From IMG/VR virus record IMGVR_UViG_3300037067_007515, positions 5,202 through 69,201 of that record: DNA of 64,000 nucleotides; one strand, 5' to 3'. This DNA is from a virus. Lineage: Duplodnaviria; Caudoviricetes. The notes below the pieces were generated by a model. It ran no database searches. It had not been told where the DNA came from and worked only from the letters and a program-made list of their open reading frames with translations. Both the position numbers and the translations under genes were made by a program. Shown here piece after piece: positions 1 through 64,000 of this stretch. The stretch's first letter is position 1, and each line of letters starts with the position of its first letter.

Positions 1-922
1 CCGGGGTCTTCTTCTGGGTGAGGTCGTCCTTGATGCGGACCAGGGCCTCGACGGTCTTGGCCTCGTGGATGCGGTTGCGGATGGATATCCGCTCGCCGTC
101 GCTCGTCACCCGCGCTTGCGTGAGCGCGATGATCTCGTCGATTACCTCCTGCTGATCGTCGGGGCGCTTCTTGGGTCTCGGGGGAGGAGGGGGGTCTTCC
201 GGCGGGTCCTCGGGAGGGGCTTCGGGCTCCTCCGCCGGATGAGCTACCGGCTCGGCGTGCCTGCGCGGAGCGGTCCTTGCGGTCCCGGGCTTGCCGGAGG
301 CTACGCTGTCGTCGTCTTCGTCTGCGGAAACGATGCCGAAGGCGTCACAGAGCGCGTATCTCTTGGCGTAGGTAAGAGCGCTCGCCACCTTCTGCGCCGC
401 GTTCATGTAGGCTTTGGGGTCGATAGGGATCGTGAATTCCGTGACCTCGGTGTGCCCCTCCCGGTGGTGGGCCTCGCAGATGGCGGTTACCGAGGTCGCG
501 TCCTGCCTCGTCTTGATGGTGTACGAGAAGCCACAGTCCTCGAGGGGCTTCTGGATCGCCTTAACGATGGCGTCGATGGGGGCGAAGCGGTAGCGCAGGT
601 CCCCGTTGCCGTCTTTAACCTCCCGCGTCTTGATGATCGCCGGGCACTGCGATTGGAAGCGCGACAGATCTGCGAAGTAGGCTTCCTTCGCCTGTTCGGC
701 CTTCAACTCCCTGCGCATCGCCAGGAGCCGCTCCATGGATTCGAGCGGGAGCCCCTTGTTGATGGCCATCGCGATGAGCCCTTCGGCCCCTACGGGGACG
801 AGGGCTGTCGACTCGGCGGGGCCTTCGGTCTTCTTCTTGGGCGCGGTCGGCCTCTTGCCCTTGACCGGCCTGGGGTGGGGATCGTCCTCCACGACGGCCT
901 CTACGGTTTCTACTGGGTCCAT
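1..922 (-). CDS. erf: ERF-family single-strand annealing protein with a C-terminal extension shared with the Sak4 protein (3' partial)
   Basis: Manual translation MDPVETVE...YRFAPIDAIVKAIQKPL...QKVASALTYAKRYALCDAFGIVSADEDDD matches the ERF motif (A/G)xxxTYxxRYxLxxxxGIxxxDEDD. Absent from the ORF track because the stop lies outside the window. Confidence 0.85.
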   Translation of the reverse strand, partial: MDPVETVEAVVEDDPHPRPVKGKRPTAPKKKTEGPAESTALVPVGAEGLIAMAINKGLPLESMERLLAMRRELKAEQAKEAYFADLSRFQSQCPAIIKTREVKDGNGDLRYRFAPIDAIVKAIQKPLEDCGFSYTIKTRQDATSVTAICEAHHREGHTEVTEFTIPIDPKAYMNAAQKVASALTYAKRYALCDAFGIVSADEDDDSVASGKPGTARTAPRRHAEPVAHPAEEPEAPPEDPPEDPPPPPRPKKRPDDQQEVIDEIIALTQARVTSDGERISIRNRIHEAKTVEALVRIKDDLTQKKTP

Positions 923-933
923 GGCATCCCCTT

Positions 934-1209
934 TCAGAACGGGACCGATTCGGCGCGAACCGGCTTGGGCATGTTCTCGAGGCGCTCCCGGACCTGCGCC
1001 CACTGGCGCACCGCACACTCGATGTCCGCGAGGGTCGTCGTTCCGGCGAGAAGCGGGACTAGGTCGCCGTCGCGATCAGCCAGCTGAATCGAGTAGATGT
1101 CGAGATGGGGAATAGTGATGTCCTGCGATAGGTCGGGCTGAGTGACGGACGCGCGCACGATTACGCGGGTGTCCCTTACCAAGAGTTTCAGTTCGATGAT
1201 TGCCGCCAT
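934..1209 (-). CDS. Conserved hypothetical protein (91 aa)
   Basis: Homologue at 46880-47152; GAAAGGAG SD upstream. Confidence 0.7.
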   Translation of the reverse strand: MAAIIELKLLVRDTRVIVRASVTQPDLSQDITIPHLDIYSIQLADRDGDLVPLLAGTTTLADIECAVRQWAQVRERLENMPKPVRAESVPF

Positions 1210-1233
1210 ACGGGTCTCCTTTCGCGTGACGGG

Positions 1234-1434
1234 TCAGGCGGATCGCGACGGCGATCCGGGCTTCGGCAGACGTACCTCCTTTCTCTCCCGGTGGCTGAGT
1301 GGGCCCGAATGGGTTGGGGCGGTCCGGCGCGGGTTGCGCGCGGAGTGCCAGAGGACGAGGAAGCGCCAGAACGGGACGTCAGGTTTCAGGCGCAGATATG
1401 CGGTAGCAGAGCGCTCGACCTCAGAATCGGTCAT
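1234..1434 (-). CDS. Conserved small hypothetical protein (MTDSEVERS...)
   Basis: Near-identical homologue at 47177-47377; ATGA overlap with the upstream gene. Confidence 0.6.
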   Translation of the reverse strand: MTDSEVERSATAYLRLKPDVPFWRFLVLWHSARNPRRTAPTHSGPLSHRERKEVRLPKPGSPSRSA

Positions 1435-1682
1435 CTCGCGGCCTCCCGGGCCCTCGCCAGGATGCCCCCAGAGGCCTCTGTTTGTACAACCACGGGGTTT
1501 TCCCCCTGGCGCGCGGGGAATGTGTCGGCTGTCGGCTTCTGGGGCGGTTTTCGGATACGGGCCATGTGGGCGCGGACGGCGTAGCGGATGAGGTTCTGGA
1601 CCGTCCGGAGTTCCCGATCCGCCTGGGCCTCGATGGCGGCGAGCTCGTCGGGCGGGAACGTGATGTGGATGGGCTTGCTCAT
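1431..1682 (-). CDS. Ribbon-helix-helix (Arc/CopG-like) DNA-binding protein
   Basis: MSKPIHITFPPDELAAIEAQADRELRTVQNLIRYAVRAHM has the RHH beta-alpha-alpha pattern; homologue at 47374-47625. Confidence 0.75.
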   Translation of the reverse strand: MSKPIHITFPPDELAAIEAQADRELRTVQNLIRYAVRAHMARIRKPPQKPTADTFPARQGENPVVVQTEASGGILARAREAAR

Positions 1683-2131
1683 GCCACGACCCCGGAGTGC
1701 CCGTTGTGTCGGGCATCGGTGGCCTCCGTGTTCTCGGGCATCCACCGGCCCACAAACGACGGGTAGTAGTCGTCCGTGTTCTCGGTGCCCACTTCCAGGA
1801 TGACGTTCCCGTTCGGGAGCAGCCTCAATTCGAGCACGTCATCGGTGCCGCTATACGTCCCCTTCGTGCGCAAAACACCCAGGACCTTTATGGGCTCGAA
1901 GGTGTTCTTGATCGGGTTTGCCTTCTGCACGACCAAGCTGCTCATCATGGAGCGGTAGCCATCGCTCGGGTCTTCGATTGCACAGTACACAATCCCGTCC
2001 AGCCGGAAACGGAACATCTGGCAGTCCTTGAAATGCCCTTGGTACTGCTCCACGGAGCCCGATTCCATGTCCACGCCCGACAGCTTGTGCAGTCCGACGA
2101 GACTCGCCAGTTCGACAGTCGTGTCAGCCAC
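1679..2131 (-). CDS. Phage hypothetical protein (150 aa), inserted relative to the other copy
   Basis: Coupled overlaps to both neighbours; absent at the equivalent position 47622-47645. Confidence 0.75.
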   Translation of the reverse strand: MADTTVELASLVGLHKLSGVDMESGSVEQYQGHFKDCQMFRFRLDGIVYCAIEDPSDGYRSMMSSLVVQKANPIKNTFEPIKVLGVLRTKGTYSGTDDVLELRLLPNGNVILEVGTENTDDYYPSFVGRWMPENTEATDARHNGHSGVVA

Positions 2132-2327
2132 GGGATTCCTCCTTCGGCGGACCCGCCAAGGAAGTCTGCCGCTCGAGGTACTCGCGTACCGCGCGCTGGA
2201 TGACCCAGCCCTTCTTGCGGCCCTCGCGCTGGCAGTAGTCCCGGAGCGCCTTGTGGTCGGCCTCGGAGAATGGGACGTATGCCTGCGTGCGGCCGGCGGT
2301 CGGTCTCTTGCGGATCGATTGTGCCAT
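2124..2327 (-). CDS. Ribbon-helix-helix transcriptional regulator, probably leaderless
   Basis: MAQSIRKRPTAGRTQAYVPFSEADHKALRDYCQREGRKKGWVIQRAVREYLERQ; ATG lies 6 nt after a -10 box; homologue at 47622-47804. Confidence 0.75.
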   Translation of the reverse strand: MAQSIRKRPTAGRTQAYVPFSEADHKALRDYCQREGRKKGWVIQRAVREYLERQTSLAGPPKEESRG

Positions 2328-2333
2328 GGGGAG

Positions 2334-2363
2334 ACTATAGGACGGAAAGAGAACGGCTGTCAA
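2334..2363 (-). promoter_or_regulatory. Sigma70-type early promoter TTGACA-N18-TATAGT with an upstream A-tract
   Basis: Consensus boxes, conserved at 47811-47840. Confidence 0.75.
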
Positions 2364-2394
2364 TAGGGGCGATCACTTTTTTTTCAGGCTCATA

Positions 2395-2423
2395 TTGTCG
2401 TTCCGCGCGGGCCTCGGTAGATT
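2395..2423 (+). promoter_or_regulatory. Sigma70-type promoter TTGTCG-N17-TAGATT for the lipoprotein moron
   Basis: Both hexamers and the 17-nt spacing are conserved at 47871-47899 while the spacer sequence has diverged; GGAGG SD follows. Confidence 0.7.
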
Positions 2424-2440
2424 CTGGATAGGAGGATGCG

Positions 2441-2788
2441 ATGAAGAAGTGGACTCCTGTCGTCGTGCTCTTTGCGCTATGGCTGGCCGCGTGCACCGAT
2501 CTGCTCCCCGACGAGGACAGGCTGGTCGGTTGCTGGGAGATGGACCTCGGTTCCCATAAGGCGTACTTCTCCTTTGGATCGCAGTCCGACGGCGGGGATG
2601 TCCTGTACTACGTCGACAACTTCTCCGTCACGGACCTCGGGGCATGGGCCATCGAAGATGGGCTCCTGTCGATTATCTGGAGCGAGGAGTTCGGCGTTGA
2701 CTTCGCCTACGAGTTCGTTGATGCCAACACGCTGCACCTTGTCCGGGATAGCGGAACGGCGCGCGTTCTGCTGCTCACACGGGTGTAA
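2441..2788 (+). CDS. Lipoprotein (moron), small beta-rich, possibly lipocalin-like
   Basis: MKK + hydrophobic stretch + lipobox LAAC; one of only two credible plus-strand genes; own promoter, SD and downstream hairpin. Confidence 0.8.
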   Translation: MKKWTPVVVLFALWLAACTDLLPDEDRLVGCWEMDLGSHKAYFSFGSQSDGGDVLYYVDNFSVTDLGAWAIEDGLLSIIWSEEFGVDFAYEFVDANTLHLVRDSGTARVLLLTRV

Positions 2789-2809
2789 GGCCGGGCCCGC
2801 AGACAGCAA

Positions 2810-2835
2810 GGGCCGCCCCCTTTCGAGAGCGGCCC
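2810..2835. terminator. GC-rich hairpin between the convergent moron and lysis genes, putative bidirectional terminator
   Basis: GGGCCGC...GCGGCCC stem conserved at 48565-48590 with a different loop; no strong U-tract. Confidence 0.5.
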
Positions 2836-2864
2836 CGTTACTCCTCCTGCACCCGGCAGGCGAG

Positions 2865-3416
2865 CTACCCCGGAACGAGCAGGCCCAGCAGGAAACCAAG
2901 CGCCAGCGCTGCCGCGGATCCCGCCAAGGCTCCGATCCGCCACGCACGGACCCTGCGGTCAGTCGCCAGGATCCGCGCATCCACCTGGCGCGAGTAGTCG
3001 TCGTGCTGCGTCAAGAGCGCGTTGTAGGTGTCCGTCAGCCTGCGCAACTCCTGCCGCAGCGTCGCCAACTCCGACGAGAGCCTCCCCAGAGAGTCGTCGA
3101 GCTCCGTCGAGTGCTCCCGCCAGAGCTGTAGCTGCGCGCTCAGCCTCGAGACGCGCTGCGTGCTCTCTCTCAAGAGTTGTCCTTGCTCGGTCAAGCTCGC
3201 TTGCGAGTCCGTCAGCGCGCGCGCTGATACTGCCAAGCTCTGCCGCGCCAGCAGCATGTCCGCGACGATACTCTGCAGCAGCTCGGTCTCGCTCTCCGTC
3301 AGCGCGGGCAGTAGCGCCGGCGAGAAGATCGAGAGTAGGACGCAAGCGCAGAAGAGCAACCGCGCCCGCGCCGATCGCGGCCCCGAGGATGAGAGAGGCG
3401 ATGATCGACAGTACAC
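2865..3416 (-). CDS. Signal peptide + coiled coil + C-terminal TM protein overlapping the Rz-like gene (spanin-like partner); start uncertain
   Basis: Hydrophobic N-terminus, heptad-rich middle, C-terminal WRIGALAG...LLVPG; counterpart at 48620-49048 also ends in PG-stop. Confidence 0.6.
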   Translation of the reverse strand: MYCRSSPLSSSGPRSARARLLFCACVLLSIFSPALLPALTESETELLQSIVADMLLARQSLAVSARALTDSQASLTEQGQLLRESTQRVSRLSAQLQLWREHSTELDDSLGRLSSELATLRQELRRLTDTYNALLTQHDDYSRQVDARILATDRRVRAWRIGALAGSAAALALGFLLGLLVPG

Positions 3417-3423
3417 GCTTCAC
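2959..3423 (-). CDS. Rz/i-spanin-like protein (N-terminal TM + coiled coil)
   Basis: GTG start overlaps the holin stop; VKRVLSIIASLILGAAIGAGAVALL TM followed by an Ala/Glu/Arg helix. Confidence 0.55.
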   Translation of the reverse strand: MKRVLSIIASLILGAAIGAGAVALLRLRPTLDLLAGATARADGERDRAAAEYRRGHAAGAAELGSISARADGLASELDRARTTLEREHAARLEAERAATALAGALDGARRLSGEALVGVGDAAAGVAQADGHLQRALDAARRLLAPGGCADPGD

Positions 3424-3764
3424 CCCCCCGCCCCCGCCGCGACGGCCGTGAGCGCGGCGATCCCGCTCTGCCAGGCGAAGCCGCGGGAGAAGGCGGCGCT
3501 GCACCTGCGGCGGATCGCCTCCCGCGTGTTTCGCTGCTCCGGCGTCCCCTCGCGATCGGAGCGGACGGCGAGCACGATAGCGATGATCGAGGCTCCCAGG
3601 AGGCGCACGAGGTCAGGCCAGCCGAACGCGGGCAGCGTGCCCTGCATGGCCATCGCGAGGACCGCCGGCCAGAGGATAGAGCCCACGACGCCGGCGAGAG
3701 TCGCGCCCCAGACGGCGATGTCGTCATAGATGCGACGCCAGAGACGCTTGAGCTTGCCCATCAT
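3420..3764 (-). CDS. Holin-like membrane protein
   Basis: 2-3 TM segments, directly downstream of the endolysin with an overlapping start/stop. Confidence 0.55.
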   Translation of the reverse strand: MMGKLKRLWRRIYDDIAVWGATLAGVVGSILWPAVLAMAMQGTLPAFGWPDLVRLLGASIIAIVLAVRSDREGTPEQRNTREAIRRRCSAAFSRGFAWQSGIAALTAVAAGAGG

Positions 3765-4324
3765 ACCAGCCTTTCCGGGTCCGGTCGCTCCGCGTACGGC
3801 GTGAGCGTCCACCCCCGATGGATCTCCCAGTGCACATGCGACCCCGTCGAGTATCCGGCGTTGCCTACGGCGCCGATCACCTCGCCGCGCTCTACCCTCT
3901 GCGGCCACGCGAACGTGTGGTGGATACCGACAGGCCACCTCGCGTCCTCCGGCTGCTCCTGGTAGGCCCAGACGATCCCGCGCGTAGCGTCCAGGAGCTG
4001 GCGGATGTAGGAGTGGCAGAGGAGATGCACGCCGTCTGCTCCGTCCAGGACGGTGACAGCTCCGTAGACGTCGTGGGCGTAGTCGCCCCACGGTAGGCGC
4101 GGCATGGGGCCGTCGCGGAGCATCCACTTCCAGCTCCCGCCGGTCGGTGGGCGGAGGATGTAGAAGCGGTAGACGGTCCCAGCCTGGGGGGCGAGCAGGG
4201 GAGTCCCGACGGGCGCGGAGATGTCGAGGGCCCCGTGGATGTGCTCGCCCGGATTCGAGAGCGGCCGCGGGTCGGCCCAGCGTGAGGAGATCGTCCCCGT
4301 CGCGGGGAGGATGCATGCGCTCAT
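3761..4324 (-). CDS. M23-family peptidase endolysin
   Basis: HGALD (HxxxD) and HVH (HxH) zinc motifs; VERGEVIGAVGNAGYSTGSHVHWEI is typical of M23. Confidence 0.9.
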   Translation of the reverse strand: MSACILPATGTISSRWADPRPLSNPGEHIHGALDISAPVGTPLLAPQAGTVYRFYILRPPTGGSWKWMLRDGPMPRLPWGDYAHDVYGAVTVLDGADGVHLLCHSYIRQLLDATRGIVWAYQEQPEDARWPVGIHHTFAWPQRVERGEVIGAVGNAGYSTGSHVHWEIHRGWTLTPYAERPDPERLV

Positions 4325-4617
4325 TGCTTTCCTTTCTGGCTGATCGCCGCGCCGGAGAGGTAGGCCATCATCTCGGCGCGGCTCTCGCGGATGGTCTCCC
4401 GCAGGCTCGCGAGCTTTCCGTTGGCTCCGGCGCACTCGGCCAACACGAGGAGCGCGTCGAAAGTGGCGACCTGGCCGAGGATGAGCATGGGGATCGCGGC
4501 CTCGAGGCGCGTGGTGCGCTTCGGGACGCGAGCAGTAACGATGGCCCAGCGGCAGACCACGGCGCCGGTCCCGGTTGCGGCTGCGATGGCGACGCCAATC
4601 AAGATGTCTTTGAGCAC
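4321..4617 (-). CDS. Small membrane protein of the lysis region
   Basis: N-terminal TM; positional counterpart of 50164-50511. Confidence 0.55.
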   Translation of the reverse strand: MLKDILIGVAIAAATGTGAVVCRWAIVTARVPKRTTRLEAAIPMLILGQVATFDALLVLAECAGANGKLASLRETIRESRAEMMAYLSGAAISQKGKQ

Positions 4618-4931
4618 GTGCCCTCCTTGGCTTTCGCGACCTCGGCTGCCGCGTTCAACACCTTACGTACTTCCTCCCCTACGTCCTTGCCCTCGGCCGC
4701 CGCGAGGAGGATATCGGGGAGCGCCGCCTGTATCGCCGCGCGCTTGGCGGCGCGGGCCTCGGCCTCTGCGTCCACCTCGGGCGCTCGGATCTGCGCTTTT
4801 CCGTCGACGATCGTCACGGTCTCACCGGGCTCGGGAAACCGCTCAATCTCGTACCACCCATCTCCCGGGCACTCGTTCGCGCGCACCCCATGCGACTCGC
4901 TCGCTGAAAGCCTCTGGTACCACAGCTTCAT
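4599..4931 (-). CDS. Probable tail fibre assembly chaperone
   Basis: Follows the tail fibre with an ATGA overlap; homologue at 50508-50822. Confidence 0.55.
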   Translation of the reverse strand: MKLWYQRLSASESHGVRANECPGDGWYEIERFPEPGETVTIVDGKAQIRAPEVDAEAEARAAKRAAIQAALPDILLAAAEGKDVGEEVRKVLNAAAEVAKAKEGTCSKTS

Positions 4932-6997
4932 ATGAGCACCCCCGCGAGATATAGCTGGACTCCGTTTGAGACCTGGCCCGATGCGGTATCCATTCCGGAA
5001 GCGGCACCCTGCATCTGCCAGACGACGTATGGGGCTCCGCCGTACCACACGACAGGGATCAGGGCTTGGAGCCAATTGATCGAGTGCAGCGAGACACCTG
5101 CTACTTCCATCCTTTCGCGGAGGCCCCCTGCGTAGTTGTAACTCCCAACTGATCCGTAGGCTGTACCGTATCTGAGCGTTACAGTCCGATCTGCTCCCAC
5201 CTTCCCCTTCGCGGTCGCGATCGTCATATACAGGTACGCCGAGCAGAGTACGCCCTTGACGTTAGTCATGCCGGGCGGTAGGTGCGCAGCCAAGGCGGTG
5301 TTCTGCACGGAACCTGTGAGGTTGGTGGTCTCTGCGGCCGCCGTAGAGGTGTAGATGATCGAGTCTGCCGCGAAGTAGTCCGCGGCATCCCTCCAAATGA
5401 GATGCCCGCCATAGATCATGTCCGCCAGGATCGGCGCGGTGGGGATGTCGTGGATGATCTTCCCCGCGGCGTCGCGCGCGAGCAGGCCCTCAGCGGGCGA
5501 GATGCCGATGTAGCGGCCGTAGTCGTCGCCGATGCCGATGTTGGCGTTGTGGAGCCTGATCCCGTAGCGGTTGATGCGGACGCTCTGGTACTTGTTCGTC
5601 ACCTCCGACGTGTCGTACCAGGGGACGGCGTTGGTGTAGTGGGTGGCAGAGGTGTCCTCGACGGAGGGCTGATAGAGGAAATCGCAGAGGAGACTGTTGC
5701 AGGCGTAGCCGCTGACCAGGCCGCCGATGTAGAGGTAGTTCCCCGCAAAGGCGAAGGCGGCGCATGACCCGGCCGCTGCCGTATCAGTCTGCGCGACGCC
5801 GTCAACGTACATGCTGACGGCGTCGTTTCCCAGGTCCCAGACGACCTTGATGTGCTGCCAGACCTGGAGGGCGGCGTTGGCGGTGAATGCCGATGTACTG
5901 TACACGTACCTGTAGTTGCTGCCGTCAAGCGTTGCCCGCACCACCCACTTGTCGTTCGTAGCATGGTAAGAGAGACTGATCTGTCCCGAGGCGCCACTCC
6001 CGCCGAGACGCCAGACGTATTTGTCGCCCGTGCTGTCGTAGGAGAACAACGGGCGGACCCACAGATCAATGGTGCCTTTCGTTGCAGGGGCGAGAGGGTA
6101 CCGCGCGCTGCCAACTGGCCGACTTGTCGGAGTGAACGGCGCCAGGAATGCAGCGTCCGACACCATGACTGCCCCGGCGTAGGCGTAGTCTGTGGCGGCC
6201 TCGTTGAGGTCCGGATAGATCAGAACCGCGTTCGTGTTGCCGGTGTTGACGGAGGCCGCGCGGAACCTGACAACAGCGAAGTCCCCGTAGAAGTCCACCC
6301 GATCGTCGGTGGCACCATTCCCGGCCGTGTAGGTCGAATCAGTCCACTTGATGTCGATGGAGCCCCGTACGGCCGAGGCGGAGAAGTCATAGAGGGCAAC
6401 ACGGGTCAGATCGGCAGCCGCGCTAGCGTTGCCTTTGCAGACTATCGCTCTCACAAGCGGGGTTGCGGTGGTAACGGCCGCGTCCTGACGAATGTAGGCT
6501 CCGCTCGTCGAGGCGCAGATGAGCTTCGTCAGCGGATGCCCTGCGAACACCTTTGCGCTCGCCTCTGCGGTGCAGTTGACCAGTGTCCACGCGGTCGTCG
6601 TAAGGTCCTCGGGATCGGTGACCAGGTTCGGCGTCGCGCCGAAGCAACCGATCGTGCCGCGCCCCGCGAACTTGGCGAGCGCGTTGTCGTACTCCGTGCC
6701 GACCTCGTCGTAGAGGTGCCCGGGCTCGTAGGTGATCTCCTTCGCGCTGGGCTTGCGGCCGAGAGAGGAGACGCAGTCCGGCTGCGAGAGGTCGAAGAGC
6801 TCGGAGGCGGCGGGGATCGGGTCGAGCCCTCGCAACACGCTGTTGCCGAGCGTCACGACTTCGTTGTGGGCTACCAGCGCGTCGATGGCGGAGAAGATCC
6901 GCGAGAACTGGGGACCGATCACCCGCCCCGTTACCTCGATGTCCTGGAAGCGTCCGAAGACGCCGTCGCTTTCCTGGCTCGTCACGCGCGTCGGCAT
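4928..6997 (-). CDS. Tail fibre / receptor-binding protein with a LamG (concanavalin-like) domain
   Basis: Start MPTRVTSQ overlaps the upstream stop; LamG-like GTIDLWVRP...WQHIKVVWD...MYVDGV...LYIGG; homologue at 50832-52937. Confidence 0.75.
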   Translation of the reverse strand: MPTRVTSQESDGVFGRFQDIEVTGRVIGPQFSRIFSAIDALVAHNEVVTLGNSVLRGLDPIPAASELFDLSQPDCVSSLGRKPSAKEITYEPGHLYDEVGTEYDNALAKFAGRGTIGCFGATPNLVTDPEDLTTTAWTLVNCTAEASAKVFAGHPLTKLICASTSGAYIRQDAAVTTATPLVRAIVCKGNASAAADLTRVALYDFSASAVRGSIDIKWTDSTYTAGNGATDDRVDFYGDFAVVRFRAASVNTGNTNAVLIYPDLNEAATDYAYAGAVMVSDAAFLAPFTPTSRPVGSARYPLAPATKGTIDLWVRPLFSYDSTGDKYVWRLGGSGASGQISLSYHATNDKWVVRATLDGSNYRYVYSTSAFTANAALQVWQHIKVVWDLGNDAVSMYVDGVAQTDTAAAGSCAAFAFAGNYLYIGGLVSGYACNSLLCDFLYQPSVEDTSATHYTNAVPWYDTSEVTNKYQSVRINRYGIRLHNANIGIGDDYGRYIGISPAEGLLARDAAGKIIHDIPTAPILADMIYGGHLIWRDAADYFAADSIIYTSTAAAETTNLTGSVQNTALAAHLPPGMTNVKGVLCSAYLYMTIATAKGKVGADRTVTLRYGTAYGSVGSYNYAGGLRERMEVAGVSLHSINWLQALIPVVWYGGAPYVVWQMQGAASGMDTASGQVSNGVQLYLAGVLI

Positions 6998-9900
6998 CAG
7001 TCCTCCCTGTCCTCCGGCGGCCCTCCGATGAGCCACCACGCATCGCCCTCGGTGAAGGCGCGGATTATCCGCTGCACGGGCACCGCTCCTCCGAATCCCA
7101 GGAGCCGGAGAGCCGATGGAGCCGCATTGATCGCCGCTTTCAGAAGGCCTTCGGTGTCGCCCTCCTGCGCCTCCTTCACGATCTTCGCTCCCCTTTGGAT
7201 GGTCTCGGCGATGGGGGCCTTCAGCGTGCTTCCGTAGAGGGTCGATCCGTAGGCCGGCTTTCCCGCCACCGTCGAAACGAGGACATCCCCGACGAAAGGG
7301 GACGGGGCAAGGAACTGCGATACGATATCCTCCGCGATCTCCTTCTCGTCCTTGGGCAGGCGTTTACGGTCGATGGCGCCCATGATGATCCCGGTTATCG
7401 CGAAGGCCCCTCCGAGACGCACGGCCCACATGACCTTTTTCAGGGCCGCGAGCTCCCGGTTCTTCATTGCCGTGGGAAGATCGTGCCAGAGCATGTTGTA
7501 CATCTGGTTTAGCTGGTTCCCGAACAGCACGAGCCACTTTCCGGTCGGGCTCTTCTGAATGGACGTGAGGTCCTTCGTCTTGCCCTGGGGCTGCGTCCGG
7601 AGCGTGGCGTCCTTTGCGGCAGCGGTTGCGGCGGCTTCCTTGGTGGCCGCATCGCCCTCGGTCGTGGCGTAGACGTGGTCGTACACCCCTTTCCATCCGA
7701 TCAGGGCGGTGCCGAGATCGAACTGCTCGAGGGCCCACACGCCGAGCATGTTCGCGCGGTCCGCGAATCGCTTGGTCTTGTTCCACTGGCGGAGGTGCAT
7801 CTCCTCGAACTCGGGGTGCGCGACACGGTCCGCTATCTGAGGATCGTGAGATGTCACGAAGTCGTAGAGCTTCCGGCTACCGAAAAGCCACTGCGCCTGC
7901 GCGGAGTAGAGCCTGCCCGCGTTCGCGTACGGGAGGTAGAGCCACTTGGCGAACGTCGGCCAGTTCCTGGCGTAGCTGGTGAGATTCCAGGCGATCCCGC
8001 TCACCGTGACGTTCCCGCGAATCCGCTCGGATAGCTTGATGACTGGGTCCCACTCGTGGGAGTGCTTCGGGTTGGCTACGTCTGCGATGTACTGCTTGAC
8101 AATCCTGGCCATGTCCTCCCCGTGAGCCCGTACGATCTCCCTGAGTACCGTGGGGCGGGTGTAGACGTAGTTCATGTTCTCCACAACCTCCTGGTAGGCC
8201 AGGAGGTGCTCGTGCTTCTCGATCGCGTCGAGCGCTATCGCGAAAGCATTCAGGCTGATCTTCTTCGTGCTCTTCACTCGGCTGATCGAGCTTCCCTTGT
8301 TCACCCTACCTCTTCTTATTCCGGACCGGCCCGCGATGTCGTCGAGGATCTGCTCCTCGTGCTTCTCATAGAGCGCACCCTGGACTACGGTTGGGAAGTA
8401 CTTCTTCACCTCTTCCGTGTCCGAGTTGAGGTACTCAACGCAGAAGTCCAGGAAGCGATCCTTGTCCTTGCCCTCGAAGAGGGACATGAGGAAGTCGCCC
8501 ATCTGTTTCTGCTTCGGGGATAGCGAGCCAATGAGGATCGCCGCGCTCCTGTCGTTGATGCCGGTCTCGCCCATGAGGTGGCGCTTCGTGTCCTCGTTCT
8601 GCATGTAGATGTACACCGCGAGTGCTTGGTTCTTGTTGTAGACGTCCTCCCCTACCTTCACGAGGCGGAAGAAGTCGCGGGGTTTCAGCCCGAGCTCCTT
8701 CATCTTGGCCGGGATCTGCATCTTCCGCCGCAGGACGTTCACAACCTTCTCGTCCTCTGCGGCGTTCACGGCGCCTACCAAGAGTCGGGAGTTCGGTCCG
8801 TTCGGCTGGCCTCCATCAAGGATCTCCGCCAATCGGTTCGGGCGGGTGTTGATGAGGTCAAGGAGTGCGAGCTTTCCGGTCTCCACGGCTGTCGCGTACG
8901 ACTCGCTTCCGGTGCCGGTGGGCAGCGTCTTCTTCGGCTTCACGCTCGATAGCACCGGCAGGACGTCGTTCCAGAGGGCTTCCTTCTGGCGCATCCTCTC
9001 GTACTTCTTGCGGCCGAGAGCCTGGCGCCCCGCGGTCCGGAGGTCGTTTACCTCCTTCTGGTAGGCCTCGAGCTCCTCCACGGTCATGTCGCGCACGAGG
9101 CGCTGGTCGATGATCCTCTGCGCCTCCGCGGGTAGAGCCTTGCCGGGGTTCGCGTTCTTCCATGCCTGGAGCTTGTCGCGGAGTTGCTGGTGGGCGGTGA
9201 TGTCCTTCACCACGAGGCGGTCCTGCATCGCGCGGACTTCCCGGGCCTTGGCGACGGTCATGCCCTTCCCTGGCTTGCGCATGATCGACTTGATGAGGCG
9301 GTCGGCGTGCGCCTTTGTCTGCACGGCCTCCCGGTAGTCCTTCATGCGCTGCTTCTGTGCCGCGAGGGTAGCGGCTGCCTTCTCCTTCGTCGTTGCGAGC
9401 TTCGCCGCGGCCTTGTCGCGTTCCTCCCGGCGCGCCGCTATGACCGCTTTCTTCCCTTCGCGCTCGGCCTGGGCCAGGGCCGTCTCCGCCTGCTTGACCG
9501 TGGCCTCCTGGGCGGCCTGTTCCTCGGCGATCTGGGCGAGGAGGTCACGGGTCGTGGCCTTGGCGGTGATCTGCTCCGCTCCCGCACGCTCGGCGATCTC
9601 CTTCGCCTTCATGGTGGCGACGTCGGCGCGGAGCTGCTCTCGGAGGGTGCCGAGCTCCTGGCGGGAGGCGAGCTTCTCTATCTCGCCTATCTTCTTGGTG
9701 AGGAGCGCGTTCTGTCGGCGGAGCTCGCGGTTGGCTTCCTTCGCCTGCTCTATCGCCGCGGCGTCGGGGTCCGTCTCCTGCTCGCGGGCGATCTGGTCGG
9801 CCGCGGCCTCGTCTCCCAGGACCTGCGCGATGACGGCGCGGTACTTCGTGGGGTTGTCGCGGAGCTGCGCGAGGAGCTTGGCGCGGTGGGCATCGGAGAT

Positions 9901-12900
9901 CCCCTTGGGAGCCTTGTCGACGGCGGCCTTGAAGAGGTTGTGCACGTCCATCGTCGGGAGCTTGGGCTGGTCGCCCTCGGCCTCCCAGAGCTCGAGGAGG
10001 AGAGCATCGATCCCCTCGGGTGTCTCGATGCTTGCGAGGAACCGGGCGTTCTCGCGCGCGCGGCTCGGGGCTGCGGTCTGCGCGGTCTCCCACTCCTTGC
10101 GGATCTCCTCCTCGGGCTTTGGCTCGAGGCTCATGGCCTGCTCGAAGGCGACGTACTCCTCGGGGTCTGAGAAGGTTCGCGCTGACTCGTAGGCGGACTC
10201 CTGGTCCTCCTGCGTGTTGAAGAGGGTCTGCCCCCGCATGACGCTCTCGCGCATCTCGGGGGTGATGGGGAGGGAGTGGACGGTTGCCGCGTCGAGCGAG
10301 GTATCGCCTACCGCGGCTCCCCACTTCTTCCCGTACTTGTTGGCGAAGTCGACGAGCATCTTGTCGTAGAAGCCCTTCATGCCCTCGCCGCCCACCTTCA
10401 GATCGAGGCCCTCGAACGCCCCGCCTCCGCGCTCTACGATGCGCTGGGCCATCTCCTTTCCCACGATGTCCGATAGTTGGTTCTCGGGTATGTCCTCTTT
10501 CTCCAGAACGACGGTGCCTTCCTCCGTCCTGGCCTGCAAGGCCCAGGCGCCATCTTCTTGTTTGCCCGCGTCGAGGCGCGCTATCTGCTTGCTGAGGTCG
10601 TACCGCGCCGCCTGCTGCTCTCCCGTGGTCCACGCTACGGAGTCGAAGCCGTTCTCTGCCGCCCACCGGAGCATCCGCTTGAAGGCGAGCTCCGGCCAGG
10701 TCTTCGAGAAGGGAGCCGAAGGTACACGGGCACTCCGAAACTTGTCGTCAACAAAGGCCTGCGCTTTAGCTATGGCTTCCTCTTCCGATGGGCCGTAGAG
10801 CGCCTCAAAGGTCACGTGTTTACCCGATTCATCTATAGGCCAATACCATCCCGGCGGGAGATTCGATCCGACTTTGCTTTCTATTCCCGCGACCCTTGGA
10901 GGCGTGTCTGTGCTGTACCCCTTCTCCCTACCCGCTTGGTGCCAGTCGCTCTGGATCTCCTCCACGAAGAGCACGCGCTTGCCCTCGGCGTCGGTGCGCT
11001 CGTCGAAGCGCATGTGCACGAGCACGTTCTCTTCACCCCAGTGGGGGCTCGAATAGCTTACGGGGCGAGCCTCCCATTTAGCGCTAGCGGCTATGGTCTC
11101 CAGCGCGTTCGCAATGGCCCGTTCTTGGGTGGCTCCTGCGTTGCCGACGAGAGAACCGTCAGCCCTTACGACGGCCCACGGACGTCCTTCTTTCGCCTGA
11201 TAGGAATCGGGCGACAGTTTCTTCGTCGACATGCCTTCGGGAAGGGTAGTAACGGCAGATGTTTTTCTGGCGCCAAGTTCCGGGACGGTGATTAGTAGCT
11301 CGCGATAGTTCTCGCCGCCCGGGAGCACGTACCCCTCGAACTTGGTCTCCCCGGCCTCGAGGCCCATGCCGGGCTTGCCCTTCTCTACCTCCACGAGGGT
11401 GACGGCGTTCTCGGCAAGGTACTGCTGGACTTCGGCTGGGGTGAGCTTGCGATCCTCCGCGAGGAACTCGTCAAGCCCAGTCCACTTCAACTCATCCGGC
11501 TTCACCCCGGCGTTCGCGAGCATGGAACGGAGGGCCGAAGCCTGCATCGGCCCCTTCATCTTCTCCTCTACGGTTCGCGCCGATTTGAGGTAGAATGCAT
11601 CGCGGTCGCCGACGTTGAACAGGGTGTCGGTCTCCGCTTCTACGGAAGCCTCTGCGCCTTGCGTGGTCTGGGCGCCAAGCACGGAGTCGAACACCTTCCG
11701 CGTCTCCTCCGGGATCAGGTCCGCGTACTGCGTGCGGGCCCCGCGGAGGAGCTCGGCGAGCTCGCCCATGAGCGGCCGCATCTCCGTGTGTTCGGTCTCG
11801 CCAGTCTGGTAGAAGCGGATCATCGCCTCCGAGAAGCGCTCCTCTGCCTGCACCCCGGTGCCGAAGGTAGCCTGCACCTTGGCGCTCTCCTCCTCCGAGA
11901 GGTGGCGGCCGAAGACGTGGACGAACTCGTGCACAAGCGCCTTGAAGTCCGTCTGCTCCACGGCGTGGATGATCGCGCGCCCATCCTCGAGGAACTGCAC
12001 GGCGGCATTCGCTCCCGGCTGCTGCGCGACCGTAGCCTCTGCCTGCTCGCGGGATGCGAACACCCCCGGCGCGAAGGTCTGCGCGACGTAGTCGGCGGTG
12101 CTCTTGCCCTCGCGCTTGGCGCGGAAGTCCACCACGAGCCCCGCGGCCGTGGTCTCGCGCTCGGTGAACTGCGGTAGGTTCGCGCGGATAGCCTCGCGGA
12201 TGTCGGCGCCGAAGGGAGCGGCCGGCACCTGGGGAGCGGTCGGGAGAGTCTGCTCCTGCGAGCGTACGCCGTAGCGCTGCTGCGCCGCGACCACCTCGTC
12301 CTTCATCTCGGCGAGGTCGAGGATCTCGTTGACCTGGTCCGCGGAGATCTCCGGGGAGCTGTCGATTGCCGCTATCCTTGCGTCGAGCGCGGTCTGGACG
12401 GTGCTCGCGTGCTCCTCGAGCTTCGCAAGGGGAGCGGAGAGGTCGGGAGCTACAGCGGCCTCCGTGTCGGCCTCCTCCTGAGCGCGGAGGATGTCCTGGA
12501 TCTCCGTCTGCGAAGCCGCGATCTTGTCGCGGATCGTCTGTACCTCTGACACCTTGGGGGCGCCCGTCACGGACTCCTGCGTTATTCCCGGGGCCACGGC
12601 CTGGGCCGAGCGCTGGGCGATGTTGCTCGTTACCGTCGCCGCAACCGGGAGGGCCCCGGTCAGCATCATGGCGGGGAGGAACTGCTCGGTCATCGCGGCC
12701 AGTCGGTCGCTTAATACGGTTTCCCCCAGAACCTCCTTGTTGACCCACGCCTGCATCTCCGGTGGAAGCGAACTGGCCGGGAGGCCGAGAACCTTATCGT
12801 GCATCTCCTTGCCGAGTTCGGTACCGAGCCACGTCGTTACTTCCTGCGCCACCTCCTGGCCCATGTTCCCGGCGACACTCCCCGCGTACTTCGCCGCGAG

Positions 12901-13956
12901 CTGGAGCGCCTTGTTCTTGAGGAGGGGGCCGACGATGGCCTTGCGGGTGAGCGTAGAGAGGGCATCCCGAGCCACCTTGTCGGCTCCGGGGAACATGGCG
13001 ACAAACGTCGCCCATCCCGCCCACTCCGTGAGTTGGTTGATGGTCCCCACGGCCTGCGCGATCGGGAGAGCGATCTCCCGCGGTACCCCGGCCTCGCGCA
13101 TCTCCATGTAGGATCCGCCGGCCTCCTGCTCCCCCATCGACTTCCCGCCGCGCATGATGGAATAGGCGGTTTCGAGTTTCCGGACGATCTCCCCCGGCTG
13201 TTCGACGTACTTGTCGCCGGAGAGGAACCAGGGGACCATCATTTCCGCGCCCTCGCGCGCGAGGTTGACCACCCGCTCCGCCGCCCCCTTGAGACTCGTG
13301 TCCGCGCCCTCGCCGTACGCGGAGGCACCGGCCATGCGCTCGAACTGCTGCCCCGCAAGCCCCGCGCTTCCCACAAGCGCCGCGCGTCCCTTCTCCTCGA
13401 GCCACCCCAGGACGGTCTCGGGGTACGCCGGCGCGACGTCCTCGAGGCCCGGGAGCTGCGCCTGAAGCTTCTTGTACTCGGCGAGGTCTTCTTCCGTCTC
13501 CCCTGAGCGGAGCATGCGGGCGCCGATGATGTTCATACGTGTCGTTATGCGCTGGGCGGTCCACTCGGCGGGCATGGCCTGGTTGATGCGCTTCGCCTGC
13601 GGGTCCGACGAGTCTGCAAGGGCCCGCGCCTTCTGGAGGGCCTCGCTCATGGGCATCTTCATCGTCTGATTCATCGCCAGGGCCGTCCACATGAGGTCTC
13701 GGTTGTACGTGGGGTTGTCGCTCTTCGCTATCCTGAGCTGGAGGGCCGCCGGGATGGTGTTGTCCCATGTCGGTAGCTCGTCGGCCTCCGGAACGTACCA
13801 CGACCCGGAAGTCACCGCGGGCGTCGCGGTCTTGGGTTGCTGCTGGGGCTGGATGTCCGACAGGTCGAGCCCGGTATCGTCCTCGGGCGACGGCTCATCC
13901 TGTCCTACCTGAGCCGGGGCGGTAACCAAGTCGCTGAGGTCGAACTCGTCACCCAT
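6997..13956 (-). CDS. Giant internal virion (ejected) polyvalent protein, 2319 aa, with a zincin HExxH domain and a central variable domain
   Basis: Size and position after the nozzle and internal proteins; HEFVH at 11917-11931; central domain with VLFVEEIQSDWHQ. Confidence 0.8.
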   Translation of the reverse strand: MGDEFDLSDLVTAPAQVGQDEPSPEDDTGLDLSDIQPQQQPKTATPAVTSGSWYVPEADELPTWDNTIPAALQLRIAKSDNPTYNRDLMWTALAMNQTMKMPMSEALQKARALADSSDPQAKRINQAMPAEWTAQRITTRMNIIGARMLRSGETEEDLAEYKKLQAQLPGLEDVAPAYPETVLGWLEEKGRAALVGSAGLAGQQFERMAGASAYGEGADTSLKGAAERVVNLAREGAEMMVPWFLSGDKYVEQPGEIVRKLETAYSIMRGGKSMGEQEAGGSYMEMREAGVPREIALPIAQAVGTINQLTEWAGWATFVAMFPGADKVARDALSTLTRKAIVGPLLKNKALQLAAKYAGSVAGNMGQEVAQEVTTWLGTELGKEMHDKVLGLPASSLPPEMQAWVNKEVLGETVLSDRLAAMTEQFLPAMMLTGALPVAATVTSNIAQRSAQAVAPGITQESVTGAPKVSEVQTIRDKIAASQTEIQDILRAQEEADTEAAVAPDLSAPLAKLEEHASTVQTALDARIAAIDSSPEISADQVNEILDLAEMKDEVVAAQQRYGVRSQEQTLPTAPQVPAAPFGADIREAIRANLPQFTERETTAAGLVVDFRAKREGKSTADYVAQTFAPGVFASREQAEATVAQQPGANAAVQFLEDGRAIIHAVEQTDFKALVHEFVHVFGRHLSEEESAKVQATFGTGVQAEERFSEAMIRFYQTGETEHTEMRPLMGELAELLRGARTQYADLIPEETRKVFDSVLGAQTTQGAEASVEAETDTLFNVGDRDAFYLKSARTVEEKMKGPMQASALRSMLANAGVKPDELKWTGLDEFLAEDRKLTPAEVQQYLAENAVTLVEVEKGKPGMGLEAGETKFEGYVLPGGENYRELLITVPELGARKTSAVTTLPEGMSTKKLSPDSYQAKEGRPWAVVRADGSLVGNAGATQERAIANALETIAASAKWEARPVSYSSPHWGEENVLVHMRFDERTDAEGKRVLFVEEIQSDWHQAGREKGYSTDTPPRVAGIESKVGSNLPPGWYWPIDESGKHVTFEALYGPSEEEAIAKAQAFVDDKFRSARVPSAPFSKTWPELAFKRMLRWAAENGFDSVAWTTGEQQAARYDLSKQIARLDAGKQEDGAWALQARTEEGTVVLEKEDIPENQLSDIVGKEMAQRIVERGGGAFEGLDLKVGGEGMKGFYDKMLVDFANKYGKKWGAAVGDTSLDAATVHSLPITPEMRESVMRGQTLFNTQEDQESAYESARTFSDPEEYVAFEQAMSLEPKPEEEIRKEWETAQTAAPSRARENARFLASIETPEGIDALLLELWEAEGDQPKLPTMDVHNLFKAAVDKAPKGISDAHRAKLLAQLRDNPTKYRAVIAQVLGDEAAADQIAREQETDPDAAAIEQAKEANRELRRQNALLTKKIGEIEKLASRQELGTLREQLRADVATMKAKEIAERAGAEQITAKATTRDLLAQIAEEQAAQEATVKQAETALAQAEREGKKAVIAARREERDKAAAKLATTKEKAAATLAAQKQRMKDYREAVQTKAHADRLIKSIMRKPGKGMTVAKAREVRAMQDRLVVKDITAHQQLRDKLQAWKNANPGKALPAEAQRIIDQRLVRDMTVEELEAYQKEVNDLRTAGRQALGRKKYERMRQKEALWNDVLPVLSSVKPKKTLPTGTGSESYATAVETGKLALLDLINTRPNRLAEILDGGQPNGPNSRLLVGAVNAAEDEKVVNVLRRKMQIPAKMKELGLKPRDFFRLVKVGEDVYNKNQALAVYIYMQNEDTKRHLMGETGINDRSAAILIGSLSPKQKQMGDFLMSLFEGKDKDRFLDFCVEYLNSDTEEVKKYFPTVVQGALYEKHEEQILDDIAGRSGIRRGRVNKGSSISRVKSTKKISLNAFAIALDAIEKHEHLLAYQEVVENMNYVYTRPTVLREIVRAHGEDMARIVKQYIADVANPKHSHEWDPVIKLSERIRGNVTVSGIAWNLTSYARNWPTFAKWLYLPYANAGRLYSAQAQWLFGSRKLYDFVTSHDPQIADRVAHPEFEEMHLRQWNKTKRFADRANMLGVWALEQFDLGTALIGWKGVYDHVYATTEGDAATKEAAATAAAKDATLRTQPQGKTKDLTSIQKSPTGKWLVLFGNQLNQMYNMLWHDLPTAMKNRELAALKKVMWAVRLGGAFAITGIIMGAIDRKRLPKDEKEIAEDIVSQFLAPSPFVGDVLVSTVAGKPAYGSTLYGSTLKAPIAETIQRGAKIVKEAQEGDTEGLLKAAINAAPSALRLLGFGGAVPVQRIIRAFTEGDAWWLIGGPPEDRED

Positions 13957-13962
13957 GGCGCG

Positions 13963-16677
13963 CTACCACTGGAACACCTGTATCCACTCGCCGGCCTGCG
14001 GCTTTGCGGGGTCGGTCTGCATCTTGAACACCTGCGGCCGGATGACGCCGTCGACGCTCGGGTACCTGACCACGTAGAGCTCCTGGCCGGCTTGTGGCCT
14101 GATCGCTCCCGTGTCGGGGTTGTACTTCACGGGCGTGAGAGCGTAGAGGGTCTCGCCGGCATACCTGCCGGTTGTGACCGATGCCGTGTAGACCGCTGTC
14201 TTGACCCGTGTTCCGAGCCAGTTCTTGTCCACGATACCGGCCTTCGAGAGCACGTCGTTGTCAAGCTGGCGGACGCTCGGCGCCGTCTCTCCCTCGAAGC
14301 GGGCCTGTAGATCGGGTGGAAGCCTTGCGACCTCGCGGAGCGCCTCCTGGGCCGCGGCCATCTCGAATACGGAGCCGGAGGCGCCGGCACGGGAGGCGAA
14401 GCCCTCGGCATAGGCGGTCGGGCCTCCAAAGGTCTGCGCCATGATGGTCTGGAGAGACTCCTGCGCGGCCTTTCCCTCCTTAGCCTTCTTGTCCTCGAGG
14501 AAGCGGTCGCGCTCCGCACGCCACTCGGCGGGCTTGTCGCTCTTCTGGAAGAAGGCCTCCATCGCATCGACTCCGGAGATCATCTCGCGCATGATCGCCC
14601 GGGTCTCCTCGACGTTCTTGCCCTCCATCGCGGGGCCGTACGTGTCCCTGATGGAGTCGATGATCGCCTTCTTGTCGGCGTCGCCGTTGTACGGGTCTAT
14701 CTTCGCCGTCCAGATCGACCCATCTGATCCCGAGAGACCGCCCTTGACGACGAGGTCCTTGATTTCTTCGCGCTTGGTATCGCTGGTCTTGTGCGGGTCG
14801 TAGACTATCTCGAAAGCCTTCGCCTGTCCCTCGGCCGTGGTCTTGCCGAAAGAGCTGTTTGCCAGGAAGTTCCCGTGCAGGCTGTACCGGAGCGCAAGGA
14901 GGCCGTTGGCCTGGTCGGGGGTGATCTTCCCGGAGTCGCGCGCGGCCTCGATCTCGCCCTCCTCCACTGCGAGGTAGGGATCCTTGGCGTCGCCTTCCAT
15001 GGCGCCGTAGAGCTCCGACTCGATCCCGGAGGCGTACATCTTCGTTTGGTCCAGGGGCTTCCCTCCCCTGTTAATGTACTCCTGCTCCAGACTGTGCCGG
15101 AGCGCCAGGACTTCCTTGTAGCCTCCCGGCGACAACTGGCCCGCGGCAAGCGATAGCCGTAGCTCCTCGTCGCTAACCAGCACGTAGGGATCCTGCGGTG
15201 CCTTGTCGGCCATGTTCTTGTAGAGTCTGCCGGTGATCGCCGCGGCGAAAGCCGTCGTAGCGTCCGCTGGCTTCTCCCCTCGCGCGACGTAGTCGTTGTG
15301 AAGCTGCTGCCGGCGGGCAAGGAGCGAGTCGTGCTGCTCTGGACTGATTCTGCCCTCGGCAAGAGCCTGCTCGATCGTGCCGTCTGCGACCGCGACAAAG
15401 GGATCGACCGGCGAGCTCCCGCCGATGGCTCCGTAGAGGCTGGCGTTGATGCCCGCGGCGGCGATGGCCCGGGGGTCCGTGCCCTTCGGCGTCGTACCGA
15501 TGGCCTCCTGGAGATCTCCCTGTAGCGCCTTCGCGGCTTCCATCGAAAGGGTTGCGACGTTGCCCTCGGGGGGCGCGGCCATGGCGATGATCTTCGCCTC
15601 GTCGAACGGTGGCGGCCCCTGCATGCCCCCGCGCTTCCACCTCGCGAGGTCGGCTCGCATGCTGAGATCGTTGCGCTGCTGCGTGTTGATGACGACCTGG
15701 TCCGGGGCGATGTTGATGTACTTGTCGTAACGCTCACGGTAGGTCCTGACGTCTGCCTGGTGCGCGCGATCCACGGATACCTCGAACTTGGCCAGCACGT
15801 CCCGCGTGAGCTTCGTCGGGTCCATGGCGAGGATCTCGCGGAAGGCATCCCACTGCTTGGCGCCCTCTTCCTCCTTGATGCGGTCGATCTCCTTGACGCG
15901 GTAGTTCACTTCCTTCGCTACCACCTCTCGGGCTGCGATGCGCTTGGCGGGATCCCCATCCCAAAACGGCGTGTTGGCGTCGATCCAGGCGTCAGCGGCC
16001 TGCATGTTCCACCCCGCGGCCTTCGCCTGCTCCACCGCGGTACCTACCGCCCATGAGGACTCTATCTCCCGCTTCATCTTCTCCGAGTAGGCGGCGGCAT
16101 CGTCGGCCCGGCGGAGGCCGGTGTTGACGTCGGAGCGTAGCAGCGTGTCGACCTGCTGCATCCTCTGCTCCGGCGTGAAGTCTGTCTTCTCTGCCCAGTA
16201 GGTGATGTTCTGGTCGCTGTCGGCGATGAGCCGGTGCGTGGTCTCCGTGCTCCAGAGCTCCCAGACCTGGTCATAGTGCTGGACGGATCGCTGCTCGAGG
16301 GCCGCGAGGAGCTGCTCCTGTGCGGCCTTGTTCCGGAAGTTCTGGCGGATGAAGTCGCGCTGCGTACTGATGAGCGCGGCGTGGTCTGCGGTAAGGGACG
16401 CCTCGTCGATCTGCCCGAGGGTGAGCTGCGCTGAGGCTCCGGATTCTCCGGAGACTGACTTTGCTGAGCTCTCCGTATCTGCGGGCTTCGCCCAGCGCTT
16501 GTCCTTGATGGAGCGGTTGTAGGTGGAGAAGGCTCGGTCCATGGCGGAGAGGCCGGAGGAATACTGAGAGACGCGGTCGGCTTCGTTGAGGCGAGAGGAG
16601 AACGCGGTCAGGGACCGACTGAGGCTGTCGAGGCTCTCGGCCCACATTCCGGCTACGTTGACGTCGTAGTTACCCAT
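13963..16677 (-). CDS. Internal virion protein, 904 aa, with three ~70-aa repeats
   Basis: Position in the ejected-protein cluster; N-terminal ~235 aa nearly identical to 60944-63172. Confidence 0.7.
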   Translation of the reverse strand: MGNYDVNVAGMWAESLDSLSRSLTAFSSRLNEADRVSQYSSGLSAMDRAFSTYNRSIKDKRWAKPADTESSAKSVSGESGASAQLTLGQIDEASLTADHAALISTQRDFIRQNFRNKAAQEQLLAALEQRSVQHYDQVWELWSTETTHRLIADSDQNITYWAEKTDFTPEQRMQQVDTLLRSDVNTGLRRADDAAAYSEKMKREIESSWAVGTAVEQAKAAGWNMQAADAWIDANTPFWDGDPAKRIAAREVVAKEVNYRVKEIDRIKEEEGAKQWDAFREILAMDPTKLTRDVLAKFEVSVDRAHQADVRTYRERYDKYINIAPDQVVINTQQRNDLSMRADLARWKRGGMQGPPPFDEAKIIAMAAPPEGNVATLSMEAAKALQGDLQEAIGTTPKGTDPRAIAAAGINASLYGAIGGSSPVDPFVAVADGTIEQALAEGRISPEQHDSLLARRQQLHNDYVARGEKPADATTAFAAAITGRLYKNMADKAPQDPYVLVSDEELRLSLAAGQLSPGGYKEVLALRHSLEQEYINRGGKPLDQTKMYASGIESELYGAMEGDAKDPYLAVEEGEIEAARDSGKITPDQANGLLALRYSLHGNFLANSSFGKTTAEGQAKAFEIVYDPHKTSDTKREEIKDLVVKGGLSGSDGSIWTAKIDPYNGDADKKAIIDSIRDTYGPAMEGKNVEETRAIMREMISGVDAMEAFFQKSDKPAEWRAERDRFLEDKKAKEGKAAQESLQTIMAQTFGGPTAYAEGFASRAGASGSVFEMAAAQEALREVARLPPDLQARFEGETAPSVRQLDNDVLSKAGIVDKNWLGTRVKTAVYTASVTTGRYAGETLYALTPVKYNPDTGAIRPQAGQELYVVRYPSVDGVIRPQVFKMQTDPAKPQAGEWIQVFQW

Positions 16678-16685
16678 GCTCTCCC

Positions 16686-17969
16686 CTACACCACGGCCTG
16701 CGAAGCCGGAAGCGTGTCGATGAATCCGCTCGCGGCAGTGAGGATGCTCGACACCGCGCCCACTCCGGCGGCTGCCACGATAGAGCTCCTGTTCGTGACG
16801 AGGTTCGTCTTGTGCCGCGCGGCATCCGCGAGACTACGCCGGTACTGCTGCGTGAGGATGTCGGCCTGATCCTGGATGTCCTCCTTCGCCTGGTCGGTCT
16901 GGAGGATTGCGGTGTTCAGGTCGCGATCAAGTTGCTCGGCCGCGAGGCGCGCTTCGTTCTTGATCCGCGCCGCCTCCTGCTTGTACTGGGTATCCTCGGT
17001 CTTCTCTTGGTAGGCGAGTTCGGCGGTCTCCTGCTTCGCCTGACGCTCGACGTCTGCGGTGCTCGCCTCCAGGTTCTCGTAGGTCTGCCTGAACGCGAGC
17101 TCGGTGTCCTCGCGCGTGCGTTCGAGTTCTTTGTCGGCGAGAGCGTTTGCGGCCATGACGTCTTCAACGCTCTGCTCGGCTTCGGTTCTCGCGGAACCTA
17201 CTTCCTGGGCATAGCCCATGGCCGTAGCCTGGACGGTGTAACGAGCTTGGCGCTCGGCCTCCTGTTGCTCGGCCCGTGCTGCTTTCTCTACTTGGCGGAG
17301 CGCGAGAAGCGGGGATCCAGTTGCGCGGACGGCCGTCGCCGCGAGCCCCGCCCTGGCCTCCCCGGCTTTGAGCGAGGCCTCTTCCTTTGGGACTCCTACC
17401 TCGTACTCGGCCTGTTGGCCGGCGCGGTTGAGGGTGAGGATCGCCTCGTCCTTGGTCTGGGCCAGGAACTGATCGCGCTTGGCCGTGATCTGGGAGACCT
17501 TACGGGCGGACTCGACGTCGCCCTCTTCCGCTCTCTTCGTGAGCTGCCCGAGACTCTGGTCCTTGGACTCGAGGGCTTGCTTTTTGGCGAGCTCGATCTT
17601 CTCGCGTTCGGCCGCCCGGTTCTCTTCTACCGCGGCCTTCCGCCGGTCGTACTCATCCTGGTCGATCTCGTGCTTCTCGAGGAGGTCGGCCAGCTCCTGC
17701 TCGACACGGGAGGTGTAGGCGTCGCTCTCGTCGATGGTGACTTCGAGCTTTTCCGCCGCGATCCTGGTTTTCTCAGCCTCGAGGAGGGCGTCGGCCTGCG
17801 CGATCTCCCTGGTGCGGTCGGTCTCGACGGCCTCGATCTGCTCGTTGAGACCGGCGATGGCGCTGTCGAGGTCTTCGATCATCGCATCGATGTCGTCCTC
17901 GGCCGCGTCCATCTTCATCGCGGCGGCGGTGAGTGCTACGAACATCCCGAGGATCGCCAAGAACCCCAT
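16686..17969 (-). CDS. Internal virion protein, 427 aa, coiled coil with hydrophobic termini
   Basis: Follows the nozzle gene; homologue at 63181-64000. Confidence 0.7.
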   Translation of the reverse strand: MGFLAILGMFVALTAAAMKMDAAEDDIDAMIEDLDSAIAGLNEQIEAVETDRTREIAQADALLEAEKTRIAAEKLEVTIDESDAYTSRVEQELADLLEKHEIDQDEYDRRKAAVEENRAAEREKIELAKKQALESKDQSLGQLTKRAEEGDVESARKVSQITAKRDQFLAQTKDEAILTLNRAGQQAEYEVGVPKEEASLKAGEARAGLAATAVRATGSPLLALRQVEKAARAEQQEAERQARYTVQATAMGYAQEVGSARTEAEQSVEDVMAANALADKELERTREDTELAFRQTYENLEASTADVERQAKQETAELAYQEKTEDTQYKQEAARIKNEARLAAEQLDRDLNTAILQTDQAKEDIQDQADILTQQYRRSLADAARHKTNLVTNRSSIVAAAGVGAVSSILTAASGFIDTLPASQAVV

Positions 17970-19939
17970 TACGTCTCCACCTCGGGGATCAAGGCAAGGA
18001 TCATACTGCGGTAGGGCTCGTCCTGGATGGCCATGACCCAGGTATCGCGGTCACTCGCCCCGCGGAAGGGACACTCGTAGATTCCGCTGACCGACCCCGT
18101 GAAGGGCATCGTTTCAAGCTGCGCAGCCGTCGACACGCGCCCGAGCTTGCAAGGGTAGCTCGTGAGGACCTCGGCGTAGACTTTGGAGATCTGGCGGAGC
18201 CTCATGTCTCCGGGGCCGTACGGCCCTTCGGTGTGGATCCGCATGGTCTTCATAGTGCAGGTGAATCCCGCGCCCACGACAAGATGGTCTCCGACACAGG
18301 CCGCCGGGGTTGTGAGCACGCCCGCCGTTACCGCCGCCGTGTAGACCGCGCTCTCGGTGACGTTCCATATGGTGGCCGTCGTCCCGGTGAATCTATCGAG
18401 GCCGGTCACGGTGGCGCCGGCCGTAGCGACGTTGACCCAGGCGTCGAGCGGGATCGCCGTCATGTCCTCAATGCCGTCCCAGAGCTCCACGCAGTACTGA
18501 GTGCCGCGGAGCGTTATAGTCCAGACGGCATCCCGCGCGGTACCTCCGGTGACGCCCACACTCTGGACGAGGCCCCCTCCCCCGCAGGTGAGCCGATGCC
18601 AGGCCCGCATACCGAGCTTTCTGTCGTAGGCCAGCGCGCACAGCACCCCGTCCGAGCGGACAGCGTAGACCATCGGCCAGGGAATCACCGCAAATGCCGC
18701 TTCGACCACGGTGCCGGTAGACGTGAAGATGTGCTCGGCGTGGTAGCTGAGATCCTCTACCGATTCCTCCGTTGCATCCCCTACGGGGTACTCCCGGAGG
18801 CGCGTCGCGCTCACCTGCCAGAAGAGCATGGCGTCGCCGATCAGACACCCCGAGACCGCGGCGCCGCCGTTGTGGGTGGAGGGCTGGAGTTTTTCGGGTG
18901 TGAGCGCCGTCATGTCGGCAGGGATCGTGTACTCGACGCCGGCCGTCGAGACGAGGAGAAGCGTTCCCGCTATGAGCTCGTTGACGGTCATCGCGGTATC
19001 GCTCGCGAGCGTCAGCTCCATCGCGGAGTCGGCGGTTGTGAGGTCGCGATAGACCGTGACAGTCTCGAGCTCGGGGATGTCCGGATCAGCCCACGAGGCT
19101 ACGGCCTCGAGCTGCTCGACGTCGTAGCGGAGCCGCTCGAAGTAGGTCATGTCGATGGAGCCTGACGCGCACCAATAGTCCCATACCGCAGTTCCATCGG
19201 TGATCGCCGCAGTTGTCCCGGTCGGTCCGCCGGATCCCGCCGAAGTCCCTGCGGTGACGCAGGTATAGAGCTTGCCGGTGTCGTTAGAGACGATATCCCC
19301 GATCTCGTACGCCGTAGAAGCCGTCCAGGCCACGGCCCTAGCCTCGGTGTAGATCCCGACGCGGCTCGCCCAGAGGGTTCCGGGATCGTTCGTCGACCGC
19401 CCGAACCACAGCCTTTGTCCGAAGCCGGCGATACACCCCGGGTAGTCCCCGGTAGCAGAGAACGGTACCACGCCCGTGTTGCCGACGATGACGGCCGCGC
19501 CGATAGTGAACGTGGAGCCGGTCCACGTTACCTTCTGGATAGCGTAGCCTTCGCAGACGATGAAGAGCGTGTTGCCGTCCACGGCGAAGCGAAGGGCTCG
19601 GCACGCGGCCGCGGTCGTGTAGGGGGTCACGAGCTCGAGGGGAGCGCCGAACAATGCACCCGCAGCCGTCCAGAACCGGAGCACGAGCGCGGTGAACTCG
19701 AGCATGTAGCAGGTCCCGCTCGGGAGTCTCCAGCCCTGGAGGCGCCCCAGGACGTTGTTCTTCGTGGTACCGAGGTACTTGGTTCCCGGCCGCGTGATGA
19801 CCCCGCCCTGGGAGAACGGCATCCAGTTTTCGAGGGTGAGGCACCCCTTCTGATAGATCGCGAGGTCCCACCGGGCAGAGAACTTCGGCGTGAGCTCTCC
19901 GGCTGTGAAGTCTGTGATGGGGACAGCGGAGAATGCCAC
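17969..19939 (-). CDS. Tail nozzle (T7 gp12 / P22 gp10-like tubular protein B) with one inserted CBM-like module
   Basis: N-terminal ITDFTAGELTP...NWMPFSQGGVITRPGT is typical of podovirus nozzle proteins. Confidence 0.8.
   Translation of the reverse strand: MAFSAVPITDFTAGELTPKFSARWDLAIYQKGCLTLENWMPFSQGGVITRPGTKYLGTTKNNVLGRLQGWRLPSGTCYMLEFTALVLRFWTAAGALFGAPLELVTPYTTAAACRALRFAVDGNTLFIVCEGYAIQKVTWTGSTFTIGAAVIVGNTGVVPFSATGDYPGCIAGFGQRLWFGRSTNDPGTLWASRVGIYTEARAVAWTASTAYEIGDIVSNDTGKLYTCVTAGTSAGSGGPTGTTAAITDGTAVWDYWCASGSIDMTYFERLRYDVEQLEAVASWADPDIPELETVTVYRDLTTADSAMELTLASDTAMTVNELIAGTLLLVSTAGVEYTIPADMTALTPEKLQPSTHNGGAAVSGCLIGDAMLFWQVSATRLREYPVGDATEESVEDLSYHAEHIFTSTGTVVEAAFAVIPWPMVYAVRSDGVLCALAYDRKLGMRAWHRLTCGGGGLVQSVGVTGGTARDAVWTITLRGTQYCVELWDGIEDMTAIPLDAWVNVATAGATVTGLDRFTGTTATIWNVTESAVYTAAVTAGVLTTPAACVGDHLVVGAGFTCTMKTMRIHTEGPYGPGDMRLRQISKVYAEVLTSYPCKLGRVSTAAQLETMPFTGSVSGIYECPFRGASDRDTWVMAIQDEPYRSMILALIPEVET
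19172..19327 (-). repeat. CBM5/12-like module copy 1 (in the nozzle)
   Basis: WTASTAYEIGDIVSNDTGKLYTCVTAGTSAGSGGPTGTTAAITDGTAVWDYW. Confidence 0.85.
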
Positions 19940-19942
19940 TGC

Positions 19943-20881
19943 CTACACCTGGTCCCAGGGCGTGGGCTCGGTCGGTGACTCCGTGGCCTCCTCCATGGCC
20001 ACGGGGCGCGCGGTGGCGTACCAGGAGCCGAAGGTCTGTTCGGCCTTCTCCGCTCGCTCGGCGTCCCCGGTAACATAGAGGCAGATGTCGGCGACGATCC
20101 GCATGGCGACGGTGGTCTGAAGGAGCTCGTCCCACATGGTGGGGTCGGTCTCTTGGCGGACGTAGAGGAGCACGGAGGGGTCCTGGTTCGTGTAGATCCA
20201 GAGGCCTTCCCTCTTGTACGCGATACCCTGCACATCCTCCGATGCAGCCCCATCGATGGGGACCTTGACTATCCGCAGGCAGTCAATGGGGCGGATCCAT
20301 AGGTAGTCGTAGCTCGTTCGGTTCGCGGGCGGCGTGCCGTAGTAGCACCAGTGCGCGGTGCCGTCAGTGATGTCGGTCGTCGTTCCCGTTGGGCCTCCCG
20401 AGGCCGCGGAGGTGCCGGCGGTGATGCAGCGGTAGACTTTCCCGGTGTCGTTACTGACGACGTCGCCTACCAGGTATGCGGTCAAGGCGACCCAGCACCA
20501 GTTGTTCGCGGTGGTCGAGGCTTCCTTGTAGTCCCATACCACAGTCCCGTCAGTGATGTCGTCCGTGGTGCCCGTAGGGCCTCCGGAGGCCGCGGACGTT
20601 CCCGCCGTGGTGCACTCGTAGGTCTTCGCGGTGTCGTTCGTGCAGCGGTCGCCCACCTCGTAGCGGTGGCTGAGCGTCCACGGCGTGGCCTGATCGTGCC
20701 ACCCGAGCATAGACTGGCGCTTCAAGCACGAGGGCCAGGCCATGAGGCGGAGAACGTCGTCCCGGCAGACAGAGTACGCCGCGATAGCTGCGGCCTGGTT
20801 GCGAGTCGTGTCGGACATGCTGGAGGCGTCGGGCTGGCCGAGCAGGCGCAAGGCTCTGTTTACGATCTCTAGATTCGTCAC
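19943..20881 (-). CDS. Tail adaptor (T7 gp11 / P22 gp4-like tubular protein A) with two inserted CBM-like modules
   Basis: TNLEIVNRALRLLGQ...RDDVLRLMAWP...YVRQETDPTMWDELL adaptor pattern. Confidence 0.8.
   Translation of the reverse strand: MTNLEIVNRALRLLGQPDASSMSDTTRNQAAAIAAYSVCRDDVLRLMAWPSCLKRQSMLGWHDQATPWTLSHRYEVGDRCTNDTAKTYECTTAGTSAASGGPTGTTDDITDGTVVWDYKEASTTANNWCWVALTAYLVGDVVSNDTGKVYRCITAGTSAASGGPTGTTTDITDGTAHWCYYGTPPANRTSYDYLWIRPIDCLRIVKVPIDGAASEDVQGIAYKREGLWIYTNQDPSVLLYVRQETDPTMWDELLQTTVAMRIVADICLYVTGDAERAEKAEQTFGSWYATARPVAMEEATESPTEPTPWDQV
20339..20680 (-). repeat. CBM5/12-like module copies 2 and 3 (tandem, in the adaptor)
   Basis: WTLSHRYEVGDRCTNDTAKTYECTTAGTSAASGGPTGTTDDITDGTVVWDY and WVALTAYLVGDVVSNDTGKVYRCITAGTSAASGGPTGTTTDITDGTAHWCY. 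Confidence 0.85.
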
Positions 20882-20935
20882 CTACGTCCCTTCCTGTGAA
20901 GCAGGGCGGGCCCCGAAGAGCCCGCCCGTCTTGCT

Positions 20936-21223
20936 TCAGGCCCTGGCCCTTGCCCGCGGCTTCTCGGACGGCTCGACCTTCATGGCCGCCGCCCGGGTGT
21001 TCTTCCTGGCCCGCTCTTCCTTACCGAGCTGGTCCTCGAACTGCTTCTCTGCCAGCTTCACCTGGTCCCGGTCCATCTCGGCGAACGGCAGGAAGTGCTT
21101 GAGCAAGCCGTTGCCGCCTTTGACGGCGAAGGCCTTCTCGTCGATGGTGTACAGGGCGTCCTTCTTGTAGAACTTGCAGCCCGTCGAGTCGTAGCAGTCC
21201 CGTACACACTTCGCTTGGATCAC
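20936..21223 (-). CDS. Small hypothetical protein of the head/tail region
   Basis: GTG start with an AGAGGGG SD; position between cement and adaptor genes. Confidence 0.6.
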   Translation of the reverse strand: MIQAKCVRDCYDSTGCKFYKKDALYTIDEKAFAVKGGNGLLKHFLPFAEMDRDQVKLAEKQFEDQLGKEERARKNTRAAAMKVEPSEKPRARARA

Positions 21224-21257
21224 TGTATCACCCCCTCTCTTGAGCTATGTCCCTCGC

Positions 21258-21683
21258 CTATAGCGCGGGGACTGAGACATCGACCGCCGGCCGGAGATCC
21301 CAGGCCCCAGCCGTGAAGACATCGGTGCCGATCGTGTAGATCGCGCCGAAGTACCTGAGCAAGGTATCGGCGTAGGTCACCGGAATCCTGGGGTACGGCA
21401 TGGCGTTGACCGCCCAGGCGACGATGGTCGCGTTGGGGATGGTCCCGCTGTCCCAGATGACCGTGGACGCCGTGAGCGCCGCCGCCGCCGACGTCACGAT
21501 CTGAATCTGGAGCGTACCGCCGCCCGCCGACACGATGGCCGTCGTGACGCGGAAGAAGTACCACAGGGGATCGACGATCCGCCTGCCGGACACGCCCAGA
21601 TCGACCACGTTGTCAGAGATGTGCGTGGTTGCGGTGGTCTCAGCCTGGGCCGTGGAAAGGTCACCGAAATTGTCTAGGTACAT
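21258..21683 (-). CDS. Capsid cement/decoration protein (Bbp16-like)
   Basis: MYLDNFGDLSTAQAETTATTHISDNVVDLG... directly after the major capsid gene with a GGGGAAGG SD. Confidence 0.7.
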   Translation of the reverse strand: MYLDNFGDLSTAQAETTATTHISDNVVDLGVSGRRIVDPLWYFFRVTTAIVSAGGGTLQIQIVTSAAAALTASTVIWDSGTIPNATIVAWAVNAMPYPRIPVTYADTLLRYFGAIYTIGTDVFTAGAWDLRPAVDVSVPAL

Positions 21684-21694
21684 GCCTTCCCCCT

Positions 21695-22690
21695 TTAGCT
21701 CACCACCGACTCGGTGTTGAGGATCTGATCGTTCCGCTTGATGGGAACGCCGAGGAAGGAGAGAACCGGCTTCCCCTCCGGGTTGGTGACGTTCAGCATG
21801 GTGTTCGCGTTCGCGCGCGCCTGCTTCCAGAGCCACGTCCTGACGGTCTGGTTGCAGTAGAACACGGCGTTGCCCATGTTGATGTCGGGGATGCGCTCGT
21901 AGGCGTCGATCATCGCCGCGAACAGATCGACGGTGGAGGTGGTGATCGCGCTCGTGTCGATGTTGCAGATGCGCACGACGTAGCGCCAGTCGCGCACGGT
22001 CATCCCGAGGTCCCACTTGTAGTGGGAGCGGTAGCCCTGGTAGTGACCGGCGGGGGTCTGATCGTCGTCGAGCGTGACCTCTCCCAGGTCCTGGTGCTGA
22101 AAGCCGGCCACCGAGCCCTTGGGGTAGATCCCGTGGCAGGTGTTCTCGCCCCAGACGATGAGATGCATGCTCGTCTGGTCGCTGCCCGAAGCGGAGCTGT
22201 AGGCAGAGACGGTGTTGTAGGTGCTCACCGTGGAGTCCGTACCGATGGAAGCGTAACGCGGGTTGATACCCGTGAAGCGCTCCGGGTAGGTGAGGATGGA
22301 GCCGTAGGCGAGCGTGCTGGCCATCGCCTGGTTCATGGCCTCGAGGAACGGACGATCCTCGGAGAGCCGCCACGCGGCAGCGTTCCCGTTGAGGTCGGCG
22401 AGAGCCTTGTCCACCTCGGCGTAGGCCTCCAGCATACCGCAGGAGTCCTGGATCTTGGACGTCACGCTCTTGGACGGCTGCACGCCATAGTTGAGGATGC
22501 GCCAGGTTACCGTAGGCATACCCATGCGGACCGTGGTGACGTGACCGGTCGGGAGGTTGCCCTCGAGTACGATCATGTCGTCCAGGATCTTGTTCGTCTG
22601 CTTCAGCAGCTCGATGATCGTGGTGACCTTGTTGTCGGGGCCAAGGCGGGACTGAAGGTCCGCGTACGAGACCCCGGTTAGGGTAGACAT
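21695..22690 (-). CDS. Major capsid protein (Bordetella BPP-1 Bbp17-like)
   Basis: IIELLKQTNKILDDM...GNLPTGHVTTVRMGMP...CGMLEAYAEVDKALADLNGN...SEDRPFLEAMNQ...VRDWRYVVRICNID. Confidence 0.9.
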   Translation of the reverse strand: MSTLTGVSYADLQSRLGPDNKVTTIIELLKQTNKILDDMIVLEGNLPTGHVTTVRMGMPTVTWRILNYGVQPSKSVTSKIQDSCGMLEAYAEVDKALADLNGNAAAWRLSEDRPFLEAMNQAMASTLAYGSILTYPERFTGINPRYASIGTDSTVSTYNTVSAYSSASGSDQTSMHLIVWGENTCHGIYPKGSVAGFQHQDLGEVTLDDDQTPAGHYQGYRSHYKWDLGMTVRDWRYVVRICNIDTSAITTSTVDLFAAMIDAYERIPDINMGNAVFYCNQTVRTWLWKQARANANTMLNVTNPEGKPVLSFLGVPIKRNDQILNTESVVS

Positions 22691-22708
22691 GCTACCCTCC
22701 TGTCCGGG

Positions 22709-23536
22709 CTACTTCGCCTTCGGGTACATGACATCGGCTGGGTTCTGAGTAGGCGTCGGCGCTCCACCTTCGACGAAGGGCCTCGGGCTCATGCCGCGCC
22801 CGAGCTCCGCGAAGAACCGGATGAACTCCATGTCGTTCGCGAGGCCGGACCGGCTCAGCTTGTCGGCGAGTCCGGGAAACTTCTCGAAGTAGTGTTGCGC
22901 TGCCCGCTCCATGTATCCGGTCTGAAGGGCATAGTCACCCTTCCACAGGGACTTGAGCTCGCCCTCCGTCTGCGCGACCGTAGCCTTGACCTGTTTCGCG
23001 GCCTCGACGGCATCGGACAGGCGAGACTTCTGGTCCCACAGAAAAAGTTGGCTGAGCTGCGCCTGCGTGAGACCGGCCTTGTGGGCGGCCTCCGCGAGAG
23101 CGGCCATCCTGGTGTCCGGATACTCGAATCCAGCCGGAGCCTTACCCTTCTCCAGCTTGTAGTCCGTGGGTTTGTCGGGCACTCCGATCGCTTTGCGATA
23201 GGCTGCCCGTTCCTCGGCCGTGCTTTTCTCGTTTGGTACGGTCACGCCGGTCTTCGCCTTGGTTTCCACGTAGTGCGCGACAAGGTCCGGGGCGCCCCGC
23301 GGGAAGCGGGTCGCGAGTTCCTTGACGAGCTCGGTGTTGGCCTTCTGCTCGGACGTCAGTGCCGCCACCCATCCGGGGGGCTGGTCCGTGGCGCCACCTT
23401 CCGCCAACGGCGGGGTGGCTGGTGTGCCGGTGGTTTTCGCGGTCAGGAACCCGGCGGATCCCTGGCCTGCGTCTCCCGCCTGCGGGGCGGGGCTTCCTTG
23501 AGTGGTCGCCCCGGCGTCTGCATTCTGGTCGATCAT
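22709..23536 (-). CDS. Capsid scaffolding protein
   Basis: Low-complexity N-terminus, G(I)VPDKPTDY motif, ends ADVMYPKAK, immediately upstream of the capsid gene. Confidence 0.75.
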   Translation of the reverse strand: MIDQNADAGATTQGSPAPQAGDAGQGSAGFLTAKTTGTPATPPLAEGGATDQPPGWVAALTSEQKANTELVKELATRFPRGAPDLVAHYVETKAKTGVTVPNEKSTAEERAAYRKAIGVPDKPTDYKLEKGKAPAGFEYPDTRMAALAEAAHKAGLTQAQLSQLFLWDQKSRLSDAVEAAKQVKATVAQTEGELKSLWKGDYALQTGYMERAAQHYFEKFPGLADKLSRSGLANDMEFIRFFAELGRGMSPRPFVEGGAPTPTQNPADVMYPKAK

Positions 23537-23790
23537 GTCTTTCCTTCCCTCGTGACCAGGGCCGCTATGATGCGCCTGGTCGAATTGCGCTTGATCCTCG
23601 CAAGGATCATTACCGCCGTGTTGTGCCGCGCGATACCTTCGGGGCCCTTGATCTCGTCGAGCAATCCCAGCTCTTCGAGAAGACTGGCCAGCACGATCTG
23701 TCCGTCCTCGGTCTGCGTGAGGTTCTCCCATGCCCGGTCGATACGCGCGGCGCGATCTTCCGGTTTGAGCTCAAGGACGGATTCAAGCAC
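23533..23790 (-). CDS. Bbp19-like small head-region protein
   Basis: LTQTEDGQIVLASLLEELG...EGIARHN pattern upstream of the scaffold gene. Confidence 0.6.
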   Translation of the reverse strand: MLESVLELKPEDRAARIDRAWENLTQTEDGQIVLASLLEELGLLDEIKGPEGIARHNTAVMILARIKRNSTRRIIAALVTREGKT

Positions 23791-23854
23791 CCTGATCCTC
23801 CTTTCAAGGGACCGGGCGGCCCCGGGACGAGCCGGGACCGCCTATCCCACACGC

Positions 23855-24520
23855 TTACATGCCGGCCGGCAGCGGCAGCTCGGCGAACACGAAGCTCGTC
23901 ACGTAGGTCGTGGACGAGGCCACGACACCCACGAGAGAGATCGCGGTTCCGGGGGGAAGTCCCATTTCCCCGTCGAAGTTGTACTGGAGCAGGGAGAACT
24001 CCAGGTTGGCCTCGGTTCCGGCCGCCCAGCTCGAGAACCCGAGGCTCATGATGGGCGTGGGCTGCGTCGTCCAGGTGACCGTGGCTCCCGCGTACCGACC
24101 CTTGCCGGCGCCTCCGCCGAGCAGGAGGTTGAGCGGCGCGATGTTGGTGAACGACGCGAACGTGCCGCCGGTGGCGACCTCCTGAGCGGAGGGCGTGTAC
24201 GCCAGCAGGTAGCTGTCGTCCAGGTAGGTCGCGATGGCCGCTAGGCCAAGGTTGATGCGGATCGGGACGATGAGCTTGCCCGATCCGGGCGGGTTCCACA
24301 GCGTGGGGCTGTTGGTCGCCGTCGAGTAGATCGGAATCGCCGCCGGGGCTGCCGGGGACGTCAGCGTGGAGTACATGTAGCCGCGGCTCATCCACTCCAG
24401 GTACTTCGGTCCCTTCATGCCCATCAGCATCGCCCCCCAGCGGTCGCTACCGACCTCAGAGGGGATTCCGTCAGCGACCGGGCCGACGAGGCCGGGCCGT
24501 ACCGAGATGGGGTTGCCCAT
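23855..24520 (-). CDS. Hypothetical beta-rich protein in the head operon
   Basis: GGAGG SD, 221-aa ORF co-oriented within the operon. Confidence 0.7.
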   Translation of the reverse strand: MGNPISVRPGLVGPVADGIPSEVGSDRWGAMLMGMKGPKYLEWMSRGYMYSTLTSPAAPAAIPIYSTATNSPTLWNPPGSGKLIVPIRINLGLAAIATYLDDSYLLAYTPSAQEVATGGTFASFTNIAPLNLLLGGGAGKGRYAGATVTWTTQPTPIMSLGFSSWAAGTEANLEFSLLQYNFDGEMGLPPGTAISLVGVVASSTTYVTSFVFAELPLPAGM

Positions 24521-24529
24521 GTGGGCCTC

Positions 24530-25045
24530 CTATACTCCGAGCTCGCGATCGCTCTCTTCGGCCGCCTGGTCCCGGTCGGAACCGGATCCAGACTGCACCT
24601 CCAGGAGCATGCGTACCCGCTTGAGCTCAACGAGCGTCAGGTACGTCAGTTTCGCGAGCGGGGAATCCTTGACTTCGATGGCGCCGTCGGAGGCGTATGC
24701 CTCGTCCATGGCGCCTGCGCCCCTCCGGGCAAACGCGGGAACGTCGAGGAGGAAGTAACCCTCCACGATGCATCGGATCGACTCCGAGGGGCTTGCGGTG
24801 ACGATCAGGAGCTCTCCGTACTCGACGACGAGCGTCCCTTCCCAGCCGGTTTCGCGCCGCGCCGGTAGCGAAGCCTCCACGAGCGGCTCCCTACCGGGGC
24901 TCTTCGCCGACACCACGCCGGCGTTGTCGCTCTCGTTGCGGAACGTGACCTTGGTCACGACGTAGACGTAGCCGGGTTTCGGCTCTACGGCCGTCCCGCT
25001 GCCTCCGGTCACGAGACCCGAGTACAGGTTGATCTTGGCGCTCAT
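24530..25045 (-). CDS. Hypothetical protein in the head operon
   Basis: ATGA overlap with the upstream gene; 171 aa. Confidence 0.7.
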   Translation of the reverse strand: MSAKINLYSGLVTGGSGTAVEPKPGYVYVVTKVTFRNESDNAGVVSAKSPGREPLVEASLPARRETGWEGTLVVEYGELLIVTASPSESIRCIVEGYFLLDVPAFARRGAGAMDEAYASDGAIEVKDSPLAKLTYLTLVELKRVRMLLEVQSGSGSDRDQAAEESDRELGV

Positions 25046-25713
25046 AGGGCCTCCAGCGTGTAGACCATGGCCGTGATCGACATGGTCTCGAGCTCCGGCG
25101 TGTAGATGACGTGCAGCACGTTTGCCTCTCCGGTCTCCACGATCGCGGCGCTCGGCCAGATCGTGGGGAGGATCAGCCGCGCGGGGAGTATCGGGCCGAC
25201 AAGCTCGCCCGTGGCGACCGCGCTCCCGTGCCAGTCATGGAACGAGGATCCGAAGTCCCGGGACTGTCTGATGTGGAGCGCAAAGGTGAGCGACCAGAAA
25301 GCGTCCGTGTGCTCGGCCTCGTCGAGTGGGACGTCGTAGGTGTCCAGGACCGGACGGCTCTCGGCCTTGTGCTCCCACGTGACCGTTCCGTCCGTGATGG
25401 AGGCTCCGCTTCCGGTGGGGCCGCCGCTTGAATCGGACGTTCCGGCGGCGGTGCATCGGTACTTCTGGAGGCCGTCGTTTGTCACGAGATCCCCGATTGC
25501 GTAGGCGTGGCTCGGGATCCAGTTCGGCGGGCAGATCGCGACCCGTAGTTGGATGGTCGCGGGGCCCTCGGGCTTGCTCAGCTTGCCCGCCAACTGCCCG
25601 CGGAGAACCATGCCCGGGGTCAGGGAATTGGCCGGGAGACCCACGAGCGGAACCAGCTCTGCGGATTCCGCGTCGGTCAAGGTCTTGTAATTGGCGTCCA
25701 TCGCGTACAACAC
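25042..25713 (-). CDS. Hypothetical protein with one CBM-like module
   Basis: GGAGG SD + GTG; contains WIPSHAYAIGDLVTNDG...GGPTG...ITDGTVTW. Confidence 0.75.
   Translation of the reverse strand: MLYAMDANYKTLTDAESAELVPLVGLPANSLTPGMVLRGQLAGKLSKPEGPATIQLRVAICPPNWIPSHAYAIGDLVTNDGLQKYRCTAAGTSDSSGGPTGSGASITDGTVTWEHKAESRPVLDTYDVPLDEAEHTDAFWSLTFALHIRQSRDFGSSFHDWHGSAVATGELVGPILPARLILPTIWPSAAIVETGEANVLHVIYTPELETMSITAMVYTLEAL
25365..25521 (-). repeat. CBM5/12-like module copy 4
   Basis: WIPSHAYAIGDLVTNDGLQKYRCTAAGTSDSSGGPTGSGASITDGTVTWEH. Confidence 0.85.
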
Positions 25714-25725
25714 GCTCGTCCTCCT

Positions 25726-27429
25726 TTAGGCGGCGCCCTGGACTGCGCCCTGGGGCGCGCCCTTCTGCGCCGGCCGCGCCTTCGCGGCCTGCTGTGCCAT
25801 CTGCTCGAGCATTGATCCGGACTTCACGGGCTGGTTGAGGCTGTCGACGTTGCCCATTACCTGGGCGTCCGTTGCCGCCGCTGCCTGGGCCTGCTGCTGC
25901 TTCGCGAGGGCGTCGGCCCTGCGCTTGCGCACCATCTCCACCATGGGGATCTCGCGGATCACGCGCTGCGGCATGCCCGCGGCGTCGAGTCCGATCCTGT
26001 AGAACTCGTCCTGGTCGACGTTATCCATTCCGTCCGGCAGTAACTTGACGGCACGCTCGAGGAACTCCATGCCGGCATCCACTCCCTGGCTCTGGTGGGT
26101 CCGCCTCTGCGCCTGCGCGAGCGGGCCCTGGAGCTCTACCTTCATGCGGCCCTGGAGCTGCGGGGGGGGCGCGGGTATAGTTCCCGTCTGGCGGAGAATT
26201 CCGTAGGTCCTACGCACGAGCGGTACCAGGACCTCGTTGTTGAAGCGGCCGATGGTCGCACCGAGGACCGCGACTTGCTCGGCCACGCGCTGGCGGATCT
26301 CCGTCGCGGTGTAGGGCCCGTGCTCGAGCTGCTGGAGGAGGAGGAATATCTTCGAACGGAAGATCTCTTTGATCTGCTCCTCTACGGCCTCTTGCTGATC
26401 GCGGCCAATAGGGTACGAGCCGCTGTAGTCGACGGTCCTGATCTGCTCGTCACTGGCCATGTAGTTGAAGCCGTGGGGTACGATGCGTTCCTTGCCCTTG
26501 AGAGAAGCGGGCAACATGAGCGGTGGATCGCTCGCCATGTGGCCTGTATGGAGGAGGTCCTTCGCCATCTGGTTGACGCGGAGGATGTCCTGGATCGCGT
26601 CGGCCGCCGGGGAGCGTCCGTATACCTCGTCGCTATTCTTCCGCCACCGGCCGACGAGGTAGGGGAAGGTTTCGTAGTAGCCGCCCGGATCAAGCAGCTT
26701 CTGCATGTCCTGGTCGATGTAGAGGTCGGTGTAGGCCCCGCGCGGTTCCTCGATAGTCCGGAAACCCTGATCGGCAGAGGGGAACGTCGCGTGAATGATG
26801 TTGCCCCTTGAGAACGGGGTAGAGGCCGCGAGCTCCTTGCGCCGCTCGTCGATCTTGTCGGGCCACGTCTCCACGATCTGCCGGTTGGTCATCGTGAAGC
26901 CGCGGTAGAGCACGTCCACGAGACCGGCCCGGTTCTCGGCGATGTAGCACTCTTTCATGTGGCGGGTCGAGAACAGGATGGAGCGGTTGCGGACGTCGTC
27001 TTCCACGAGCATGACCGCGGTACCGATAGAGCCGAGGTCCATCAGGAACTCGTTCATCGACTCGTAGAACTGCGTGCGCTGGTAAACGGCCAGGATGATC
27101 TCGTCGATAGACTCCAGATGGTCGGCGACCCCGGGGATGGTCTGGAGCCTGCGGTCCTCCATGACCATGTGGAGCCACGGGAAGGCCGCGGAAACCATGT
27201 TGCCCTGCATGCCATCGACGAGGAGCTGGAGCGATGCTATCGCGGTTCCGTCGTAGGCCTTGGTAGACGGGGTCTTGCCGGAGGAGTCGTCGACGTCCCA
27301 GAACGTCCGGCGAGGGAGAACGTAGTCCGTGATGTCCTGCCAGAGGGGGCGCCAGAGCTCGCGCTGGAGTTTGAGCTGCCCCAAGCGCTGGATGTGGTCC
27401 TGGATTACCTCGGGCTCTGAGGCGATCAA
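25726..27429 (-). CDS. Portal (head-to-tail connector) protein
   Basis: WQDITDYVLP...YDGTAI...FPYLVGRW...EVYGRSP...MASDPPL...TATEI...QVAVLG typical of T7/BPP-1-type portals. Confidence 0.9.
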   Translation of the reverse strand: MIASEPEVIQDHIQRLGQLKLQRELWRPLWQDITDYVLPRRTFWDVDDSSGKTPSTKAYDGTAIASLQLLVDGMQGNMVSAAFPWLHMVMEDRRLQTIPGVADHLESIDEIILAVYQRTQFYESMNEFLMDLGSIGTAVMLVEDDVRNRSILFSTRHMKECYIAENRAGLVDVLYRGFTMTNRQIVETWPDKIDERRKELAASTPFSRGNIIHATFPSADQGFRTIEEPRGAYTDLYIDQDMQKLLDPGGYYETFPYLVGRWRKNSDEVYGRSPAADAIQDILRVNQMAKDLLHTGHMASDPPLMLPASLKGKERIVPHGFNYMASDEQIRTVDYSGSYPIGRDQQEAVEEQIKEIFRSKIFLLLQQLEHGPYTATEIRQRVAEQVAVLGATIGRFNNEVLVPLVRRTYGILRQTGTIPAPPPQLQGRMKVELQGPLAQAQRRTHQSQGVDAGMEFLERAVKLLPDGMDNVDQDEFYRIGLDAAGMPQRVIREIPMVEMVRKRRADALAKQQQAQAAAATDAQVMGNVDSLNQPVKSGSMLEQMAQQAAKARPAQKGAPQGAVQGAA

Positions 27430-27734
27430 ATGGAGAGCCCTCCGGAGCCTCCGTAGAGCGTTTCTGCGGGGGAGCGCGTCTGCTGCCCGCGAGTGAGGAG
27501 GGAGGGTAGCTTCTGGCTCTTGCGGGTGAGGATGTCTTCGGTGGTGGTGGCGAGGATGGTGCGCGCGGCTTCCGCTGCGGTCTCGTCCTGTGCGACGAGG
27601 GCTACGGCCTGCTCGCGCGTCTTGACCTTGAGCGTGTCGCGGAGGCGCTTCCAGACCTTCTCCGGGGCGCCGACGATCTGCTGGCCTATGTCAGGGGTCT
27701 GCGGTTGAGTCTGTAGGGCGGTAGGGTCCGACAT
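27426..27734 (-). CDS. Small protein upstream of the portal
   Basis: GGAGG SD; first gene after the late promoter; ends in a low-complexity Gly-rich tail. Confidence 0.65.
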   Translation of the reverse strand: MSDPTALQTQPQTPDIGQQIVGAPEKVWKRLRDTLKVKTREQAVALVAQDETAAEAARTILATTTEDILTRKSQKLPSLLTRGQQTRSPAETLYGGSGGLSI

Positions 27735-27743
27735 GCGCGCCTC

Positions 27744-27831
27744 CCGGAGCCGGAGTCACAGGAGCCCGGGCGAAGGGAGCGAAATCCGCCCCCACACACG
27801 CCCGATCCTCCTGCGCCTCCGGGTGCTCCGG
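27744..27831 (-). ncRNA. Putative structured 5' leader RNA (88-nt multi-segment hairpin) of the head operon
   Basis: Nested stems CCGGAGC/GCTCCGG, CGGAG/CTCCG, CAGGAG/CTCCTG, CGGGCG/CGCCCG, GGGGGCG/CGCTCCC; pairing is better on the minus strand through G-U. Confidence 0.5.
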
Positions 27832-27860
27832 TCAGCGCATAGCAATCGACAACACTGGGG

Positions 27861-27889
27861 AATCTATCCCCGATGCACGGAAGCGTCAA
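27861..27889 (-). promoter_or_regulatory. Sigma70-type promoter TTGACG-N17-TAGATT for the portal/head operon
   Basis: Consensus-like boxes with 17-nt spacing; same -10 as the moron promoters. Confidence 0.65.
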
Positions 27890-27893
27890 CCCC

Positions 27894-28082
27894 TCACTCT
27901 CGGAGATCCGTCTGTCTCTTCGGCCCCCCGCCGGGACGCGCGGTCTCGTTGAGGATCTTCCGCGTCTGTGCGATCTGGCCGTCCGTCACGTAGACGTGGA
28001 TCCCCACCTCGCCGTGGGTCGTGGTGAGGATCGTCTGGCGGAACCAGTTGACCAGGTCGTCGACCGTCTCAGGCCGCGGCAT
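27894..28082 (-). CDS. Small protein, DUF2292/YezD-like
   Basis: MPRPETVDDLVNWFRQTILTTTHGEVGIHVYVTDGQIAQ resembles the xxGEVxIxxxDGxxxQ pattern. Confidence 0.5.
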   Translation of the reverse strand: MPRPETVDDLVNWFRQTILTTTHGEVGIHVYVTDGQIAQTRKILNETARPGGGPKRQTDLRE

Positions 28083-28353
28083 GCTGTCCTCCCTTCTCTT
28101 CTGGTCGGCACCAGAGCAGGAACCGCCGGACGCGCGGCGGCTGCCACACGAACAGGGCGCGTCGCGCAAGATGCACGCTGTATGCGACTCCCGTGTAGTC
28201 CTCCAGGAAGGCAGCAAACCCGCCATGATCCCGGTACCACAGGGGGACGGGTAGGTCTGAATAGACCGTGCCCGGCCGGAAGTACTTCCCGCCGATCCAC
28301 TGGAAGTGGGTGTAGAAGTACGCGGCCTCCTCAACGTCTGCGTCGGCGTACAC
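28069..28353 (-). CDS. Hypothetical protein
   Basis: GTG start with a GGAGG SD, overlapping neighbours. Confidence 0.45.
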   Translation of the reverse strand: MYADADVEEAAYFYTHFQWIGGKYFRPGTVYSDLPVPLWYRDHGGFAAFLEDYTGVAYSVHLARRALFVWQPPRVRRFLLWCRPEEKGGQHAAA

Positions 28354-28555
28354 GGCGGAGCCTCCTCCCTCGCAGCCTGTAGCTGCGAATGCAGTCAACC
28401 TGGCGCCGGTGCTCTTCGGCGACCCGCCAGGGGTCAAGCCACGGATCGAACTCGACGAGGCACGGAAAGCGGTCCCGCTCCCACGAGGAGAGCAGGATCC
28501 GCAACCCATGGCCGTCTATCTCTCTGACGACAGTGACGGTTCCCGGCCGCGGCAT
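28331..28555 (-). CDS. Hypothetical protein
   Basis: Tightly packed in the operon. Confidence 0.45.
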   Translation of the reverse strand: MPRPGTVTVVREIDGHGLRILLSSWERDRFPCLVEFDPWLDPWRVAEEHRRQVDCIRSYRLRGRRLRRVRRRRR

Positions 28556-28556
28556 A

Positions 28557-28868
28557 TTACCCCGCCTCCGGCAGCCTGCTCGCGCCGACGATCTTGATCT
28601 CTGCCGCGAACTCCCCGCAGACGTCCTGCGTCATGTGCACCGGCGGCCACAGGTTCATCGATGCGACTTGGCCGGACTGCCCCTGCATCGGAAACACGCT
28701 CGGCGGGTACCGGTGGCAGCTCCCGTTGAAGAGCCGCACGGGGTTGCCCTTCGCATAGCGGCAGTTCAGGCAGCACCGCTTCCCGCTCTTCGTTGCCTCG
28801 GCGATAGCCTCGCTGGCCTTCTGGTTCTCGCTTACGAGCTCCAGCTCGCGCACCTTGTGTTCACCCAT
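28557..28868 (-). CDS. Cys-rich hypothetical protein (possible zinc binding)
   Basis: CCLNCRY...CHRYPP...CGEF. Confidence 0.6.
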   Translation of the reverse strand: MGEHKVRELELVSENQKASEAIAEATKSGKRCCLNCRYAKGNPVRLFNGSCHRYPPSVFPMQGQSGQVASMNLWPPVHMTQDVCGEFAAEIKIVGASRLPEAG

Positions 28869-29223
28869 CTTTCCCCTCCCTCATCTGATTCACGGCCGCG
28901 ACCAGCTCGTTGAGCTTGGCCAGTATACGGTCCGTGAGCATGATCTGTGCGATCTCCTTGGTCACCTCGCGCTTTTTCCCCACTGCCTCGTAGTAGTACG
29001 GCTCCGTGGGCTCCTTCACGGGCTCGATCCGCTTCGGGCGAGCCTTCGGGTCGGCGCGCAGTATGGCCGCAGTCTCGGCAATGTCCGCGGCAATGTCGAA
29101 GGCCTCGTCCCTGGTGAGCAGGTACTCTACCTGGTTGCCAACCCCTCCGAGTTGGTCCAGCGGAGACGGCACGCGCAGTGCTACGTGCTTTCCGTCTGCA
29201 TGCACCGCTACCTCGATCCTCAT
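28861..29223 (-). CDS. Hypothetical protein
   Basis: GGGGAGG SD before ATG; C-terminal ELVAAVNQMR. Confidence 0.6.
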   Translation of the reverse strand: MRIEVAVHADGKHVALRVPSPLDQLGGVGNQVEYLLTRDEAFDIAADIAETAAILRADPKARPKRIEPVKEPTEPYYYEAVGKKREVTKEIAQIMLTDRILAKLNELVAAVNQMREGKDG

Positions 29224-29234
29224 GTGGTCCTCCC

Positions 29235-29540
29235 CTACCTCTTGCTTGGTGGCGGATTCTCTCGCCGCCACTGATCTACAGCCTTGATGTACCCCCGTAT
29301 CGCCTGCCTCCGGAACGATTCCACCTTCCCCTGCTCGGCCAGTATCCGAAGCAGGACGCAGTCGATGTCAAACCGGCATTGCACGTCCCATCCCTCCCGC
29401 CCTCGGGCCATTAGGACGTACGTCTCCGCCTTGTCTGCGCCGTTGCGGTCCCACGACGGGCCCACCACCGGCCCGTACAGCGTGCAGCGGTGGAGTCCGT
29501 GCCAGATTGTTCGCTTAGGCCAGTTGAGCGGCACGATCAT
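29235..29540 (-). CDS. Hypothetical protein
   Basis: ATGA overlap with the upstream gene. Confidence 0.5.
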   Translation of the reverse strand: MIVPLNWPKRTIWHGLHRCTLYGPVVGPSWDRNGADKAETYVLMARGREGWDVQCRFDIDCVLLRILAEQGKVESFRRQAIRGYIKAVDQWRRENPPPSKR

Positions 29541-30019
29541 GCCTTCTGCCTCAGCGCGTTCACCGCGGCTATGAGCTCGGCGATCTTGCGGTACACCTCA
29601 AGATTGAACTCGCGTTGGGGCGAAGCCAGCCTGTCGTTACCCAACACAGCATCGCCAGGCGCGCGGATCGGGTCGATCCACGGCGCCGGCTTGCGGCAGA
29701 CAGGCCCCGTGAACTTGTCGGTGTCCACCGGCGGGCGTGTCGCGCGTTCGATGTTTCGGAGCATGTCGGTTTCCATCTGCCGGATGCACTCAGTTACCTC
29801 GTCGGGCTCGCTCTTTGGCTTCGGGTACTGGTAGACCTGCAAGACCTCCTGCTGAATGCCGTGCCCGTTCAGGACTGCCCCGGCCCAGGCCGCCGTTTGC
29901 CCTCCTGGTTCCGGCTGGATCACCAGCGGGATACACCCGTGGAGCAACGGCAACTCCCTCGGCCAGCTCCCCCCCCCGGGGCCCTCGGTCCATCCGAAGC
30001 CCTCAACAACGTAGCGCAT
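29537..30019 (-). CDS. Hypothetical protein
   Basis: GGAGGAGG SD before MRYVVEG; C-terminal ELIAAVNALR. Confidence 0.6.
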   Translation of the reverse strand: MRYVVEGFGWTEGPGGGSWPRELPLLHGCIPLVIQPEPGGQTAAWAGAVLNGHGIQQEVLQVYQYPKPKSEPDEVTECIRQMETDMLRNIERATRPPVDTDKFTGPVCRKPAPWIDPIRAPGDAVLGNDRLASPQREFNLEVYRKIAELIAAVNALRQKA

Positions 30020-30021
30020 CG

Positions 30022-30189
30022 TTACCTCCTCCTCTCTTTTTTCGTCGCGGCGTTCACCAAGGCTAGACCCAAGCGCTCCGCTTCCTCTTCGCTTAGGTAG
30101 AACCGCCGCAGCCCTAGTCGGAGCGAGACACAGAGCAGGTGTCCGCGATGCACGAAGCCGCTGAACCTGCGAACGTAATAGATCTTCAT
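30022..30189 (-). CDS. Small hypothetical protein (55 aa)
   Basis: Manual translation MKIYYVRRF...KKERRR; ATGA overlap with the terL stop; below the ORF track cutoff. Confidence 0.45.
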   Translation of the reverse strand: MKIYYVRRFSGFVHRGHLLCVSLRLGLRRFYLSEEEAERLGLALVNAATKKERRR

Positions 30190-31727
30190 CTCCTACCTCC
30201 CAGCCCCCACCGCAGGGGGTCGTATGCCTCATCCGCGAGCCTCCCGAGCTCCAGGGGGTCCCGCTCGTTCCCCTGGGGGAACACCGCGTTCAGGTCGTCG
30301 TCAAGGATGCGCGCCAGGCAGTCGAGCATGTCGTCGTGCACCTCGAAGGGGTGTGCGAGGTACTCGTCGTTGATGAACTGCTTGACGGTGTCCACGGTCT
30401 CCCCGTCGTACTGCGTGTACGGCAGGCTCTCGGGAAGGAAGATCCTGCCCCCGTGGAACGGTGCCACAAGCCTACCGATGCGCTCTGGCTTGCTCAGCTT
30501 GCCCGCCAGAGGCGTGATGGTAAAGCGGTAGTTGTCCCGCTCCATCCTGTCGTTGAAGTGCTCGATGTCCGAATCCTTGCCGTACTTCTCGTAGCCTACG
30601 CCCACGGGCCGGTACTGCTGGTGCCAGCGGAAGAGTACGTTAGCACGCTCGGTCAGTGACAGTCGGTCGCGGATCCCGTTGACCACGTAGTAGTTGCGGT
30701 CTGCCCCCAGGCCGACCACCCAGATGCACGTGTAGTCCGACGTCTTCTTCTTCGAGTTGGCGGGATCGCAGATGATGTACAGGTTTAGGCCCTTGGTGCG
30801 GTCGGCTCTCCAGAACCGGAGCCACTCCCTTTCGAAGCCCTCCATGCTCGACTTCTTGGGATCTAGAAAAAGTTGGCAAGCTGCGTTATATGGCCCGAGC
30901 TCGCGGATCCTCTTGGCGAGGAACTCGCGGGTCCAGATCACGGGATCCCCTGTCTCTGTGCCGTCTCGGGTCGCGGTGTACTTCCGCTGGCGAAAGACGC
31001 CGTCCTCTATGAGTTGGAGACCGGGGTCGGCGTAGTGCCAGATGGTCGACCTCCACCGGCGACGCCCGCCTTCCTTCCCAACGTTGAACGATAGACGAAT
31101 CGAGTTAAGCGTCTTCGCCCTCATGTCGGGCGTTTTAACGGCATCCTCGACAACGGCGTCCTCGAAGTCCAGGTCGGAGAAGTGCATGCCCGTCGGCTGC
31201 CCCTCGAGTATCCCCCATGCCTCGATGGAGCTTTCCTTCGGCGTGCCCCTGCGCTTGAATACCAGCCCATCGTTCTCACTCCACTTAGGGGCCTCGCGTT
31301 CGGGCTGCTTCCAGAAGATATGAGGCCACAGATCATGGAGCGCCGGTGTCGTCTCGCAGATCTCTTTGATCTGTCTCAGGAACTTCTTTGCCAACGTCCG
31401 ATTGTACGACAGGATGCAGTAGGTTCTTTCCGGGTCCTGGATGAGGCCCCAAAGGATGCCTCCCTCTGTCCCAATGCTCGACTTGTAGTGCTCGCGCGCC
31501 CAGGTGTCCGCTATCCCATCGTTCTCCCGCTGCCACTCTCGGCAACGCGCGAACACCCACGGCTTTTCTACGTCCTCCCGTTTGAGGACGAAACGCAAGA
31601 AGAAGAGGAGGTCCCGCTCCGCGAGCTGGCGCGTCGCGTCCTGCTTCTCCTTGGCGGTGCGGCAGGAGGTGAGGATCCTGCGGTAGCCAGCGAGGGCCTC
31701 GTGCATTAGCTTCGCGTCGTCATTCAT
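30186..31727 (-). CDS. terL: Terminase large subunit
   Basis: Walker A variant WAREHYKSS, TGMHFSDLDFED Walker B region, nuclease ICDPA...SDYT, HDDMLDCL. Confidence 0.92.
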   Translation of the reverse strand: MNDDAKLMHEALAGYRRILTSCRTAKEKQDATRQLAERDLLFFLRFVLKREDVEKPWVFARCREWQRENDGIADTWAREHYKSSIGTEGGILWGLIQDPERTYCILSYNRTLAKKFLRQIKEICETTPALHDLWPHIFWKQPEREAPKWSENDGLVFKRRGTPKESSIEAWGILEGQPTGMHFSDLDFEDAVVEDAVKTPDMRAKTLNSIRLSFNVGKEGGRRRWRSTIWHYADPGLQLIEDGVFRQRKYTATRDGTETGDPVIWTREFLAKRIRELGPYNAACQLFLDPKKSSMEGFEREWLRFWRADRTKGLNLYIICDPANSKKKTSDYTCIWVVGLGADRNYYVVNGIRDRLSLTERANVLFRWHQQYRPVGVGYEKYGKDSDIEHFNDRMERDNYRFTITPLAGKLSKPERIGRLVAPFHGGRIFLPESLPYTQYDGETVDTVKQFINDEYLAHPFEVHDDMLDCLARILDDDLNAVFPQGNERDPLELGRLADEAYDPLRWGLGGRR

Positions 31728-32178
31728 CGTTGGTCACCACGGCGTCTATCACCCGCTGCACGGACTCCGGAAGCGCTTCGTCTACCGGATGCACAGCCTT
31801 CCCGTTGCCTCGCGCCCCTCCCAGGAGCTCCCGCAGGAGTCCGGACTTGATCGCGGTCTCGAGGCGCTTGCCCTTGATGAGGTACCAGCCCTGCCTGATC
31901 TCGGGGTCCTTCTCCTCGGCAATCTCCTTGTTGATAGCCACCAGGTCGGCCGCGAACTCGTCGTAGACGTTCAGGACGTGGCCTATGCTCCGCCGGTCCC
32001 GCTGCTTCTTCGCCTTCACCACCACGGCGCTGATATGCTTCACGTGCCGGCGCATGCTGGCCTCGCTCAGGCCGTACTGGCGTGCCACGCGGGCCACGGG
32101 CGTACCCTTCACGAGGGCCTTGTCGATGGTCGCGCGCTTGGGATGGAGGCAGGCTTTGCATTGCGTGGTCTGTGGCAT
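31720..32178 (-). CDS. terS: Probable terminase small subunit (CxxC + HTH)
   Basis: CKACLHP...VARVARQYGLSEASMRRH directly upstream of and overlapping terL. Confidence 0.65.
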   Translation of the reverse strand: MPQTTQCKACLHPKRATIDKALVKGTPVARVARQYGLSEASMRRHVKHISAVVVKAKKQRDRRSIGHVLNVYDEFAADLVAINKEIAEEKDPEIRQGWYLIKGKRLETAIKSGLLRELLGGARGNGKAVHPVDEALPESVQRVIDAVVTNDE

Positions 32179-32183
32179 CTGCC

Positions 32184-32735
32184 CTACGGTCTATCATTTC
32201 CCGGGGGATTCTGTTCGCGCCGCTTCTCGTCGCCCTTTAGCGCCTTTCCTGGCGGGAGCAGGCCGACCTTCCGGCACGCTCGGCGCCACTCTCTCCGCAT
32301 GAACCGTTCGCTGGGCTTCTGGTTCTTCGCCGGCGGGCGCGGCAGGACGTAGTCGGCAATCTCCTGGAACACCTCGTTCTCCTCGGCGCTTCTGTAGTAC
32401 GGCCGGCGTGGATCGAGAAGGCCGGTGAAAGCCGGGCTCTTCCCGTAGATCGGCCCCTTCGGTTGCCTCCATCGCCAGAGTGCGAAAGGTCTGCGCGGGT
32501 AGTAGGTGACCGAGGACCCGAACAAAAGCTCAGAGGCCATCGTGCACGCGATCCGCGTCGTCTCCAGCTCCAGATGGCGCGAGAGATCGTCCGTCAGCCG
32601 CTGGAGTTCCCTCGCCGACGTGGGCCGCTGGCGCTCCGCGGACCTTGGCGTGCCCGAAAGGAAGCGCTGCTCCCTCTGTAGCCGGTGGGTCTCCTGGAGC
32701 CCGGAGAGCTCGCGGAGGCTTATCTTTGGTTTCAC
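32184..32735 (-). CDS. Hypothetical basic protein
   Basis: GTG start overlaps the upstream stop. Confidence 0.5.
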   Translation of the reverse strand: MKPKISLRELSGLQETHRLQREQRFLSGTPRSAERQRPTSARELQRLTDDLSRHLELETTRIACTMASELLFGSSVTYYPRRPFALWRWRQPKGPIYGKSPAFTGLLDPRRPYYRSAEENEVFQEIADYVLPRPPAKNQKPSERFMRREWRRACRKVGLLPPGKALKGDEKRREQNPPGNDRP

Positions 32736-33709
32736 TTCCCCTCCCAGTCCGTCCGGCGGCGGCCCATGAGGATGCGCCACTCGGTAAGCGTGGTCGCCTC
32801 GTACTCACATTTGGCGCAGCACATCTCCTCCACGTCGAACGCGCCGCCACACAGCTTGCACGGTATCAGCTCGGGGTGGTCGGCAACGCGGCGCTCGTGC
32901 TTGAGCTTCCAGCCGTTGACGTAGCGAGAGGCGCGGTCGAGCACGAGGCTCCACTCGACAACCGTCTCGTCGATGGGGATAGTACAGGTGATCGCGATCT
33001 CCTTCGCCGTTCTCAGGCAGTCCATCAGCTCGTTGGCGCACGTGCCCATGTTCCATGTCTGGTCAATCGCTTCCTGCTCGCGGGTTGGCTCACCAGTAGT
33101 CCCATCCTGCCGAGTGTCGTGGGCGCTTGGGCGGCTCGTCTCCGTAGCGGCGCATCCACTGCCGGTCTCTGGCGCGATCGGTGGCGACGAATGGGCGGAC
33201 GAATCGCTTCGGCACGTGCCCTCGGTCGCCTTCCTCTCCGTCCCTACGGACTCGGCCGAGATAGCGGGCGTAGCTGCGTCGTGTCCGTGACATGGTACCT
33301 CCTTTGCGCCGTATCCCAGGAATCGGCGCAGCTCCAGGGCGGCTGTTACGTGACCGTCACGGTCAAGAGCGGCGGCCAACTCAGCGGCAAAGGTCGCGAC
33401 CATATTAGGCTCTCGACGAAGGCCCGCGTCTACCATGGCGATCACGCCACCAAGGTACGGCCACGACGCTCGCTCGCATCCCGGCGCCCCGAGACAGCGC
33501 AGCAGGGCCGCGAGGTCGGCGGGGGTGGAGGGGAGAGGGCCACGGAATGACACGCCGGTGTTACTGGCTACCCTGAGCGCGTTGTCGTACGGTAGTTCGC
33601 ACACCCAGTAGACGTACATCACGTCCGTACTGGCATCCTTGACCCACCCATCGGGAGTGGGTTTCCACCCCTGCGCCTCCAGGTAGGCGCGAACAGCGTC
33701 ATCGGTCAT
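32732..33709 (-). CDS. Hypothetical protein (325 aa, C-terminal CxxC...CxxC)
   Basis: ATGA overlap; long ORF in the operon. Confidence 0.6.
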   Translation of the reverse strand: MTDDAVRAYLEAQGWKPTPDGWVKDASTDVMYVYWVCELPYDNALRVASNTGVSFRGPLPSTPADLAALLRCLGAPGCERASWPYLGGVIAMVDAGLRREPNMVATFAAELAAALDRDGHVTAALELRRFLGYGAKEVPCHGHDAATPAISAESVGTERKATEGTCRSDSSAHSSPPIAPETGSGCAATETSRPSAHDTRQDGTTGEPTREQEAIDQTWNMGTCANELMDCLRTAKEIAITCTIPIDETVVEWSLVLDRASRYVNGWKLKHERRVADHPELIPCKLCGGAFDVEEMCCAKCEYEATTLTEWRILMGRRRTDWEGK

Positions 33710-33909
33710 GAGTCATAACCCCCTTCCGTCTGCATCCTCAGCCAATCGCCGATGATACCGCGTACGATCAGCCTCCAGTCTTGGAGCTTTCGCAGCGGCA
33801 TATCCCCGGCCGCGATGCGCTCCAGCACGACACACGGGACCACGTGCACGTTCCCGTCAGGTGTTGGTATCACCGCATGCGGTAAGTGCTCAGGGAAACT
33901 AGCGGTCAT
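33706..33909 (-). CDS. Hypothetical protein
   Basis: GGAGG SD before MTASF. Confidence 0.5.
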   Translation of the reverse strand: MTASFPEHLPHAVIPTPDGNVHVVPCVVLERIAAGDMPLRKLQDWRLIVRGIIGDWLRMQTEGGYDS

Positions 33910-34129
33910 CGGTGCCTCCGGTGTGGCGGAGAACGGCGACGAACCCAGAGCCGTTGTAGACCAGCCATTCCTCACCGGTCTGGGTGTCGCGGATAGTACG
34001 GAGCCATGAGTTAGGGTGTGACCCCTCCCACGTCAGCGTATACCTCGGCTCCGCCTTCGGCCCGTACTCCGGTTGCTGCGAACAACCAACCAGCGCGATG
34101 AGCGCCAGGACCATGAGTACCAGCTTCAT
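33899..34129 (-). CDS. Small lipoprotein
   Basis: MKLVLMVLALIALVGC lipobox. Confidence 0.7.
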   Translation of the reverse strand: MKLVLMVLALIALVGCSQQPEYGPKAEPRYTLTWEGSHPNSWLRTIRDTQTGEEWLVYNGSGFVAVLRHTGGTDDR

Positions 34130-34296
34130 CCCCTGCCTCCCTTCTCCCTCTCCGCGAGCAGAGCTTTCACGCTATCCAGTAGGCGGTGGTGCGTCCTGTC
34201 AACGGCGGCCGAAACGTCGCCAGTCTTCTCGAATCGCAGACCGGCATTACGCCAGTCAATAGCGGCCTCGATCACCCGCTTCTCTGCTTCGGTCAT
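34126..34296 (-). CDS. Small hypothetical protein
   Basis: ATGA overlap; ends ALLAERE like the next gene. Confidence 0.55.
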   Translation of the reverse strand: MTEAEKRVIEAAIDWRNAGLRFEKTGDVSAAVDRTHHRLLDSVKALLAEREKGGRG

Positions 34297-34475
34297 CGCT
34301 TCTTCCCTTCCCTCTCCGCGAGCAGGGCGTCGGCGGCGGCGATGCTCGCGCGAGAGGCACGATCCCATGCTGCGCTGCCGTTGCCCGTCTTCAGCCGCCT
34401 TCGCCACGCCCTCCGCTCCTCCAAGCACGCCTCGATGAGCCGGGACTCCAGGGAGTCAGCCTTACGCTTTGCCAT
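34293..34475 (-). CDS. Small hypothetical protein
   Basis: GGAG SD; ends ALLAERE. Confidence 0.55.
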   Translation of the reverse strand: MAKRKADSLESRLIEACLEERRAWRRRLKTGNGSAAWDRASRASIAAADALLAEREGKKR

Positions 34476-34650
34476 CGGGGGTCTCCTTGTGCAACACACA
34501 GCCGAATACTGCCGCGGTAGTTAGGTCGTGACACGGTGACCCTCGGTTGGCGCACGTTCCGCGCCGAAGGAGCACCACGTTTGTACCATCCGCCCGCTCG
34601 ACATAGGGCGGAGCCTCTACCCAGTAAACGCACGAGCTACACCGTTTCAT
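34462..34650 (-). CDS. Small Cys-rich protein
   Basis: CSSC...C...C...C. Confidence 0.5.
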   Translation of the reverse strand: MKRCSSCVYWVEAPPYVERADGTNVVLLRRGTCANRGSPCHDLTTAAVFGCVLHKETPDGKA

Positions 34651-35005
34651 CTCGCCCCTCCATCCTCTCCACGCTCGGGCACTTGCCCCATCCGCGGGAC
34701 TCGCGGGCATCCATGCATCCAAGCATCCCGATGTACTTCGCACTCCACTCGCGCAAGTATTCGTCAAGGGCCTGGTTGCGCCGCACAGCCGAGTCAGACA
34801 GGCGGCCAGATATCCATGACAGAGACGACAGCAGCCACCTTCGGCGCATCCGCCTCAGCGCCTTGTGGAGCCGCGCGCAGCGGGCTTCGAGCCGCGCGAT
34901 ATCCGCTGCCATGTTGACTACCCTGGACGCTGTCTCCTTGCTCCCGAGCCGGGAAATCTCTTTGCGCAGCAGTTTGACGGCTAAATCCCTGTCGTCGTCG
35001 TTCAC
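34637..35005 (-). CDS. Hypothetical protein
   Basis: GTGA overlap. Confidence 0.5.
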   Translation of the reverse strand: MNDDDRDLAVKLLRKEISRLGSKETASRVVNMAADIARLEARCARLHKALRRMRRRWLLSSLSWISGRLSDSAVRRNQALDEYLREWSAKYIGMLGCMDARESRGWGKCPSVERMEGRDETV

Positions 35006-35502
35006 TTCTCCGCCTCCCTCAGCTTGGCGCGGTAGGCGGCGATGACCTCGGCAGGTCCGACTATCCCGCATGGGGAGTACTGGCGGACTATCGTTCTCGC
35101 CGTCTCTTCGTCGTCGAGAGCGGCGCGGAGGGCGTCTCCTTTGTCTTGTGCGGAAACGGCCCGCTCAAGACGACTCAGTAGGTTTCGCTCCGTGAACAAC
35201 AGCTCACGCTCGGCGTCCTTCGCCTCGTCCCTCTCCTTGCGCGAGCGGTCGTAGGCGAGGAGGAGGGTCTCTACGGTCTGCGCTGCCAGGGACTTGTGTA
35301 CGACCGACGTGCGAGCTTCTCGCCAACTCTTTGGGTACCGCCTGATCGCCTCGATCTCGGGCTCGGCGGGAGAGGAGACGAGAAGCGAGCAGAGGCGGTC
35401 GATGACGAGACGTAGCCCGGTGTAGTCGCCGCCAAACATACCTACCGAGTCGTACAGCTCGCGCTCCTCCTCGCTCAGCGCAGACAGCGGGTCACGGGGC
35501 AT
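35002..35502 (-). CDS. Hypothetical coiled-coil protein
   Basis: GGAGG SD. Confidence 0.55.
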   Translation of the reverse strand: MPRDPLSALSEEERELYDSVGMFGGDYTGLRLVIDRLCSLLVSSPAEPEIEAIRRYPKSWREARTSVVHKSLAAQTVETLLLAYDRSRKERDEAKDAERELLFTERNLLSRLERAVSAQDKGDALRAALDDEETARTIVRQYSPCGIVGPAEVIAAYRAKLREAEK

Positions 35503-35734
35503 GGGGGCCTCCCTGACATTCCTCGTCGATATCCTCTACCAGCTCCTTTATCCGATCTCTGTACTCGCCGCGGGTGTAGAGGATGATCTGCCCGTCGCTT
35601 CCCTCAAGCCATACGACAGCATCGCGTTCCGCAGATCGCTGGTATTCCTCCCAGTACGCTTGACAGGCGTTCAGCAGCTCTTTAGCGCGCTCGTATAGCG
35701 GTCCACGCGGGGCGAAACGTGCGACGATCATCAC
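35492..35734 (-). CDS. Hypothetical protein
   Basis: GTGA overlap. Confidence 0.55.
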   Translation of the reverse strand: MMIVARFAPRGPLYERAKELLNACQAYWEEYQRSAERDAVVWLEGSDGQIILYTRGEYRDRIKELVEDIDEECQGGPHAP

Positions 35735-36225
35735 TTCCCTCCCTTCGGCGTCGGCATGGGCTCGTGGTAGATGCAGCCGAAGTGCTCAGGGGTGTCGAAA
35801 TCCATCGGCGTCTTCGGATGCGAGCATTCTCCGACGTGCTGTTCCGCGGTCCACCGTTGCCATCTGCTGCACGTCGCGCACCTGCCCGGCTCGCGGGACT
35901 CCTCGCGAAGGGCGGCGAGCTCTGCCGCCTGCTCGCGGATGATGCGGCAGAGGTCGCGCATCGTTGAACCCGCCTTGCAGAATGCCTCGGCCGTAGCCTT
36001 GCTGATCCCCTCGGCGTCCCCGTCCTCGTGAAACGTGGCCACTCCAGGATGCTCTCCCCCTACCTCTACGCGCACACCCGTGAAGCATCCCTCGCCATGG
36101 AGTTCGGTTGTGAAGTACGGCTCGTCGTCAGCCTTGACGATGTCCTCCCAGGACGAACCGCAGTTCAGCAGCTCCGGGAGAATGCTCCTGGCCTGCTCCA
36201 GTACCACAGCAACCTTCTCGTTCAT
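35731..36225 (-). CDS. Hypothetical protein with a C-terminal Cys-rich domain
   Basis: GGAGGAGG SD; CATC...C...C. Confidence 0.6.
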   Translation of the reverse strand: MNEKVAVVLEQARSILPELLNCGSSWEDIVKADDEPYFTTELHGEGCFTGVRVEVGGEHPGVATFHEDGDAEGISKATAEAFCKAGSTMRDLCRIIREQAAELAALREESREPGRCATCSRWQRWTAEQHVGECSHPKTPMDFDTPEHFGCIYHEPMPTPKGGK

Positions 36226-36240
36226 CGGTCCTCCTCCTTC

Positions 36241-36441
36241 TCACGCATGGCGGCGCCTCCGGGGGAACGCGCCCATCGCCCGGTTCCACGCTAGTACCGC
36301 CCCGCGCTCGGTACTGCGGTTCGGGCCTATCCAGCACTTGGAATCGTCGCAGCCAACGAAGAAACCGGCGGAATAGTCGGTTACGTACGCCCTCTTCCCG
36401 CACACGCACTTGACGGGCTCGATGGGCTTGCGAGCAGTCAT
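36241..36441 (-). CDS. Small zinc-ribbon protein (Lar-like pattern)
   Basis: CVCG...GCDDSKC...AVLAWNR. Confidence 0.5.
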   Translation of the reverse strand: MTARKPIEPVKCVCGKRAYVTDYSAGFFVGCDDSKCWIGPNRSTERGAVLAWNRAMGAFPRRRRHA

Positions 36442-36611
36442 GGTGCCTCCTTTCGCTTGCGCAGATTGCCGAACATGAGCTGAAGCGCAAGCCATCGCCA
36501 CAAACCGACGCGACCCGTGTTGCGGCACAGATAGCAACTACGCCGAAGCTCGATACCGTCGATCATCTCGTCCACGTCGTACCCCTTGCCGCCGCACCAT
36601 GGACAGTTCAC
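36438..36611 (-). CDS. Small zinc-finger protein
   Basis: CPWCGGKG...CYLCRNTG. Confidence 0.5.
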   Translation of the reverse strand: MNCPWCGGKGYDVDEMIDGIELRRSCYLCRNTGRVGLWRWLALQLMFGNLRKRKEAP

Positions 36612-36790
36612 GCCTTCCTCCTCTTGACCGGCACGCAGCGGACCTTGGCGTAGACGAGTTGCCATTCCTTGGTCCTGCACTCGGCGGTCTCTCCGGCGCA
36701 CCCGTAGCCCTCCCTGTGTGACTTCCTATGCCGACACTTCGGAACGAGATGGCAACGCGCCTTCCCCGCGTGGTCACAGACGACGTTCAT
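36608..36790 (-). CDS. Small Cys/His-rich protein
   Basis: ATGA overlap; multiple Cys. Confidence 0.5.
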   Translation of the reverse strand: MNVVCDHAGKARCHLVPKCRHRKSHREGYGCAGETAECRTKEWQLVYAKVRCVPVKRRKA

Positions 36791-36966
36791 CCCTTGGCCT
36801 CCTTGACCGTCACGTCTACGGGCACGGCTGTCTCGCCATCGTTGATACACGGTTTGCTGTCGAACAGCAAAGCGGCTTCGAGATCGTTCGCACGGAATCC
36901 GCTTACGCGGATGTTCCAGTACTTTCCCGTAGAGTTCTTTCTGACTGCCCACATGCGCCTGCTCAT
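36787..36966 (-). CDS. Small hypothetical protein
   Basis: ATGA overlap. Confidence 0.5.
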   Translation of the reverse strand: MSRRMWAVRKNSTGKYWNIRVSGFRANDLEAALLFDSKPCINDGETAVPVDVTVKEAKG

Positions 36967-37499
36967 GGCTTCGCCTCCTTGACCCACGGCGGCGGGTCGG
37001 GGTAGCGCCAGGCGAGAACGCGCGGCGAGAAGCTATCGCGAGGAGACCAAAAGAGCCCCAACTCTGTAGGCGCACTGCCAGTCGTCGAATCCCAAACCAC
37101 GAGATACTGGGGCTTGTCGCCCTCGGGGCGCTCGGTCGGGCGGTGCCAGGGGGTGCGGAGGGAGGCAATCCCAGCAGCGAGCTTCTCGCGCGACTCGTAG
37201 TAGGCCGGTAGCTTCTCGCCGCAATCGCAGTCATCTACGTACCATGGCGCGTCGCCGCCTCCGTTGTTGTACACGTCGAGTGGGTTCTCGCACCGCGGGC
37301 AGAGGATCGGCGGGTCTGCGCGGGTCCAGCCGGTGAGGGGAACGGCCTCGTCGCCGTCCTCGACCAGGACACCACTCGGGGTTCGGGTTATCCGGCGACC
37401 GCTCGCGTCTACGCACTCTCTGCCCGCCTCCGTCTCCGCGATTGCCCAGGCAAGCGAGCCCTCGGCGGGTACTGTGATCGTCGTGTCAGCCATGGTCAT
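36963..37499 (-). CDS. Hypothetical protein (central CxxC...CxC, C-terminal DUF551-like VLAWR)
   Basis: GGGAG SD; motif pattern only. Confidence 0.55.
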   Translation of the reverse strand: MTMADTTITVPAEGSLAWAIAETEAGRECVDASGRRITRTPSGVLVEDGDEAVPLTGWTRADPPILCPRCENPLDVYNNGGGDAPWYVDDCDCGEKLPAYYESREKLAAGIASLRTPWHRPTERPEGDKPQYLVVWDSTTGSAPTELGLFWSPRDSFSPRVLAWRYPDPPPWVKEAKP

Positions 37500-37505
37500 A
37501 TCTCC

Positions 37506-38024
37506 CTACAGCGTTCCGTCGAGAACAATCTTGTCGCCTACAGCGACTATGATCCCATGCCCGTAGTACCCGTTGTGGCCGTTGTAGACGGCGAGTTGGA
37601 AATCGCCCCGCGAAGTCTTGAAGGTCACGAACTGAACGCCACCCTCGTCGTAGGGCGACCAGCCCATCTCTTTGTCGTTCGCTTCTTGCTTCTTCTGCTC
37701 GTCAGTAAGCGTCCATGTGCCGAGCCGCGTGTCGGCAAGCTCTACGTCTCGAAGATTCGCGCCGACAAACGAAGAAAGGTCGTCGTCGGACGCCATGTAG
37801 CCCCACGACTCGCAGCACGATTGCTGGTTGTCGATCAGTACGAGGACTGGTTCCTTCGTCGTGGTGACCCTGTATCCGTCCATGGTGCGGCCACCAAAGA
37901 CGGACGAGACCATTCCCGAGAAGCCAAGATGGGAACCGTTGGTACCGTTAAGCGGGGCTACGTTTCCCAGCCCAAAGCCGCGCACCTCTTCGATTGCCTT
38001 GATCCTTCCGTACTTGTCAGCCAT
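37506..38024 (-). CDS. Conserved phage hypothetical protein (QSCCE...YNGHNGYY type)
   Basis: GGAGG SD before MADKY; recognisable recurring phage family of unknown function. Confidence 0.65.
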   Translation of the reverse strand: MADKYGRIKAIEEVRGFGLGNVAPLNGTNGSHLGFSGMVSSVFGGRTMDGYRVTTTKEPVLVLIDNQQSCCESWGYMASDDDLSSFVGANLRDVELADTRLGTWTLTDEQKKQEANDKEMGWSPYDEGGVQFVTFKTSRGDFQLAVYNGHNGYYGHGIIVAVGDKIVLDGTL

Positions 38025-38961
38025 GGGATTCCTCCTTCGCGGGGCGGATGTCGCGGACGAGGGGCTCGACGCGCTCGACTGCGAGCTGCACCATGCGGGA
38101 ATCGATAGCCACCAGATACGGGTACATCGCGTCACGATTCATGTCTACGAACGGAGCGGTCCCGCTTGCTTGCCCGCGCCACCACTTTACCATCTCGCCG
38201 GTCCTGGGCTTCCAGGCGGGCGCAGGGGCGAGGCGGTCGAGGGCGGTTACCAATAGACGCGCCTCGTAGCCCTTGTAGTTTTCCCAGACATAGTTTTTTG
38301 CCTTCCTCTCCTCCGGCGTGAGCAGATCGGCGGGAGGGGACTTGGCGATTCCAGCGGCGCGTTCCTTGCGCTCGCTCTTGTGCCAGTTGTGCCACAGGAG
38401 GATCGAGTCGAAGATATGGCCGCTGCTCCTCGTTCCCGGGTAGAGCTCCGCAAGAGCATCGAGCGCCTCTTTCTCGGCACGCTTGTTCCAGTCGCGCTCC
38501 TTGTCAAGCTCAGCCCTGAGCCGCTTCACCTCGTCCATGAGCGTGCGGATACGCGAGCCGGTGAACGTCGTATGCTGTCCCTCGATCACGGCCCACTGCA
38601 TGGCGTCATCGACGGCCCACTTCTCGCCTCCGCTGCGCTGCGTCTTCTCGCTCTCCGCCTTGGGCACCTCGGGCTTGGGGGAGTCGGTTAGGGTCAGAAA
38701 ACCGCTGAGCCATAGCGAGTTGACTATGCTGTGCACGGTATCGTACTCGCTCGACGGGGAATGGCAGTTCGCCACCCGCAACCCGCGCATCTTCTGCACC
38801 ACGGCCCAGTCCCTCGACCCCTCCTCGCACACGACGGCGGAGAGGGGGGCGAGCTGGATCTCGGTGGTGGATATCCCGTGATCCCAGTCGGTCCTATCGT
38901 TGTTGTCGAGGACCCCTTCGCTCCCGTCCTCGAACACCCAGTGAAACCAACGCTTTGCCAT
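38017..38961 (-). CDS. Hypothetical mosaic protein (314 aa)
   Basis: GGAGG SD; long ORF in the operon. Confidence 0.6.
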   Translation of the reverse strand: MAKRWFHWVFEDGSEGVLDNNDRTDWDHGISTTEIQLAPLSAVVCEEGSRDWAVVQKMRGLRVANCHSPSSEYDTVHSIVNSLWLSGFLTLTDSPKPEVPKAESEKTQRSGGEKWAVDDAMQWAVIEGQHTTFTGSRIRTLMDEVKRLRAELDKERDWNKRAEKEALDALAELYPGTRSSGHIFDSILLWHNWHKSERKERAAGIAKSPPADLLTPEERKAKNYVWENYKGYEARLLVTALDRLAPAPAWKPRTGEMVKWWRGQASGTAPFVDMNRDAMYPYLVAIDSRMVQLAVERVEPLVRDIRPAKEESHG

Positions 38962-38963
38962 GA

Positions 38964-39227
38964 CTACCTCCTCGTTGCGTCGCGGAGCCTGATGGCCTCG
39001 CGCTCGCTGTATACCGCGGCCTTCACCTCTTCGCCAGATACCTCAAGCCTGACGTCCCACTGCACAGGCCAGCCGTTCATGATCACCGTCGTGGTGTCGA
39101 GGTACCGGATGAAGGGCTGAGCCGAAACCACGATGCTCGTGATCACGATGGCGGAGACGCAGACCACGACAAGCGCCAGGAGTCCGAGGGTCGAAAAGAA
39201 CGCCTGCCTCAGCGTGCGCTCGCTCAC
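38964..39227 (-). CDS. Membrane-anchored hypothetical protein
   Basis: GTGA overlap; TM FFSTLGLLALVVVCVSAIVITSIVV. Confidence 0.55.
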   Translation of the reverse strand: MSERTLRQAFFSTLGLLALVVVCVSAIVITSIVVSAQPFIRYLDTTTVIMNGWPVQWDVRLEVSGEEVKAAVYSEREAIRLRDATRR

Positions 39228-39688
39228 TTCCCCATCCTCATCTCGCGGAACACCCGCTGCGGGAAGGCCCTTCGGAACAGGTTTACCCGCATCACGTAGT
39301 CCGGGCCGCACGCCCCCTTGTAGGCGATGTGCTTCCCGAGCTTGCCCTTCTTTGTCCGGTGCCAGGCGTAGCGCACCTCCGCTTTGACTTCCTCGGTCAC
39401 CTTGAGCCATGAGCCGTCCTCCTCTTTCTCCTCGTACTCGAAGTCCGCGGTGTAGCCGAGCCGGGGGATCCACCCGCCGCGGGGGTCGAGCTGGGGCCGC
39501 ATTATCTCGTACTCGGGGTGCACGATGAGTTTGCGGATCTCGCCGGCCTTCTGGAGGTTCTTGAGCTCCCCGTACCGCTTCGCCTCGGGCTCTGACTGGA
39601 ACACGTAGCCGTCGAGTCTGATCCGGGATCCCCCGTGCTTCTTCGCGCGCGGCATGAGGGCGAGCATCGCCTTCTGCGCATCGTTCAC
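39224..39688 (-). CDS. DUF1064-like PD-(D/E)xK nuclease, putative Holliday junction resolvase
   Basis: LDGYVFQSEPEAKRYGEL...HPEYEI...YTADFEY...EEVK. Confidence 0.75.
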   Translation of the reverse strand: MNDAQKAMLALMPRAKKHGGSRIRLDGYVFQSEPEAKRYGELKNLQKAGEIRKLIVHPEYEIMRPQLDPRGGWIPRLGYTADFEYEEKEEDGSWLKVTEEVKAEVRYAWHRTKKGKLGKHIAYKGACGPDYVMRVNLFRRAFPQRVFREMRMGK

Positions 39689-40011
39689 TGCATCGCCGCC
39701 TTCCCGCGCCTGACCCCGGACTGCGCGGCTTCCTTGCTGCATCCGAGCTCCTGCCCAATCGCGCGATAGGACAGCCCCGCGTCCCTGAGCTCCAGCGCCT
39801 CGAGGTCCTGCTCGGCGTCGAGCACGGGCTTCCTGCCTCCGCATCGTGTTCCGCGGCAGTTGCCTCGTCCAGGCACTACGCCCGGCATCCTGTCCCTGGG
39901 CATGTCGAGTGGCGGAGGCGCCCAGGCGTCGAGCTCATGGTGCTCGCGGATCCGCGCCAGACGGATAGCCTGGTCTCCGGAGGGGAGCGGTGGTCGCGAG
40001 AGGAACGGCAC
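39685..40011 (-). CDS. C-terminal HTH DNA-binding protein
   Basis: ALELRDAGLSYRAIGQELGCSKEAA. Confidence 0.6.
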   Translation of the reverse strand: MPFLSRPPLPSGDQAIRLARIREHHELDAWAPPPLDMPRDRMPGVVPGRGNCRGTRCGGRKPVLDAEQDLEALELRDAGLSYRAIGQELGCSKEAAQSGVRRGKAAMQ

Positions 40012-40031
40012 GAGGAGGCGAGAGTGGGCTG

Positions 40032-40946
40032 TCAGGGGATAGCCTCCTGTCGTGCGACGTGGAGTCCCGCCAGGTCCTCTGGAGTCGCGGGATCGCTCAG
40101 CGGTTCGGGAGGGAGAAGCCGGACCACCGGCTTCGGCCGCTCCGGGGGGAGCCAGGCTGACTCGAAGTCAACGAGGAACCAGTGGACCGCCTTGTCCTTG
40201 TGCTTTGCCAGGAACCTGCGGAAGCCCTCGCACACCCGATCTGGCTCGAAGCGCTCGGCGATCCCCGCGAGCACCCCATAATCATCGGACGACAGGAAGA
40301 GCCGTCGTAATCGCCGCTTCATGTGGAGCTCGCCCATGGCGCAGAAGAGCGCCGATGCGCGCGACGGTTCGAGATGAAAGGCTGCGGTGTAGTTCGACTC
40401 CGGCTCCTGGGCCGTAGGCGAAGCCGCGGGGGGAGGACTCTCTCTCTTTCTGTACTCAGTCTCCGGAGAGTACTCAGTAGTGCTCGATCCACCGTGCGCG
40501 GTGCCACCGACCACGGTTTCGCGGACACGGTGGTTTTCCGTGTCCGTTTGCCCCGCGGCCACGTCAATCACCGTGTCCGCATGTACGGACACGGTGGACG
40601 CGGACACGGTGGGAACCTCATAGACCAGGTACCGTATCCGCCCGAAACGGCCCCCGCGGCGTCCCTGGGTCTCGCGCCGTATGTGTCCCGCCCCGACGAG
40701 CTCCAGGAGAAGCTGGGAGACCAGGGTGCGCCCGCAACCGGCCTCGGCAGCCAGGTGGCGAGCGTTGAAGTCCCAGTCGTCCGGGAAGCTCAGCATGAGC
40801 CACAGAAGCCCCCGGGCCGCCAGGGAGACGTTCCTGTTGCGGGGCGTCGCTCGGGCGGTCATCATGTAGGGATGCTCCTTGTCACGGGGCACCCGGAAGA
40901 TCGTGCGGTCCAGGTCGATGCCTGTCAGATCAGGCTGTTGCTCCAC
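40032..40946 (-). CDS. Replication initiator (N-terminal wHTH, replisome-organiser-like)
   Basis: FRVPRDKEHPYMM...VSLAARGLLWLMLSFPDDWDFNARHLA...LELVGAGHI; Ser/Thr-rich linker containing repeats. Confidence 0.75.
   Translation of the reverse strand: MEQQPDLTGIDLDRTIFRVPRDKEHPYMMTARATPRNRNVSLAARGLLWLMLSFPDDWDFNARHLAAEAGCGRTLVSQLLLELVGAGHIRRETQGRRGGRFGRIRYLVYEVPTVSASTVSVHADTVIDVAAGQTDTENHRVRETVVGGTAHGGSSTTEYSPETEYRKRESPPPAASPTAQEPESNYTAAFHLEPSRASALFCAMGELHMKRRLRRLFLSSDDYGVLAGIAERFEPDRVCEGFRRFLAKHKDKAVHWFLVDFESAWLPPERPKPVVRLLPPEPLSDPATPEDLAGLHVARQEAIP
40522..40609. repeat. Five copies of the 9-mer CGGACACGG (three direct, two inverted) inside the initiator gene; putative origin iterons
   Basis: Copies at 40522, 40586, 40601 (+) and 40538, 40571 (-). 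Confidence 0.55.
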
Positions 40947-41035
40947 GTCGTTCCCCTCCCAGGGTCAGGCGCTGTCGTTCGGCGCCGGGCGGTCGCGGCC
41001 ATCCGCTGCCGTGCCGGCGCCGTCCGTTCAGTCCG

Positions 41036-42577
41036 CTACCTGCCGCGCGGCCTCGGCGAAGGACCGACGGGCACGGCAACGTGCTCGCCTGCCTTCGCGG
41101 GGGCCGGTGCCTTCTCGGTCTTGGGCTTGCCCTTCGCCTTCGGCGCCGGCTCGGGCTTGATGCCGCGGGCTTTCGCCAGGGCTCCGAACTCGTCGGGGGA
41201 GCCTGGGTAGTCCCACGTGTGAGGATAGAGATCCACGAGGGCGGTCCGGACGAGGTAGAGAGGTATCTCCTCCGCCGTCAGCGTGCCCACGAGCGTCTCG
41301 ACCGTAGAGCGGAGCTCGTCCTGCTTTTTGCCCTTGTGCTCGAGACCGAGCATGGTGGTCACGCGCACGAGACGGTCGCCGTACAGCTCCTTGAGCGTCT
41401 GCCGCGCCATGACCTGGAGCACGTCGGCGGCGATGTGGCCGGTGCGAGACATCTCGGCCTCGATAGCGCGCAGGAGCTGGGCCGCCACGCTCTGCCGCTG
41501 GCGCTCCTTCTCCTTCTGCTTCGCGCGATCGTCTTCCTGGCGCTTCTTCTGCGCCGGCGTCAGCCCGCGGAAGGCGGAGCGCGTGGCCTTCTTGGCGTAG
41601 TACATCTGTCCACGATCGGGGCCCGTGGTGACGAGGAGCGGCACCGCGCCCTTGTCGCCCTTCTTCGCGGGCTGGTAGTCGTAGGAGTGGACGGCTTTGG
41701 GATCCCGCTTCTCCTCGTTGTAGCTCATGCCGCGCCCGTGCACACGCACGACGCCCGCGCCTTTCAGGTCTGCGGCCTTGCGCGCTACGACGGCGTCGAG
41801 CTTGCGGCCGAAGCAGGTACGATCGAGGCAGCGGTCGTCTTTGCCGACGTCTGCAAAGAGCGCGGGCTCGTAGCCCGTACGCTTCTGGCACGTAGCGCAC
41901 GCTCCCGCTTCCGGTAGGAGCTCGGCATCGTCCTTCTTGAAGGCGGCGTCCTTGAGACGCATGAGGATGCTCTGCTCGATCTGCGCGGAGAGATTCCGCA
42001 CCGAAGGCGGCTCACGATCGTACCGATCGGGCCTGCACCAGTGCGCGATCTCCTTCTGGTCGCCGGCGAGAAGCCGGGCGATGAGGATCGCGTGGCCCGC
42101 CGTGATCGTTCCCTCCTCCAGGAGCTTCCGCGCCTCCGGCACCAACTCGCGCAGCTTGAGCCGCTGATAGACGTAGGAGGGCGATTTCCCGACTTCCTGC
42201 GCGATCTGGTCGACGTCGAGGCCGCCGACGCGGCGGAGGCTCTCGTAGCCCTCGGCCTCGTCGAGGGGATGGATGTCCTCGCGCTGGAGGTTCTCCACCG
42301 TGCGGATCTTGAGGGCCGTGGCGTCGTCGAGCTCGCGCACGACACAGGGGACCGTCGTGAGGCCTGCGAGCTGCGCCGCGCGCCAGCGGCGTTCGCCGCA
42401 GACGATCTCGTAGGACTCGCCGGTCATGCGCCTCACCACGAGGGGCTGCTGGATCCCCACGGCCGTGATGGAGTCCGCGAGCTGCTGGAGCTTCGTGGGA
42501 TCGAAGCCGCCGTACCTGCGGTTCCCCGCCCCGGGCTGGAGCTCGGTGACGCCGAGCTCAACTACCTTCTCGTTCAC
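41036..42577 (-). CDS. parB: ParB/RepB/Spo0J-family protein with a long C-terminal extension
   Basis: LADSITAVGIQQPLVVR...YEIVCGERRWRAAQLAG...VENLQREDIHPLDEAEGY + HTH; GTG start with a GGAGGAGG-like SD. Confidence 0.88.
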   Translation of the reverse strand: MNEKVVELGVTELQPGAGNRRYGGFDPTKLQQLADSITAVGIQQPLVVRRMTGESYEIVCGERRWRAAQLAGLTTVPCVVRELDDATALKIRTVENLQREDIHPLDEAEGYESLRRVGGLDVDQIAQEVGKSPSYVYQRLKLRELVPEARKLLEEGTITAGHAILIARLLAGDQKEIAHWCRPDRYDREPPSVRNLSAQIEQSILMRLKDAAFKKDDAELLPEAGACATCQKRTGYEPALFADVGKDDRCLDRTCFGRKLDAVVARKAADLKGAGVVRVHGRGMSYNEEKRDPKAVHSYDYQPAKKGDKGAVPLLVTTGPDRGQMYYAKKATRSAFRGLTPAQKKRQEDDRAKQKEKERQRQSVAAQLLRAIEAEMSRTGHIAADVLQVMARQTLKELYGDRLVRVTTMLGLEHKGKKQDELRSTVETLVGTLTAEEIPLYLVRTALVDLYPHTWDYPGSPDEFGALAKARGIKPEPAPKAKGKPKTEKAPAPAKAGEHVAVPVGPSPRPRGR

Positions 42578-42773
42578 TGTCGTCCTCCTCTCCTTCCTCA
42601 CCGTCTCTCGGATTGATGCAGCCCCCTGGCCTCCGCGCGCGCTGGAGCTCGGGGAGCGGCGGGTCCTCTGCCTCCAGCGTGATGACCTCGAGTTTCGCGT
42701 CCTTGCCCTTGGTCTGCTGGTACTTCACCATGACGCCGTCGGCGTCGATCTTCAGCTTCAGGAGCTCACGCAT
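42558..42773 (-). CDS. Small hypothetical protein
   Basis: GGGGGAGG SD before MRELLK. Confidence 0.45.
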   Translation of the reverse strand: MRELLKLKIDADGVMVKYQQTKGKDAKLEVITLEAEDPPLPELQRARRPGGCINPRDGEEGEEDDSEREGS

Positions 42774-42786
42774 GCTTGCCTCCCCC

Positions 42787-43305
42787 TCACATCTCGAATA
42801 GGGCGAGCTGGCCATCGCGGTCGGGCTCGTCGTAGGTCTCGCGCTCCGGCGCCACCACGGCGGCCGGCGCTGGCGGCGCCTCCGGGGCTGCCCTCTTCTT
42901 CCCGCTCCACTGCGAGGCGTGGGGACACGTGAGGAAGTGCGAGCCTCCCCCGGGGTCCATAGGCACCATGCCGCCGCGGCTACCACGCTCCCAGTAGATG
43001 GGGGCGTCGCACGAGCGACACTTCGATGTCGCCGGCGTCACGGAGGGGATCGCCGCTACCGCAGCCGCCGCGGGGTTTGCCGGCGCAAAGGCCGCCGTCA
43101 CCTCCTCGAGCTGCTCCGTCCGCCAGGTGCCGGCGTAGCAGTACAGCTCCTCCACGACCTCATCGCCGTCGCGGTCCTCGAGGGAGACGCGATAGCCGCC
43201 GCCGTCGATGGCAACGGCGCCAAGGACCTTGTAGAGGCCCTCGCGTCCCCAGATACGAAGAGGGGCGCTGAGTGCGAAGGGGTCCTCCCGCTTGGCGTCC
43301 TTCAC
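42787..43305 (-). CDS. Hypothetical protein with a zinc ribbon and a C-terminal QLALF motif
   Basis: CRSC...SHFLTC; GTGA overlap. Confidence 0.6.
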   Translation of the reverse strand: MKDAKREDPFALSAPLRIWGREGLYKVLGAVAIDGGGYRVSLEDRDGDEVVEELYCYAGTWRTEQLEEVTAAFAPANPAAAAVAAIPSVTPATSKCRSCDAPIYWERGSRGGMVPMDPGGGSHFLTCPHASQWSGKKRAAPEAPPAPAAVVAPERETYDEPDRDGQLALFEM

Positions 43306-43496
43306 ACGGGTACCCTCTTCCCGCAGCCCCGGCAGTGCGGGTCGCTCTTGCCGTCGCCGAAGCGGTCGACGACGGTCTGCACGCGGCCACCACAGAACGG
43401 GCACGGCCTCGTGCTGATCTCGACCGTCTCACCCTCGCCTGCCCGGGCAAGATCGTCGGACGTCTGCCCCTGGACCTCTGCGCCCTTTATCTTCAC
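43302..43496 (-). CDS. Small zinc-ribbon protein
   Basis: CPFCGG...CRGCG. Confidence 0.5.
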   Translation of the reverse strand: MKIKGAEVQGQTSDDLARAGEGETVEISTRPCPFCGGRVQTVVDRFGDGKSDPHCRGCGKRVPV

Positions 43497-43513
43497 GACC
43501 TGCCTCCTTCGGA

Positions 43514-43596
43514 TGGGTAGGGGAGGACTCGAACCTCCGGGGTTTCTACTGTCACGGCTTTACAGGCCGCTTCCTTCGCCGCTTGGATACCTACCC
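43514..43596 (-). tRNA. trnY: tRNA-Tyr (GTA), long variable region, no encoded CCA
   Basis: GGGTAGG/CCTACCC acceptor, TCC/GGA D-stem, GCGGC-CTGTAAA-GCCGT anticodon arm, GGAGG-TTCGAGT-CCTCC T-arm, A73. Confidence 0.88.
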
Positions 43597-43791
43597 AGAA
43601 AGAAAGGGGGCGTGCGGGACCCGTCGCCCGCCGAGCCGCGCGGAAAGGAGTAAAGCGCACGGCGCCGCCCCCAAAGAATGAACAGGCGAGCATCGCTACA
43701 AGGGAGCCGACGATCACCGCGGCGGACAGGGCCGCGAGCCCCACCACCGCGACACCTAGGACCGTCAGCTCTCCCGCGAGCTCGCCCGGAT

Positions 43792-44616
43792 TCACGTCTT
43801 GATCTCCCTGCCCCACCGATCGCACTCATAGAGCACGGTGGCCCGACGGACGGCAACTTTGTGCGGGTATCGCTGAGGCGCGGGCCACTCGTAGATGTCC
43901 GCCAACGCAACGCGCAGAGCGACATACCGATCCCCGCGGACGCCGCGAAACTCGTCGCAGAAGTAGGGCCGCGAGCAGGCGCGAAACTTCCCGCTGCCGC
44001 ACTCGTCCACCTCCGGCGCCCACGCCGTATGCTCAAGCGTGGCGCCGACGGTCCATTGCGTTTCGCGCTCCGTGCCCTCCTGCGTCAGCCAGTTCGCGGA
44101 CACGCGCTTGTAGAGCGTGATGCAGCCCTCGTGTTCTTCTACCCCCTCCCTCTCGATGTAGGGCTCGTCTCGGTACTCCTGGATGAGCGCGTGCGCACCG
44201 ACCACGGTGATAGCCCCGGGGCGGCGCGTCGTGCATACTGAGTGCCCGTGTAGTGTGATTACGCCGTAGCCCATGTCCTGGACCATGGCACGGTTCCGGG
44301 CCTCGACGCTGGCGTTATCCCGGGCCACGACGCTGGCGTTCCCCCAGGCCTCGACGCTGGCGTTATCCCGGGCCTCGACGCTGGCGTTATCCCGGGCCTC
44401 GACGCTGGCGTTATCCCAGGCCACGACGCTGGCGTTATCCCGGGCCACGACGCTGGCGTTCCCCCAGGCCTCGACGCTGGCGTTCCCCCGGGCCTCGACG
44501 CTGGCGTTATCCCAGTAGCGCGACACCACGACGTTGCCCTTGATGACGATCAGTCCCGCGAAATCCGCCGGGATGGCATCTAGTTCGGCCTGCGTTGCTA
44601 CGACGATCTCGTTCAT
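43792..44616 (-). CDS. Octapeptide-repeat (beta-helix-like) protein with a C-terminal conserved phage domain
   Basis: (R/W)(D/G)NASV(E/V)A x9 followed by ...ITLYKRV...CGSG...K.AVR. Confidence 0.75.
   Translation of the reverse strand: MNEIVVATQAELDAIPADFAGLIVIKGNVVVSRYWDNASVEARGNASVEAWGNASVVARDNASVVAWDNASVEARDNASVEARDNASVEAWGNASVVARDNASVEARNRAMVQDMGYGVITLHGHSVCTTRRPGAITVVGAHALIQEYRDEPYIEREGVEEHEGCITLYKRVSANWLTQEGTERETQWTVGATLEHTAWAPEVDECGSGKFRACSRPYFCDEFRGVRGDRYVALRVALADIYEWPAPQRYPHKVAVRRATVLYECDRWGREIKT
44299..44514 (-). repeat. Nine tandem 24-nt in-frame repeats
   Basis: YGG G(AT/GG) AAC GCC AGC GTC GWG GCC x9. Confidence 0.95.
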
Positions 44617-44619
44617 ACG

Positions 44620-45297
44620 CTACCCCGCCTTCCGCAGGCGCTTGTTGATCTCGTAGAGCTCCCGGCAGAGCCGGAAGCGCTCCTCGTGCCCCTTCCGATC
44701 CGGCATCCGCGCGTACTCGAAGCCCTCGCTGTCATCCCTGCCGATCCGGAGGATGTACGCGTCCTCCACCTTGCGCCCGCTCTCCTCGAGGAGGAGGATG
44801 TAGCCCGCGAGTTGTGTCCACTTCTCGTCGGCGCCGCCATAGAGCGCCTTGCAGGTCTTGAGGTCGACCAGGGTCAAGGGGCCGTCAACCTCGGCGTAGA
44901 TGTCGAGGGTACCGCCGACGCGGAGCGTCTCGGAGACGAGCTGCATCTCGTGGCCGATCACGCGGATCACGTGCGCCTTCTGCCAGTCCCAGAACTTGAT
45001 CAGCGATGTCTCCGCGCGGTCGTGGTCGACCTTGGAGAACTCGTCGAGGTAGTCCTGGTCGGGCGTTGCGCCGATGAGCGAGCACTCCGCCATGTAGTGC
45101 GCCAGGGTCCCGGAGTCGGCCAGGGCGTCGACGTACTTCGCCGAGTCGATCCCCTGCAACCCCAGGTTGTTCGCCCACCGTACGAGAGCGGGCTTGTCCA
45201 TGACGTCGCAGATCGTGCTCACGCCCGGGACCCGCGTCCCGTCGGCGAGCTTGTAGACCTGGTGCCCCCGGTCTTTCTTCTGTGCTTTGTCAGACAT
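44620..45297 (-). CDS. PD-(D/E)xK exonuclease (RecB/lambda-exo/Cas4-like) partner of the recombinase
   Basis: PGVSTI...GTLAH...GGTLDIY...LVDLKT...QLAGY. Confidence 0.8.
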   Translation of the reverse strand: MSDKAQKKDRGHQVYKLADGTRVPGVSTICDVMDKPALVRWANNLGLQGIDSAKYVDALADSGTLAHYMAECSLIGATPDQDYLDEFSKVDHDRAETSLIKFWDWQKAHVIRVIGHEMQLVSETLRVGGTLDIYAEVDGPLTLVDLKTCKALYGGADEKWTQLAGYILLLEESGRKVEDAYILRIGRDDSEGFEYARMPDRKGHEERFRLCRELYEINKRLRKAG

Positions 45298-45311
45298 GAT
45301 TTCTCCCTTCC

Positions 45312-46868
45312 TCAGTCGCCGTATTCGCCGGCGTCGGGTATCAGTGCTCCTTGCCTGGCCCCGACGCATTCGCGCTTCTCTTTCGCGGTCCCCGCCTCCG
45401 CCTTGGCCTTGATGTCGGCGAGCTTCTGCATGTCACGCTCTCGCGTGCTCCCGCCCCGGGGCGCCGCGACCTTGTCCATGAGCTCCCGGTAGATCGCGTA
45501 CATGTCGTCGGGGGTCTTCGCGGCGAGACACCGCTTGGCGTACTCCCCGGCGGTCGGGAGATCCTGGGAGAGCGTCCCGATCTCCTTCGCGAGCGATACC
45601 ATCCGCTCCTCTGGGGTCTTCTTCTGGGCGAGGTCCTCCTTGATGCGGACCAGAGCCTCGACGGTCTTCGCGTCGTGGATGCGGTTACGGATGGAGATCC
45701 GCTCGCCGTCGCTCGTCACCCGCGCCTGCGTGAGCGCGATGATCTCGTCGAATACCTCCTGTTGGTCCTGCGGGCGCTTCTTGCCGTTCGCGGGAGGCTG
45801 CGGGGGCGGAACATTCTGGTCGGGCTCGCCTTCCTCCTCGGCGGGCGGCTCCGGCTCTCCGGGCTCGGGCTCCGGCGTATCCTTCGGATCCACAGCGGCC
45901 TGCTTATCCGACGGCGCGCCTTCCCGCACCTCAGCCGGGGCCTTTTCCGCTTCAACGGGCACCGGCTTGACGGGATCGCCTGTCGGCGCGGGCCCGTGCG
46001 CCTTCTCGATCTTTTGCGCGGTGAACCGCAACCACGGCACATCGGCGTTGTGGAGGAGCATGGCCTTCCTGGTCTCGGATAGCTTCTCCTCCCCGATCTT
46101 CTCGGCGTGGGCTACGAGGAGAGCATCGAGGGCCTGGTAGTCAGGTCGGGCCTTCTGGACGGGATTGACTCCGTTTGCACACCAGGCGGCCAGGCGTTGT
46201 CCGTCCTTCTCCGTGAGGATGTCCAGGCGGTGCTCGAAGAGGTGGCTGTTGTCCTTCATGGGGTGGGCGTAGTGCGTGTCCTGGTCGATGAGGAGCGAGA
46301 CGTAGAACTCGTACTCGATGCCGGGCCGCTGCTGCGGGCCCACGCCGATCTTCCGCACGTCCTTCTTGCCGCGGTCGTTGTCCTCCAGGACGTACTCGTC
46401 TTTCCCGCGGAGGCAGACGATGAGGTGGGTACTGCACCGGATCAGGCGATCCAGGAAGGAGTTGTGGCGCGGAGTGAGTTCGGCCCATCCCGCGAACTTA
46501 CCGGCCTTGCTCGTGGCCTGCACCTTATCCACGAGCTCCATGACGCCGCCCTTTCCGGCCCACTCGTGGCTGGTACTGTCGACGATGATGCAGTCGGGCT
46601 TCGTGGCCTCGACGACGTCGAGGACCGCGATGTACCGCTCCGGGGGGAACGGAGGATCGAACTCGACGATGTCAAAAGCGAACTCGTCGGCGTAGATCTC
46701 CGACCGCCGATTCTCGGTGTCGATCAGAACGATCCTACCCTCCGGCCCAACCAGGCCCCGAGCGATGCGGAGGGCGGAGTAGGTCTTTCCGCCTCCGGAG
46801 GGGCTGATGAGCGCCATGAGGAGATTGACCTGCGACCGCGTGGCCTTGCGGACAATGAACTCGTCCAT
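45312..46868 (-). CDS. sak4: Sak4-like (AAA_24) ATPase recombinase with a C-terminal extension shared with ERF
   Basis: SPSGGGKTYSAL (Walker A), IDTE, IIVDSTSHEW, RDG/RPGIEYEF motifs; start MDEFIVRK at 46868. Confidence 0.88.
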   Translation of the reverse strand: MDEFIVRKATRSQVNLLMALISPSGGGKTYSALRIARGLVGPEGRIVLIDTENRRSEIYADEFAFDIVEFDPPFPPERYIAVLDVVEATKPDCIIVDSTSHEWAGKGGVMELVDKVQATSKAGKFAGWAELTPRHNSFLDRLIRCSTHLIVCLRGKDEYVLEDNDRGKKDVRKIGVGPQQRPGIEYEFYVSLLIDQDTHYAHPMKDNSHLFEHRLDILTEKDGQRLAAWCANGVNPVQKARPDYQALDALLVAHAEKIGEEKLSETRKAMLLHNADVPWLRFTAQKIEKAHGPAPTGDPVKPVPVEAEKAPAEVREGAPSDKQAAVDPKDTPEPEPGEPEPPAEEEGEPDQNVPPPQPPANGKKRPQDQQEVFDEIIALTQARVTSDGERISIRNRIHDAKTVEALVRIKEDLAQKKTPEERMVSLAKEIGTLSQDLPTAGEYAKRCLAAKTPDDMYAIYRELMDKVAAPRGGSTRERDMQKLADIKAKAEAGTAKEKRECVGARQGALIPDAGEYGD

Positions 46869-46879
46869 AGCATCCCCCT

Positions 46880-47152
46880 TCAAAACGGAACCGATTCGGC
46901 AGGGACCGGCTCGGGCAGGTGCTCGAGGCGCTCCCTGACCTGCGCCCACTGACGCATCGCGTGTTCGATATCCGCGAGGGTCGTGCCGGTGAGAAGCGGG
47001 ATGAGGTTGGCGTCGGCCTCCGCGAGGCGAATCGAGTCGATGGCGACGTAGGGGATCGTGATGTCCTGCGAGGGATCTGACCGATTGACGGACGCGCGTA
47101 CTACTACGCAAACGCCCCTTACCGAGAGTCTCAGTTCGATGAGTGCCGCCAT
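46880..47152 (-). CDS. Conserved hypothetical protein
   Basis: Homologue at 934-1209. Confidence 0.7.
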   Translation of the reverse strand: MAALIELRLSVRGVCVVVRASVNRSDPSQDITIPYVAIDSIRLAEADANLIPLLTGTTLADIEHAMRQWAQVRERLEHLPEPVPAESVPF

Positions 47153-47176
47153 ACGGGTCTCCTTTCGTGTGACGGG

Positions 47177-47377
47177 TCAGGCGGATCGCGACGGCGATCC
47201 GGGCTTCGGCAGGTAGACCTCCTTTCTCTCCCGGTGGCTGAGTGGGCCCGAATGGGTCGGGGCGGTCCGGCGCGGGTTGCGCGCCGAGTGCCAGAGGATG
47301 AGGAAGCGCCAGAACGGGACGTCCGGTTTCAGGCGCAGATATGCGGTAGCAGAACGCTCGACCTCGGCGTCGGTCAT
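47177..47377 (-). CDS. Conserved small hypothetical protein
   Basis: Homologue at 1234-1434. Confidence 0.6.
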   Translation of the reverse strand: MTDAEVERSATAYLRLKPDVPFWRFLILWHSARNPRRTAPTHSGPLSHRERKEVYLPKPGSPSRSA

Positions 47378-47625
47378 TTCGCGCCCCCCCGGGCTCCCGC
47401 CAGATTGCCCCCAGAGGCCTCTGTTTGTACAACCACGGGGTTTTCCCCCTGGGGGACGGGGAATGTGTCGCGGACCCGCTCCTGGGGCGGTTTTCGGATA
47501 CGGGCCATGTGGGCGCGGACGGCGTACCTGATGAGGTTCTGGACCGACCGGAGCTCCCGGTCCGCCTGCGCTTCGATCGCGGCGAGCTCGTCGGGTGGGA
47601 ACGTTATGTGGATGGGCTTGCTCAC
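47374..47625 (-). CDS. Ribbon-helix-helix DNA-binding protein
   Basis: VSKPIHITFPPDEL...; homologue at 1431-1682. Confidence 0.75.
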   Translation of the reverse strand: MSKPIHITFPPDELAAIEAQADRELRSVQNLIRYAVRAHMARIRKPPQERVRDTFPVPQGENPVVVQTEASGGNLAGARGGAK

Positions 47626-47804
47626 GCCACGACCCCGGCGTTCTGCCGCTCGAGGTACTCGCGCACCGCGCGCTGGATGACCCAACCCTTCTTGCGCCCC
47701 TCGCGTTGGCAGTAATCCCTGAGCGCCTTGTGGTCGGCCTCGGAGAATGGGACGTATGCCTGCGTGCGTCCGGCGGCCGGTCTCTTGCGGATCGATTGTG
47801 CCAT
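47622..47804 (-). CDS. Ribbon-helix-helix regulator, probably leaderless
   Basis: Homologue at 2124-2327. Confidence 0.75.
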   Translation of the reverse strand: MAQSIRKRPAAGRTQAYVPFSEADHKALRDYCQREGRKKGWVIQRAVREYLERQNAGVVA

Positions 47805-47810
47805 GGGGAG

Positions 47811-47840
47811 ACTATAGGACGGAAAGAGAACGACTGTCAA
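47811..47840 (-). promoter_or_regulatory. Sigma70-type early promoter TTGACA-N18-TATAGT
   Basis: Conserved with 2334-2363. Confidence 0.75.
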
Positions 47841-47870
47841 TAGGGGCGGTCACTTTTTTTCAGGCTCATA

Positions 47871-47899
47871 TTGTCGAGCCGCCCGGGGCGCGGTAGATT
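47871..47899 (+). promoter_or_regulatory. Moron promoter TTGTCG-N17-TAGATT
   Basis: Conserved boxes with 2395-2423. Confidence 0.7.
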
Positions 47900-47916
47900 C
47901 TGTGTAGGAGGACGTG

Positions 47917-48555
47917 ATGCGTAAGTACGGTCTCTTTCTGGTCCTGGTCGCGAGTCTCTGCGTCGCCGCGTGCGATCCCTCTACGCCCACGGAGGCGTAC
48001 TCCGTCTCTCTGGTCGCCTCCGAGCACGGAGGGGTAACCCTCTCGCCGGAAGAGGATTCGTACGGCTATTACCGGCTGGTAGTGGCGATGGCAACGCCCG
48101 CGGCCGGCTATGTGTTCTCGGCGTGGGCCGGCGACATCTCCGGCACCACCAACCCCACGCACTTCAGAGTCGAATCCGACATGAACGTCGGCGCCGTCTT
48201 CGCGGAGCTGCTTCCCTCTCCCCTTATTATGTCCTCGATCCGCCTCGGGACCGACATCGACGGAGCCGACTGCGTTATTGCGCGCTTCCGGAACGACGAT
48301 ACCGTCAGGACCGTTGACGCTTTCCGTTTCTGGGTCGAGATCCTGGACGACTCCGGAGATCCGATCCTCTTCGATGGCTCCCCCTACTTTGTCGGCGAAC
48401 TCACTCCGGCATGGATTCGACCGGGGGCCGAGCTCGTCGAGACATCGTGGACCCTGGGCGGGTCCGGAGTCCCCGACAGCATCGGCGACAGCGGGCTCAG
48501 TTGGATCGCCTTCGACGACGGCACCGAGTGGGAAGACGCCCTCCACAATCCGTGA
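47917..48555 (+). CDS. Lipoprotein (moron) with an InlB B-repeat-like domain and a second Ig-like domain
   Basis: Lipobox VAAC; YSVSL...GGVTLSP...ATPAAGYVFSAWAGD B-repeat pattern; C-terminal FDDGTEW. Confidence 0.8.
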   Translation: MRKYGLFLVLVASLCVAACDPSTPTEAYSVSLVASEHGGVTLSPEEDSYGYYRLVVAMATPAAGYVFSAWAGDISGTTNPTHFRVESDMNVGAVFAELLPSPLIMSSIRLGTDIDGADCVIARFRNDDTVRTVDAFRFWVEILDDSGDPILFDGSPYFVGELTPAWIRPGAELVETSWTLGGSGVPDSIGDSGLSWIAFDDGTEWEDALHNP

Positions 48556-48564
48556 AGGCAGCAA

Positions 48565-48590
48565 GGGCCGCCCTCCCTGGAGAGCGGCCC
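48565..48590. terminator. Putative bidirectional terminator hairpin
   Basis: Same GGGCCGC/GCGGCCC stem as 2810-2835. Confidence 0.5.
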
Positions 48591-48619
48591 CGTTACTCCT
48601 CGTGCGCCCGGCACGCGAG

Positions 48620-49048
48620 CTACCCCGGATGTAGAAGCGCGCGCAGCCCCCAGCCCAGCAGGGCCCCCAGGATTCCCGCGGCCGGTACGCCGATCGCGAG
48701 TCCGATACCCCAGGCTTCCGCCTTCCCGAGCGCGGAGTCTCGCTCGGCCGTGATACCGGCGAGATCCACGAGCACCGGCGCTACGGCCTTAGCCGCCGCT
48801 TCCTCCGCCGACAGCCGGATCTCCTCGCGGGCCTCCGCCTGGAGCTCGAGCACGATCGTTGCGATCTCGGGCACGCTGTAGGACTCCTCGGGCCCGAGTA
48901 TCGAGACGATCTCCGCCTCGGTCAGATGCAGCAGCGACGGCTCCGGGGATGTCGGTTCCGGTTCGCTCGCCCGCGCGAGCGAGCACGTCAGCAGGAGGAG
49001 CACCGTCGAGAGCAGCAGCTTCCGCGGATCGTGCATCTTCGCCAACAT
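48620..49048 (-). CDS. Signal peptide + coiled coil + C-terminal TM protein (spanin-like partner)
   Basis: LLLSTVLLLLTCSLARA signal; C-terminal WGIGLAIG...LLHPG; overlaps 48789-49190 out of frame. Confidence 0.6.
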   Translation of the reverse strand: MLAKMHDPRKLLLSTVLLLLTCSLARASEPEPTSPEPSLLHLTEAEIVSILGPEESYSVPEIATIVLELQAEAREEIRLSAEEAAAKAVAPVLVDLAGITAERDSALGKAEAWGIGLAIGVPAAGILGALLGWGLRALLHPG

Positions 49049-49190
49049 CCTTTGTACCTCCTGGCCGTAGTCGGCCGAGTAGCGCCAGTATACCGGAGGC
49101 CCGGCCGGCCGTCAGCGCCCACACGACGATGAGCGCGACGGCCGCCAGGATCCACCCCGCCCACGCGAGGACCTTACCCGCCTTGGACAC
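48789..49190 (-). CDS. Rz/i-spanin-like N-terminal TM protein
   Basis: VSKAGKVLAWAGWILAAVALIVVWAL TM followed by an Ala-rich periplasmic region. Confidence 0.5.
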   Translation of the reverse strand: MSKAGKVLAWAGWILAAVALIVVWALTAGRASGILALLGRLRPGGTKDVGEDARSAEAAALDGAPPADVLARAGERTGTDIPGAVAAASDRGGDRLDTRARGVLQRARDRNDRARAPGGGPRGDPAVGGGSGG

Positions 49191-49449
49191 CGCGCGACTC
49201 CTGTGCCCTCTTGATAGCGGGGCCACCGAAAGCAGCCGCGATGATCGCGGCGTCCAGCCCGGCCAGGATCGGCAGGGCTGCCATCCACGACGGCATTCTG
49301 TCGGGGAACGCGAGCGAGATGATCGCCGACACCAGGATCAGCACGGAGGCGAGCACGGGCCCTCCGATCTTGATGAGGGTCAGCGTCGCCGACTCCTTCT
49401 CCCCTGCTACCACCTCGGGAACCGCCGAGGACGGGATCGTGTCCGACAT
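49174..49449 (-). CDS. Holin-like two-TM protein
   Basis: AGAGGAGG SD; two hydrophobic helices; downstream of the endolysin. Confidence 0.55.
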   Translation of the reverse strand: MSDTIPSSAVPEVVAGEKESATLTLIKIGGPVLASVLILVSAIISLAFPDRMPSWMAALPILAGLDAAIIAAAFGGPAIKRAQESRGVQGG

Positions 49450-49461
49450 ACGCACCTCCTC

Positions 49462-49533
49462 TTGCAGGGGCGGGGATCGAACCCGCGGCCTCCAGCTTAT
49501 GAGGCTGGCGAGCTACCGCTGCTCTACCCTGCG
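49462..49533 (-). tRNA. trnM: tRNA-Met (CAT), initiator-like acceptor and D arms with an atypical anticodon stem; no encoded CCA
   Basis: CGCAGGG/CCCTGCA (C1:A72), GAGC/GCTC D-stem, CCAGC-CTCATAA-GCTGG, GCGGG-TTCGATC-CCCGC, A73. Confidence 0.9.
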
Positions 49534-49538
49534 TCTTC

Positions 49539-50153
49539 TCATACCGGCGGCGGCCAGACGATGCCCTCGGCCACGATGCTCACCTCTTCCTCCGACGTCA
49601 TCCGCCGATTGAAGCCGTCGCCCTGCCACCACGGCTTTCGCGTGTGCCAGGAGTCGTTGTAGATCATCTCGCCCGTCGCCTTGTCGTAGGCCACCACCGC
49701 GATGTAGTGCCCCGGCGGCGTGAGACAGGCCTGCACGGCGCAATGCCGCCCCAGGTGGTCGGCGATTCTGGCCGCGGATAGATCGATGGCGCGCGAGCCC
49801 TGGATCCCCCAGAGTTCCCGGGCCGCTATCACGAGCATGGCGGCGTGTCGGTTGTTGGGCTGGAGCGTCGGGTCGATGCCGGTCTCGCGCCGGAGGAGGT
49901 CGTAGTTGCGAGGGTTGTTGAGGTACTCCGTGATGAGGTCATCCGGAGGCGCCACGTACCCCGCCGGCGTTCGCGTTGCCAGGGCACCGGAGAGATCCCA
50001 CCCCGCAGCCTCGAGGCAGGAGCACGCGGCGTCCGACCCGCAACTCTGGCGGACGTGGGTGTCTCCGAGCTTCCTCCGGAGTTCCTCGAGGATGTCGTTG
50101 TCCTGGATGTACCAAGTCGTACGTTCGGCCCACCGTGCGGCGCCTACGATCAT
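49539..50153 (-). CDS. C39-like cysteine peptidase, probable endolysin
   Basis: Q-S-C-G, GHYIAVVAYD, YNDSW catalytic pattern; occupies the M23 endolysin position. Confidence 0.75.
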   Translation of the reverse strand: MIVGAARWAERTTWYIQDNDILEELRRKLGDTHVRQSCGSDAACSCLEAAGWDLSGALATRTPAGYVAPPDDLITEYLNNPRNYDLLRRETGIDPTLQPNNRHAAMLVIAARELWGIQGSRAIDLSAARIADHLGRHCAVQACLTPPGHYIAVVAYDKATGEMIYNDSWHTRKPWWQGDGFNRRMTSEEEVSIVAEGIVWPPPV

Positions 50154-50163
50154 GGTCTACCTC

Positions 50164-50511
50164 CTACCGTTTGAGCACTATCGACTTGATCTCGGCAAGG
50201 AGCTGGGAGATCGTCTCGATGCGCTGGTTGATGAGCGCGATGTCTCCCGCCGTCGAGGATCTCACTTCCGCGATGTCCTTCTCACTCACTCCCTGGACAG
50301 CCGCGATCTGGCTCGCGAGTCCGGCGTCTACCGCCTTCATCTGGTCCATGACGGTGAGGATCTTGTCGATCTGCACCGTCAGTACCGTCCTGTCTCTGCT
50401 GCCCTGGATCGCCAGGGTTGTGGAGCAGATCGTTGCCGCGAACAGGATGATGGAGGTCACGAAGAGGACGATCTTCATGCCGTCCGCGGGCGCGTGGGTG
50501 CGGTCTGTCAT
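50164..50511 (-). CDS. N-terminal TM coiled-coil protein of the lysis region
   Basis: ATGA overlap; KIVLFVTSIILFAATICSTTLAI TM. Confidence 0.55.
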   Translation of the reverse strand: MTDRTHAPADGMKIVLFVTSIILFAATICSTTLAIQGSRDRTVLTVQIDKILTVMDQMKAVDAGLASQIAAVQGVSEKDIAEVRSSTAGDIALINQRIETISQLLAEIKSIVLKR

Positions 50512-50822
50512 TGGTGTGTTCCTCCTGCTGGCTGCTTCGATGCGTTGAGAACCTTGCGTACTTCCTCTCCGATATCCTTGCCCTCTGCCGCTGCGAGCAG
50601 GATGTCCGGGAGCGCTGCCTGTATCGCCGCGCGCTTGGCGGCGCGGGCCTCGGCCTCGGCGTCCACCTCTGGCGCTCGGATCTGCGCTTTGCCGTCGACG
50701 ATCGTCGCGGTCTCTCCTGTCCCAAGGTCGCGCTCGAGTTCGAACCAGTCTTGACCTGGCGAACACAGCGCCCATCGTCTTTCGCTCTCGTTGTCACTGA
50801 CTGCGTGGAACCACAGCTTCAT
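50508..50822 (-). CDS. Probable tail fibre assembly chaperone
   Basis: Homologue of 4599-4931. Confidence 0.55.
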   Translation of the reverse strand: MKLWFHAVSDNESERRWALCSPGQDWFELERDLGTGETATIVDGKAQIRAPEVDAEAEARAAKRAAIQAALPDILLAAAEGKDIGEEVRKVLNASKQPAGGTHQ

Positions 50823-50831
50823 CCGAGTCTC

Positions 50832-52937
50832 CTATACCAACAATCCCAGCGCGTACAGGGCCGCGTCGGCCCGGTAGTTCGCATTTCCGGCGGCCATTGG
50901 GTGTGCCCCGGCCGCGCCGAAGTTCATCGTGAAGTACCACGTTACGTATGGTACGCCTCCCGACCACACTACGGGAACGAGAGCATGAAACTGGTAGATA
51001 TCATATACCGCAACTGTGGCCACCGGGGCCGCGTACCGCCTGTAGCCGAGAAAGTTCCCTACCGCCGGCGACGCCCCGTAGGAGGTCGCATAGCTCGGGT
51101 ACGCATCGAACCACGAACCCGCGGCAACCTTTGCCGCCGCGGCAGAGAGGTATATCTCACACGAAACCAACAGCCCCTTTGCATTGGATAGCCCTGGAGG
51201 CAAGACGGACGCCAGGGACACGTTCGTCACGGCCGAGCTTGCGACTCTGGAGGTCTGGGTGTCGGTGTAGGAAAGGGCCAGGTTCGAAAAGTACGTTCCG
51301 CAATCTCGCCACAGGATGTGTCCGCCGTACTTCATGTCCGACAGGATCGGCGCAGTGGGGATGTCGTGGATGGTCGTGCCCGCGGCGTCGCGAGCAAGCA
51401 GGCCCTCAGCGGGGGAGATCCCGATGTAGCGACCGAGATCGTCGGTGATGCCGATGTTCGCGTTGTGGAGCCTGATGCCGTAGCGGTTGATGCGGACGCT
51501 CTGGTACTTGTTCGTCACCTCCGACGTGTCGTACCAGGGGACGCCACCGGTGTAGTGCGTGGTCGAGGTGTCCTCGGTGCTGGGCTGGTAGAGAAAGTCG
51601 GTGATGAGGGCATTGGCTACGTAGTCATTGAGGGACACCGCTACGGAGTTTCCCAACCCGCCAACTATCAGGGCGTTGGCATTGTACGTCATGCCCGACA
51701 CGGTTCCGGCGGATGCCGCGGTCGTCTGCTCAGCGCCGTCTACGAAGAGCTGGATGGTCTGGTTCGGGATGTCCCACACCACCTTGAGATGTCGCCACGC
51801 CCACAGGCTCGCATTGGTGGCGAAGGCGGAGTCGGAGGCAACGGAGCGGTAGTTGCTGGCATCCTGATAGATCAGGGCGATGTACTTGTCGGTGGCGATG
51901 TCGTAGCGCAGCGACACCGTATTCGCTATGCTCGCGCCGGTGCCTCCGAGCACAAAGACGTACTTATCCCTGTCGGCGATGTCGTACGTATGCCACGGCC
52001 GGAGCCGCAGTTCAATGGTTCCAGTTCCGGCTGGGTCGATAGAGTACACGATTCTACTGTGATCCGATCGGCTAGTTGGAATGTAGGGTGTGGCGAAGTC
52101 CTTGTCCTCTACCTGCACCGCCGTGAAGTAGGCGGTCCCGGTACCGGCCGTTGTGTCCGGCCGCAACGTCACGACAGGGGTAGCAGATCCCACGGCCGTG
52201 CCGATAACCACGACTTCGCAGATGGTGTCGGAGGCGTAGAAGTCGGCGCGGAACAGGGTCCCAGTAGCTGCCGCCGCGCTCGCCGTCGCCCACGTGATGG
52301 TGACGTTGGCGCGGACGGTGCCAGCGTAGGAGTCCCGGATCAGCAGTTGCGAGGTGGCGCCCGAGCCCTTTCGCACGGTGACGCTGAAGCAATGGATCTG
52401 TCCGCTCGTCGCCGCCAGGATCTGCGTGACGTTGCCCGCTGTGCTGGCGCTCGCGGTAACGAGCGTGAACGGTCGCCCACGCCAGGAATACGCCGACGCC
52501 GCGGCCGTCGCCGAGGTCGGAGTCCAGTAGGTGGCGTCGGTAAGATCCTCGGGGCTCTGAACCAAGTTCGTCGTGGCGCCAAAGCAGCCGATGGTTCCCC
52601 GCCCCGGGAACTTCGCGAGCGCGTTGTTGTACTCCGTGCCGACCTCGTCGTAGAGGTGCCCGGGCTCGTAGGTGATCTCCTTCGTGCTCGGGCGACGCCC
52701 GAGGGAGGACACGCAATCCGGCTGCGACAAGTCGAAGAGCTCGGAGGCGGCGGGGATCGGGTCGAGACCGCGCAATACGCTGTTACCAAGTGTTACGATC
52801 TCGTTGTGCGCGACCAGGGCGTCGATGGCGGAGAAGATCCGCGAGAACTGGGGCCCGATGACCTGCCCCGTCACCTCGATGTCTTGGAAGCGACCGAATA
52901 CCCCGCTACTGTCCTGGGTCGTCGCGCGTGTTGGCAT
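50832..52937 (-). CDS. Tail fibre / receptor-binding protein with a LamG-like domain
   Basis: Mosaic homologue of 4928-6997. Confidence 0.75.
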   Translation of the reverse strand: MPTRATTQDSSGVFGRFQDIEVTGQVIGPQFSRIFSAIDALVAHNEIVTLGNSVLRGLDPIPAASELFDLSQPDCVSSLGRRPSTKEITYEPGHLYDEVGTEYNNALAKFPGRGTIGCFGATTNLVQSPEDLTDATYWTPTSATAAASAYSWRGRPFTLVTASASTAGNVTQILAATSGQIHCFSVTVRKGSGATSQLLIRDSYAGTVRANVTITWATASAAAATGTLFRADFYASDTICEVVVIGTAVGSATPVVTLRPDTTAGTGTAYFTAVQVEDKDFATPYIPTSRSDHSRIVYSIDPAGTGTIELRLRPWHTYDIADRDKYVFVLGGTGASIANTVSLRYDIATDKYIALIYQDASNYRSVASDSAFATNASLWAWRHLKVVWDIPNQTIQLFVDGAEQTTAASAGTVSGMTYNANALIVGGLGNSVAVSLNDYVANALITDFLYQPSTEDTSTTHYTGGVPWYDTSEVTNKYQSVRINRYGIRLHNANIGITDDLGRYIGISPAEGLLARDAAGTTIHDIPTAPILSDMKYGGHILWRDCGTYFSNLALSYTDTQTSRVASSAVTNVSLASVLPPGLSNAKGLLVSCEIYLSAAAAKVAAGSWFDAYPSYATSYGASPAVGNFLGYRRYAAPVATVAVYDIYQFHALVPVVWSGGVPYVTWYFTMNFGAAGAHPMAAGNANYRADAALYALGLLV

Positions 52938-55900
52938 TTACTTCCACCCCATGAGGTCGGAGACCTCTCCGCTCTCGAGCGCTTTCAGGAGGCGCTTCGG
53001 ACCCGTGACCGGAAGGCCGGCTCCGAACAAAAGGCCCTCGGACAAACCGCGGACCGCCTTCTCTATGTCGCCGTCCTGAATGGCCTTCACGGAGGACGCG
53101 ACACCCTCGATCCCGGGGAAGAACTTCACCCCCTGCCCCGTAGGGCGTCCCTGAATCATCGCCGAGATGTCCGATCCGACGTAGGGGAGCATGTCAACAA
53201 ACTGCACCCAAGCGCCGGCCCGCAGTCTCTTCTTCCTCTCCTCGGGATCGTCCTCTGACAAGGCTCCACTCGCGACTGCGATAGCAACTCCCGACAGAAT
53301 CATTGCCGTGAGATTTCCCGCGGCGTGCATGATCTGCCGGTTCTTGACCGCCAGGGGCACGTCGACTAGGGCAATGTTCCAAAGACTGTTGAGCGCCGAG
53401 GTGAACATCGTGAACCACCGCGTTACGTCGGCCCCGCGGTACATCTCCGCGACGTCCTGGACACGTCCGGACGGTTGTCCTCGGATAGTGGACTTGTCGG
53501 CGGCCTCGGCCGCTGCTACCTCATCGCCTCCGTTCTCCTTCAACGCCCGGTCATAGACGGCCTTCCACCCGATCGTGATAGAGGTAATGTCGATCACCTC
53601 GAAGAGCTTCATGCCGGCGGCACCTATCTTGCGGTTGATGTCGTTCCACAGGTTGCCGTTGCTCAATTTCAGGAGGTCGAACTCCGCGGAGATCGAGCGG
53701 TTGCGTACGAGTTCGCTCCGATCTTTGACAAACCGCATGAGATCGTTGGAGAGGATGTCTCCTCTCGCTACGGCCGTCGCCTTGCCGGCCAGCCACTGGC
53801 CCGCCGCGCTCACCAGGTGGGGAAGTCCCGCGTCTGCGAGATAGGGCAGGATCGTCGTCAGGTTCTTGGCCGCACTCAAAAGATTGAAGCCTAGGTAGGC
53901 AATCACGACGTTCTGCCGGAGCGTGCGCTGCAGGCGATCAAGCCCTGTGAGGTTCCCATAGATGTCAGGACGCGCGAGGTTGTTCGTGAACACCTGTAAC
54001 CACCGGGTGACCGCGGTCCCGTGGATCTGCGTGATAGCCTGGCGCGTGTCGGGATCCTCGAGGATTCCGTGCATACGCTTCACAAGAAGGTCCAGGGTGA
54101 TAAATCCTTCCGTCTCCTCCATGCTCTGGAGCCACAGCGGGAAGAGCTCCGTCCTGATCGGCGTCTGCCAGTAGTCGGGTACATCGATCCGCTCGAAGGT
54201 GGGATGCCTGGCAACGAACTGCTTTCCGAGTCCGTTCCGCGCAACCAAATCCGCGACAACCTCCGTCTGCCGCTCGTTGTAGTTAGCCTCCATCCTCCGG
54301 TGCGGGACGTAATGGTCTTCCCCGGGAAGATCCATGTTGAAGCGCTCGATGAAGGCCTGCCGCAGCCTCGGGAAACTACGTTCCATGTCGGCACCCATAG
54401 CATCGGCTAGCTCCCTCGCCTCCGGGGAGAGCATGCCGATCCCCTTCTCGATCACCTCCAGCGGAATGTTGTTGCCCTGGGTGAGGGCCGCGGCCGTGCG
54501 CTCGTTCTCGATCCCGAGGTACCAGAACATGACCTGTTGAAGGGTCGGCGCCTTGCCCTTCCATGTGCCTTGGCCGTAGCGGAAGCCATCAATGTCGATC
54601 TCCTGGCCGAGCCATGTATATCCCGAGAGCCGTTTTGCAGACAATCGGTCAGGGGTGACCTTCAGCCGATCCATGAGCTCGATGATCGGCTCACGGCGTT
54701 TCCGCTGGGTCCGCTCGCTCTGGTTCCATCCTCGATTGTAGTCGTCGAGCATCTTTGTGAAGACGCCCGGCTTCCCGCCATCGAGTAGAAGCATCACGCG
54801 GTCGGGCTTTATGGTTGACAGGAGGCCCCGCACAAAACTAGAGCTCGGCTTCGCGGCGCCGACGGCCTCGGTCGGCTCCTTGCCGCGTAGTACGGTAGAC
54901 TGCACTAGATTCCGCTGGTCCTTGCGGTAGCGTTGCTCCTGCCGCACGAGGAGTCCGCGCTTGAACTTTCCCAGCCGCTCCAGATCCTTGCGCTGCTCGG
55001 CCAGGTCCTCGAGCTCGGTCATGCTCCACTGATTGAGACTCTTGCTCTGGATGCGCTTCCATTCTTCTTCGGAGAGGACGGCGCGCGCTTCCGGGTTTGC
55101 CTCGAAGAAGGCCCGGGACTGCTCGCGACGGTAGAGCGTCTTCTCGCCACGGAAGTGGGGATCCACCTGCTGGCCCAGGATCCGGATCATCTCCTTGTAT
55201 TCAAAGTCGACCGACGGACCCGGCGGCCGGGTGATGCGCTCGGCGAGCTTCCGTTTTGCGGCTCGCACACGCTGCAGGGCCCTCCGCTCCTTCTCCTTTG
55301 CGCGGATTGCGTCGGCCACTTCCTTGACCCTGGCCTCGGTGAGCTTCTCCTGTTGGTTCTTCCGGAGCTCCGCCAGGTCGGATAGGGTCGCGGTCTCGCG
55401 CTTCTCCAGGTCGGCTTCGGTAAGGGTACCGGTGCGGATCTCCGCGGCGAGTTCCGGATCCTCCACGTCTGCGGCGGCCGCCTGGCGTACGTCGGGAGAT
55501 GACTCCTCGGCGGAAATCTCCGGCATGGGGATCCCGCCGAGCTCGCCCTCCACGGGAGCAGAGCCCTGCTCGCTTTCGAGCTGCTGCTGCATCGCGGCGT
55601 CACCCATCATGGTGGCGTAAATTGCCCGGAACTTTCGCCCATCCCTCCGGATCGCCCGCAAGGCCGATTGTACCGAGGTGTCCGCGGGCATCTTGCCAGA
55701 GCTCATCTTTCCGACGAGAGCCGCGAGCGCCGGAGGTAGTAATCCTGTGTTCTCCTGCTTCCGAGCCTCGCGGAGCCATGACCACAGGGCCGCGTTGTTC
55801 TTCGCTTGCAGAAGCTCGAGGAAGTCCTTGGTCGCGCGTTCGGCGGCGAGGGGGATGAAGGGATGCGCGCGGTCCCACATCCGTTGATACCATTCCGCCT

Positions 55901-58900
55901 TGACCGCGTCGCCAACGTCGGCTCCGGGAAGACCCTCGGACTCTATCGCTTCCATAGCGGAACGGAAGTCCGCTGCGCTCGGGTAGAGCTTCGCCTGCTC
56001 AACCAGCGGTTTCTCCGGATCCGTTCCGAAGGTCTGGCTGGCCTGATCGCCTCCGTCTGGGTGGAACAGTAGCGTGTTGACGATCCGTACCTTCAAGGGG
56101 TTAAAGACAGCGTAGTTATAGGGAGCTCCGGCGGACGGTCCGCGTCTCTGGTAGCTCTTCGGGATTCGGGTCCCGGTGATGCCGGCACGGTCCAGCAATT
56201 CCGCCCCGGCTCGAGCTCCTCCCGCTACGTTCTCGGCGGCCCTTAGCGCTTGTTCTCCGGTATGGCTTGCGAGGAGGAAATTGCCGGATGCCCCTACTCG
56301 CCAGGCGTGGTCCTTTCTGACTTGTGCGTTGATGCGCTCTGCCAGTTCTGAACCGATCTCCTTGTTCCAGTCCATCCAGACATCATCTGCCCCGGGGTTG
56401 ACTACCACCCGATAGAGGACCCTGGGCGGCTTCGGGGTAACCTTGACCGAAATCTCGAAAGCCCGCTCTATGAGGCGTACGGCGTGATCTAAGGTATTCA
56501 GTCGCGCGGTGTTGGCCTCCCAGCGTTCGGCCAGATCCACCGGCATCTCCTTGACCTCGCCATGGAGCCCCTGCGCGTACTCCTTGTCGAGGCGGATCCA
56601 GGTATCCTCAATCGCCTGCATGCGGTCGCGATGAACGGTCAAACGCTCCAGGAGGAACGCCTTGCTGGTGCGTGCCCAGCTCTGGACGGTATCGGAGTTC
56701 ACCCCCTGCGGAAGGCCCCCGATTGCCCAGGCGATGGTTTCTGTTCCTACGATCTCATCGAATTTGCCGGCCAGCTTGATGTGTAGCTGGGGCGTGGTCT
56801 TTACCGATGCCGCGATTACCTCGGCATAGTGCCGGGCGGTTCCTTCCTCCTGGGCGACATACGTGCCCCAGCCATAGGCCTGGGCCCCTTCTCCGGTTCC
56901 CATGAAGGAGGGATCGAACGACGAGAATACCACCTTGGTACCGTGGAAAGCCTCGGTGTGGAACAGGGACGCCTGTCCCTCTACACGTTCGCGCCGGCGA
57001 TCAAGCACCCGGCGGGCGGCCTCGGCGGCCTCCCCCTCGCCCTCGGCCGTGCGTTCGAGTTGTGTAATCCGGTCGGGTTCGACGATCTCTCCGGAGGCAA
57101 CCTTCGCAGCATACTCGGCACGGACTCTGTCGCGATCGCGTTCCCAGGACGCGGAGGCCTCCATGATCCTCCCCTGCATCGCCTTCGCGGACTGCTTCGA
57201 TACGCCGCCCGGGGCCCGATGCGCCTCGGGGAAAGACGGAGCTCCCGAAGGGACACCCTCTTGAAGGCTGTACTCCTCGAACGAGAGGACCGGCGCCTCC
57301 TCGGCTCCCGCCGGGATCTCCGCCGCTTGGCCGAAGAGTTCAAGGCTTCCCTTTCCCATGCCGGCGCGGTCACGGAGTTCCGCCTGTTTCTCGGGGCTCG
57401 AGGTCCAGTTCGACCAGGCGAGCATCTCGTCCTCGAGCTCGACTAGGCGTTTCTGTATCCCCGCGGTGTCTCCAGCCTTGAACCCGTAGCGCTCGACAAC
57501 CTTGGCCTGTTCCCCCTTCGAGAGGCGGAGAGCACTTCGTAGGGCAGCGTGCTCCGCTCGGAGCTCGGCCTGCTTCTTCGTGGCTTCCTTGGCTACCGCT
57601 TCCGCGGCAACCATGAACGACTCGTTGCGGCCGAACAGGTCCCCCTGTTCAGCCTCGAGTACTCCGGTCGTCTGCTTCTGGAGGATCGCCAGGTAGTTGA
57701 CGAGTTCTGCGGCCGTCAACTCCTTTGCGCGAAGGATCCCCGCATCCTGCAGGGCGTCGTTGTTGGGTGCGGCAGCCGCTATGGCAGCGGCTTTTTCCTC
57801 TCCGATCTGACCGTTGCGGTAGAGGGTATAGAGACCATCGGAGGCATAGCGGCCGATCGCGAAGCCCTTTCGGCCTTTGTCTCTACCAAGAAGTCCTCTG
57901 CGGGATGCTTCTTCCTCGGAAATGGCAGAATGACGGAAGTAGTTCGCATAGTCCTTGATGCTCCCCTGTCCGTCGCGGATGTTGGCTTCCGCGTCGAACA
58001 TCATGGCCATGGCCGCGGTAAACCCGTCGGCCTCACGGACCACCTGCGCCGGGATCGTCTGCTCTCCGAGCCGGCGCGCTAGGTCCAGCCGGTGACGTCC
58101 AGTGATGACCTCGCGTCGACCGTCGGTCCGCTCCCATACGACGATCGGAGCAGTTCCCAGCCGTTCGTACCGTTCTCCGGAGATAGGCTCTACTACGCCC
58201 TCGGCGCTCGCTCCCTCCTTGAAGTTGGGCACTTCTGCGGACAGAGTCAACTCCCCCACCGGAAGATCAACAGCCGGCACCGCGGAGAGGTCGATAGAGG
58301 TAACGCTTTCGGCCTCGGTGACAGGCTTGGCGATCTCGGGCGACACGGTCTCTCCGAAGAGGTCCTCCTGCACCTGGCGTTGTACCTGCGTCGGCGCCTG
58401 TACCTCCGAGGTAGCGGTCGGAGTCGTCGGCGTCGTGGCGGCCGTAGCGAGACCGCTATCGGGCTGCTGGAAAATCCGGTCATAGGCCTCGATAAAAGAC
58501 GGCGAGAGCGTCCGCTTCCCCATGGGTCGCTCCCGAATGTAGCTCACGAGTTTCGTGAGCATCGCGGCGATCTGCTCGAAGATCTTCCGGAGACCCTCCG
58601 TCGGCGCCCTCCCGGTGCCCAGGTAGTCCTCGAACTTGTCCGCCAGGGTTTCAAGGTCCTGATCGGTCCAGGTCTGCCGGAGCTTCCCGAGGGCTTGCTC
58701 GAAACCCGCGATCTGCTCCTTGTTCAACGCCAACCGTTCGACGGCATGAAAGTATTCGTGCGTGGCAACGTGGAAGTCTGCCCCCTCAAGGGCCGCGAAG
58801 ACCGCTCTGACCCTACCCTTGTACTCCTCGCGGTCGACGTCGAGCGGGTTTATCGCCTGCCCTGCCACCCGGAAGCCCGTCGCGGCAATGGCCCCGTGCG

Positions 58901-60947
58901 CTGCAACCTCTTTGGAGAGAGTTCCCCCGCGCTCGACGGCCTGGGGCTCGAAGTATTTGTTGAGCCACTGCGCCACGGGGATCCCCTCGTTCTTGGCGAG
59001 GATCTCGTTGAACACCACGAACGGTGTGGCCTCTTCCTCCTTTAGCCCGAAACCTTCGACGAGCTGGCGGCGGAAGATGTCCTGCGTGAGCGCCGTGGGC
59101 GCCGGCCCCTCGACTCCCGGCTGCTCCTCTGTCGCGGTCTCCTCCTCGGCGAACCACTGCAGGCCGGCTTCCGGCCCGCGGGGGTTCTGCGCGATGAGCT
59201 CCTCCTTGAGCGCGGCTCCGGCCTCGTCGGTCGGATCCCACTGGATCTCAAGGCCAGGATTGCGCGCCGCGAGTTCGAGGATCATGTCTCGCGACCGGTC
59301 CCCCTGTTCACTCACGAGGTCCTCGACATAGATCCGCTCCGGAGTCTGCTCGTAGCGAACGTATCCGTAGCGCTCCTGAGTCTTCGGGTTACCGACACGG
59401 AGGAGGGCCATCGTCCCCTCGCGGGTGCTCTCGAGGGTCGTCTCTTCTGCGACGAGACGTCCCTCCGGCGTCCGCGCCTCCTGCACCGGAGACGCCGGTG
59501 CGGCCTGCTTTTCGGCCTCCGCGGTCCTGCGCGTCTGCTCCTGCTCCCAGATCGTGCCCAGGGCCTCACGGTAGTCGGATCCCGTGACGCCTTCGGGCTT
59601 AGGCGATGCCTGTTCGGCTACGTCGACAAAGGTCTCTTTGTTGCCGATGACCCGCGCGGCCTGGTGAAGGTTCTGTTGCTGGACGATGTCCCACTTGATG
59701 CTGATGACGGCGTTCGGCGTGCCCATGATGATCGCCGCGGAGAAACCCTGGTACATGGCTTGGCCGACTCGCTCAAATGCCGCGTCCCACTCGGCAGCCG
59801 GAATCTGCGTCGCGATACCCTGGTTCTTTGAGAGCTCTCGCGCGGCCTGTTCGGTCAGGATCGAGGAGATCTCCTGCAGTCCTTCCTCGAGGCCTTCCTC
59901 TGCTCCAGTTCCGGCCATCCGAAGGACCATGCGTCCGGTGATCGTGCTCAGCGTTCCGCCCATAATGAGCTTCTTGACGGCCTCAGAGGCGGCGCCGCTG
60001 AATGCCTGACCGATGCCGGGAATCTTGGGGAGGAGCGCGGTGAGCTGCGCGGTTTCTAGCGTGGACTGCACGAGAGCGTCGAGCCGCGAGAGAGGAGCCG
60101 CGATGCTGTGCGGGACCCCCTTCTTCCTCATATCGAGATAGGAAAGGCCTTCCGTATAGTCCTGATTGGCTTTCGTCGTCCCCGTCACGAATCCCACGGA
60201 AGCCATGGCCGCGGTGATCGCGGGGATCGATAGACCTCCGGTAGCCGCCGCTCCTATGGCTCCGGCCGGGTTGGCGTTCAGGGCGAGGCCAGCCGTGGCT
60301 CCAGTCATCATTCCGAGCGTCCCGCCCTGGGCGAAGGACAACAGCATCGCCGGGGCGGACTGTGCCGTCCAGATCAGAGCATTCTGCAACCAGGGGCGCG
60401 GGATATTCTCCATGACCGGCATCCGCTGCTCGATCGCTGCGATCTTCGCCTCTATCGCCGCATCGGTTCCCCCTTTGTCCTTCAGTTGCTTCGCGAGGAT
60501 GCCCATCTCCCAGTTCAGTTCTCCCGACTGCCACGCCGCTCGGACGTTCTGGAAGAGGGTCCGCGGAGGCACGATCTTGCCCATCCAGTACTGGGATATC
60601 TCGTCCAGGTTGGCAAATGCCTTGTCCTGCTCAACACCGAAGGTCTGTGCGAGGTAGCGAGAGGTGTTGATCCGATTTATGAACTCGACGGGATCGTCGG
60701 AGTTGGCGATGGTCTCGAACAGACTCCGCTGATCGTCCTCTCCCATCTTGGGTGACCCGTACCTCCGCTGGTACATGGGGCTTGTCTCGAGGCCCAGGAG
60801 CTCGCGGTACGGATCCTCGCGCTGGGTCGTTGGGGGAATGGCGGGGGTTAGCGCGGCCTTGCGCTTCCGCTCCTCTTCCTCCTCGTCGAACCCGGCGTCG
60901 GCGGCCGGCAGATCAAGCAGGCCGCGGTACTGGTTCTCGTTGCTCAC
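52938..60947 (-). CDS. Giant internal virion polyvalent protein, 2669 aa: zincin HExxH, ParB-like and ADP-ribosyltransferase-like domains
   Basis: HEYFH at 58746-58760; PIVVW...VITGRHRLDLA ParB-like; FHGT...GTGEGAQAYGWGTY ART-like. Confidence 0.8.
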   Translation of the reverse strand: MSNENQYRGLLDLPAADAGFDEEEEERKRKAALTPAIPPTTQREDPYRELLGLETSPMYQRRYGSPKMGEDDQRSLFETIANSDDPVEFINRINTSRYLAQTFGVEQDKAFANLDEISQYWMGKIVPPRTLFQNVRAAWQSGELNWEMGILAKQLKDKGGTDAAIEAKIAAIEQRMPVMENIPRPWLQNALIWTAQSAPAMLLSFAQGGTLGMMTGATAGLALNANPAGAIGAAATGGLSIPAITAAMASVGFVTGTTKANQDYTEGLSYLDMRKKGVPHSIAAPLSRLDALVQSTLETAQLTALLPKIPGIGQAFSGAASEAVKKLIMGGTLSTITGRMVLRMAGTGAEEGLEEGLQEISSILTEQAARELSKNQGIATQIPAAEWDAAFERVGQAMYQGFSAAIIMGTPNAVISIKWDIVQQQNLHQAARVIGNKETFVDVAEQASPKPEGVTGSDYREALGTIWEQEQTRRTAEAEKQAAPASPVQEARTPEGRLVAEETTLESTREGTMALLRVGNPKTQERYGYVRYEQTPERIYVEDLVSEQGDRSRDMILELAARNPGLEIQWDPTDEAGAALKEELIAQNPRGPEAGLQWFAEEETATEEQPGVEGPAPTALTQDIFRRQLVEGFGLKEEEATPFVVFNEILAKNEGIPVAQWLNKYFEPQAVERGGTLSKEVAAHGAIAATGFRVAGQAINPLDVDREEYKGRVRAVFAALEGADFHVATHEYFHAVERLALNKEQIAGFEQALGKLRQTWTDQDLETLADKFEDYLGTGRAPTEGLRKIFEQIAAMLTKLVSYIRERPMGKRTLSPSFIEAYDRIFQQPDSGLATAATTPTTPTATSEVQAPTQVQRQVQEDLFGETVSPEIAKPVTEAESVTSIDLSAVPAVDLPVGELTLSAEVPNFKEGASAEGVVEPISGERYERLGTAPIVVWERTDGRREVITGRHRLDLARRLGEQTIPAQVVREADGFTAAMAMMFDAEANIRDGQGSIKDYANYFRHSAISEEEASRRGLLGRDKGRKGFAIGRYASDGLYTLYRNGQIGEEKAAAIAAAAPNNDALQDAGILRAKELTAAELVNYLAILQKQTTGVLEAEQGDLFGRNESFMVAAEAVAKEATKKQAELRAEHAALRSALRLSKGEQAKVVERYGFKAGDTAGIQKRLVELEDEMLAWSNWTSSPEKQAELRDRAGMGKGSLELFGQAAEIPAGAEEAPVLSFEEYSLQEGVPSGAPSFPEAHRAPGGVSKQSAKAMQGRIMEASASWERDRDRVRAEYAAKVASGEIVEPDRITQLERTAEGEGEAAEAARRVLDRRRERVEGQASLFHTEAFHGTKVVFSSFDPSFMGTGEGAQAYGWGTYVAQEEGTARHYAEVIAASVKTTPQLHIKLAGKFDEIVGTETIAWAIGGLPQGVNSDTVQSWARTSKAFLLERLTVHRDRMQAIEDTWIRLDKEYAQGLHGEVKEMPVDLAERWEANTARLNTLDHAVRLIERAFEISVKVTPKPPRVLYRVVVNPGADDVWMDWNKEIGSELAERINAQVRKDHAWRVGASGNFLLASHTGEQALRAAENVAGGARAGAELLDRAGITGTRIPKSYQRRGPSAGAPYNYAVFNPLKVRIVNTLLFHPDGGDQASQTFGTDPEKPLVEQAKLYPSAADFRSAMEAIESEGLPGADVGDAVKAEWYQRMWDRAHPFIPLAAERATKDFLELLQAKNNAALWSWLREARKQENTGLLPPALAALVGKMSSGKMPADTSVQSALRAIRRDGRKFRAIYATMMGDAAMQQQLESEQGSAPVEGELGGIPMPEISAEESSPDVRQAAAADVEDPELAAEIRTGTLTEADLEKRETATLSDLAELRKNQQEKLTEARVKEVADAIRAKEKERRALQRVRAAKRKLAERITRPPGPSVDFEYKEMIRILGQQVDPHFRGEKTLYRREQSRAFFEANPEARAVLSEEEWKRIQSKSLNQWSMTELEDLAEQRKDLERLGKFKRGLLVRQEQRYRKDQRNLVQSTVLRGKEPTEAVGAAKPSSSFVRGLLSTIKPDRVMLLLDGGKPGVFTKMLDDYNRGWNQSERTQRKRREPIIELMDRLKVTPDRLSAKRLSGYTWLGQEIDIDGFRYGQGTWKGKAPTLQQVMFWYLGIENERTAAALTQGNNIPLEVIEKGIGMLSPEARELADAMGADMERSFPRLRQAFIERFNMDLPGEDHYVPHRRMEANYNERQTEVVADLVARNGLGKQFVARHPTFERIDVPDYWQTPIRTELFPLWLQSMEETEGFITLDLLVKRMHGILEDPDTRQAITQIHGTAVTRWLQVFTNNLARPDIYGNLTGLDRLQRTLRQNVVIAYLGFNLLSAAKNLTTILPYLADAGLPHLVSAAGQWLAGKATAVARGDILSNDLMRFVKDRSELVRNRSISAEFDLLKLSNGNLWNDINRKIGAAGMKLFEVIDITSITIGWKAVYDRALKENGGDEVAAAEAADKSTIRGQPSGRVQDVAEMYRGADVTRWFTMFTSALNSLWNIALVDVPLAVKNRQIMHAAGNLTAMILSGVAIAVASGALSEDDPEERKKRLRAGAWVQFVDMLPYVGSDISAMIQGRPTGQGVKFFPGIEGVASSVKAIQDGDIEKAVRGLSEGLLFGAGLPVTGPKRLLKALESGEVSDLMGWK

Positions 60948-63172
60948 TTGCCCACCTGCGCCGCCTGGGCGGTCAGCTTCTCGTCCAGGATACGGGCGGT
61001 AACCGGATCCGCTCGCCTGTCGTCACTACCGCGCCTCCAGCCGGTGCTATCCTTGTTCCAGTCTTCGAGGCGGAGCTCCGGGGCCGCGGCAGGGGCAGGC
61101 TGCGCGCCCCCCTGCACGGCGGCGCGTTGCTTGACGAGTTCTCGGAACAAATCCCGCAGCTGCGCGTCGTTCCTCTGGTCGCCGGCGGCTTTGAGATCCA
61201 TGATGTAGCGATCTGCCTCGGCCCCGACGATAGAGTCAATGTCGGCGTCTCGCAGTGCCCTTCTCGTGATCCTCATGCGTCTGGCAATTGCCTCGTCCAC
61301 CCATGCCTTGGAGGATTCCGTGAGCGTGCTCGAGGCTGACGCCGCCACGGCGTCAGCCGTTGCAGCTTGCGCGGGTGACGGCGCCGGTGCTGGTTGTGTA
61401 ACCGCTTCCCAGGCCCTGGTCCCGTCGTGCCACGTTGCGAGCTTCTGGAGAACCGCCTCCTTGCCCTCGATGATGAAGCGGTAGAGATCCCCGGCCTCGT
61501 TGTAGAGAAGGGGGATACCCTCGGAGCCGCGGCCCACGCCGTAGTAGCCATTGATGTCCGGCTCGGCCCGGACGAGACCTTCCGTCGGATAGCGTCCCTG
61601 GCCTACCCCGAGCCACTTCTGCGCGAGCTGCTGCAGATACGTCAGATTCTCGGGTTCCGTGGACCGCCAAGTGAATCCCCGCTCCTGTACGTCAAGGAGC
61701 GCCTGTTCTGCGGTGGTGAGGACCTTGGCATCGCCGAAGATCGCCTGAATGTTGACCTTGTTAAACATCCGTTCGAGGTCCTGTCGGGCGATCGGCGTCG
61801 CCAGGGCCTCCGCGGCCCTCCGCATCTCGTCCTCGCTCGCATCCGGATGCGAGCGGTACAGATCCGTCCATCGGGCAACGAGGTCTTCCGTCGCAGTCTG
61901 GGATAGCTTCTTTTCCTTGGCGTAGGCGACGATCCAGGAGGAGGCCTCCTTGTAGGCCACGCTGGAACTCGGGTCGACGAAGTCTTTGTAGAGCTTCTGC
62001 AGGTCTGATCCGGTGATTCGATAGTCGATGACGTTTCCCTGCGGATCCTTCACGACGTTGTACTCGTCGATCATCTTCCGTAGTTTCTGCGGTTGGACCC
62101 CATCGGCCTGGGCCTGTACGAGCTGTGTAAGAAGGAGGCTCGCGTTCGCCTTCTGCCAATCGTCGTGGATCCCCTTGTCCACCGGGAGGGGTTTGGTCAG
62201 GAAGGTCACCCGATCGTTCCATCGGTCTTGCCAGTACGTCTGGTGTCCGGCGATCCGGAACTGCGCTTCGGGGAGCTTCTTGATGGCGCCGCGGAGAGCG
62301 TCGATGTTGTCGTAATTGGCGAGATCAAAGTCCTCGAGAGTGCGGTTCTGCTCGGCGTCGTACTCCTCGTTGATCCGCTTCTGTTCCTGCTGCTCGTACT
62401 CTACTCGTTGGCGGACGACATTCCGGGCCGCTTCGCGCTTCGTCGGATCCAGGTCCCAGAAAGTTGTATTAGAGTCCAGCCAGGCGTCCGCGGCCTGCAT
62501 GTTCCACCCCGCGGCCTTCGCCTGCTCTAACGCGGTCCCCACTGCCCATGCGGATTCGATCTCCCGCTTCACCTTCTCCGAGTAGGCTGCGGCATCGTCG
62601 GCCCGGCGGAGACCTTGGTTGACGTCTGACTGGAGGAGGGCGTCGACTTGCTGCATCCTCTGCTCCGGAGTGAAGTCCGTCTTCTCGGACCAGTAGGTGA
62701 TGTTCTGGTCGCTGTCGGCGATGAGCCGGTGCGTCGTCTCCGTGCTCCAGAGCTCCCAGACCTGGTCATAGTGCTGAACCGAGCGCTGCTCGAGGGCGGA
62801 AAGGAGCTGCTCCTGGGCTGCCTTGTTGCGGAAGTTCTGGCGGATGAAATCCCGCTGGGTACTGATGAGCGCGGCGTGGTCTGCGGTGAGCGACTGCTCG
62901 TCGATCTGGCCCAGGGTGAGCTGCGCTGAGGCTCCGGATTCTCCGGAGACTGACTTTGCTGAGCTCTCCGTATCTGCGGGCTTCGCCCAGCGCTTGTCTT
63001 TCAGGGAGCGGTTGTAGGTAGAGAAGGCGCGGTCCATTGCCGAGAGGCCGGAGGAGTACTGAGAGACGCGGTCGGCTTCGTTGAGGCGCGAGGAGAACGC
63101 GGTCAGGGACTGACTGAGGCTGTCGAGGCTCTCGGCCCACATTCCGGCTACGTTGACGTCGTAGTTACCCAC
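60944..63172 (-). CDS. Internal virion protein, 742 aa
   Basis: N-terminal ~235 aa nearly identical to 13963-16677; remainder unrelated. Confidence 0.7.
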   Translation of the reverse strand: MGNYDVNVAGMWAESLDSLSQSLTAFSSRLNEADRVSQYSSGLSAMDRAFSTYNRSLKDKRWAKPADTESSAKSVSGESGASAQLTLGQIDEQSLTADHAALISTQRDFIRQNFRNKAAQEQLLSALEQRSVQHYDQVWELWSTETTHRLIADSDQNITYWSEKTDFTPEQRMQQVDALLQSDVNQGLRRADDAAAYSEKVKREIESAWAVGTALEQAKAAGWNMQAADAWLDSNTTFWDLDPTKREAARNVVRQRVEYEQQEQKRINEEYDAEQNRTLEDFDLANYDNIDALRGAIKKLPEAQFRIAGHQTYWQDRWNDRVTFLTKPLPVDKGIHDDWQKANASLLLTQLVQAQADGVQPQKLRKMIDEYNVVKDPQGNVIDYRITGSDLQKLYKDFVDPSSSVAYKEASSWIVAYAKEKKLSQTATEDLVARWTDLYRSHPDASEDEMRRAAEALATPIARQDLERMFNKVNIQAIFGDAKVLTTAEQALLDVQERGFTWRSTEPENLTYLQQLAQKWLGVGQGRYPTEGLVRAEPDINGYYGVGRGSEGIPLLYNEAGDLYRFIIEGKEAVLQKLATWHDGTRAWEAVTQPAPAPSPAQAATADAVAASASSTLTESSKAWVDEAIARRMRITRRALRDADIDSIVGAEADRYIMDLKAAGDQRNDAQLRDLFRELVKQRAAVQGGAQPAPAAAPELRLEDWNKDSTGWRRGSDDRRADPVTARILDEKLTAQAAQVGK

Positions 63173-63180
63173 GCTTCCCC

Positions 63181-64000
63181 CTACACCACGGCCTTAGCCG
63201 CCGGGAGTGTGTCGATGAATCCGCTTGCAGCGGACAGGATACTGGAAACCGCTCCGACACCTGCGGCGGCCACGATAGAGCTCCGGTTCGTGACCAGGTT
63301 GGTCTTGTGCCGCTGGGCGTCGGCCAGATTGCGGCGATACTCCTGCGTGAGGATGTCGGCCTGGTCCTGGATGTCCTCCTTCGCCTGTTCGGTCTGGAGG
63401 ATGGCGGTGTTCAAGTCGCGATCAAGCTGCTCGGCCGCAATGCGCGCCTCGTTCTTGATCCGGGCCGCCTCCTGTTTGTACTGGGTATCCTCGGCCTTCT
63501 CCTGGTAGGCGAGCTCTGCCGTCTCCTGCTTCGCCTGCCGCTCGACGTCGGCGGTGCTCGCTTCCAGGTTCTCATAGGTCTGCTTGAACGCGAGCTCCGA
63601 ATCCTCTCGCGTACGCTCGAGCTCCTTGTCCGCGAGAGCGTTGGCCGCCATGACGTCCTCGATGCTCTGCTCGGCTTCGGTCCTGGCCGAGCCAACCTCT
63701 TGCGCGTAGCCCATGGCGGTGGCCTGGACGTTGTAGCGGGCCTCCCGCTCGGCCTCGCGCTGCTCTTCCCGCGCGGCCTTCTCGACCTGGCGAAGGGCGA
63801 GAAGCGGGGATCCAGTTGCGCGGACGGCCGTCGCCGCGAGCCCCGCCCTGGCCTCCCCGGCTTTGAGTGCGGCCTCTTCCTTTGATCCTCCTACCTCGTA
63901 CTCGGCCTGTTGGCCGGCGCGGTTGAGGGTGAGGATCGCCTCGTCCTTGGTCTGGGCCAGGAACTGATCGCGCTTGGCCGTGATCTGGGAGACCTTACGG
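63181..64000 (-). CDS. Internal virion coiled-coil protein (5' partial)
   Basis: Homologue of 16686-17969; frame stays open to the window end. Confidence 0.75.
   Translation of the reverse strand, partial: RKVSQITAKRDQFLAQTKDEAILTLNRAGQQAEYEVGGSKEEAALKAGEARAGLAATAVRATGSPLLALRQVEKAAREEQREAEREARYNVQATAMGYAQEVGSARTEAEQSIEDVMAANALADKELERTREDSELAFKQTYENLEASTADVERQAKQETAELAYQEKAEDTQYKQEAARIKNEARIAAEQLDRDLNTAILQTEQAKEDIQDQADILTQEYRRNLADAQRHKTNLVTNRSSIVAAAGVGAVSSILSAASGFIDTLPAAKAVV

Follow-up and report, generated by a model that had tools for sequence, protein, structure and literature searches.

A 69-kb viral metagenome record best explained as one assembler path through two sibling podophage genomes

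Does a viral record that repeats a third of its own gene order in diverged form represent one DNA molecule, or the genomes of two phages placed end to end by assembly? The window analysed here, 64,000 nt in length, comprises bases 5202-69201 of a linear IMG/VR metagenome contig of 69,201 nt, which is rated 100% complete by CheckV and listed by IMG/VR as one linear virus; in JGI/IMG, all of its proteins are assigned to a single contig of this exact length. The original prediction offered two readings of its head-to-tail organization, a real tandem of related phages or a figure-8 misassembly of two co-occurring genomes. The second fits every test that we ran, whereas we found neither positive evidence for the first nor any machinery to maintain a tandem. 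We conclude that the 69.2-kb record is very probably one path taken by an assembler through a graph of mixed phages, and not one DNA molecule.

Extent of the repeat and layout of the record

Self-BLAST reproduced the predicted colinear tandem blocks (window 3-187/45613-45797, 917-1698/46863-47641 and 2165-2443/47642-47919, with the last at 15929-17505/62424-64000), at 78-93% identity and E-values down to 0, with an offset between copies that drifts from 45.6 to 46.5 kb along the window. The predicted start of the second copy at position 45610 did not hold. When the whole contig is considered, bases 1-22706 are colinear with 43986-69201, such that the repeat reaches 5.2 kb further left, the second copy begins at window 38785 (contig 43986), and the stretch that is single-copy by self-BLAST spans window 17506-38784.

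The copies are far from identical, as had been anticipated. DNA-level alignment covers 7,291 of the 22,706 nt of copy 1 (32%) at a mean identity of 87.7%, and the rest either has no relation to copy 2, including several whole genes, or resembles it in protein sequence alone. When the proteins of the two copies are compared by blastp, the fibre proteins agree at 53% of amino acids and the giant proteins at 24%, the latter over the C-terminus. Of the exact matches that the two copies share, the longest (113 nt) occupies the last bases of the contig, whose end truncates it, and the next-longest measure 91, 87 and 86 nt.

The contig can be divided into a core, which we call S, and two alternative arcs. 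Arc X occupies window 1-17392 (the whole arc being contig 1-22593) and was delimited by self-BLAST and Pfam matches to ERF and Peptidase_M23. Its early genes (E1) include an ERF recombinase, and its late genes (L1) comprise a moron, a lysis module with an M23 endolysin, a fibre, ejection proteins of 2319 and 904 aa, and the C-terminal part of a 427-aa protein. S (17393-38784, minus strand) occurs once in the contig, is common to both arcs, and was recognized by PHROGs matches to portal, major head and tail proteins and TerL. Beginning at the N-terminus of the 427-aa protein, S encodes tail tubular proteins B and A, a T7-type, PF20911-like major capsid protein (21695-22690, minus strand; phrog_212 at 3.7e-83), scaffold/protease, portal, the terminase large subunit TerL (30186-31727, minus strand; phrog_38 at 1e-54) and small genes, and ends with most of a 314-aa protein.

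S opens into the two arcs through a 40-nt node (38785-38824), where an ungapped comparison found contig 43986-44025 to be an exact copy of contig 1-40. Arc Y follows at 38825-63887, as annotated with PHROGs, Pfam, ARAGORN and blastp between the copies. Its early genes (E2) encode HJ-resolvase-like and replication initiator-like proteins, a ParB_N+HTH_ParB protein, tRNA-Tyr, an exonuclease and an AAA_24/Sak4-like protein, and its late genes (L2) comprise a moron, lysis genes, tRNA-Met, a fibre, ejection proteins of 2669 and 742 aa, and the C-terminal part of a homologue of the 427-aa protein. The window closes with the re-entry of arc Y into S (63888-64000), a terminal 113 nt that are 100% identical to window 17393-17505.

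Contig ends, relatives and independent assemblies

Both ends of the contig fall at borders of the shared stretch, the last 113 nt being the entry to S and the first 40 nt its exit. An independently assembled ENA contig (L093) carries the copy identity past the contig end, at least 2,446 nt into S: it joins S 19951-17506 (2,446 nt, 100%) directly to arc Y 64000-62239 (1,762 nt, 100%), and in a recovered chimeric protein (P0036) the N-terminus is exactly that encoded in S and the C-terminus exactly that encoded in Y. From the identical terminal 113 nt, their continuation into S and the identity of the first 40 nt with the S exit, two overlapping circles can therefore be drawn, genome X at contig 1-43985 (43,985 nt) and genome Y at contig 22594-69088 (46,495 nt). 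A real X-Y tandem with identical copies of S would be expected to produce k-mer adjacencies and contig ends no different from these. Since the 40-nt and 113-nt overlaps match k-1 of no single usual k, we claim no specific assembler or k.

The sizes of the two circles match the genomes of relatives. Ten MCP relatives have genomes of 40.6-45.7 kb, including two, of 42.8 and 43.2 kb, that are closed by DTRs; the record is clearly longer than all ten, and 69 kb thus corresponds to about 1.5 genomes.

Sequences from both arcs, and from further variants, were present in other assemblies. In one Logan run (SRR18595300), the X moron and a lysis gene of Y occur together. Pieces of arc X that are 100% identical to the record were found at window 2340-6080 (L088) and contig 1675-5381/5246 (L090/L091), as short separate contigs with breaks at variant junctions, and a further short separate contig lies within S (L089). 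For the 742-aa gene, L093 ends in a third allele. Alternative alleles also exist within S, namely a TerL variant with 91% nucleotide identity on separate JGI contigs (TerL'; P0026, L092), a variant of a 152-aa protein with 5 changes, and a protein 57% identical to the 314-aa protein (P0039). All three reside on one 9,791-nt JGI contig, which apparently derives from the same sample as the record. At least a third variant is present in related samples, with a third allele at several junctions, and an alternative TerL-side half of S is among the variants.

Other searches returned little. A metagenome scan matched only one 1.6-kb contig (L087), 25 kb of the unit had no megablast match in the GenBank phage or PLSDB plasmid collections, and exact-protein look-ups with the 314-aa and 427-aa proteins, TerL and P0008 retrieved nothing beyond their own record. 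TerL' had no match in IMG/VR, no X-type version of the 314-aa protein was found, either full-length or partial, and the S-to-E1 adjacency that closes circle X occurred in none of the public contigs searched.

These observations fit a scheme in which two or more sibling podophages would co-occur, with a head-tail module of T7 type and an identical structural core S. One would carry the 22.6-kb arc X (E1|L1) where the other carries the 25.2-kb arc Y (E2|L2), and the TerL-side half of S probably differs between them as well. Assembly would have started in arc X just past the short node leaving S, passed through S once, left via arc Y, and stopped 113 nt into S on re-entry, S having already been used. 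We infer that repeat resolution produced this path, so that the record would consist of two overlapping genomes, either circular or with terminal redundancy. Both assembler concatenation (PMC8116208) and variant graphs with shared unitigs (PMC10104058) are documented for phage contigs.

Physical linkage, prophage and single-genome readings

Could X and Y nevertheless have been joined in one molecule? Co-infection by the siblings may have produced a real hetero-concatemer or recombination intermediate in which the two are linked head to tail through S. The occurrence of both arcs in the same run is compatible with this, as are the recombinases encoded by each sibling (ERF in X, AAA_24/Sak4-like in Y) together with the exonuclease. 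Moreover, a 100%-identical S flanked by arcs at 85-93% identity shows that the lineages have recombined. However, such intermediates would form a small minority of the DNA in a sample, which an assembler has no means to favour, the contig ends exactly at the repeat borders, as a graph walk predicts, and a T7-type capsid lineage with genomes of 40.6-45.7 kb cannot package 69 kb or more. We consider this reading improbable, and slightly more so the specific case of a physical X-Y heterodimer, formed via the 21-kb identical core, that was abundant enough in the community to assemble. If true, it would offer a snapshot of ongoing module exchange between sibling phages.

Even less probable is a tandem double prophage or plasmid-prophage co-integrate, stably maintained in a host. 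Seven of the ten MCP relatives carry tyrosine integrases and two are proviruses, indicating that the wider lineage is often temperate, and arc Y encodes the ParB_N+HTH_ParB protein. Against this, six-frame Pfam searches across the entire contig returned nothing at E<=1 for PF00589, PF00239, PF00717 or PF01381, that is, no integrase, serine recombinase, S24 or HTH_3 domain, bearing out at the Pfam level the predicted absence of integrase and cI. Neither ParA (PF13614, PF01656) nor protelomerase (PF16684) was found in the contig, and ParB is confined to Y. The 69,201-nt contig also contains no host DNA, and the att-like duplication that the original prediction had reported missing is indeed absent from the unit boundaries.

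At those boundaries, self-BLAST delimits a conserved block at 2165-2443 in copy 1 (the boundary itself at ~2330-2440) and at 47642-47919 in copy 2 (~47720-47914). The block covers the beginning of a small conserved minus-strand gene, the first of the early set, together with the divergent intergenic region upstream of the plus-strand moron. Its two copies are 92.8% identical and share at most 55 nt without a mismatch (2301-2355), and the boundaries are promoter regions, not att-like duplications. The X contig of Logan run SRR18595300, assembled at k=31, begins at ~2326, exactly k-1 = 30 nt ahead of the first mismatch between X and Y. We also considered a path that crosses over at the unit boundaries, and judged it unlikely because the longest run shared there is 55 nt.

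An obligate linkage of X and Y is further, if weakly, opposed by JGI sample 3300014205, in which X-type early genes are present and 0/8 Y-type proteins occur on JGI contigs other than the 69,201-nt one; the argument is weak because that assembly is fragmentary. Least probable of all is a single genome of at least 69 kb with a long diverged internal duplication, as the database listing and a mean 21-mer frequency of 1.02 would have it, which we reject given the genome size of the relatives, the closure of the record into two circles of normal size, and the presence inside the duplicated part of early, lysis, fibre and ejection-protein genes in a second complete set.

Consequences and comparison with known systems

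If the record is an assembler path through two siblings, its main implication concerns quality control: what is listed as one 69-kb virus, 100% complete, contains roughly 1.5 genomes drawn from two siblings. In catalogues, such an entry would lead to overestimated genome sizes and spurious gene duplications. The predicted paired comparison of two sibling phages stays valid, with X and Y separable, and the record provides a clean natural example of modular mosaicism that splits into genomes of 44.0 and 46.5 kb. The siblings have exchanged or diverged in their early recombination genes (ERF versus Sak4-like), endolysin type, moron, fibre and giant ejection proteins. The biology of two siblings with a 100%-identical head-tail core is useful but ordinary.

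Three known systems resemble this arrangement. As in T7-type replicative concatemers, whole units stand head to tail, with the junction at the boundary between early promoter and last gene. True T7-type concatemers consist of identical units joined via one copy of the terminal repeat, whereas the units here differ, and no terminal repeat was identified.

A closer likeness is to the concatenated contigs described with CheckV (Nayfach et al. 2020, PMC8116208), which are filtered there on duplicated region and k-mer frequency. Like these, the record is an over-length viral metagenome contig free of host DNA, with a duplicated region (33-36% of the contig) above the >=20% criterion for concatenated contigs. 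It differs in that its copies are diverged siblings, aligning over a third of the arc; because of this divergence the k-mer frequency filter misses it, and at a frequency of 1.02 the usual filters for identical repeats do not flag it.

The record also resembles the graph components of Phables (PMC10104058), in which mosaic variants have common unitigs, here S, and differing ones, here X/Y and S_R versus S'_R. The necklace structure in our case is instead deduced from the contig ends and the independent contigs, and two assembly outcomes can be seen side by side: the MEGAHIT/Logan pieces break at the branches, and the JGI contig threads a single path through them.

Two diverged copies and a single core

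Self-BLAST, run on the window and on the entire contig, reproduced the colinear blocks of the original prediction and confirmed that the record does contain the repeat. Its colinearity stood, but its full length had been underestimated by 5.2 kb, because the repeat runs off the left edge of the window, which holds only bases 5202-69201 of one 69,201-nt contig. Copy 1 (contig 1-22706) is colinear with copy 2 (43986-69201) in patches 78-93% identical, with an offset drifting from 44.0 to 46.5 kb, and a structural core, S (contig 22707-43985; window 17506-38784), is present once in the contig. DNA-level alignment covers just 32% of copy 1, at a mean identity of 87.7%, and several of the remaining genes are alike as proteins only, or unrelated. 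The giant ejection proteins (2319 and 2669 aa) are 24% identical across the C-terminus, and a second pair (904 and 742 aa) has the first 275 aa in common and no more. Because the copies have diverged (mean 21-mer frequency of the record, 1.02), the usual identical-repeat filter misses this record, which is listed in IMG/VR as a linear virus of 69.2 kb with a CheckV completeness of 100%.

Almost every gene lies on the minus strand. Transcription runs leftwards from start boundaries at about window 2330-2440 and 47720-47914, in the order early, head, tail, ejection, fibre and lysis genes, with a single plus-strand moron at the far end. A T7-type head-tail module (TerL, portal, scaffold/protease-like, major head protein, tail tubular A and B; PHROGs) resides in S, and the early region carries HJ-resolvase-like, replication-initiator-like, ParB-like and exonuclease genes. 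The predicted differences in recombinase, endolysin and fibre were borne out, with ERF in copy 1 replaced by AAA_24 (Sak4-like) in copy 2, M23 by a weak C39-like match, and fibres sharing 53% protein identity; ParB_N+HTH_ParB occurs in copy 2 only (Pfam). ARAGORN also called the previously named tRNA-Met (49462-49533), confined to the copy 2 side. A tRNA-Tyr (GTA) pair, absent from the prediction, occupies homologous positions in both early regions (window 43511-43597 (-); 3925-4007 (-) of contig L001). One unit, about 44-46.5 kb long, comprises a full gene set, and ten relatives picked up by way of their capsid protein measure 40.6-45.7 kb, two of them closed by terminal repeats (42.8 and 43.2 kb); the record therefore represents about 1.5 genomes.

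Contig ends and unit boundary

When exact matches between the copies are listed down to a length of 30 nt, the longest (113 nt; window 63888-64000 and 17393-17505) is the contig's terminal 113 nt, followed by matches of 91, 87 and 86 nt. Located at the contig's very last bases, it is cut off by the contig end: inter-copy identity climbs to 100% at the passage from copy 1 into S, and the contig ends at that point. Its first 40 nt are, in turn, an exact copy of contig 43986-44025, the passage from S into copy 2. Given repeats at both ends, the record closes in two ways, into a circle X (contig 1-43985; 43,985 nt) and a circle Y (contig 22594-69088; 46,495 nt), which overlap in S. This geometry looks like a walk through arc X, S and arc Y in a graph where S is shared.

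HMM searches covering the entire contig in all six frames (E<=1), whose positive controls matched in control genomes, returned no tyrosine integrase, serine recombinase, Peptidase_S24, HTH_3, ParA (two families) or protelomerase, and the contig contains no host DNA, extending the earlier description of an integrase-less unit without host DNA to the whole contig. As integrases are present in 7/10 of the capsid-protein relatives, their absence is specific to this phage. Equally, no att-like duplication was found in the unit boundary block (window 2165-2443 and 47642-47919; 92.8% identical), in agreement with the prediction, the longest exact run there being 55 nt. The block comprises a divergent intergenic region and the start of a small first early-operon gene kept in both units (window 2124-2363 (-) and about 47640-47805 (-)); no other part of the repeat is as well conserved. 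The product of this gene resembles, by eye, a ribbon-helix-helix regulator.

Pieces of both siblings in independent assemblies

Exact-protein look-ups retrieved pieces from three other datasets: ERZ27247358, SRR18595300 and JGI metagenome 3300014205. From the first (ENA, MEGAHIT), contigs L088 (window 2340-6080), L089 (window 34869-36677) and L091 (contig 1675-5246) match at 100%, and L086 (window 19957-30315) at 99.865%, with 14 mismatches. The decisive piece is L093, a 4,251-nt contig of the same dataset: its bases 1-2446 equal S (window 19951-17506) and bases 2447-4208 equal arc Y (64000-62239), both without mismatch, and it encodes a protein (P0036) with exactly an S-type N-terminus and a Y-type C-terminus. 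Past the record's end, arc Y therefore enters the very S into which arc X also leads, and on these sequences the siblings have S in common, with 100% identity for 2.4 kb or more. The last 43 nt of L093 (4209-4251, against window 62196-62238) are unlike both X and Y. The change of sequence falls within the gene of the 742-aa ejection protein, some 110 nt beyond the shared 275-aa N-terminus, indicating a third allele of its C-terminal part and a recurrent recombination point at the domain border.

In the Logan run SRR18595300, short contigs carry the moron of X as well as a lysis gene of Y. There, an X contig begins at about window 2326, 30 nt (k-1 for k=31) ahead of the first X/Y mismatch (2356), the position at which a contig should start if co-occurring X and Y part there. 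From 3300014205, L090 matches contig 1675-5381 at 100%, L087 is a 99.75% identical variant of S with a 155-nt deletion (window 36809-36962) and unrelated sequence below 36620, and L092 carries a TerL allele just 91% identical (nt), followed by unrelated sequence.

The core itself varies. A 9,791-nt JGI contig, which we infer to come from the window's own sample, carries three variant proteins (cluster tables): a variant terminase large subunit, TerL' (P0026); a 152-aa variant with 5 changes (P0008); and P0039, 57% identical to residues 76-314 of a 314-aa protein and without a difference over its own first 23 residues. This contig may be the unused alternative branch, S'_R, for the TerL-to-314-aa half of S (S_R). 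The graph would be a necklace of two bubbles, the early and late genes of X versus those of Y, and S_R versus S'_R, set apart by S_L, the shared head-tail half of S, and a short node. Co-occurrence of TerL' with the X-type early genes in 3300014205 hints that S'_R belongs to X. Separately, a gene-poor stretch of S (window 36620-36963), where two independent assemblies break or diverge (L087, as described; L089, ending at 36677), looks like another variant junction. Ten of the 14 L086 mismatches cluster in 230 nt (window 25549-25775), where the portal gene ends and the following gene begins, suggesting a small recombination patch in an otherwise near-identical core.

Tandem molecule or assembly path

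We consider it very probable that the head-to-tail tandem is an assembly path through two mosaic sibling genomes, within a wider population of at least three. Of the two explanations originally offered, the end geometry and L093 favour misassembly, and the physical tandem has gained no positive support. A real hetero-concatemer joining X and Y in one molecule, with identical copies of S, would yield identical short-read adjacencies; it is nevertheless improbable, having no maintenance mechanism, and hetero-concatemers would be a minority DNA species that a T7-type capsid lineage with genomes of 40.6-45.7 kb could not package. As an indirect hint, X-type early genes occur in another JGI sample, whereas 0/8 Y-type proteins occur on any other JGI contig. 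Other rivals to an assembly path rank lower still. The proposed paired comparison of siblings stays valid, its basis being two resolved circles rather than a 69-kb genome. Concatenation of genome copies by assemblers is documented for IMG/VR-type data (PMC8116208), and phage variant graphs with shared unitigs have likewise been described (PMC10104058).

What the first reader, a model, noticed from the sequence alone, without database searches (positions are those of the whole stretch)
6997..13956. Giant ejected polyproteins with plug-in effector cassettes delimited by LF motifs next to a zincin protease
Seen: the 2319-aa and 2669-aa proteins share a scaffold of N-terminal region, HExxH zincin (HEFVH 11917-11931; HEYFH 58746-58760), variable middle and helical C-terminal region (e.g. 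LDGG, QPxG, WxxxF motifs). The middles are unrelated, and their edges carry LF motifs. In the first protein TLFN (11614-11625) and TLFN (10216-10227) bracket one ~470-aa domain. In the second, QEDLFG (58353-58370), SLELFG (~57330-57347), SLFH (56958-56969) and LLFH (56061-56072) bracket the ParB-like and ART-like domains. Established: phage large polyvalent proteins carry zincin metallopeptidases and diverse effector domains and are proposed to be injected with the DNA. Inference: the LF motifs are autoproteolytic release sites or recombination joints of a modular injected-effector (anti-defence or host-takeover) delivery system.
Basis: partly seen in the sequence, partly recalled or inferred. 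Interest (0 to 1): 0.82.

Follow-up and report, generated by a model that had tools for sequence, protein, structure and literature searches.

The report
Junction motif in giant phage polyproteins
Two giant proteins of a short-tailed phage, probably shot into the host with the DNA, are strings of enzyme modules joined by a short Leu-Phe-x peptide that, across their large family, marks module edges and occurs only with a zinc-protease-like domain, so it is probably where the modules are cut free, though no cut has been seen.

Summary
In detail: every motif sits at the stated coordinates. Both genes lie in the T7 gp16 / BPP-1 Bbp10 slot of a podovirus virion module.

The two giants are not two genes of one phage. 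The 69-kb contig holds about 1.5 genome lengths, and they fill the same slot in two diverged copies.

Within the two proteins alone LF is not enriched. The signal comes from the family (1868 representatives).
- In cargo regions LF[HQ] occurs 113 times against 19 expected. Permuted controls are near 1x and the C scaffold is depleted.
- The sites fall in at least 73 unrelated contexts and flank Pfam-defined domains.
- The motif occurs essentially only in proteins that carry the HExxH domain.
- Its third residue is specific to each protein (Q, H, N in protein 1, also S, K, E) and is shared by both edges of one module.
- It is conserved as peptide, not as DNA.
- Against a 70%-identical relative, homology blocks break exactly at the motifs.

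Best reading (0.55): these are cleavage signals for the in-cis zincin-like domain. Cleavage is not shown, and the zincin fold is supported only by motifs.

Protein 1's cassette has a GNAT acetyltransferase fold. The DLFG sites of protein 2 look like a separate motif. This scan noted similar junction motifs before in other phage DNA.

The parts
6997..13956 (-). Giant protein P1 (2319 aa), allele A of the ejected-core slot
   Evidence: Open frame. It follows tail tubular A and B and two internal-protein genes. Its C-terminus is homologous to that of P2.
12181..13956 (-). P1 N-terminal scaffold (residues 1-592)
   Evidence: Residues 280-385 align to P2 267-372, E 2e-6. No Pfam family matches.
11674..12180 (-). 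P1 zincin-like domain (residues 593-761). HEFVH is at 11917-11931 and the candidate third ligand E706 at 11839-11841.
   Evidence: An iterated HMM finds the domain in 70 of 124 family members, with HExxH intact in 68. H, E, H and a downstream E are invariant in 46 sequences. The AF2 model (pLDDT 74.9) has two strands and then helices that carry HExxH and E. Fold search is inconclusive.
11614..11625 (-). P1 junction 1, TLFN (residues 778-781)
   Evidence: Relatives have LFH or LFQ at the same place before the same module.
10228..11613 (-). P1 cargo module with a GNAT-like fold (residues 782-1243); the following TLFN is part of its last strand
   Evidence: At least 595 relatives in viral contigs. 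AF2 pLDDT 86.5. All 50 best structural matches are GNAT acetyltransferases, Z 10.4 to 7.3.
10216..10227 (-). P1 junction 2, TLFN (residues 1244-1247)
   Evidence: It is homologous to GQ[YTP]LF[H/Q/G] at the end of the same module in relatives.
7000..10215 (-). P1 pre-scaffold (residues 1248-1529) and C-terminal scaffold (1530-2319)
   Evidence: BLASTP to P2, E 4e-44. phrog_9880.
52938..60947 (-). Giant protein P2 (2669 aa), allele B of the same slot
   Evidence: Open frame. The flanking genes are 86-89% identical in DNA to those beside P1.
58467..59051 (-). P2 zincin-like domain (residues 633-827), HEYFH at 58746-58760
58353..58370 (-). QEDLFG (residues 860-865), DLFG-type element before the ParB-like module
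   Evidence: It is conserved as DLFG in P0003.
57648..58352 (-). P2 ParB-like module (residues 866-1100)
   Evidence: ParB_N E 0.0037, below the cut-off. PHROG ParB-like E 1.3e-4. 41% identity to Vibrio and Shewanella phage proteins.
57630..57647 (-).
   Evidence: It is part of a recurrent element, DLFG-x-x-ES-x-MV, that follows ParB modules.
57330..57347 (-). SLELFG (residues 1201-1206), a junction
   Evidence: The homologous position in P0003 reads LFH, and the 70%-identity block ends exactly here.
56958..56969 (-). SLFH (residues 1327-1330), a junction of the family type
56073..56957 (-). P2 ART-like module (residues 1331-1625)
   Evidence: ART-PolyVal E 3.8e-4, 21.7 bits, below the cut-off of 31.2. 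Homologous to P0092 1046-1310, which is bounded by LFQ on both sides, E 4e-10.
56061..56072 (-). LLFH (residues 1626-1629), the junction between cargo and C-terminal part
   Evidence: The 70%-identity block to P0003 starts exactly at this Leu.
52941..55310 (-). P2 C-terminal scaffold (residues 1880-2669)
   Evidence: 1868 representatives at E<=1e-3, always with this part at the C-terminus. Homologous to BPP-1 Bbp10, E 7e-7.
13963..27429 (-). Virion module upstream of P1. Portal 25726-27429; scaffold- or protease-like 22709-23731; major capsid protein 21695-22690; tail tubular A 19943-20881 and B 17969-19939; internal proteins 16686-17969 and 13963-16677.
   Evidence: PHROGs and Pfam hits.

Best explanation
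P1 and P2 are polyvalent ejection proteins of a BPP-1-like podovirus.

Architecture: a conserved N-terminal part and an ~800-aa C-terminal part (the Bbp10 / T7 gp16 slot) carry the protein into the capsid and out through the tail. Between them sit a gluzincin-like HExxH...E domain and a string of exchangeable cargo enzymes. P1 carries a GNAT-fold module. P2 carries ParB-like and ART-like modules.

Junction: each module ends in a short peptide, hydrophobic-L-[F/Y]-x. The family consensus is [DEN]-P-x-[IVTA]-L-[FY]-[QH]; P1 uses LFN and P2 uses LFH or LFG.

Proposed mechanism: the peptide is the recognition and cleavage signal of the HExxH domain in the same polypeptide. That domain cuts the string into free effectors, in the capsid or after ejection.

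Shown: the architecture, the motif, its position at module edges, its link to the HExxH domain, and its protein-specific variants.

Inferred: that the HExxH domain is an active protease, that the motif is cut, the exact scissile bond, and the timing.
For: Context:
- The gene order portal, capsid, tail tubular A and B, two internal proteins, giant, fibre-like follows the T7 and BPP-1 pattern.
- The C-terminus is homologous to BPP-1 Bbp10.
- An analogous 2811-aa polyvalent protein of phi24B was detected in virions by mass spectrometry (bioRxiv 10.64898/2026.04.10.717836).

Family:
- 1868 representatives carry the scaffold at the C-terminus and span 1300-3900 aa.
- The minimal 1300-1500-aa members lack cargo, the HExxH domain and the motif.

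Motif enrichment:
- LF[HQ] occurs 113 times against 19.1+-5.2 in shuffles of the cargo regions, and LY[HQ] 51 times against 16.5.
- Permuted tripeptides are near 1x, and the C scaffold is depleted (6 against 15.8).
- This was replicated on 42 other ORFs: 48 against 14.5+-4.3.
- The sites lie in at least 73 upstream and at least 75 downstream unrelated flank clusters.

Position:
- The motifs flank the Pfam envelopes of ART-PolyVal, PBECR5 and ParB_N by 5-25 aa.
- Homology breakpoints lie within 3 aa of a motif in 32 of 331 cases against 3.3 expected.
- Against P0003 (70% identity) the blocks end and start exactly on LF. A 657-aa GNAT-like cassette lies between two LFH sites of P0003.

Link to the HExxH domain:
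- Among proteins with more than 600 aa of cargo, LF[HQ] occurs 112 times in 65 HExxH-positive proteins.
- It occurs 0 times in the 8 HExxH-negative proteins, where 11.4 were expected (P 1.2e-5).
- In 43 of 46 domains a Q preceded by L-F, L-Y or L-x lies 26-36 aa upstream of HExxH, whatever module comes before.

Recognition code:
- Proteins are of H type or Q type. Same-type pairs number 155 of 201 against 114+-6.6.
- The same module family ends in H, Q, N or G according to its host protein.
- In 52 loci the C-edge [FY]x recurs in the module's own N flank in 29 cases against 13.1+-2.5. Variants are LFQ, LFH, RFS/MFS, KFK, QFE, FMP and LFA.
- Codons at identical junctions are no more alike than codon usage predicts (13 against 11.5).

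Active-site motif:
- H, E, H and a downstream E are invariant in 46 sequences.
- The weak profile hits are all zincins: Spartan SprT at E 0.024, then aminopeptidase N and FtsH.
Against: - No cleavage product has been observed; nothing here is experimental.
- The zincin fold is not confirmed. Foldseek gave nothing, and the best VIA Z is 5.0 to unrelated helical proteins; anthrax lethal factor scores Z 4.2 and PPEP-2 Z 3.4, and neither stands out.
- No Pfam model, MPTase-PolyVal included, hits the domain.
- Only 8 HExxH-negative proteins with long cargo were available as a contrast.
- The H or Q type follows the clade, so shared ancestry can explain part of the homogeneity.
- In the GNAT-fold model the L-F is part of the last beta strand, paired with the module's N-terminal strand. 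It is also kept, as PLFA, in 600-830-aa proteins. Part of the motif is therefore structural.
- Zincins usually select the residue after the cut, which does not obviously fit a variable third residue.
- N4 virion RNA polymerase, which also has such a domain, is packaged uncut (PMC5512222).
- P1's own variant (LFN) and P2's LFG are only weakly enriched family-wide.
Confidence: 0.55

Rival explanations
1. The motif is not cut. It is the conserved last strand and cap of each module together with a linker signal, for example for folding of neighbouring modules, for packing or unfolding during ejection, or for docking to another virion or host protein.
For: In the AF2 model of the P1 module the C-terminal T-L-F pairs with the N-terminal F-Y strand. 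GQPLF is kept in 600-830-aa proteins of other architecture. N4 vRNAP with a similar domain is packaged unprocessed (PMC5512222).
Against: A purely structural role does not explain several results. The residue after F is specific to the host protein rather than to the module. The motif is absent from HExxH-negative proteins with long cargo. It also precedes modules of unrelated folds in disordered, acidic, Pro-rich contexts.
Confidence: 0.2
2. The motif is a cleavage site, but for another protease. Candidates are the 340-aa scaffold- or protease-like protein at 22709-23731 during head maturation, or a host protease after ejection. In this reading the HExxH domain is itself an effector.
For: The 340-aa protein matches phrog_458 'protease' at E 2.3e-14. 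Iyer et al. note that MPTase domains may act on host proteins.
Against: The motif tracks the presence of the HExxH domain in the same polypeptide. It also sits at a fixed distance upstream of that domain. Protein-specific variants would need a co-varying external protease. The neighbouring virion proteins carry no recurrent motif.
Confidence: 0.1
3. The motifs are recombination joints: short shared sequences at which cassettes are exchanged, conserved because exchange happens there.
For: Homology blocks between relatives break exactly at the motifs, and a whole cassette lies between two LFH sites in P0003.
Against: Codons at identical junction tripeptides within a gene are no more alike than codon usage predicts: 13 against 11.5 for the 9 nt, and 33 against 29.3 for the Leu codon. 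In the window there is no identity beyond the motif codons. The motif is kept as peptide across very diverse phages. Nine bases are too few for homologous exchange.
Confidence: 0.07
4. P2's Q-x-[SD]-L-F sites (QRSLF, QEDLF, QGDLF, QASLF), and more generally the [DE]LFG elements, are short binding motifs. They could be like the bacterial sliding-clamp motif QL[SD]LF and tether the injected protein to a host or virion partner.
For: P2 holds four Q-x-[SD]-L-F sites; I estimated about 0.04 expected from composition, without a script. DLFG occurs 10 times against 1.1+-0.9 in cargo regions. Tandem [DE]LFG sits at the extreme N-termini of members without a zincin.
Against: The clamp consensus is recalled from memory and no binding was tested. 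Family-wide there is no Q at -3 of the junction motif. Most DLFG sites are one homologous element after ParB modules.
Confidence: 0.06

Closest known systems
Phage-type polyvalent proteins with a zincin-like MPTase hub (Iyer, Burroughs, Anand, de Souza, Aravind 2017, J Bacteriol, PMC5512222)
   Same: Giant phage proteins that string together ART, ParB, GNAT, nuclease and other domains with an HExxH domain. They are proposed to be packaged, injected and autoproteolytically processed.
   Different: The text searches of that paper turned up no cleavage site, linker or junction motif. Here a defined L-[FY]-x junction with protein-specific variants is mapped. No Pfam model, MPTase-PolyVal included, detects the HExxH domain found here.
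Bordetella phage BPP-1 Bbp10 and the T7 gp16 slot of internal (ejected) core proteins
   Same: C-terminal scaffold homology to Bbp10 (E 7e-7). The gene order after the tail tubular proteins and two internal proteins is the same.
   Different: The minimal family members are 1300-1500 aa without cargo. P1 and P2 carry ~1000-1400 aa of inserted modules plus the HExxH domain.
Polyprotein processing of RNA viruses (for example 3C and 3CL proteases cutting after Gln at every domain boundary)
   Same: In both cases one short motif is repeated at each boundary. It is present at the protease's own edge and adapted to each lineage. This is a works-like comparison only.
   Different: This is a dsDNA phage with a metallo-type rather than a Cys or Ser active-site motif, the protein is a virion cargo and not a replicase, and cleavage is unproven.
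phi24B gp47 (2811-aa polyvalent protein found in virions by mass spectrometry; bioRxiv 10.64898/2026.04.10.717836)
   Same: A giant polyvalent protein with a metallopeptidase domain in a podovirus, proposed to be an ejection protein.
   Different: It belongs to a different domain set (LPD and MuF-C), and no junction motif or processing was reported for it. Homology to P1 or P2 was not tested.

Membership tests
Polyvalent proteins (Iyer et al. 2017) | Two or more unrelated enzymatic or effector domains in one polypeptide of a phage or conjugative element | tested here: met
   P1 has the HExxH domain plus a GNAT-fold module. P2 has the HExxH domain plus ParB-like and ART-like modules. The phage context is shown.
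Polyvalent proteins (Iyer et al. 2017) | Zincin-like MPTase: HExxH helix plus a downstream Glu helix after a small beta sheet | tested here: inconclusive
   HExxH and a downstream E are invariant in 46 sequences. The predicted order of strands and helices fits. Fold searches gave no clear zincin match and no Pfam model hits the domain. The PDB profile search gives Spartan SprT at E 0.024.
Polyvalent proteins (Iyer et al. 2017) | Packaged in the virion and delivered with the DNA | not testable with these tools
   Only the gene position in the internal-protein cluster and the analogy to phi24B gp47 bear on this.
BPP-1 Bbp10-like / T7 gp16-slot ejection proteins | Sequence homology of the C-terminal part to Bbp10 | tested here: met
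   tblastn of P2 2343-2577 against BPP-1 bbp10 gives 26% identity, E 7e-7. P1 is linked through P2 at E 4e-44.
BPP-1 Bbp10-like / T7 gp16-slot ejection proteins | Gene order: tail tubular A and B, internal proteins, giant protein, fibre | tested here: met
GNAT acetyltransferase superfamily (P1 residues 782-1247) | GNAT fold | tested here: met
   The AF2 model has pLDDT 86.5. All 50 best chains are GNATs, Z 10.4 (rmsd 3.6 over 146 aligned residues) down to 7.3. Foldseek alone found nothing.
GNAT acetyltransferase superfamily (P1 residues 782-1247) | Acetyl-CoA binding motif and sequence-level family match | tested here: inconclusive
   No Pfam or PDB sequence match. The invariant stretch Q-x-G-R-x-x-G-Y (alignment A1) may be the CoA loop, but this was not verified.
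ART-PolyVal (PF18760), P2 residues 1331-1625 | Score above Pfam's gathering cut-off | tested here: not met
   The score is 21.7 bits against a cut-off of 31.2, and only the N-terminal third is matched. The module is homologous to P0092 1046-1310 (E 4e-10). It is therefore called ART-like only.
ParB N-terminal domain (PF02195), P2 residues 866-1100 | Score above Pfam's gathering cut-off | tested here: not met
   The score is 17.7 bits against a cut-off of 26.3. PHROG ParB-like gives E 1.3e-4. It is therefore called ParB-like only.
Polyprotein cleavage-site systems (works-like comparison) | The same short motif at each module boundary, including the protease's own edge | tested here: met
Polyprotein cleavage-site systems (works-like comparison) | Observed cleavage that depends on the protease | not testable with these tools
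   No proteomic data exist for this uncultured phage.
Bacterial sliding-clamp binding motif QL[SD]LF | Gln at position 1 of the pentapeptide at the recurrent sites | tested here: not met
   Only four P2 sites fit. The family logo has P, G or A at -3 and no Q.

The most novel reading that the evidence does not exclude
dsDNA phages run a true self-processing effector polyprotein. Each giant ejection protein carries its own metalloprotease and its own co-evolved junction tripeptide (L-F-Q, L-F-H, L-F-N, R-F-S, K-F-K, Q-F-E and others). Any cassette dropped between two junctions would then be delivered and released in the host, giving a natural plug-and-play delivery system whose cut sites can be read from the sequence.
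Probability: 0.45. Interest if true: 0.8.

Novelty: new variant of a known kind. Interest (0 to 1): 0.66.

Why it matters
Polyvalent proteins have been proposed since 2017 to be processed by their zincin-like domains, but the papers searched here name no sites. A junction motif that can be read from the sequence gives exact, testable cut sites: for P1 after residues ~781 and ~1247, and for P2 at ~1206, 1330 and 1629. It also gives a rule for parsing thousands of giant phage proteins into modules, many of them unknown anti-defence or takeover enzymes. Finally it suggests a way to load foreign cargo into phage particles. The protein-specific variants offer a natural data set for studying how protease and substrate co-evolve.

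Tried and rejected
Searches that gave little or nothing:
- Pfam and PHROGs on the whole proteins gave almost nothing. Pfam on the segments gave only sub-threshold ParB and ART hits.
- PDB sequence and profile searches on the P1 module found nothing, and the ESM Atlas gave no named cluster.
- Foldseek found nothing for either model. VIA wide identified the GNAT-fold module but not the HExxH domain.
- The search for related loci with the 7-sequence HExxH alignment had no stretch conserved enough.
- P1's C-terminus has no close relative in IMG/VR. Its nearest relative in the protein database is 31% identical.
- Raw pairwise HSPs of P1 were too long to define module edges. They were replaced by flank tests and breakpoint statistics.
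- Raw tripeptide counts are dominated by Ala/Glu-rich words. Ranking by Poisson probability puts LFH, LFQ, LYQ or LFK first in about 10 HExxH-positive proteins and in no HExxH-negative protein.

Ideas rejected:
- Sliding-clamp motif as a general explanation, because the logo has no Q.
- Chance.
- DNA-level homogenisation of the junctions.
- 'Two giant genes in one phage', because of the self-similarity of the contig.

The FL[HQ] control was raised in the second data set (33 against 14.5). I attribute this to the conserved ST-F-L-H-E of the active-site helix.
Full report
**What the window is**

The window is bases 5202-69201 of a 69,201-base IMG/VR virus record. On the minus strand lies a podovirus virion module:
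- portal, 25726-27429 (Head-tail_con, E 4e-112);
- a scaffold- or protease-like gene, 22709-23731;
- major capsid protein, 21695-22690 (GP7, E 4e-123);
- tail tubular A and B, 19943-20881 and 17969-19939;
- two proteins without family matches, 16686-17969 and 13963-16677;
- the 2319-aa giant P1, 6997-13956;
- a 703-aa fibre-like protein.

This is the T7 / BPP-1 order, in which the giant fills the gp16 / Bbp10 slot. Terminase, replication, ParB-like and exonuclease genes lie in between.

**The two giants are alleles of one slot**

- A self-comparison shows contig 1-22706 collinear with 43986-69201 at 86-89% nucleotide identity in patches. The record therefore holds about 1.5 genome units of ~44-46 kb.
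- The genes beside the giants are near-identical. The 904-aa and 742-aa proteins share 89% identity over their first 275 residues and nothing after that. The fibre-like proteins share 53%.
- Everything from residue ~275 of the upstream protein through the whole giant gene has been replaced, a block of about 9 kb.
- P1 and P2 are thus alternative occupants of one slot, not two genes of one phage. They are distant relatives rather than one scaffold with swapped middles.

**Check of the observation**

- The shared scaffold is real. The C-terminal ~800 aa give E 4e-44 at 24% identity and include LDGG, QPxG and WxxxF. An N-terminal stretch gives E 2e-6 and the HExxH region E 0.004.
- Inside the two proteins LF is not over-represented: 7 seen against 5.0 expected, and 10 against 7.2. 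The finding therefore stands or falls with homologues.

**The family**

- A full HMMER pass with P2's last 790 residues found 1868 representatives at E<=1e-3 and 473 at E<=1e-30. The match is always at the C-terminus, in proteins of 1300 to 3900 aa.
- The scaffold is homologous to BPP-1 Bbp10.
- An iterated HMM seeded on P1 590-770 finds the HExxH domain in 70 of 124 full-length members, with HExxH intact in 68.
- The minimal 1300-1500-aa members have no cargo, no HExxH domain and no motif.

**The motif across the family**

- After LF, His is 5.3x and Gln 2.9x enriched.
- In the cargo regions (112.7 k residues) LF[HQ] occurs 113 times against 19.1+-5.2 in shuffles, and LY[HQ] 51 times against 16.5.
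- FL[HQ], [HQ]FL and [HQ]LF are near 1x. In the C scaffold LF[HQ] is depleted, 6 against 15.8. LF[NG] is only about 1.4x.
- The logo is [DEN]-P-x-[IVTA]-L-[FY]-[QH]-[PETR]-[ADE].
- The 164 sites fall into at least 73 upstream and at least 75 downstream flank clusters. The threshold used was above any shuffled score, so a few repeated modules cannot explain the excess.
- A second set of 42 non-redundant HExxH-bearing ORFs from IMG/VR gives 48 against 14.5+-4.3.

**Position at module edges**

The motifs flank Pfam envelopes by 5-25 residues:
- P0092: LFQ 878 | ART-PolyVal 901-1030 | LFQ 1042, and LFQ 476 | PBECR5 481-592.
- P0049: LFQ 1016 | ART 1039-1174 | LFQ 1201.
- P0006: LFH 1231 | ART 1254-1479 | LFH 1488, and LFH 1646 | ParB_N 1716-1788 | LFH 1823.

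Breakpoints of homology in the cargo regions lie within 3 residues of a motif in 32 of 331 cases, against 3.3 expected.

The clearest case is P2 against P0003, which is 70% identical:
- The blocks are P2 490-1205, 1324-1635 and 1627-2669.
- They end on the F of SLELF and start on the L of LLFH.
- P0003 carries an extra 657-aa cassette exactly between LFH 1679 and LFH 2337.
- P2's LFG at 1204 corresponds to LFH in P0003.

**Link to the HExxH domain**

- Among proteins with more than 600 aa of cargo, the 65 with the domain have 1.70 L[FY][HQ] per 1000 residues and the 8 without it have 0.43.
- LF[HQ] is 0 in those 8 proteins, where 11.4 were expected (P 1.2e-5).
- The first motif often follows the end of the domain by 7-60 residues.
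- In an alignment of 46 diverse domains, 43 have a Gln 26-36 residues before HExxH. It is preceded by L-F, L-Y or L-x, whatever module lies upstream.

**A protein-specific code**

- Proteins are of H type (LFH three to five times) or Q type. Same-type pairs number 155 of 201 against 114.4+-6.6, with a maximum of 142 in 5000 permutations.
- The same module family takes the type of its host protein. The ART-type end reads N-R-G-T-W...I-L-[FY]-Q in Q-type proteins and ...I-L-F-H in H-type proteins.
- The P1-type module ends G-Q-x-L-F followed by H, Q, G or, in P1, N.
- In 52 non-redundant loci that carry the P1-type module, the dipeptide [FY]x at the C edge recurs in the module's own N flank in 29 cases. 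Permuted pairs give 13.1+-2.5, with a maximum of 21 in 2000.
- The variants are LFQ, LFH, RFS/MFS, RFK/KFK, QFE, FMP and LFA.
- P1 uses TLFN at both edges. Its nearest relative (31% identity) has VFN at the boundary between cargo and scaffold.
- The codons of identical junction tripeptides within one gene are no more alike than codon usage predicts: 13 against 11.5 for the nine bases. P1's two sites differ in the Leu codon. Selection therefore acts on the peptide.

**What the modules are**

- P1 782-1247 has at least 595 relatives in viral contigs.
- With a 44-sequence alignment its AF2 model has pLDDT 86.5.
- All 50 best chains in a full structural scan are GNAT acetyltransferases: Z 10.4 with rmsd 3.6 over 146 residues, down to 7.3. 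They include the tRNA-acetylating toxins TacT and AtaT. Foldseek alone saw nothing.
- The first and last strands of the model pair with each other, so the two ends of the cassette lie side by side. This geometry suits insertion.
- P2's modules are ParB-like and ART-like only below Pfam's cut-offs. The ART-like one is homologous to a P0092 module bounded by LFQ on both sides.
- The HExxH domain has invariant H, E, H and a downstream E and a fitting order of strands and helices.
- Fold searches for that domain are inconclusive and no Pfam model hits it. The only sequence hints are zincins at E 0.02-0.4.

**Interpretation**

- The best reading is that L-[FY]-x is the signal at which the in-cis HExxH domain cuts the string into free effectors. 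Iyer et al. proposed such processing in general terms; text searches of that paper turned up no site or linker motif (PMC5512222).
- The architecture, motif, position, co-occurrence and variants are shown. Protease activity, cleavage, the scissile bond and the timing are inferred.
- Against it: nothing is experimental, only 8 proteins serve as the contrast, type follows clade, and part of the motif is structural.
- The rivals are a non-cut structural or docking element, another protease, and recombination joints. The joints fit the breakpoints but not the codon data.

**A separate motif in P2**

P2's DLFG sites behave differently.
- DLFG is enriched (10 against 1.1), but mostly as one homologous element after ParB modules.
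- [DE]LFG also occurs in tandem at the extreme N-termini of members without the HExxH domain.
- It is therefore probably a separate binding motif.

**Earlier notes of this scan**

Earlier notes describe comparable junction motifs in other giant phage proteins. I saw them after forming this reading; they agree with it but are not independent evidence.

Noticed in passing
window 1-17505 and 38785-64000 (contig 1-22706 and 43986-69201): The record holds about 1.5 genome units. Its two ends are collinear at 86-89% nucleotide identity, except for a ~9-kb replaced block that runs from residue ~275 of the 904/742-aa internal protein through the giant gene. It could be two strains joined by the assembler or a real tandem.
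   Followed up: partly
P2 residues 72-76, 860-864, 1101-1105, 1325-1329 (window 60720-60734, 58356-58370, 57633-57647, 56961-56975); N-termini of P0054, P0059, P0064, P0117: P2 has four Q-x-[SD]-L-F pentapeptides, which resemble the bacterial clamp-binding consensus as I recall it. Minimal family members without the HExxH domain start with two or three tandem [DE]LFG repeats. DLFG is enriched, 10 against 1.1. This is probably a separate short binding motif.
   Followed up: partly
HExxH domains of L118, L108, L154, P0038, P0083 (about 12-15 residues before HExxH): The strand just before the active-site helix often reads I-x-L-F-[QH]-x-A-D-x-S-T, which repeats that protein's own junction tripeptide. 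It may be a pseudo-substrate or a self-cut site. P1 has A-I-I-H-A there.
   Followed up: no
window 4928-7039 and 50832-52937: The fibre-like 703-aa and 701-aa proteins are near-identical at both ends and diverged in the middle (53% identity overall), as expected for host-range variation between the two copies.
   Followed up: partly
window 44296-44515: Self-comparison shows a short tandem direct repeat, with copies offset by 24 to 168 bases at 88-92% identity, inside the 43792-44616 ORF.
   Followed up: no
window 19176-19293 and 20354-20667: The tail tubular A and B genes share, and A repeats internally, a ~110-base segment. Both proteins have weak CBM_5_12 hits there.
   Followed up: no
loci L010, L013, L030, L036 and similar (600-830-aa ORFs): The GNAT-fold module of P1 also occurs at the C-terminus of mid-sized proteins of another architecture. 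In many of these a P-L-F-A or M-F-A peptide lies both upstream of the module and at its end.
   Followed up: partly
P0152 residues ~980-1045: P1's nearest relative (31% identity in the scaffold) carries a Cys-rich cargo region instead of the GNAT-fold module. Its function was not examined.
   Followed up: no

What the first reader, a model, noticed from the sequence alone, without database searches (positions are those of the whole stretch)
19172..25521. One ~52-aa CBM5/12-like module inserted four times into core tail-machine and head-operon genes
Seen: the module W-x5-Y-x2-GD-x3-ND-x2-(K/Q)-x-Y-x-C-x2-AGTS-x2-SGGPTG-x4-ITDGT-x2-W occurs once in the nozzle (19172-19327), twice in tandem in the adaptor (20339-20680) and once in the gene after the portal (25365-25521). 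In the adaptor it inflates a normally ~200-aa protein to 312 aa. Established: W-x5-Y-x2-GD-x-V...Y is the signature of CBM5/12 (chitin-binding type 3) modules, and accessory Ig-like or carbohydrate-binding domains on virions aid adsorption. Inference: a mobile glycan-binding module has colonised the oligomeric neck and nozzle, giving a multivalent collar of binding sites. This is unusual because such modules usually decorate fibres or capsids rather than the adaptor.
Basis: partly seen in the sequence, partly recalled or inferred. Interest (0 to 1): 0.75.

Follow-up and report, generated by a model that had tools for sequence, protein, structure and literature searches.

The report
Sugar-binding-type modules in phage neck
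A short-tailed phage carries four old, well-conserved copies of a small chitin-binding-type module spliced into its neck ring, tail nozzle and a gene next to the portal; this probably forms a sticky collar, though what it binds is untested.

Summary
Exactly four ~52-aa copies (56-73% identical in protein) lie at the stated coordinates. One is in the nozzle, two are in tandem in the adaptor, and one is in a 223-aa gene after the portal. A profile built without the window's own copies finds only these four in the 69-kb contig.

The module is a distant relative of CBM5/12. It belongs to a very large, unnamed subfamily (3149 representative clusters). That subfamily occurs mostly in phage tail spikes, fibres, esterases, baseplate, cement and connector proteins.

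- The two ChiA1 residues named for chitin binding align to Thr and Gly, so chitin binding is not supported.
- The adaptor pair is a clean 122-aa insertion into a normal ~190-aa adaptor.
- The pair is present in 13 of 13 related viral contigs and is better conserved than the adaptor core.
- The nozzle copy sits at two different sites in sister lineages, which supports mobility.

An outward-facing, multivalent glycan-binding collar is the best reading but is unproven. The scan noted similar neck insertions before on other DNA. I rate it a new variant of a known kind, of moderate interest.

The parts
17969..19939 (-). Nozzle (tail tubular protein B-like), 656 aa, host protein of one module
   Evidence: phrog_376 'tail protein' 2.8e-81. 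PDB 8ck1_A 'Tail Nozzle' 2.1e-20. tblastn matches tail tubular B / BPP-1 Bbp13-like genes in 86 phage records, all below 60% identity.
19172..19327 (-). Module copy in the nozzle (aa 205-256). It lies in a ~100-aa insertion (aa 199-301) relative to the Carin-1 nozzle.
   Evidence: Pfam CBM_5_12 E 1.8e-5, 25.1 bits, cut-off 26.2. Window-free profile i-E 6.7e-23. Query 163-198 aligns to 8ck1_A 329-364 and query 302-478 to 373-550. Sister lineages carry the module on the other side of a conserved ~45-aa segment.
19943..20881 (-). Adaptor (tail tubular protein A-like), 312 aa, host protein of the tandem pair
   Evidence: phrog_394 1.3e-29, with aa 188-309 on profile positions 67-184 of 190. Profile of 63 homologues against 8ck1_E 'Connector Protein' 8.5e-14.
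20525..20680 (-). Adaptor module 1 (aa 68-119)
   Evidence: i-E 1.9e-21. Groups with module 1 of related adaptors and with the post-portal copies (support 99/98).
20495..20524 (-). 10-aa linker between the two adaptor modules (aa 120-129)
   Evidence: The most conserved part of the adaptor: 72% mean pairwise identity among 59 full-length homologues.
20339..20494 (-). Adaptor module 2 (aa 130-181)
   Evidence: Pfam CBM_5_12 E 9.4e-4 at aa 130-160. Window-free profile i-E 6.3e-25. Groups with module 2 of relatives and with the nozzle copies (99/98).
25042..25713 (-). 223-aa gene directly after the portal gene; role unknown; host protein of one module
   Evidence: ORF. Only two full-length homologues were found (P0121 99%, P0122 57%); all other hits cover the module alone. 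No PDB hit at E up to 10. No Pfam family except the module. No homologue detected (phmmer E<=1e-5) in the 5 related loci that span portal to scaffold: L004, L009, L011, L012, L013.
25366..25521 (-). Module copy in the post-portal gene (aa 65-116)
   Evidence: Pfam CBM_5_12 E 8.9e-3. Window-free profile i-E 7.4e-22. Sister to the P0122 copy inside the adaptor module-1 group (97/93).
25726..27429 (-). Portal gene (context)
   Evidence: PF12236 Head-tail_con 3.9e-112.
21695..22690 (-). Major capsid protein gene (context)
   Evidence: PF20911 GP7 3.7e-123.

Best explanation
The four copies belong to a very large, so far unnamed subfamily of CBM5/12-type modules. Its consensus is W-x5-Y-x2-GD-x-V-x-N-x-G-x2-Y-x-C-x-T-AGTS-x2-SGGPTGT-x3-ITDGT-x2-W-x-Y. 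It keeps the aromatic positions W1, Y7, Y21 and W49 of the small chitin-binding fold, has a longer last loop, and has lost the two ChiA1 residues named for chitin binding.

Shown:
- In this phage lineage the module was spliced long ago into loops of three virion-operon proteins.
- In the adaptor it is a tandem pair placed right after the N-terminal helices.
- In the nozzle it lies in a loop next to a conserved segment.
- It also lies in a lineage-specific 223-aa protein encoded beside the portal.

Inferred:
- By analogy with solved adaptors, the adaptor insertion point is where the peripheral beta-dock domain begins.
- If the adaptor is a 12-mer and the nozzle a 6-mer, as in solved relatives, the tail would carry 24 + 6 modules on its outside.
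- These modules would form a collar of weak binding sites for a host-envelope or matrix polysaccharide other than chitin.
- Such a collar would help capture the virion and hold the short tail at the cell surface while the fibre or spike does the specific recognition.

The identity, the insertion, its age and its conservation are shown. Outward orientation, a glycan ligand and a role in adsorption are inferred.
For: Kinship with CBM5/12:
- It is the only Pfam family over the module.
- A 28-sequence module profile hits ChiA1 ChBD 1ed7 at 1.4e-5. Nine of its 10 PDB hits carry chitin-enzyme or carbohydrate-binding names; the others are the Pam1 tailspike and a dioxygenase.
- 93 of 127 scanned subfamily representatives match PF02839 at E<=1e-3 (48 of 73, 45 of 54).

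Company that points to polysaccharide work:
- The module sits in proteins with pectate-lyase-like or beta-helix domains (5+4+3), GDSL esterases (6+3), Phage-tail_3 (3), Mtd_N, T7 tail-fibre N and depolymerase C domains.
- It also sits in non-phage secreted proteins: Por_Secre_tail (3) and Peptidase_S8 (1).
- Some proteins carry arrays of up to 10-15 matched stretches.
- The one solved structure with a full-length match is the Pam1 tailspike receptor-binding domain, 7eea residues 496-544 (E 9e-4). A passage of PMC9382816 says that domain's beta-helix and distal beta-sandwich are proposed to recognise host extracellular polysaccharide.

Clean insertion at a peripheral place:
- Adaptor residues 3-83 and 191-310 align to Carin-1 connector protein residues 4-85 and 70-201, so aa 68-189 are extra.
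- In A1002 gp47, an adaptor of similar length, residues 49-157 form the beta-dock domain where fibres or collar proteins attach (passages of PMC13730344).

Selection:
- The pair occurs in 13 of 13 related loci. The nozzle copy occurs in 7 of 7 informative loci.
- Modules and linker are 60-72% identical among 59 adaptors, against 49-54% for the adaptor core.

Mobility:
- There are two nozzle insertion sites in sister lineages.
- Copy number at the adaptor site is 1, 2 or 3 (2, 67 and 1 of 70 adaptors).
Against: - No fold could be predicted, so neither the fold nor the orientation of the modules was tested.
- The window's own copies are below Pfam's cut-off.
- ChiA1 Q679 and W687 align to Thr and Gly. 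The title of Hara et al. 2013, seen in a reference list, names these two residues as involved in chitin binding. The classical binding face is therefore absent and no alternative face is known.
- Modules that are more conserved than the core are not what one expects of a receptor binder in an arms race. That pattern fits a conserved partner, possibly a phage protein, equally well.
- The same module also sits in cement, Baseplate_J and gp6-type connector proteins. In those proteins a structural role is as plausible as a binding role.
- No experiment on this subfamily was found. Searches returned nothing on a CBM in an adaptor or nozzle.
Confidence: 0.5

Rival explanations
1. Structural dock or brace. 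The inserted modules bind other phage proteins, not sugars. They would enlarge the adaptor's beta-dock platform to hold the fibre or spike or an accessory collar, or brace the neck against the capsid. The nozzle and post-portal copies would be matching contact pieces.
For: - The insertion lies where the beta-dock domain starts. In solved podophages that domain holds fibres or collar proteins (passages of PMC13730344).
- Modules and linker are more conserved than the adaptor core, as expected for a fixed partner.
- The ChiA1 residues named for chitin binding are replaced.
- The module also occurs in cement, Baseplate_J and connector proteins.
- 179 of 273 fetched carrier proteins have exactly two full-length copies, which hints at a fixed two-module unit.
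Against: - The subfamily is most often attached to polysaccharide-active enzymes and receptor-binding proteins. It also occurs in non-phage secreted proteins, which have no phage partner.
- Arrays of up to 10-15 matched stretches look like avidity devices, not docks.
- Copy number at the adaptor site varies from 1 to 3, and the nozzle site differs between lineages. Both are awkward for a precise protein-protein interface.
Confidence: 0.3
2. True chitin or cellulose binding. The collar would tether virions to chitinous or cellulosic particles where hosts live, as canonical CBM5/12 modules tether enzymes.
For: - Best sequence kinship is to the chitin-binding domains of chitinases and chitin deacetylases.
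- A related Vibrio phage nozzle is annotated as 'chitin-binding type-3 domain-containing protein'.
Against: - ChiA1 Q679 and W687 align to Thr and Gly in the module, and Gly holds in the subfamily consensus SGGPTG.
- CBM5 modules rely on a conserved exposed Y-W or W-W pair (passages of PMC8449059). No such pair is present in the module.
- In my scan the Vibrio phage nozzle matched E1_FCCH and not CBM_5_12.
Confidence: 0.07
3. Neutral passenger. The module is a selfish or tolerated insertion with no function in these proteins.
For: It is promiscuous across many unrelated proteins, and it sits in loops where other lineages carry other small domains, such as E1_FCCH at aa 179-242 of a Vibrio phage nozzle.
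Against: - It is retained in 13 of 13 adaptors and 7 of 7 informative nozzles across adaptors down to 50% identity.
- It is better conserved than the host protein.
- The four copies differ at 26% of DNA columns yet keep 24 invariant residues.
Confidence: 0.05

Closest known systems
[quoted passage not shown]
   Same: The first ~31 positions align well: W, Y, G-x-x-V, G-K-x-Y-x-C and T-S (E 1.4e-5 with the 28-sequence module profile). The aromatic positions W1, Y7, Y21 and the final W are kept.
   Different: The last loop is about 6-8 residues longer (ITDGT insert). Q679 aligns to Thr and W687 to Gly. The window's copies score below Pfam's cut-off. The ligand is unknown.
Pam1 cyanophage tailspike gp17 receptor-binding domain (PDB 7EEA), residues 496-544
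   Same: It is the only solved chain that matches the module over its full length, including the AGT...PT.T...DG..W.Y half (E 9e-4; also 1.3e-3 with the adaptor profile). It is a phage virion protein proposed to recognise host polysaccharide (passage of PMC9382816).
   Different: There the module is part of a tailspike, not a neck protein. Its own role in that structure is not described in anything I could read. The original structure paper is not in the library.
Adaptor and nozzle of Cobetia marina podophage Carin-1 (PDB 8CK1: the 222-aa 'Connector Protein' chain and the 830-aa 'Tail Nozzle' chain; PMC13730344 calls them gp46 and gp44) and BPP-1-like phages (BcepC6B gp11/gp12)
   Same: The core adaptor and nozzle are homologous (8.5e-14 and 2.1e-20). 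The gene order is the same: portal, scaffold, capsid, adaptor, nozzle.
   Different: These adaptors are 191-222 aa with no insert. Their nozzles carry other insertions at the neighbouring site. Carin-1 has about 210 extra residues between 116 and 329. Vibrio phage PS25B.1 has an E1_FCCH domain at 179-242.
Separate collar proteins on the adaptor beta-dock domain of podophages DEV, GP4, A1002 and VP1
   Same: Extra protein mass decorates the periphery of the adaptor ring (passages of PMC13730344).
   Different: There the collar is a separate jelly-roll protein. Here the extra domains are fused into the adaptor chain itself and have a different fold type.
Ig-like and other accessory binding domains on virions (adherence-to-mucus idea; recalled, not read here) and tail tubular proteins acting in adsorption (PMC7241545, abstract start seen)
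   Same: The concept is the same: weak accessory binding by structural virion proteins, including tail tubular proteins A and B.
   Different: The domain type differs, and the placement is inside the adaptor and nozzle chains.
Earlier notes of this scan on other DNA (e1-5181422, e1-5655684, e1-020021, e1-493813)
   Same: They describe CBM5/12-like modules spliced into head-tail adaptors of other types or carried by portal-adjacent proteins. One note also reports loss of the chitin-binding residues.
   Different: The host protein families differ (Mu gp36-type, gp6/gp15-type). These are unchecked AI notes and I use them only as leads.

Membership tests
CBM5/12 (Pfam PF02839 CBM_5_12) | Whole-protein score at or above Pfam's gathering cut-off (26.2 bits) | tested here: not met
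   The window proteins score 25.1 (nozzle), 19.6 (adaptor) and 16.5 (post-portal) bits, and only profile positions 1-31 of 44 are matched. Some subfamily relatives do pass: P0074 31.4, P0071 31.7, P0102 43.5, P0103 32.1.
CBM5/12 (Pfam PF02839 CBM_5_12) | Significant sequence kinship to solved CBM5/12 domains | tested here: met
   The module profile A5 hits 1ed7_A at 1.4e-5. It also hits chitin oligosaccharide deacetylase domains (8yh4 at 8e-3, 3wx7 at 0.19), 6z41 at 0.017 and 4tx8 at 0.35.
CBM5/12 (Pfam PF02839 CBM_5_12) | Conserved core aromatic residues (a Tyr and a C-terminal Trp; Y265 and W299 in CjCBM5 per PMC8449059) | tested here: inconclusive
   W1, Y21 and W49 are invariant in the 28-sequence alignment and Y7 is nearly so. 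W1, Y7 and Y21 align to aromatic residues of 1ed7. The C-terminal Trp lies beyond the HMMER-aligned stretch, so its equivalence is by pattern only.
CBM5/12 (Pfam PF02839 CBM_5_12) | Exposed aromatic binding residues (W687 plus Q679 in ChiA1; Y-W or W-W pair in CBM5) | tested here: not met
   In the HMMER alignment to 1ed7, chain position 33 (W687) aligns to Gly of SGGP and position 25 (Q679) to Thr. The numbering is derived from the 45-residue chain, with position 1 taken as residue 655 from recall. The role of the two residues comes from the title of Hara et al. 2013, seen, and from passages of PMC8449059.
CBM5/12 (Pfam PF02839 CBM_5_12) | Small 'ski-boot' beta fold | not testable with these tools
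The ESM Atlas holds no model of the adaptor or of the 223-aa protein.
CBM5/12 (Pfam PF02839 CBM_5_12) | Binding to chitin or cellulose | not testable with these tools
   This needs a binding assay.
Podophage adaptor (tail tubular protein A; T7 gp11 / Carin-1 gp46 / BPP-1 Bbp14 type) | Homology of both halves of the core, and a gene placed just upstream of the nozzle gene | tested here: met
   phrog_394 1.3e-29. 8ck1_E 8.5e-14 with both halves aligned. Weaker hits to other adaptors: 9efk_T, 23sh_Y, 8es4_C, 9s5j_X. The gene order is shown.
Podophage nozzle (tail tubular protein B; Carin-1 gp44 / BPP-1 Bbp13 type) | Homology across the protein to a solved nozzle | tested here: met
   phrog_376 2.8e-81. 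8ck1_A 2.1e-20 in three significant aligned stretches. Pfam PF25675 Phage_nozzle did not match the window's protein at E up to 1, although it matches BcepC6B gp12.

The most novel reading that the evidence does not exclude
The extended 'AGTS-GGPTG-ITDGT' module may not be a chitin binder at all. It may be a distinct, portable adhesion unit that phages repeatedly splice into the ring proteins around the portal axis: adaptors of at least three unrelated types, nozzles at alternative loops, and portal-adjacent proteins. The neck itself would then be a multivalent receptor-binding organ with 24 + 6 sites. In short-tailed phages this collar, and not only the fibres, would set the first reversible step of adsorption and the orientation of the tail.
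Probability: 0.2. Interest if true: 0.65.

Novelty: new variant of a known kind. Interest (0 to 1): 0.45.

Why it matters
Accessory binding domains on virions are known, and Pfam already flags CBM_5_12 in many phage tail proteins. What is new is the placement and the subfamily.

- A tandem pair is fused into the dodecameric adaptor.
- A single copy is fused into the nozzle.
- Both are kept across a whole uncultured BPP-1-like podovirus clade.
- The subfamily is huge and unnamed (3149 representative clusters), lacks the classical chitin-binding residues, and has no tested ligand.

If the modules bind host polysaccharide, the neck of these phages takes part in adsorption. That matters for predicting host range from genomes, because current tools look at fibres and spikes. 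If instead they are docks, they show a new way of mounting fibres on an adaptor.

Either way, one binding assay plus one multimer model would assign a function to thousands of annotated-as-hypothetical phage proteins.

Tried and rejected
- **Structure prediction.** No model, no fold search and no test of outward orientation were possible. The ESM Atlas has no model of the adaptor or of the 223-aa protein. Its feature hits are only leads: viral clusters with CBM_5_12 in 20% and 11% of members, SU10_adaptor in 85%, and E1_FCCH in 27%.
- **Cultured phages.** tblastn of the whole adaptor and of its module pair against 50,697 phage records found nothing. BLAST's low-complexity filter may mask the Gly/Ser/Thr-rich half, so this is weak evidence of absence.
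- **Prophage or host search.** A scan of 185,579 species genomes with the adaptor alignment gave 16 pattern matches but no relative. The host remains unknown.
- **Identity of the 223-aa protein.** I found no PDB hit, no Pfam or PHROG family beyond the module, and only two full-length homologues. Its neighbours of 171 and 221 aa are also blank. The 171-aa protein has a weak nucleoside diphosphate kinase match (E 0.07), which I take as chance.
- **NCBIfam.** No family matched the three window proteins or three other carriers.
- **Recent duplication or gene conversion among the four copies.** Rejected. DNA identity is 74% and the copies group by position across genomes. That tree rests on 52 columns and has eight unresolved forks.
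- **Module as ancestral in all BPP-1-like nozzles.** BcepC6B gp12 shows only a non-significant look-alike at aa 245-281 (E 0.17 for the protein, 0.73 for the stretch, among 345 ORFs). Not accepted.
- **Literature.** Searches found no paper describing a CBM in an adaptor or nozzle. One search (W687) found nothing. One search led to PMC8449059. Searches served to identify 8CK1 and 7EEA. Supplementary files were not opened, and figures S8 and S10 of PMC13730344 were seen as legends only.

Full report
**1. What is there**

The region lies in the structural operon of a short-tailed phage, and every gene is on the minus strand. The genes, in order of transcription, are:

| Gene | Coordinates | Size | Evidence |
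|---|---|---|---|
| Portal | 25726-27429 | 567 aa | PF12236 3.9e-112 |
| Unknown | 25042-25713 | 223 aa | none beyond the module |
| Unknown | 24530-25045 | 171 aa | none |
| Unknown | 23855-24520 | 221 aa | none |
| Scaffold-like | 22709-23731 | 340 aa | phrog_3742, phrog_458 |
| Major capsid protein | 21695-22690 | 331 aa | PF20911 3.7e-123 |
| Unknown | 20936-21223 | 95 aa | none |
| Adaptor | 19943-20881 | 312 aa | phrog_394 1.3e-29 |
| Nozzle | 17969-19939 | 656 aa | phrog_376 2.8e-81 |
| Large downstream ORFs | further downstream | 427, 904, 2319 aa | ORFs only |

The window is bases 5202-69201 of a single 69,201-bp contig. I did not test that. Only one unit contains these structural genes.

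The order portal, scaffold, capsid, adaptor, nozzle matches the BPP-1-like phage BcepC6B. The nozzle finds 86 phage records, all below 60% identity.

**2. The observation**

The four copies are real.
- They align with 24 invariant columns out of 52 and 56-73% identity to the nozzle copy.
- Mean DNA column identity is 74%, so they are not fresh duplicates.
- A profile built from them finds only them in all six frames of the contig.
- A profile built from 24 modules of unrelated carrier proteins, with no window sequence, finds the same four at i-E 6e-25 to 2e-21. The next best hit has E 1.6.

**3. What the module is**

CBM_5_12 is the only Pfam family over the module, but all three proteins fall under the 26.2-bit cut-off (25.1, 19.6 and 16.5 bits). 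Only profile positions 1-31 of 44 are matched.

I ran the four-copy profile against 1.84 billion representative proteins.
- 3149 proteins match at E<=1e-3, 1076 at <=1e-10 and 43 at <=1e-30.
- Most matches cover the full module.
- Some proteins have up to 15 matched stretches.

I then built a 28-sequence module alignment from the four window copies and 24 others and searched the PDB with it.
- The chitin-binding domain of B. circulans chitinase A1 (1ed7) matches at 1.4e-5.
- The Pam1 cyanophage tailspike receptor-binding domain (7eea, residues 496-544) matches at 9e-4 over all 50 profile positions.
- Below these come the CBM12 domains of chitin deacetylases, a CBM of a C. japonicus LPMO, a chitinase and a dioxygenase.

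The module is therefore a diverged, longer relative of CBM5/12.

In the HMMER alignment to 1ed7, chain position 25 aligns to Thr and position 33 to Gly of the SGGP motif. Taking chain position 1 as residue 655 (recalled), these are Q679 and W687. Hara et al. 2013 name those two residues as involved in chitin binding; I saw only the title, in a reference list. Passages of PMC8449059 state that CBM5 modules depend on an exposed Y-W or W-W pair plus a third aromatic residue, while another Tyr and a Trp form the core.

The phage module keeps W1, Y7, Y21 and W49 but has no aromatic residue at the binding position. Chitin binding is therefore not supported. Binding of some other ligand is open.

**4. 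Where else the module occurs**

Of the 150 best representatives, I scanned 127 against Pfam (P0141-P0267). I did not scan six (P0268-P0273) or the 17 ids already known in those two calls.

| Pfam family | Members (n=73) | Members (n=54) |
|---|---|---|
| CBM_5_12 | 48 | 45 |
| Pect-lyase_RHGA_epim (pectate lyase-like) | 5 | 4 |
| Beta_helix | - | 3 |
| Lipase_GDSL_2 | 6 | 3 |
| Phage-tail_3 | 3 | - |
| Baseplate_J | 3 | - |
| Phage_cement | 2 | - |
| Por_Secre_tail | - | 3 |

Single cases were SU10_adaptor, Phage_nozzle PF25675 (7e-165), Mtd_N, T7 tail-fibre N, depolymerase C, Peptidase_S8, collagen and DUF3383.

Ten carriers from the first searches were scanned. They include Phage_cement (2), Baseplate_J (2) and a gp6-type connector (PF05135). 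Four of the ten pass Pfam's CBM_5_12 cut-off.

Of all 273 fetched proteins, 179 have exactly two full-length copies.

The company is mainly receptor-binding proteins and polysaccharide-active enzymes. There is a minority of neck, baseplate and capsid-cement proteins and a few non-phage secreted proteins.

**5. How it sits in the adaptor**

A profile of 63 adaptor homologues matches the Carin-1 connector protein 8ck1_E at 8.5e-14, in two pieces. Query 3-83 aligns to residues 4-85, and query 191-310 to residues 70-201. The overlap at Carin-1 residues 70-85 shows that window residues 68-189 (two modules, their linker and a short tail) are a clean insertion between Carin-1 residues about 69 and 70. 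Removing them leaves 190 aa, the length of the phrog_394 profile.

Cultured relatives have 191-207-aa adaptors with no module.

In A1002 gp47 (219 aa, TM-score 0.66 to the Carin-1 adaptor), residues 2-48 and 158-208 form the helix bundle. Residues 49-157 form the beta-dock domain, which in most Gram-negative podophages carries fibres or a collar (passages of PMC13730344). By that analogy the pair starts about 18 residues into the beta-dock region, on the outside of the ring. This step is inference.

**6. How it sits in the nozzle**

Against the Carin-1 nozzle, query 163-198 aligns to residues 329-364 and query 302-478 to 373-550. Window residues 199-301 (the module plus about 45 aa) therefore replace 8 residues of Carin-1.

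- In the window and L001 the module lies after a conserved segment (PFS..GDYP...QR...G....WAS).
- In L002, L007, L009 and L011 the module lies before that segment.
- The two sites are about 45 residues apart.

Carin-1 has about 210 extra residues at the upstream site. Vibrio phage PS25B.1 has an E1_FCCH domain at residues 179-242. The nozzle thus has insertion hot spots, and the module has landed, or moved, at least twice.

**7. Age and selection**

A scan of IMG/VR returned 34 loci. L001-L013 carry adaptor relatives of 50-70% identity.
- The tandem pair is present in 13 of 13, with L012 and L013 cut by contig ends.
- The nozzle module is present in 7 of 7 loci whose nozzle ORF reaches the site (L001, L002, L003, L007, L008, L009, L011).
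- L005 ends after 90 aa. L010 diverges from L009 at about residue 151, probably through an assembly break. Neither is informative.
- No homologue of the 223-aa gene was detected (phmmer E<=1e-5) in the five loci that span portal to scaffold (L004, L009, L011, L012, L013). It has only two full-length homologues.
- Among 70 fetched adaptors with both core halves, 67 have two modules, two have one and one has three.

A tree of 20 modules (52 columns, eight unresolved forks) gives two groups, each with 99/98 support. One holds adaptor module 1 plus the post-portal copies. The other holds adaptor module 2 plus the nozzle copies. Copies therefore group by position and not by genome.

Among 59 full-length adaptors, mean pairwise identity differs by region:

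| Region | Mean pairwise identity |
|---|---|
| N-terminal helices | 54% |
| Module 1 | 65% |
| Linker | 72% |
| Module 2 | 60% |
| C-terminal part | 49% |

The insert is under at least as much constraint as its host protein.

**8. Mechanism**

The best reading (about 0.5) is an outward collar of weak glycan-binding sites on the adaptor and nozzle. With the 12-mer adaptor and 6-mer nozzle seen in solved relatives, that gives 24 and 6 sites. The collar would help capture the virion and orient the short tail. The evidence is the module's kinship, the company it keeps, the tailspike precedent, and the arrays seen in other carrier proteins.

The main rival (about 0.3) is a protein dock or brace. 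It is favoured by the high conservation, the beta-dock location, the lost binding residues, and the presence of the module in cement and connector proteins.

True chitin binding (about 0.07) and a neutral passenger (about 0.05) are unlikely. The remainder is something not considered here.

**9. Comparison and novelty**

I found no paper that describes a CBM in an adaptor or nozzle. No solved adaptor or nozzle matches the module.

Related known facts:
- CBM_5_12 is flagged in a prophage tail protein (passage of PMC12579547).
- Tail tubular proteins A and B of a Vibrio phage bind a host receptor (PMC7241545, abstract start only).
- Separate collar proteins sit on some adaptors (PMC13730344).

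This scan has already noted CBM5/12-like arrays in other adaptor types and in portal-adjacent proteins on other DNA (e1-5181422, e1-5655684, e1-020021, e1-493813). I did not check those notes. The theme recurs.

My verdict is a real, old and conserved feature. It is a new variant of a known kind, of moderate interest.

**10. Limits**

- No fold was predicted, no orientation was tested, and no ligand is known.
- The host is unknown; a scan of species genomes found no relative.
- Cultured-phage searches may be blinded by low-complexity masking.
- The module tree is short.
- The residue numbering of ChiA1 rests partly on recall.

Noticed in passing
window 18950-19939 (-); L002, L007, L009, L011 nozzle genes: The module lies after a conserved ~45-aa nozzle segment in the window and L001 but before it in four sister loci. 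These are two alternative insertion sites in one protein family.
   Followed up: partly
L035 (Vibrio phage PS25B.1, MW824406.1) 3977-6298: This nozzle homologue is annotated 'chitin-binding type-3 domain-containing protein'. In my Pfam scan it matches E1_FCCH at aa 179-242 (7.6e-11) and not CBM_5_12. A different small domain may occupy the same hot spot.
   Followed up: partly
L036 (BcepC6B gp12) aa 245-281: There is a non-significant look-alike of the second half of the module (protein E 0.17, stretch E 0.73, among 345 ORFs). It resembles the 'PTHTSG...DG' form seen in the Pam1 tailspike and could be a decayed or sister form.
   Followed up: no
all 273 fetched carrier proteins: 179 of 273 carry exactly two full-length copies of the module, which suggests that the pair is the working unit.
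   Followed up: no
window 19943-20881 (-): The collection's gene call for this adaptor (P0001) is 291 aa and starts 21 codons later. Homologues of 310-317 aa align from residue 1, so the 312-aa start looks right.
   Followed up: partly
window 23855-25045 (-): Two genes of 171 and 221 aa lie between the 223-aa gene and the scaffold gene. They have no Pfam or PHROG match and no convincing PDB match. The 221-aa one is conserved in L001 and L005.
   Followed up: partly
L010 3429-4619 against L009 10943-12200: L010 is identical to L009 through nozzle residue ~151 and then continues as unrelated sequence. This is probably a chimeric or broken contig.
   Followed up: partly
window 3761-4435 (-): This 224-aa ORF has metallo-endopeptidase/endolysin-type PHROG hits confined to aa 179-221. 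The 703-aa ORF 4928-7039 after the 2319-aa gene has no family match and may be the fibre or spike.
   Followed up: no
ESM Atlas neighbours of the adaptor: Viral clusters near the adaptor include SU10_adaptor proteins of 287 aa and a 256-aa cluster in which 27% of members carry E1_FCCH. This hints that other adaptors also carry inserted small domains. It is a lead only.
   Followed up: no
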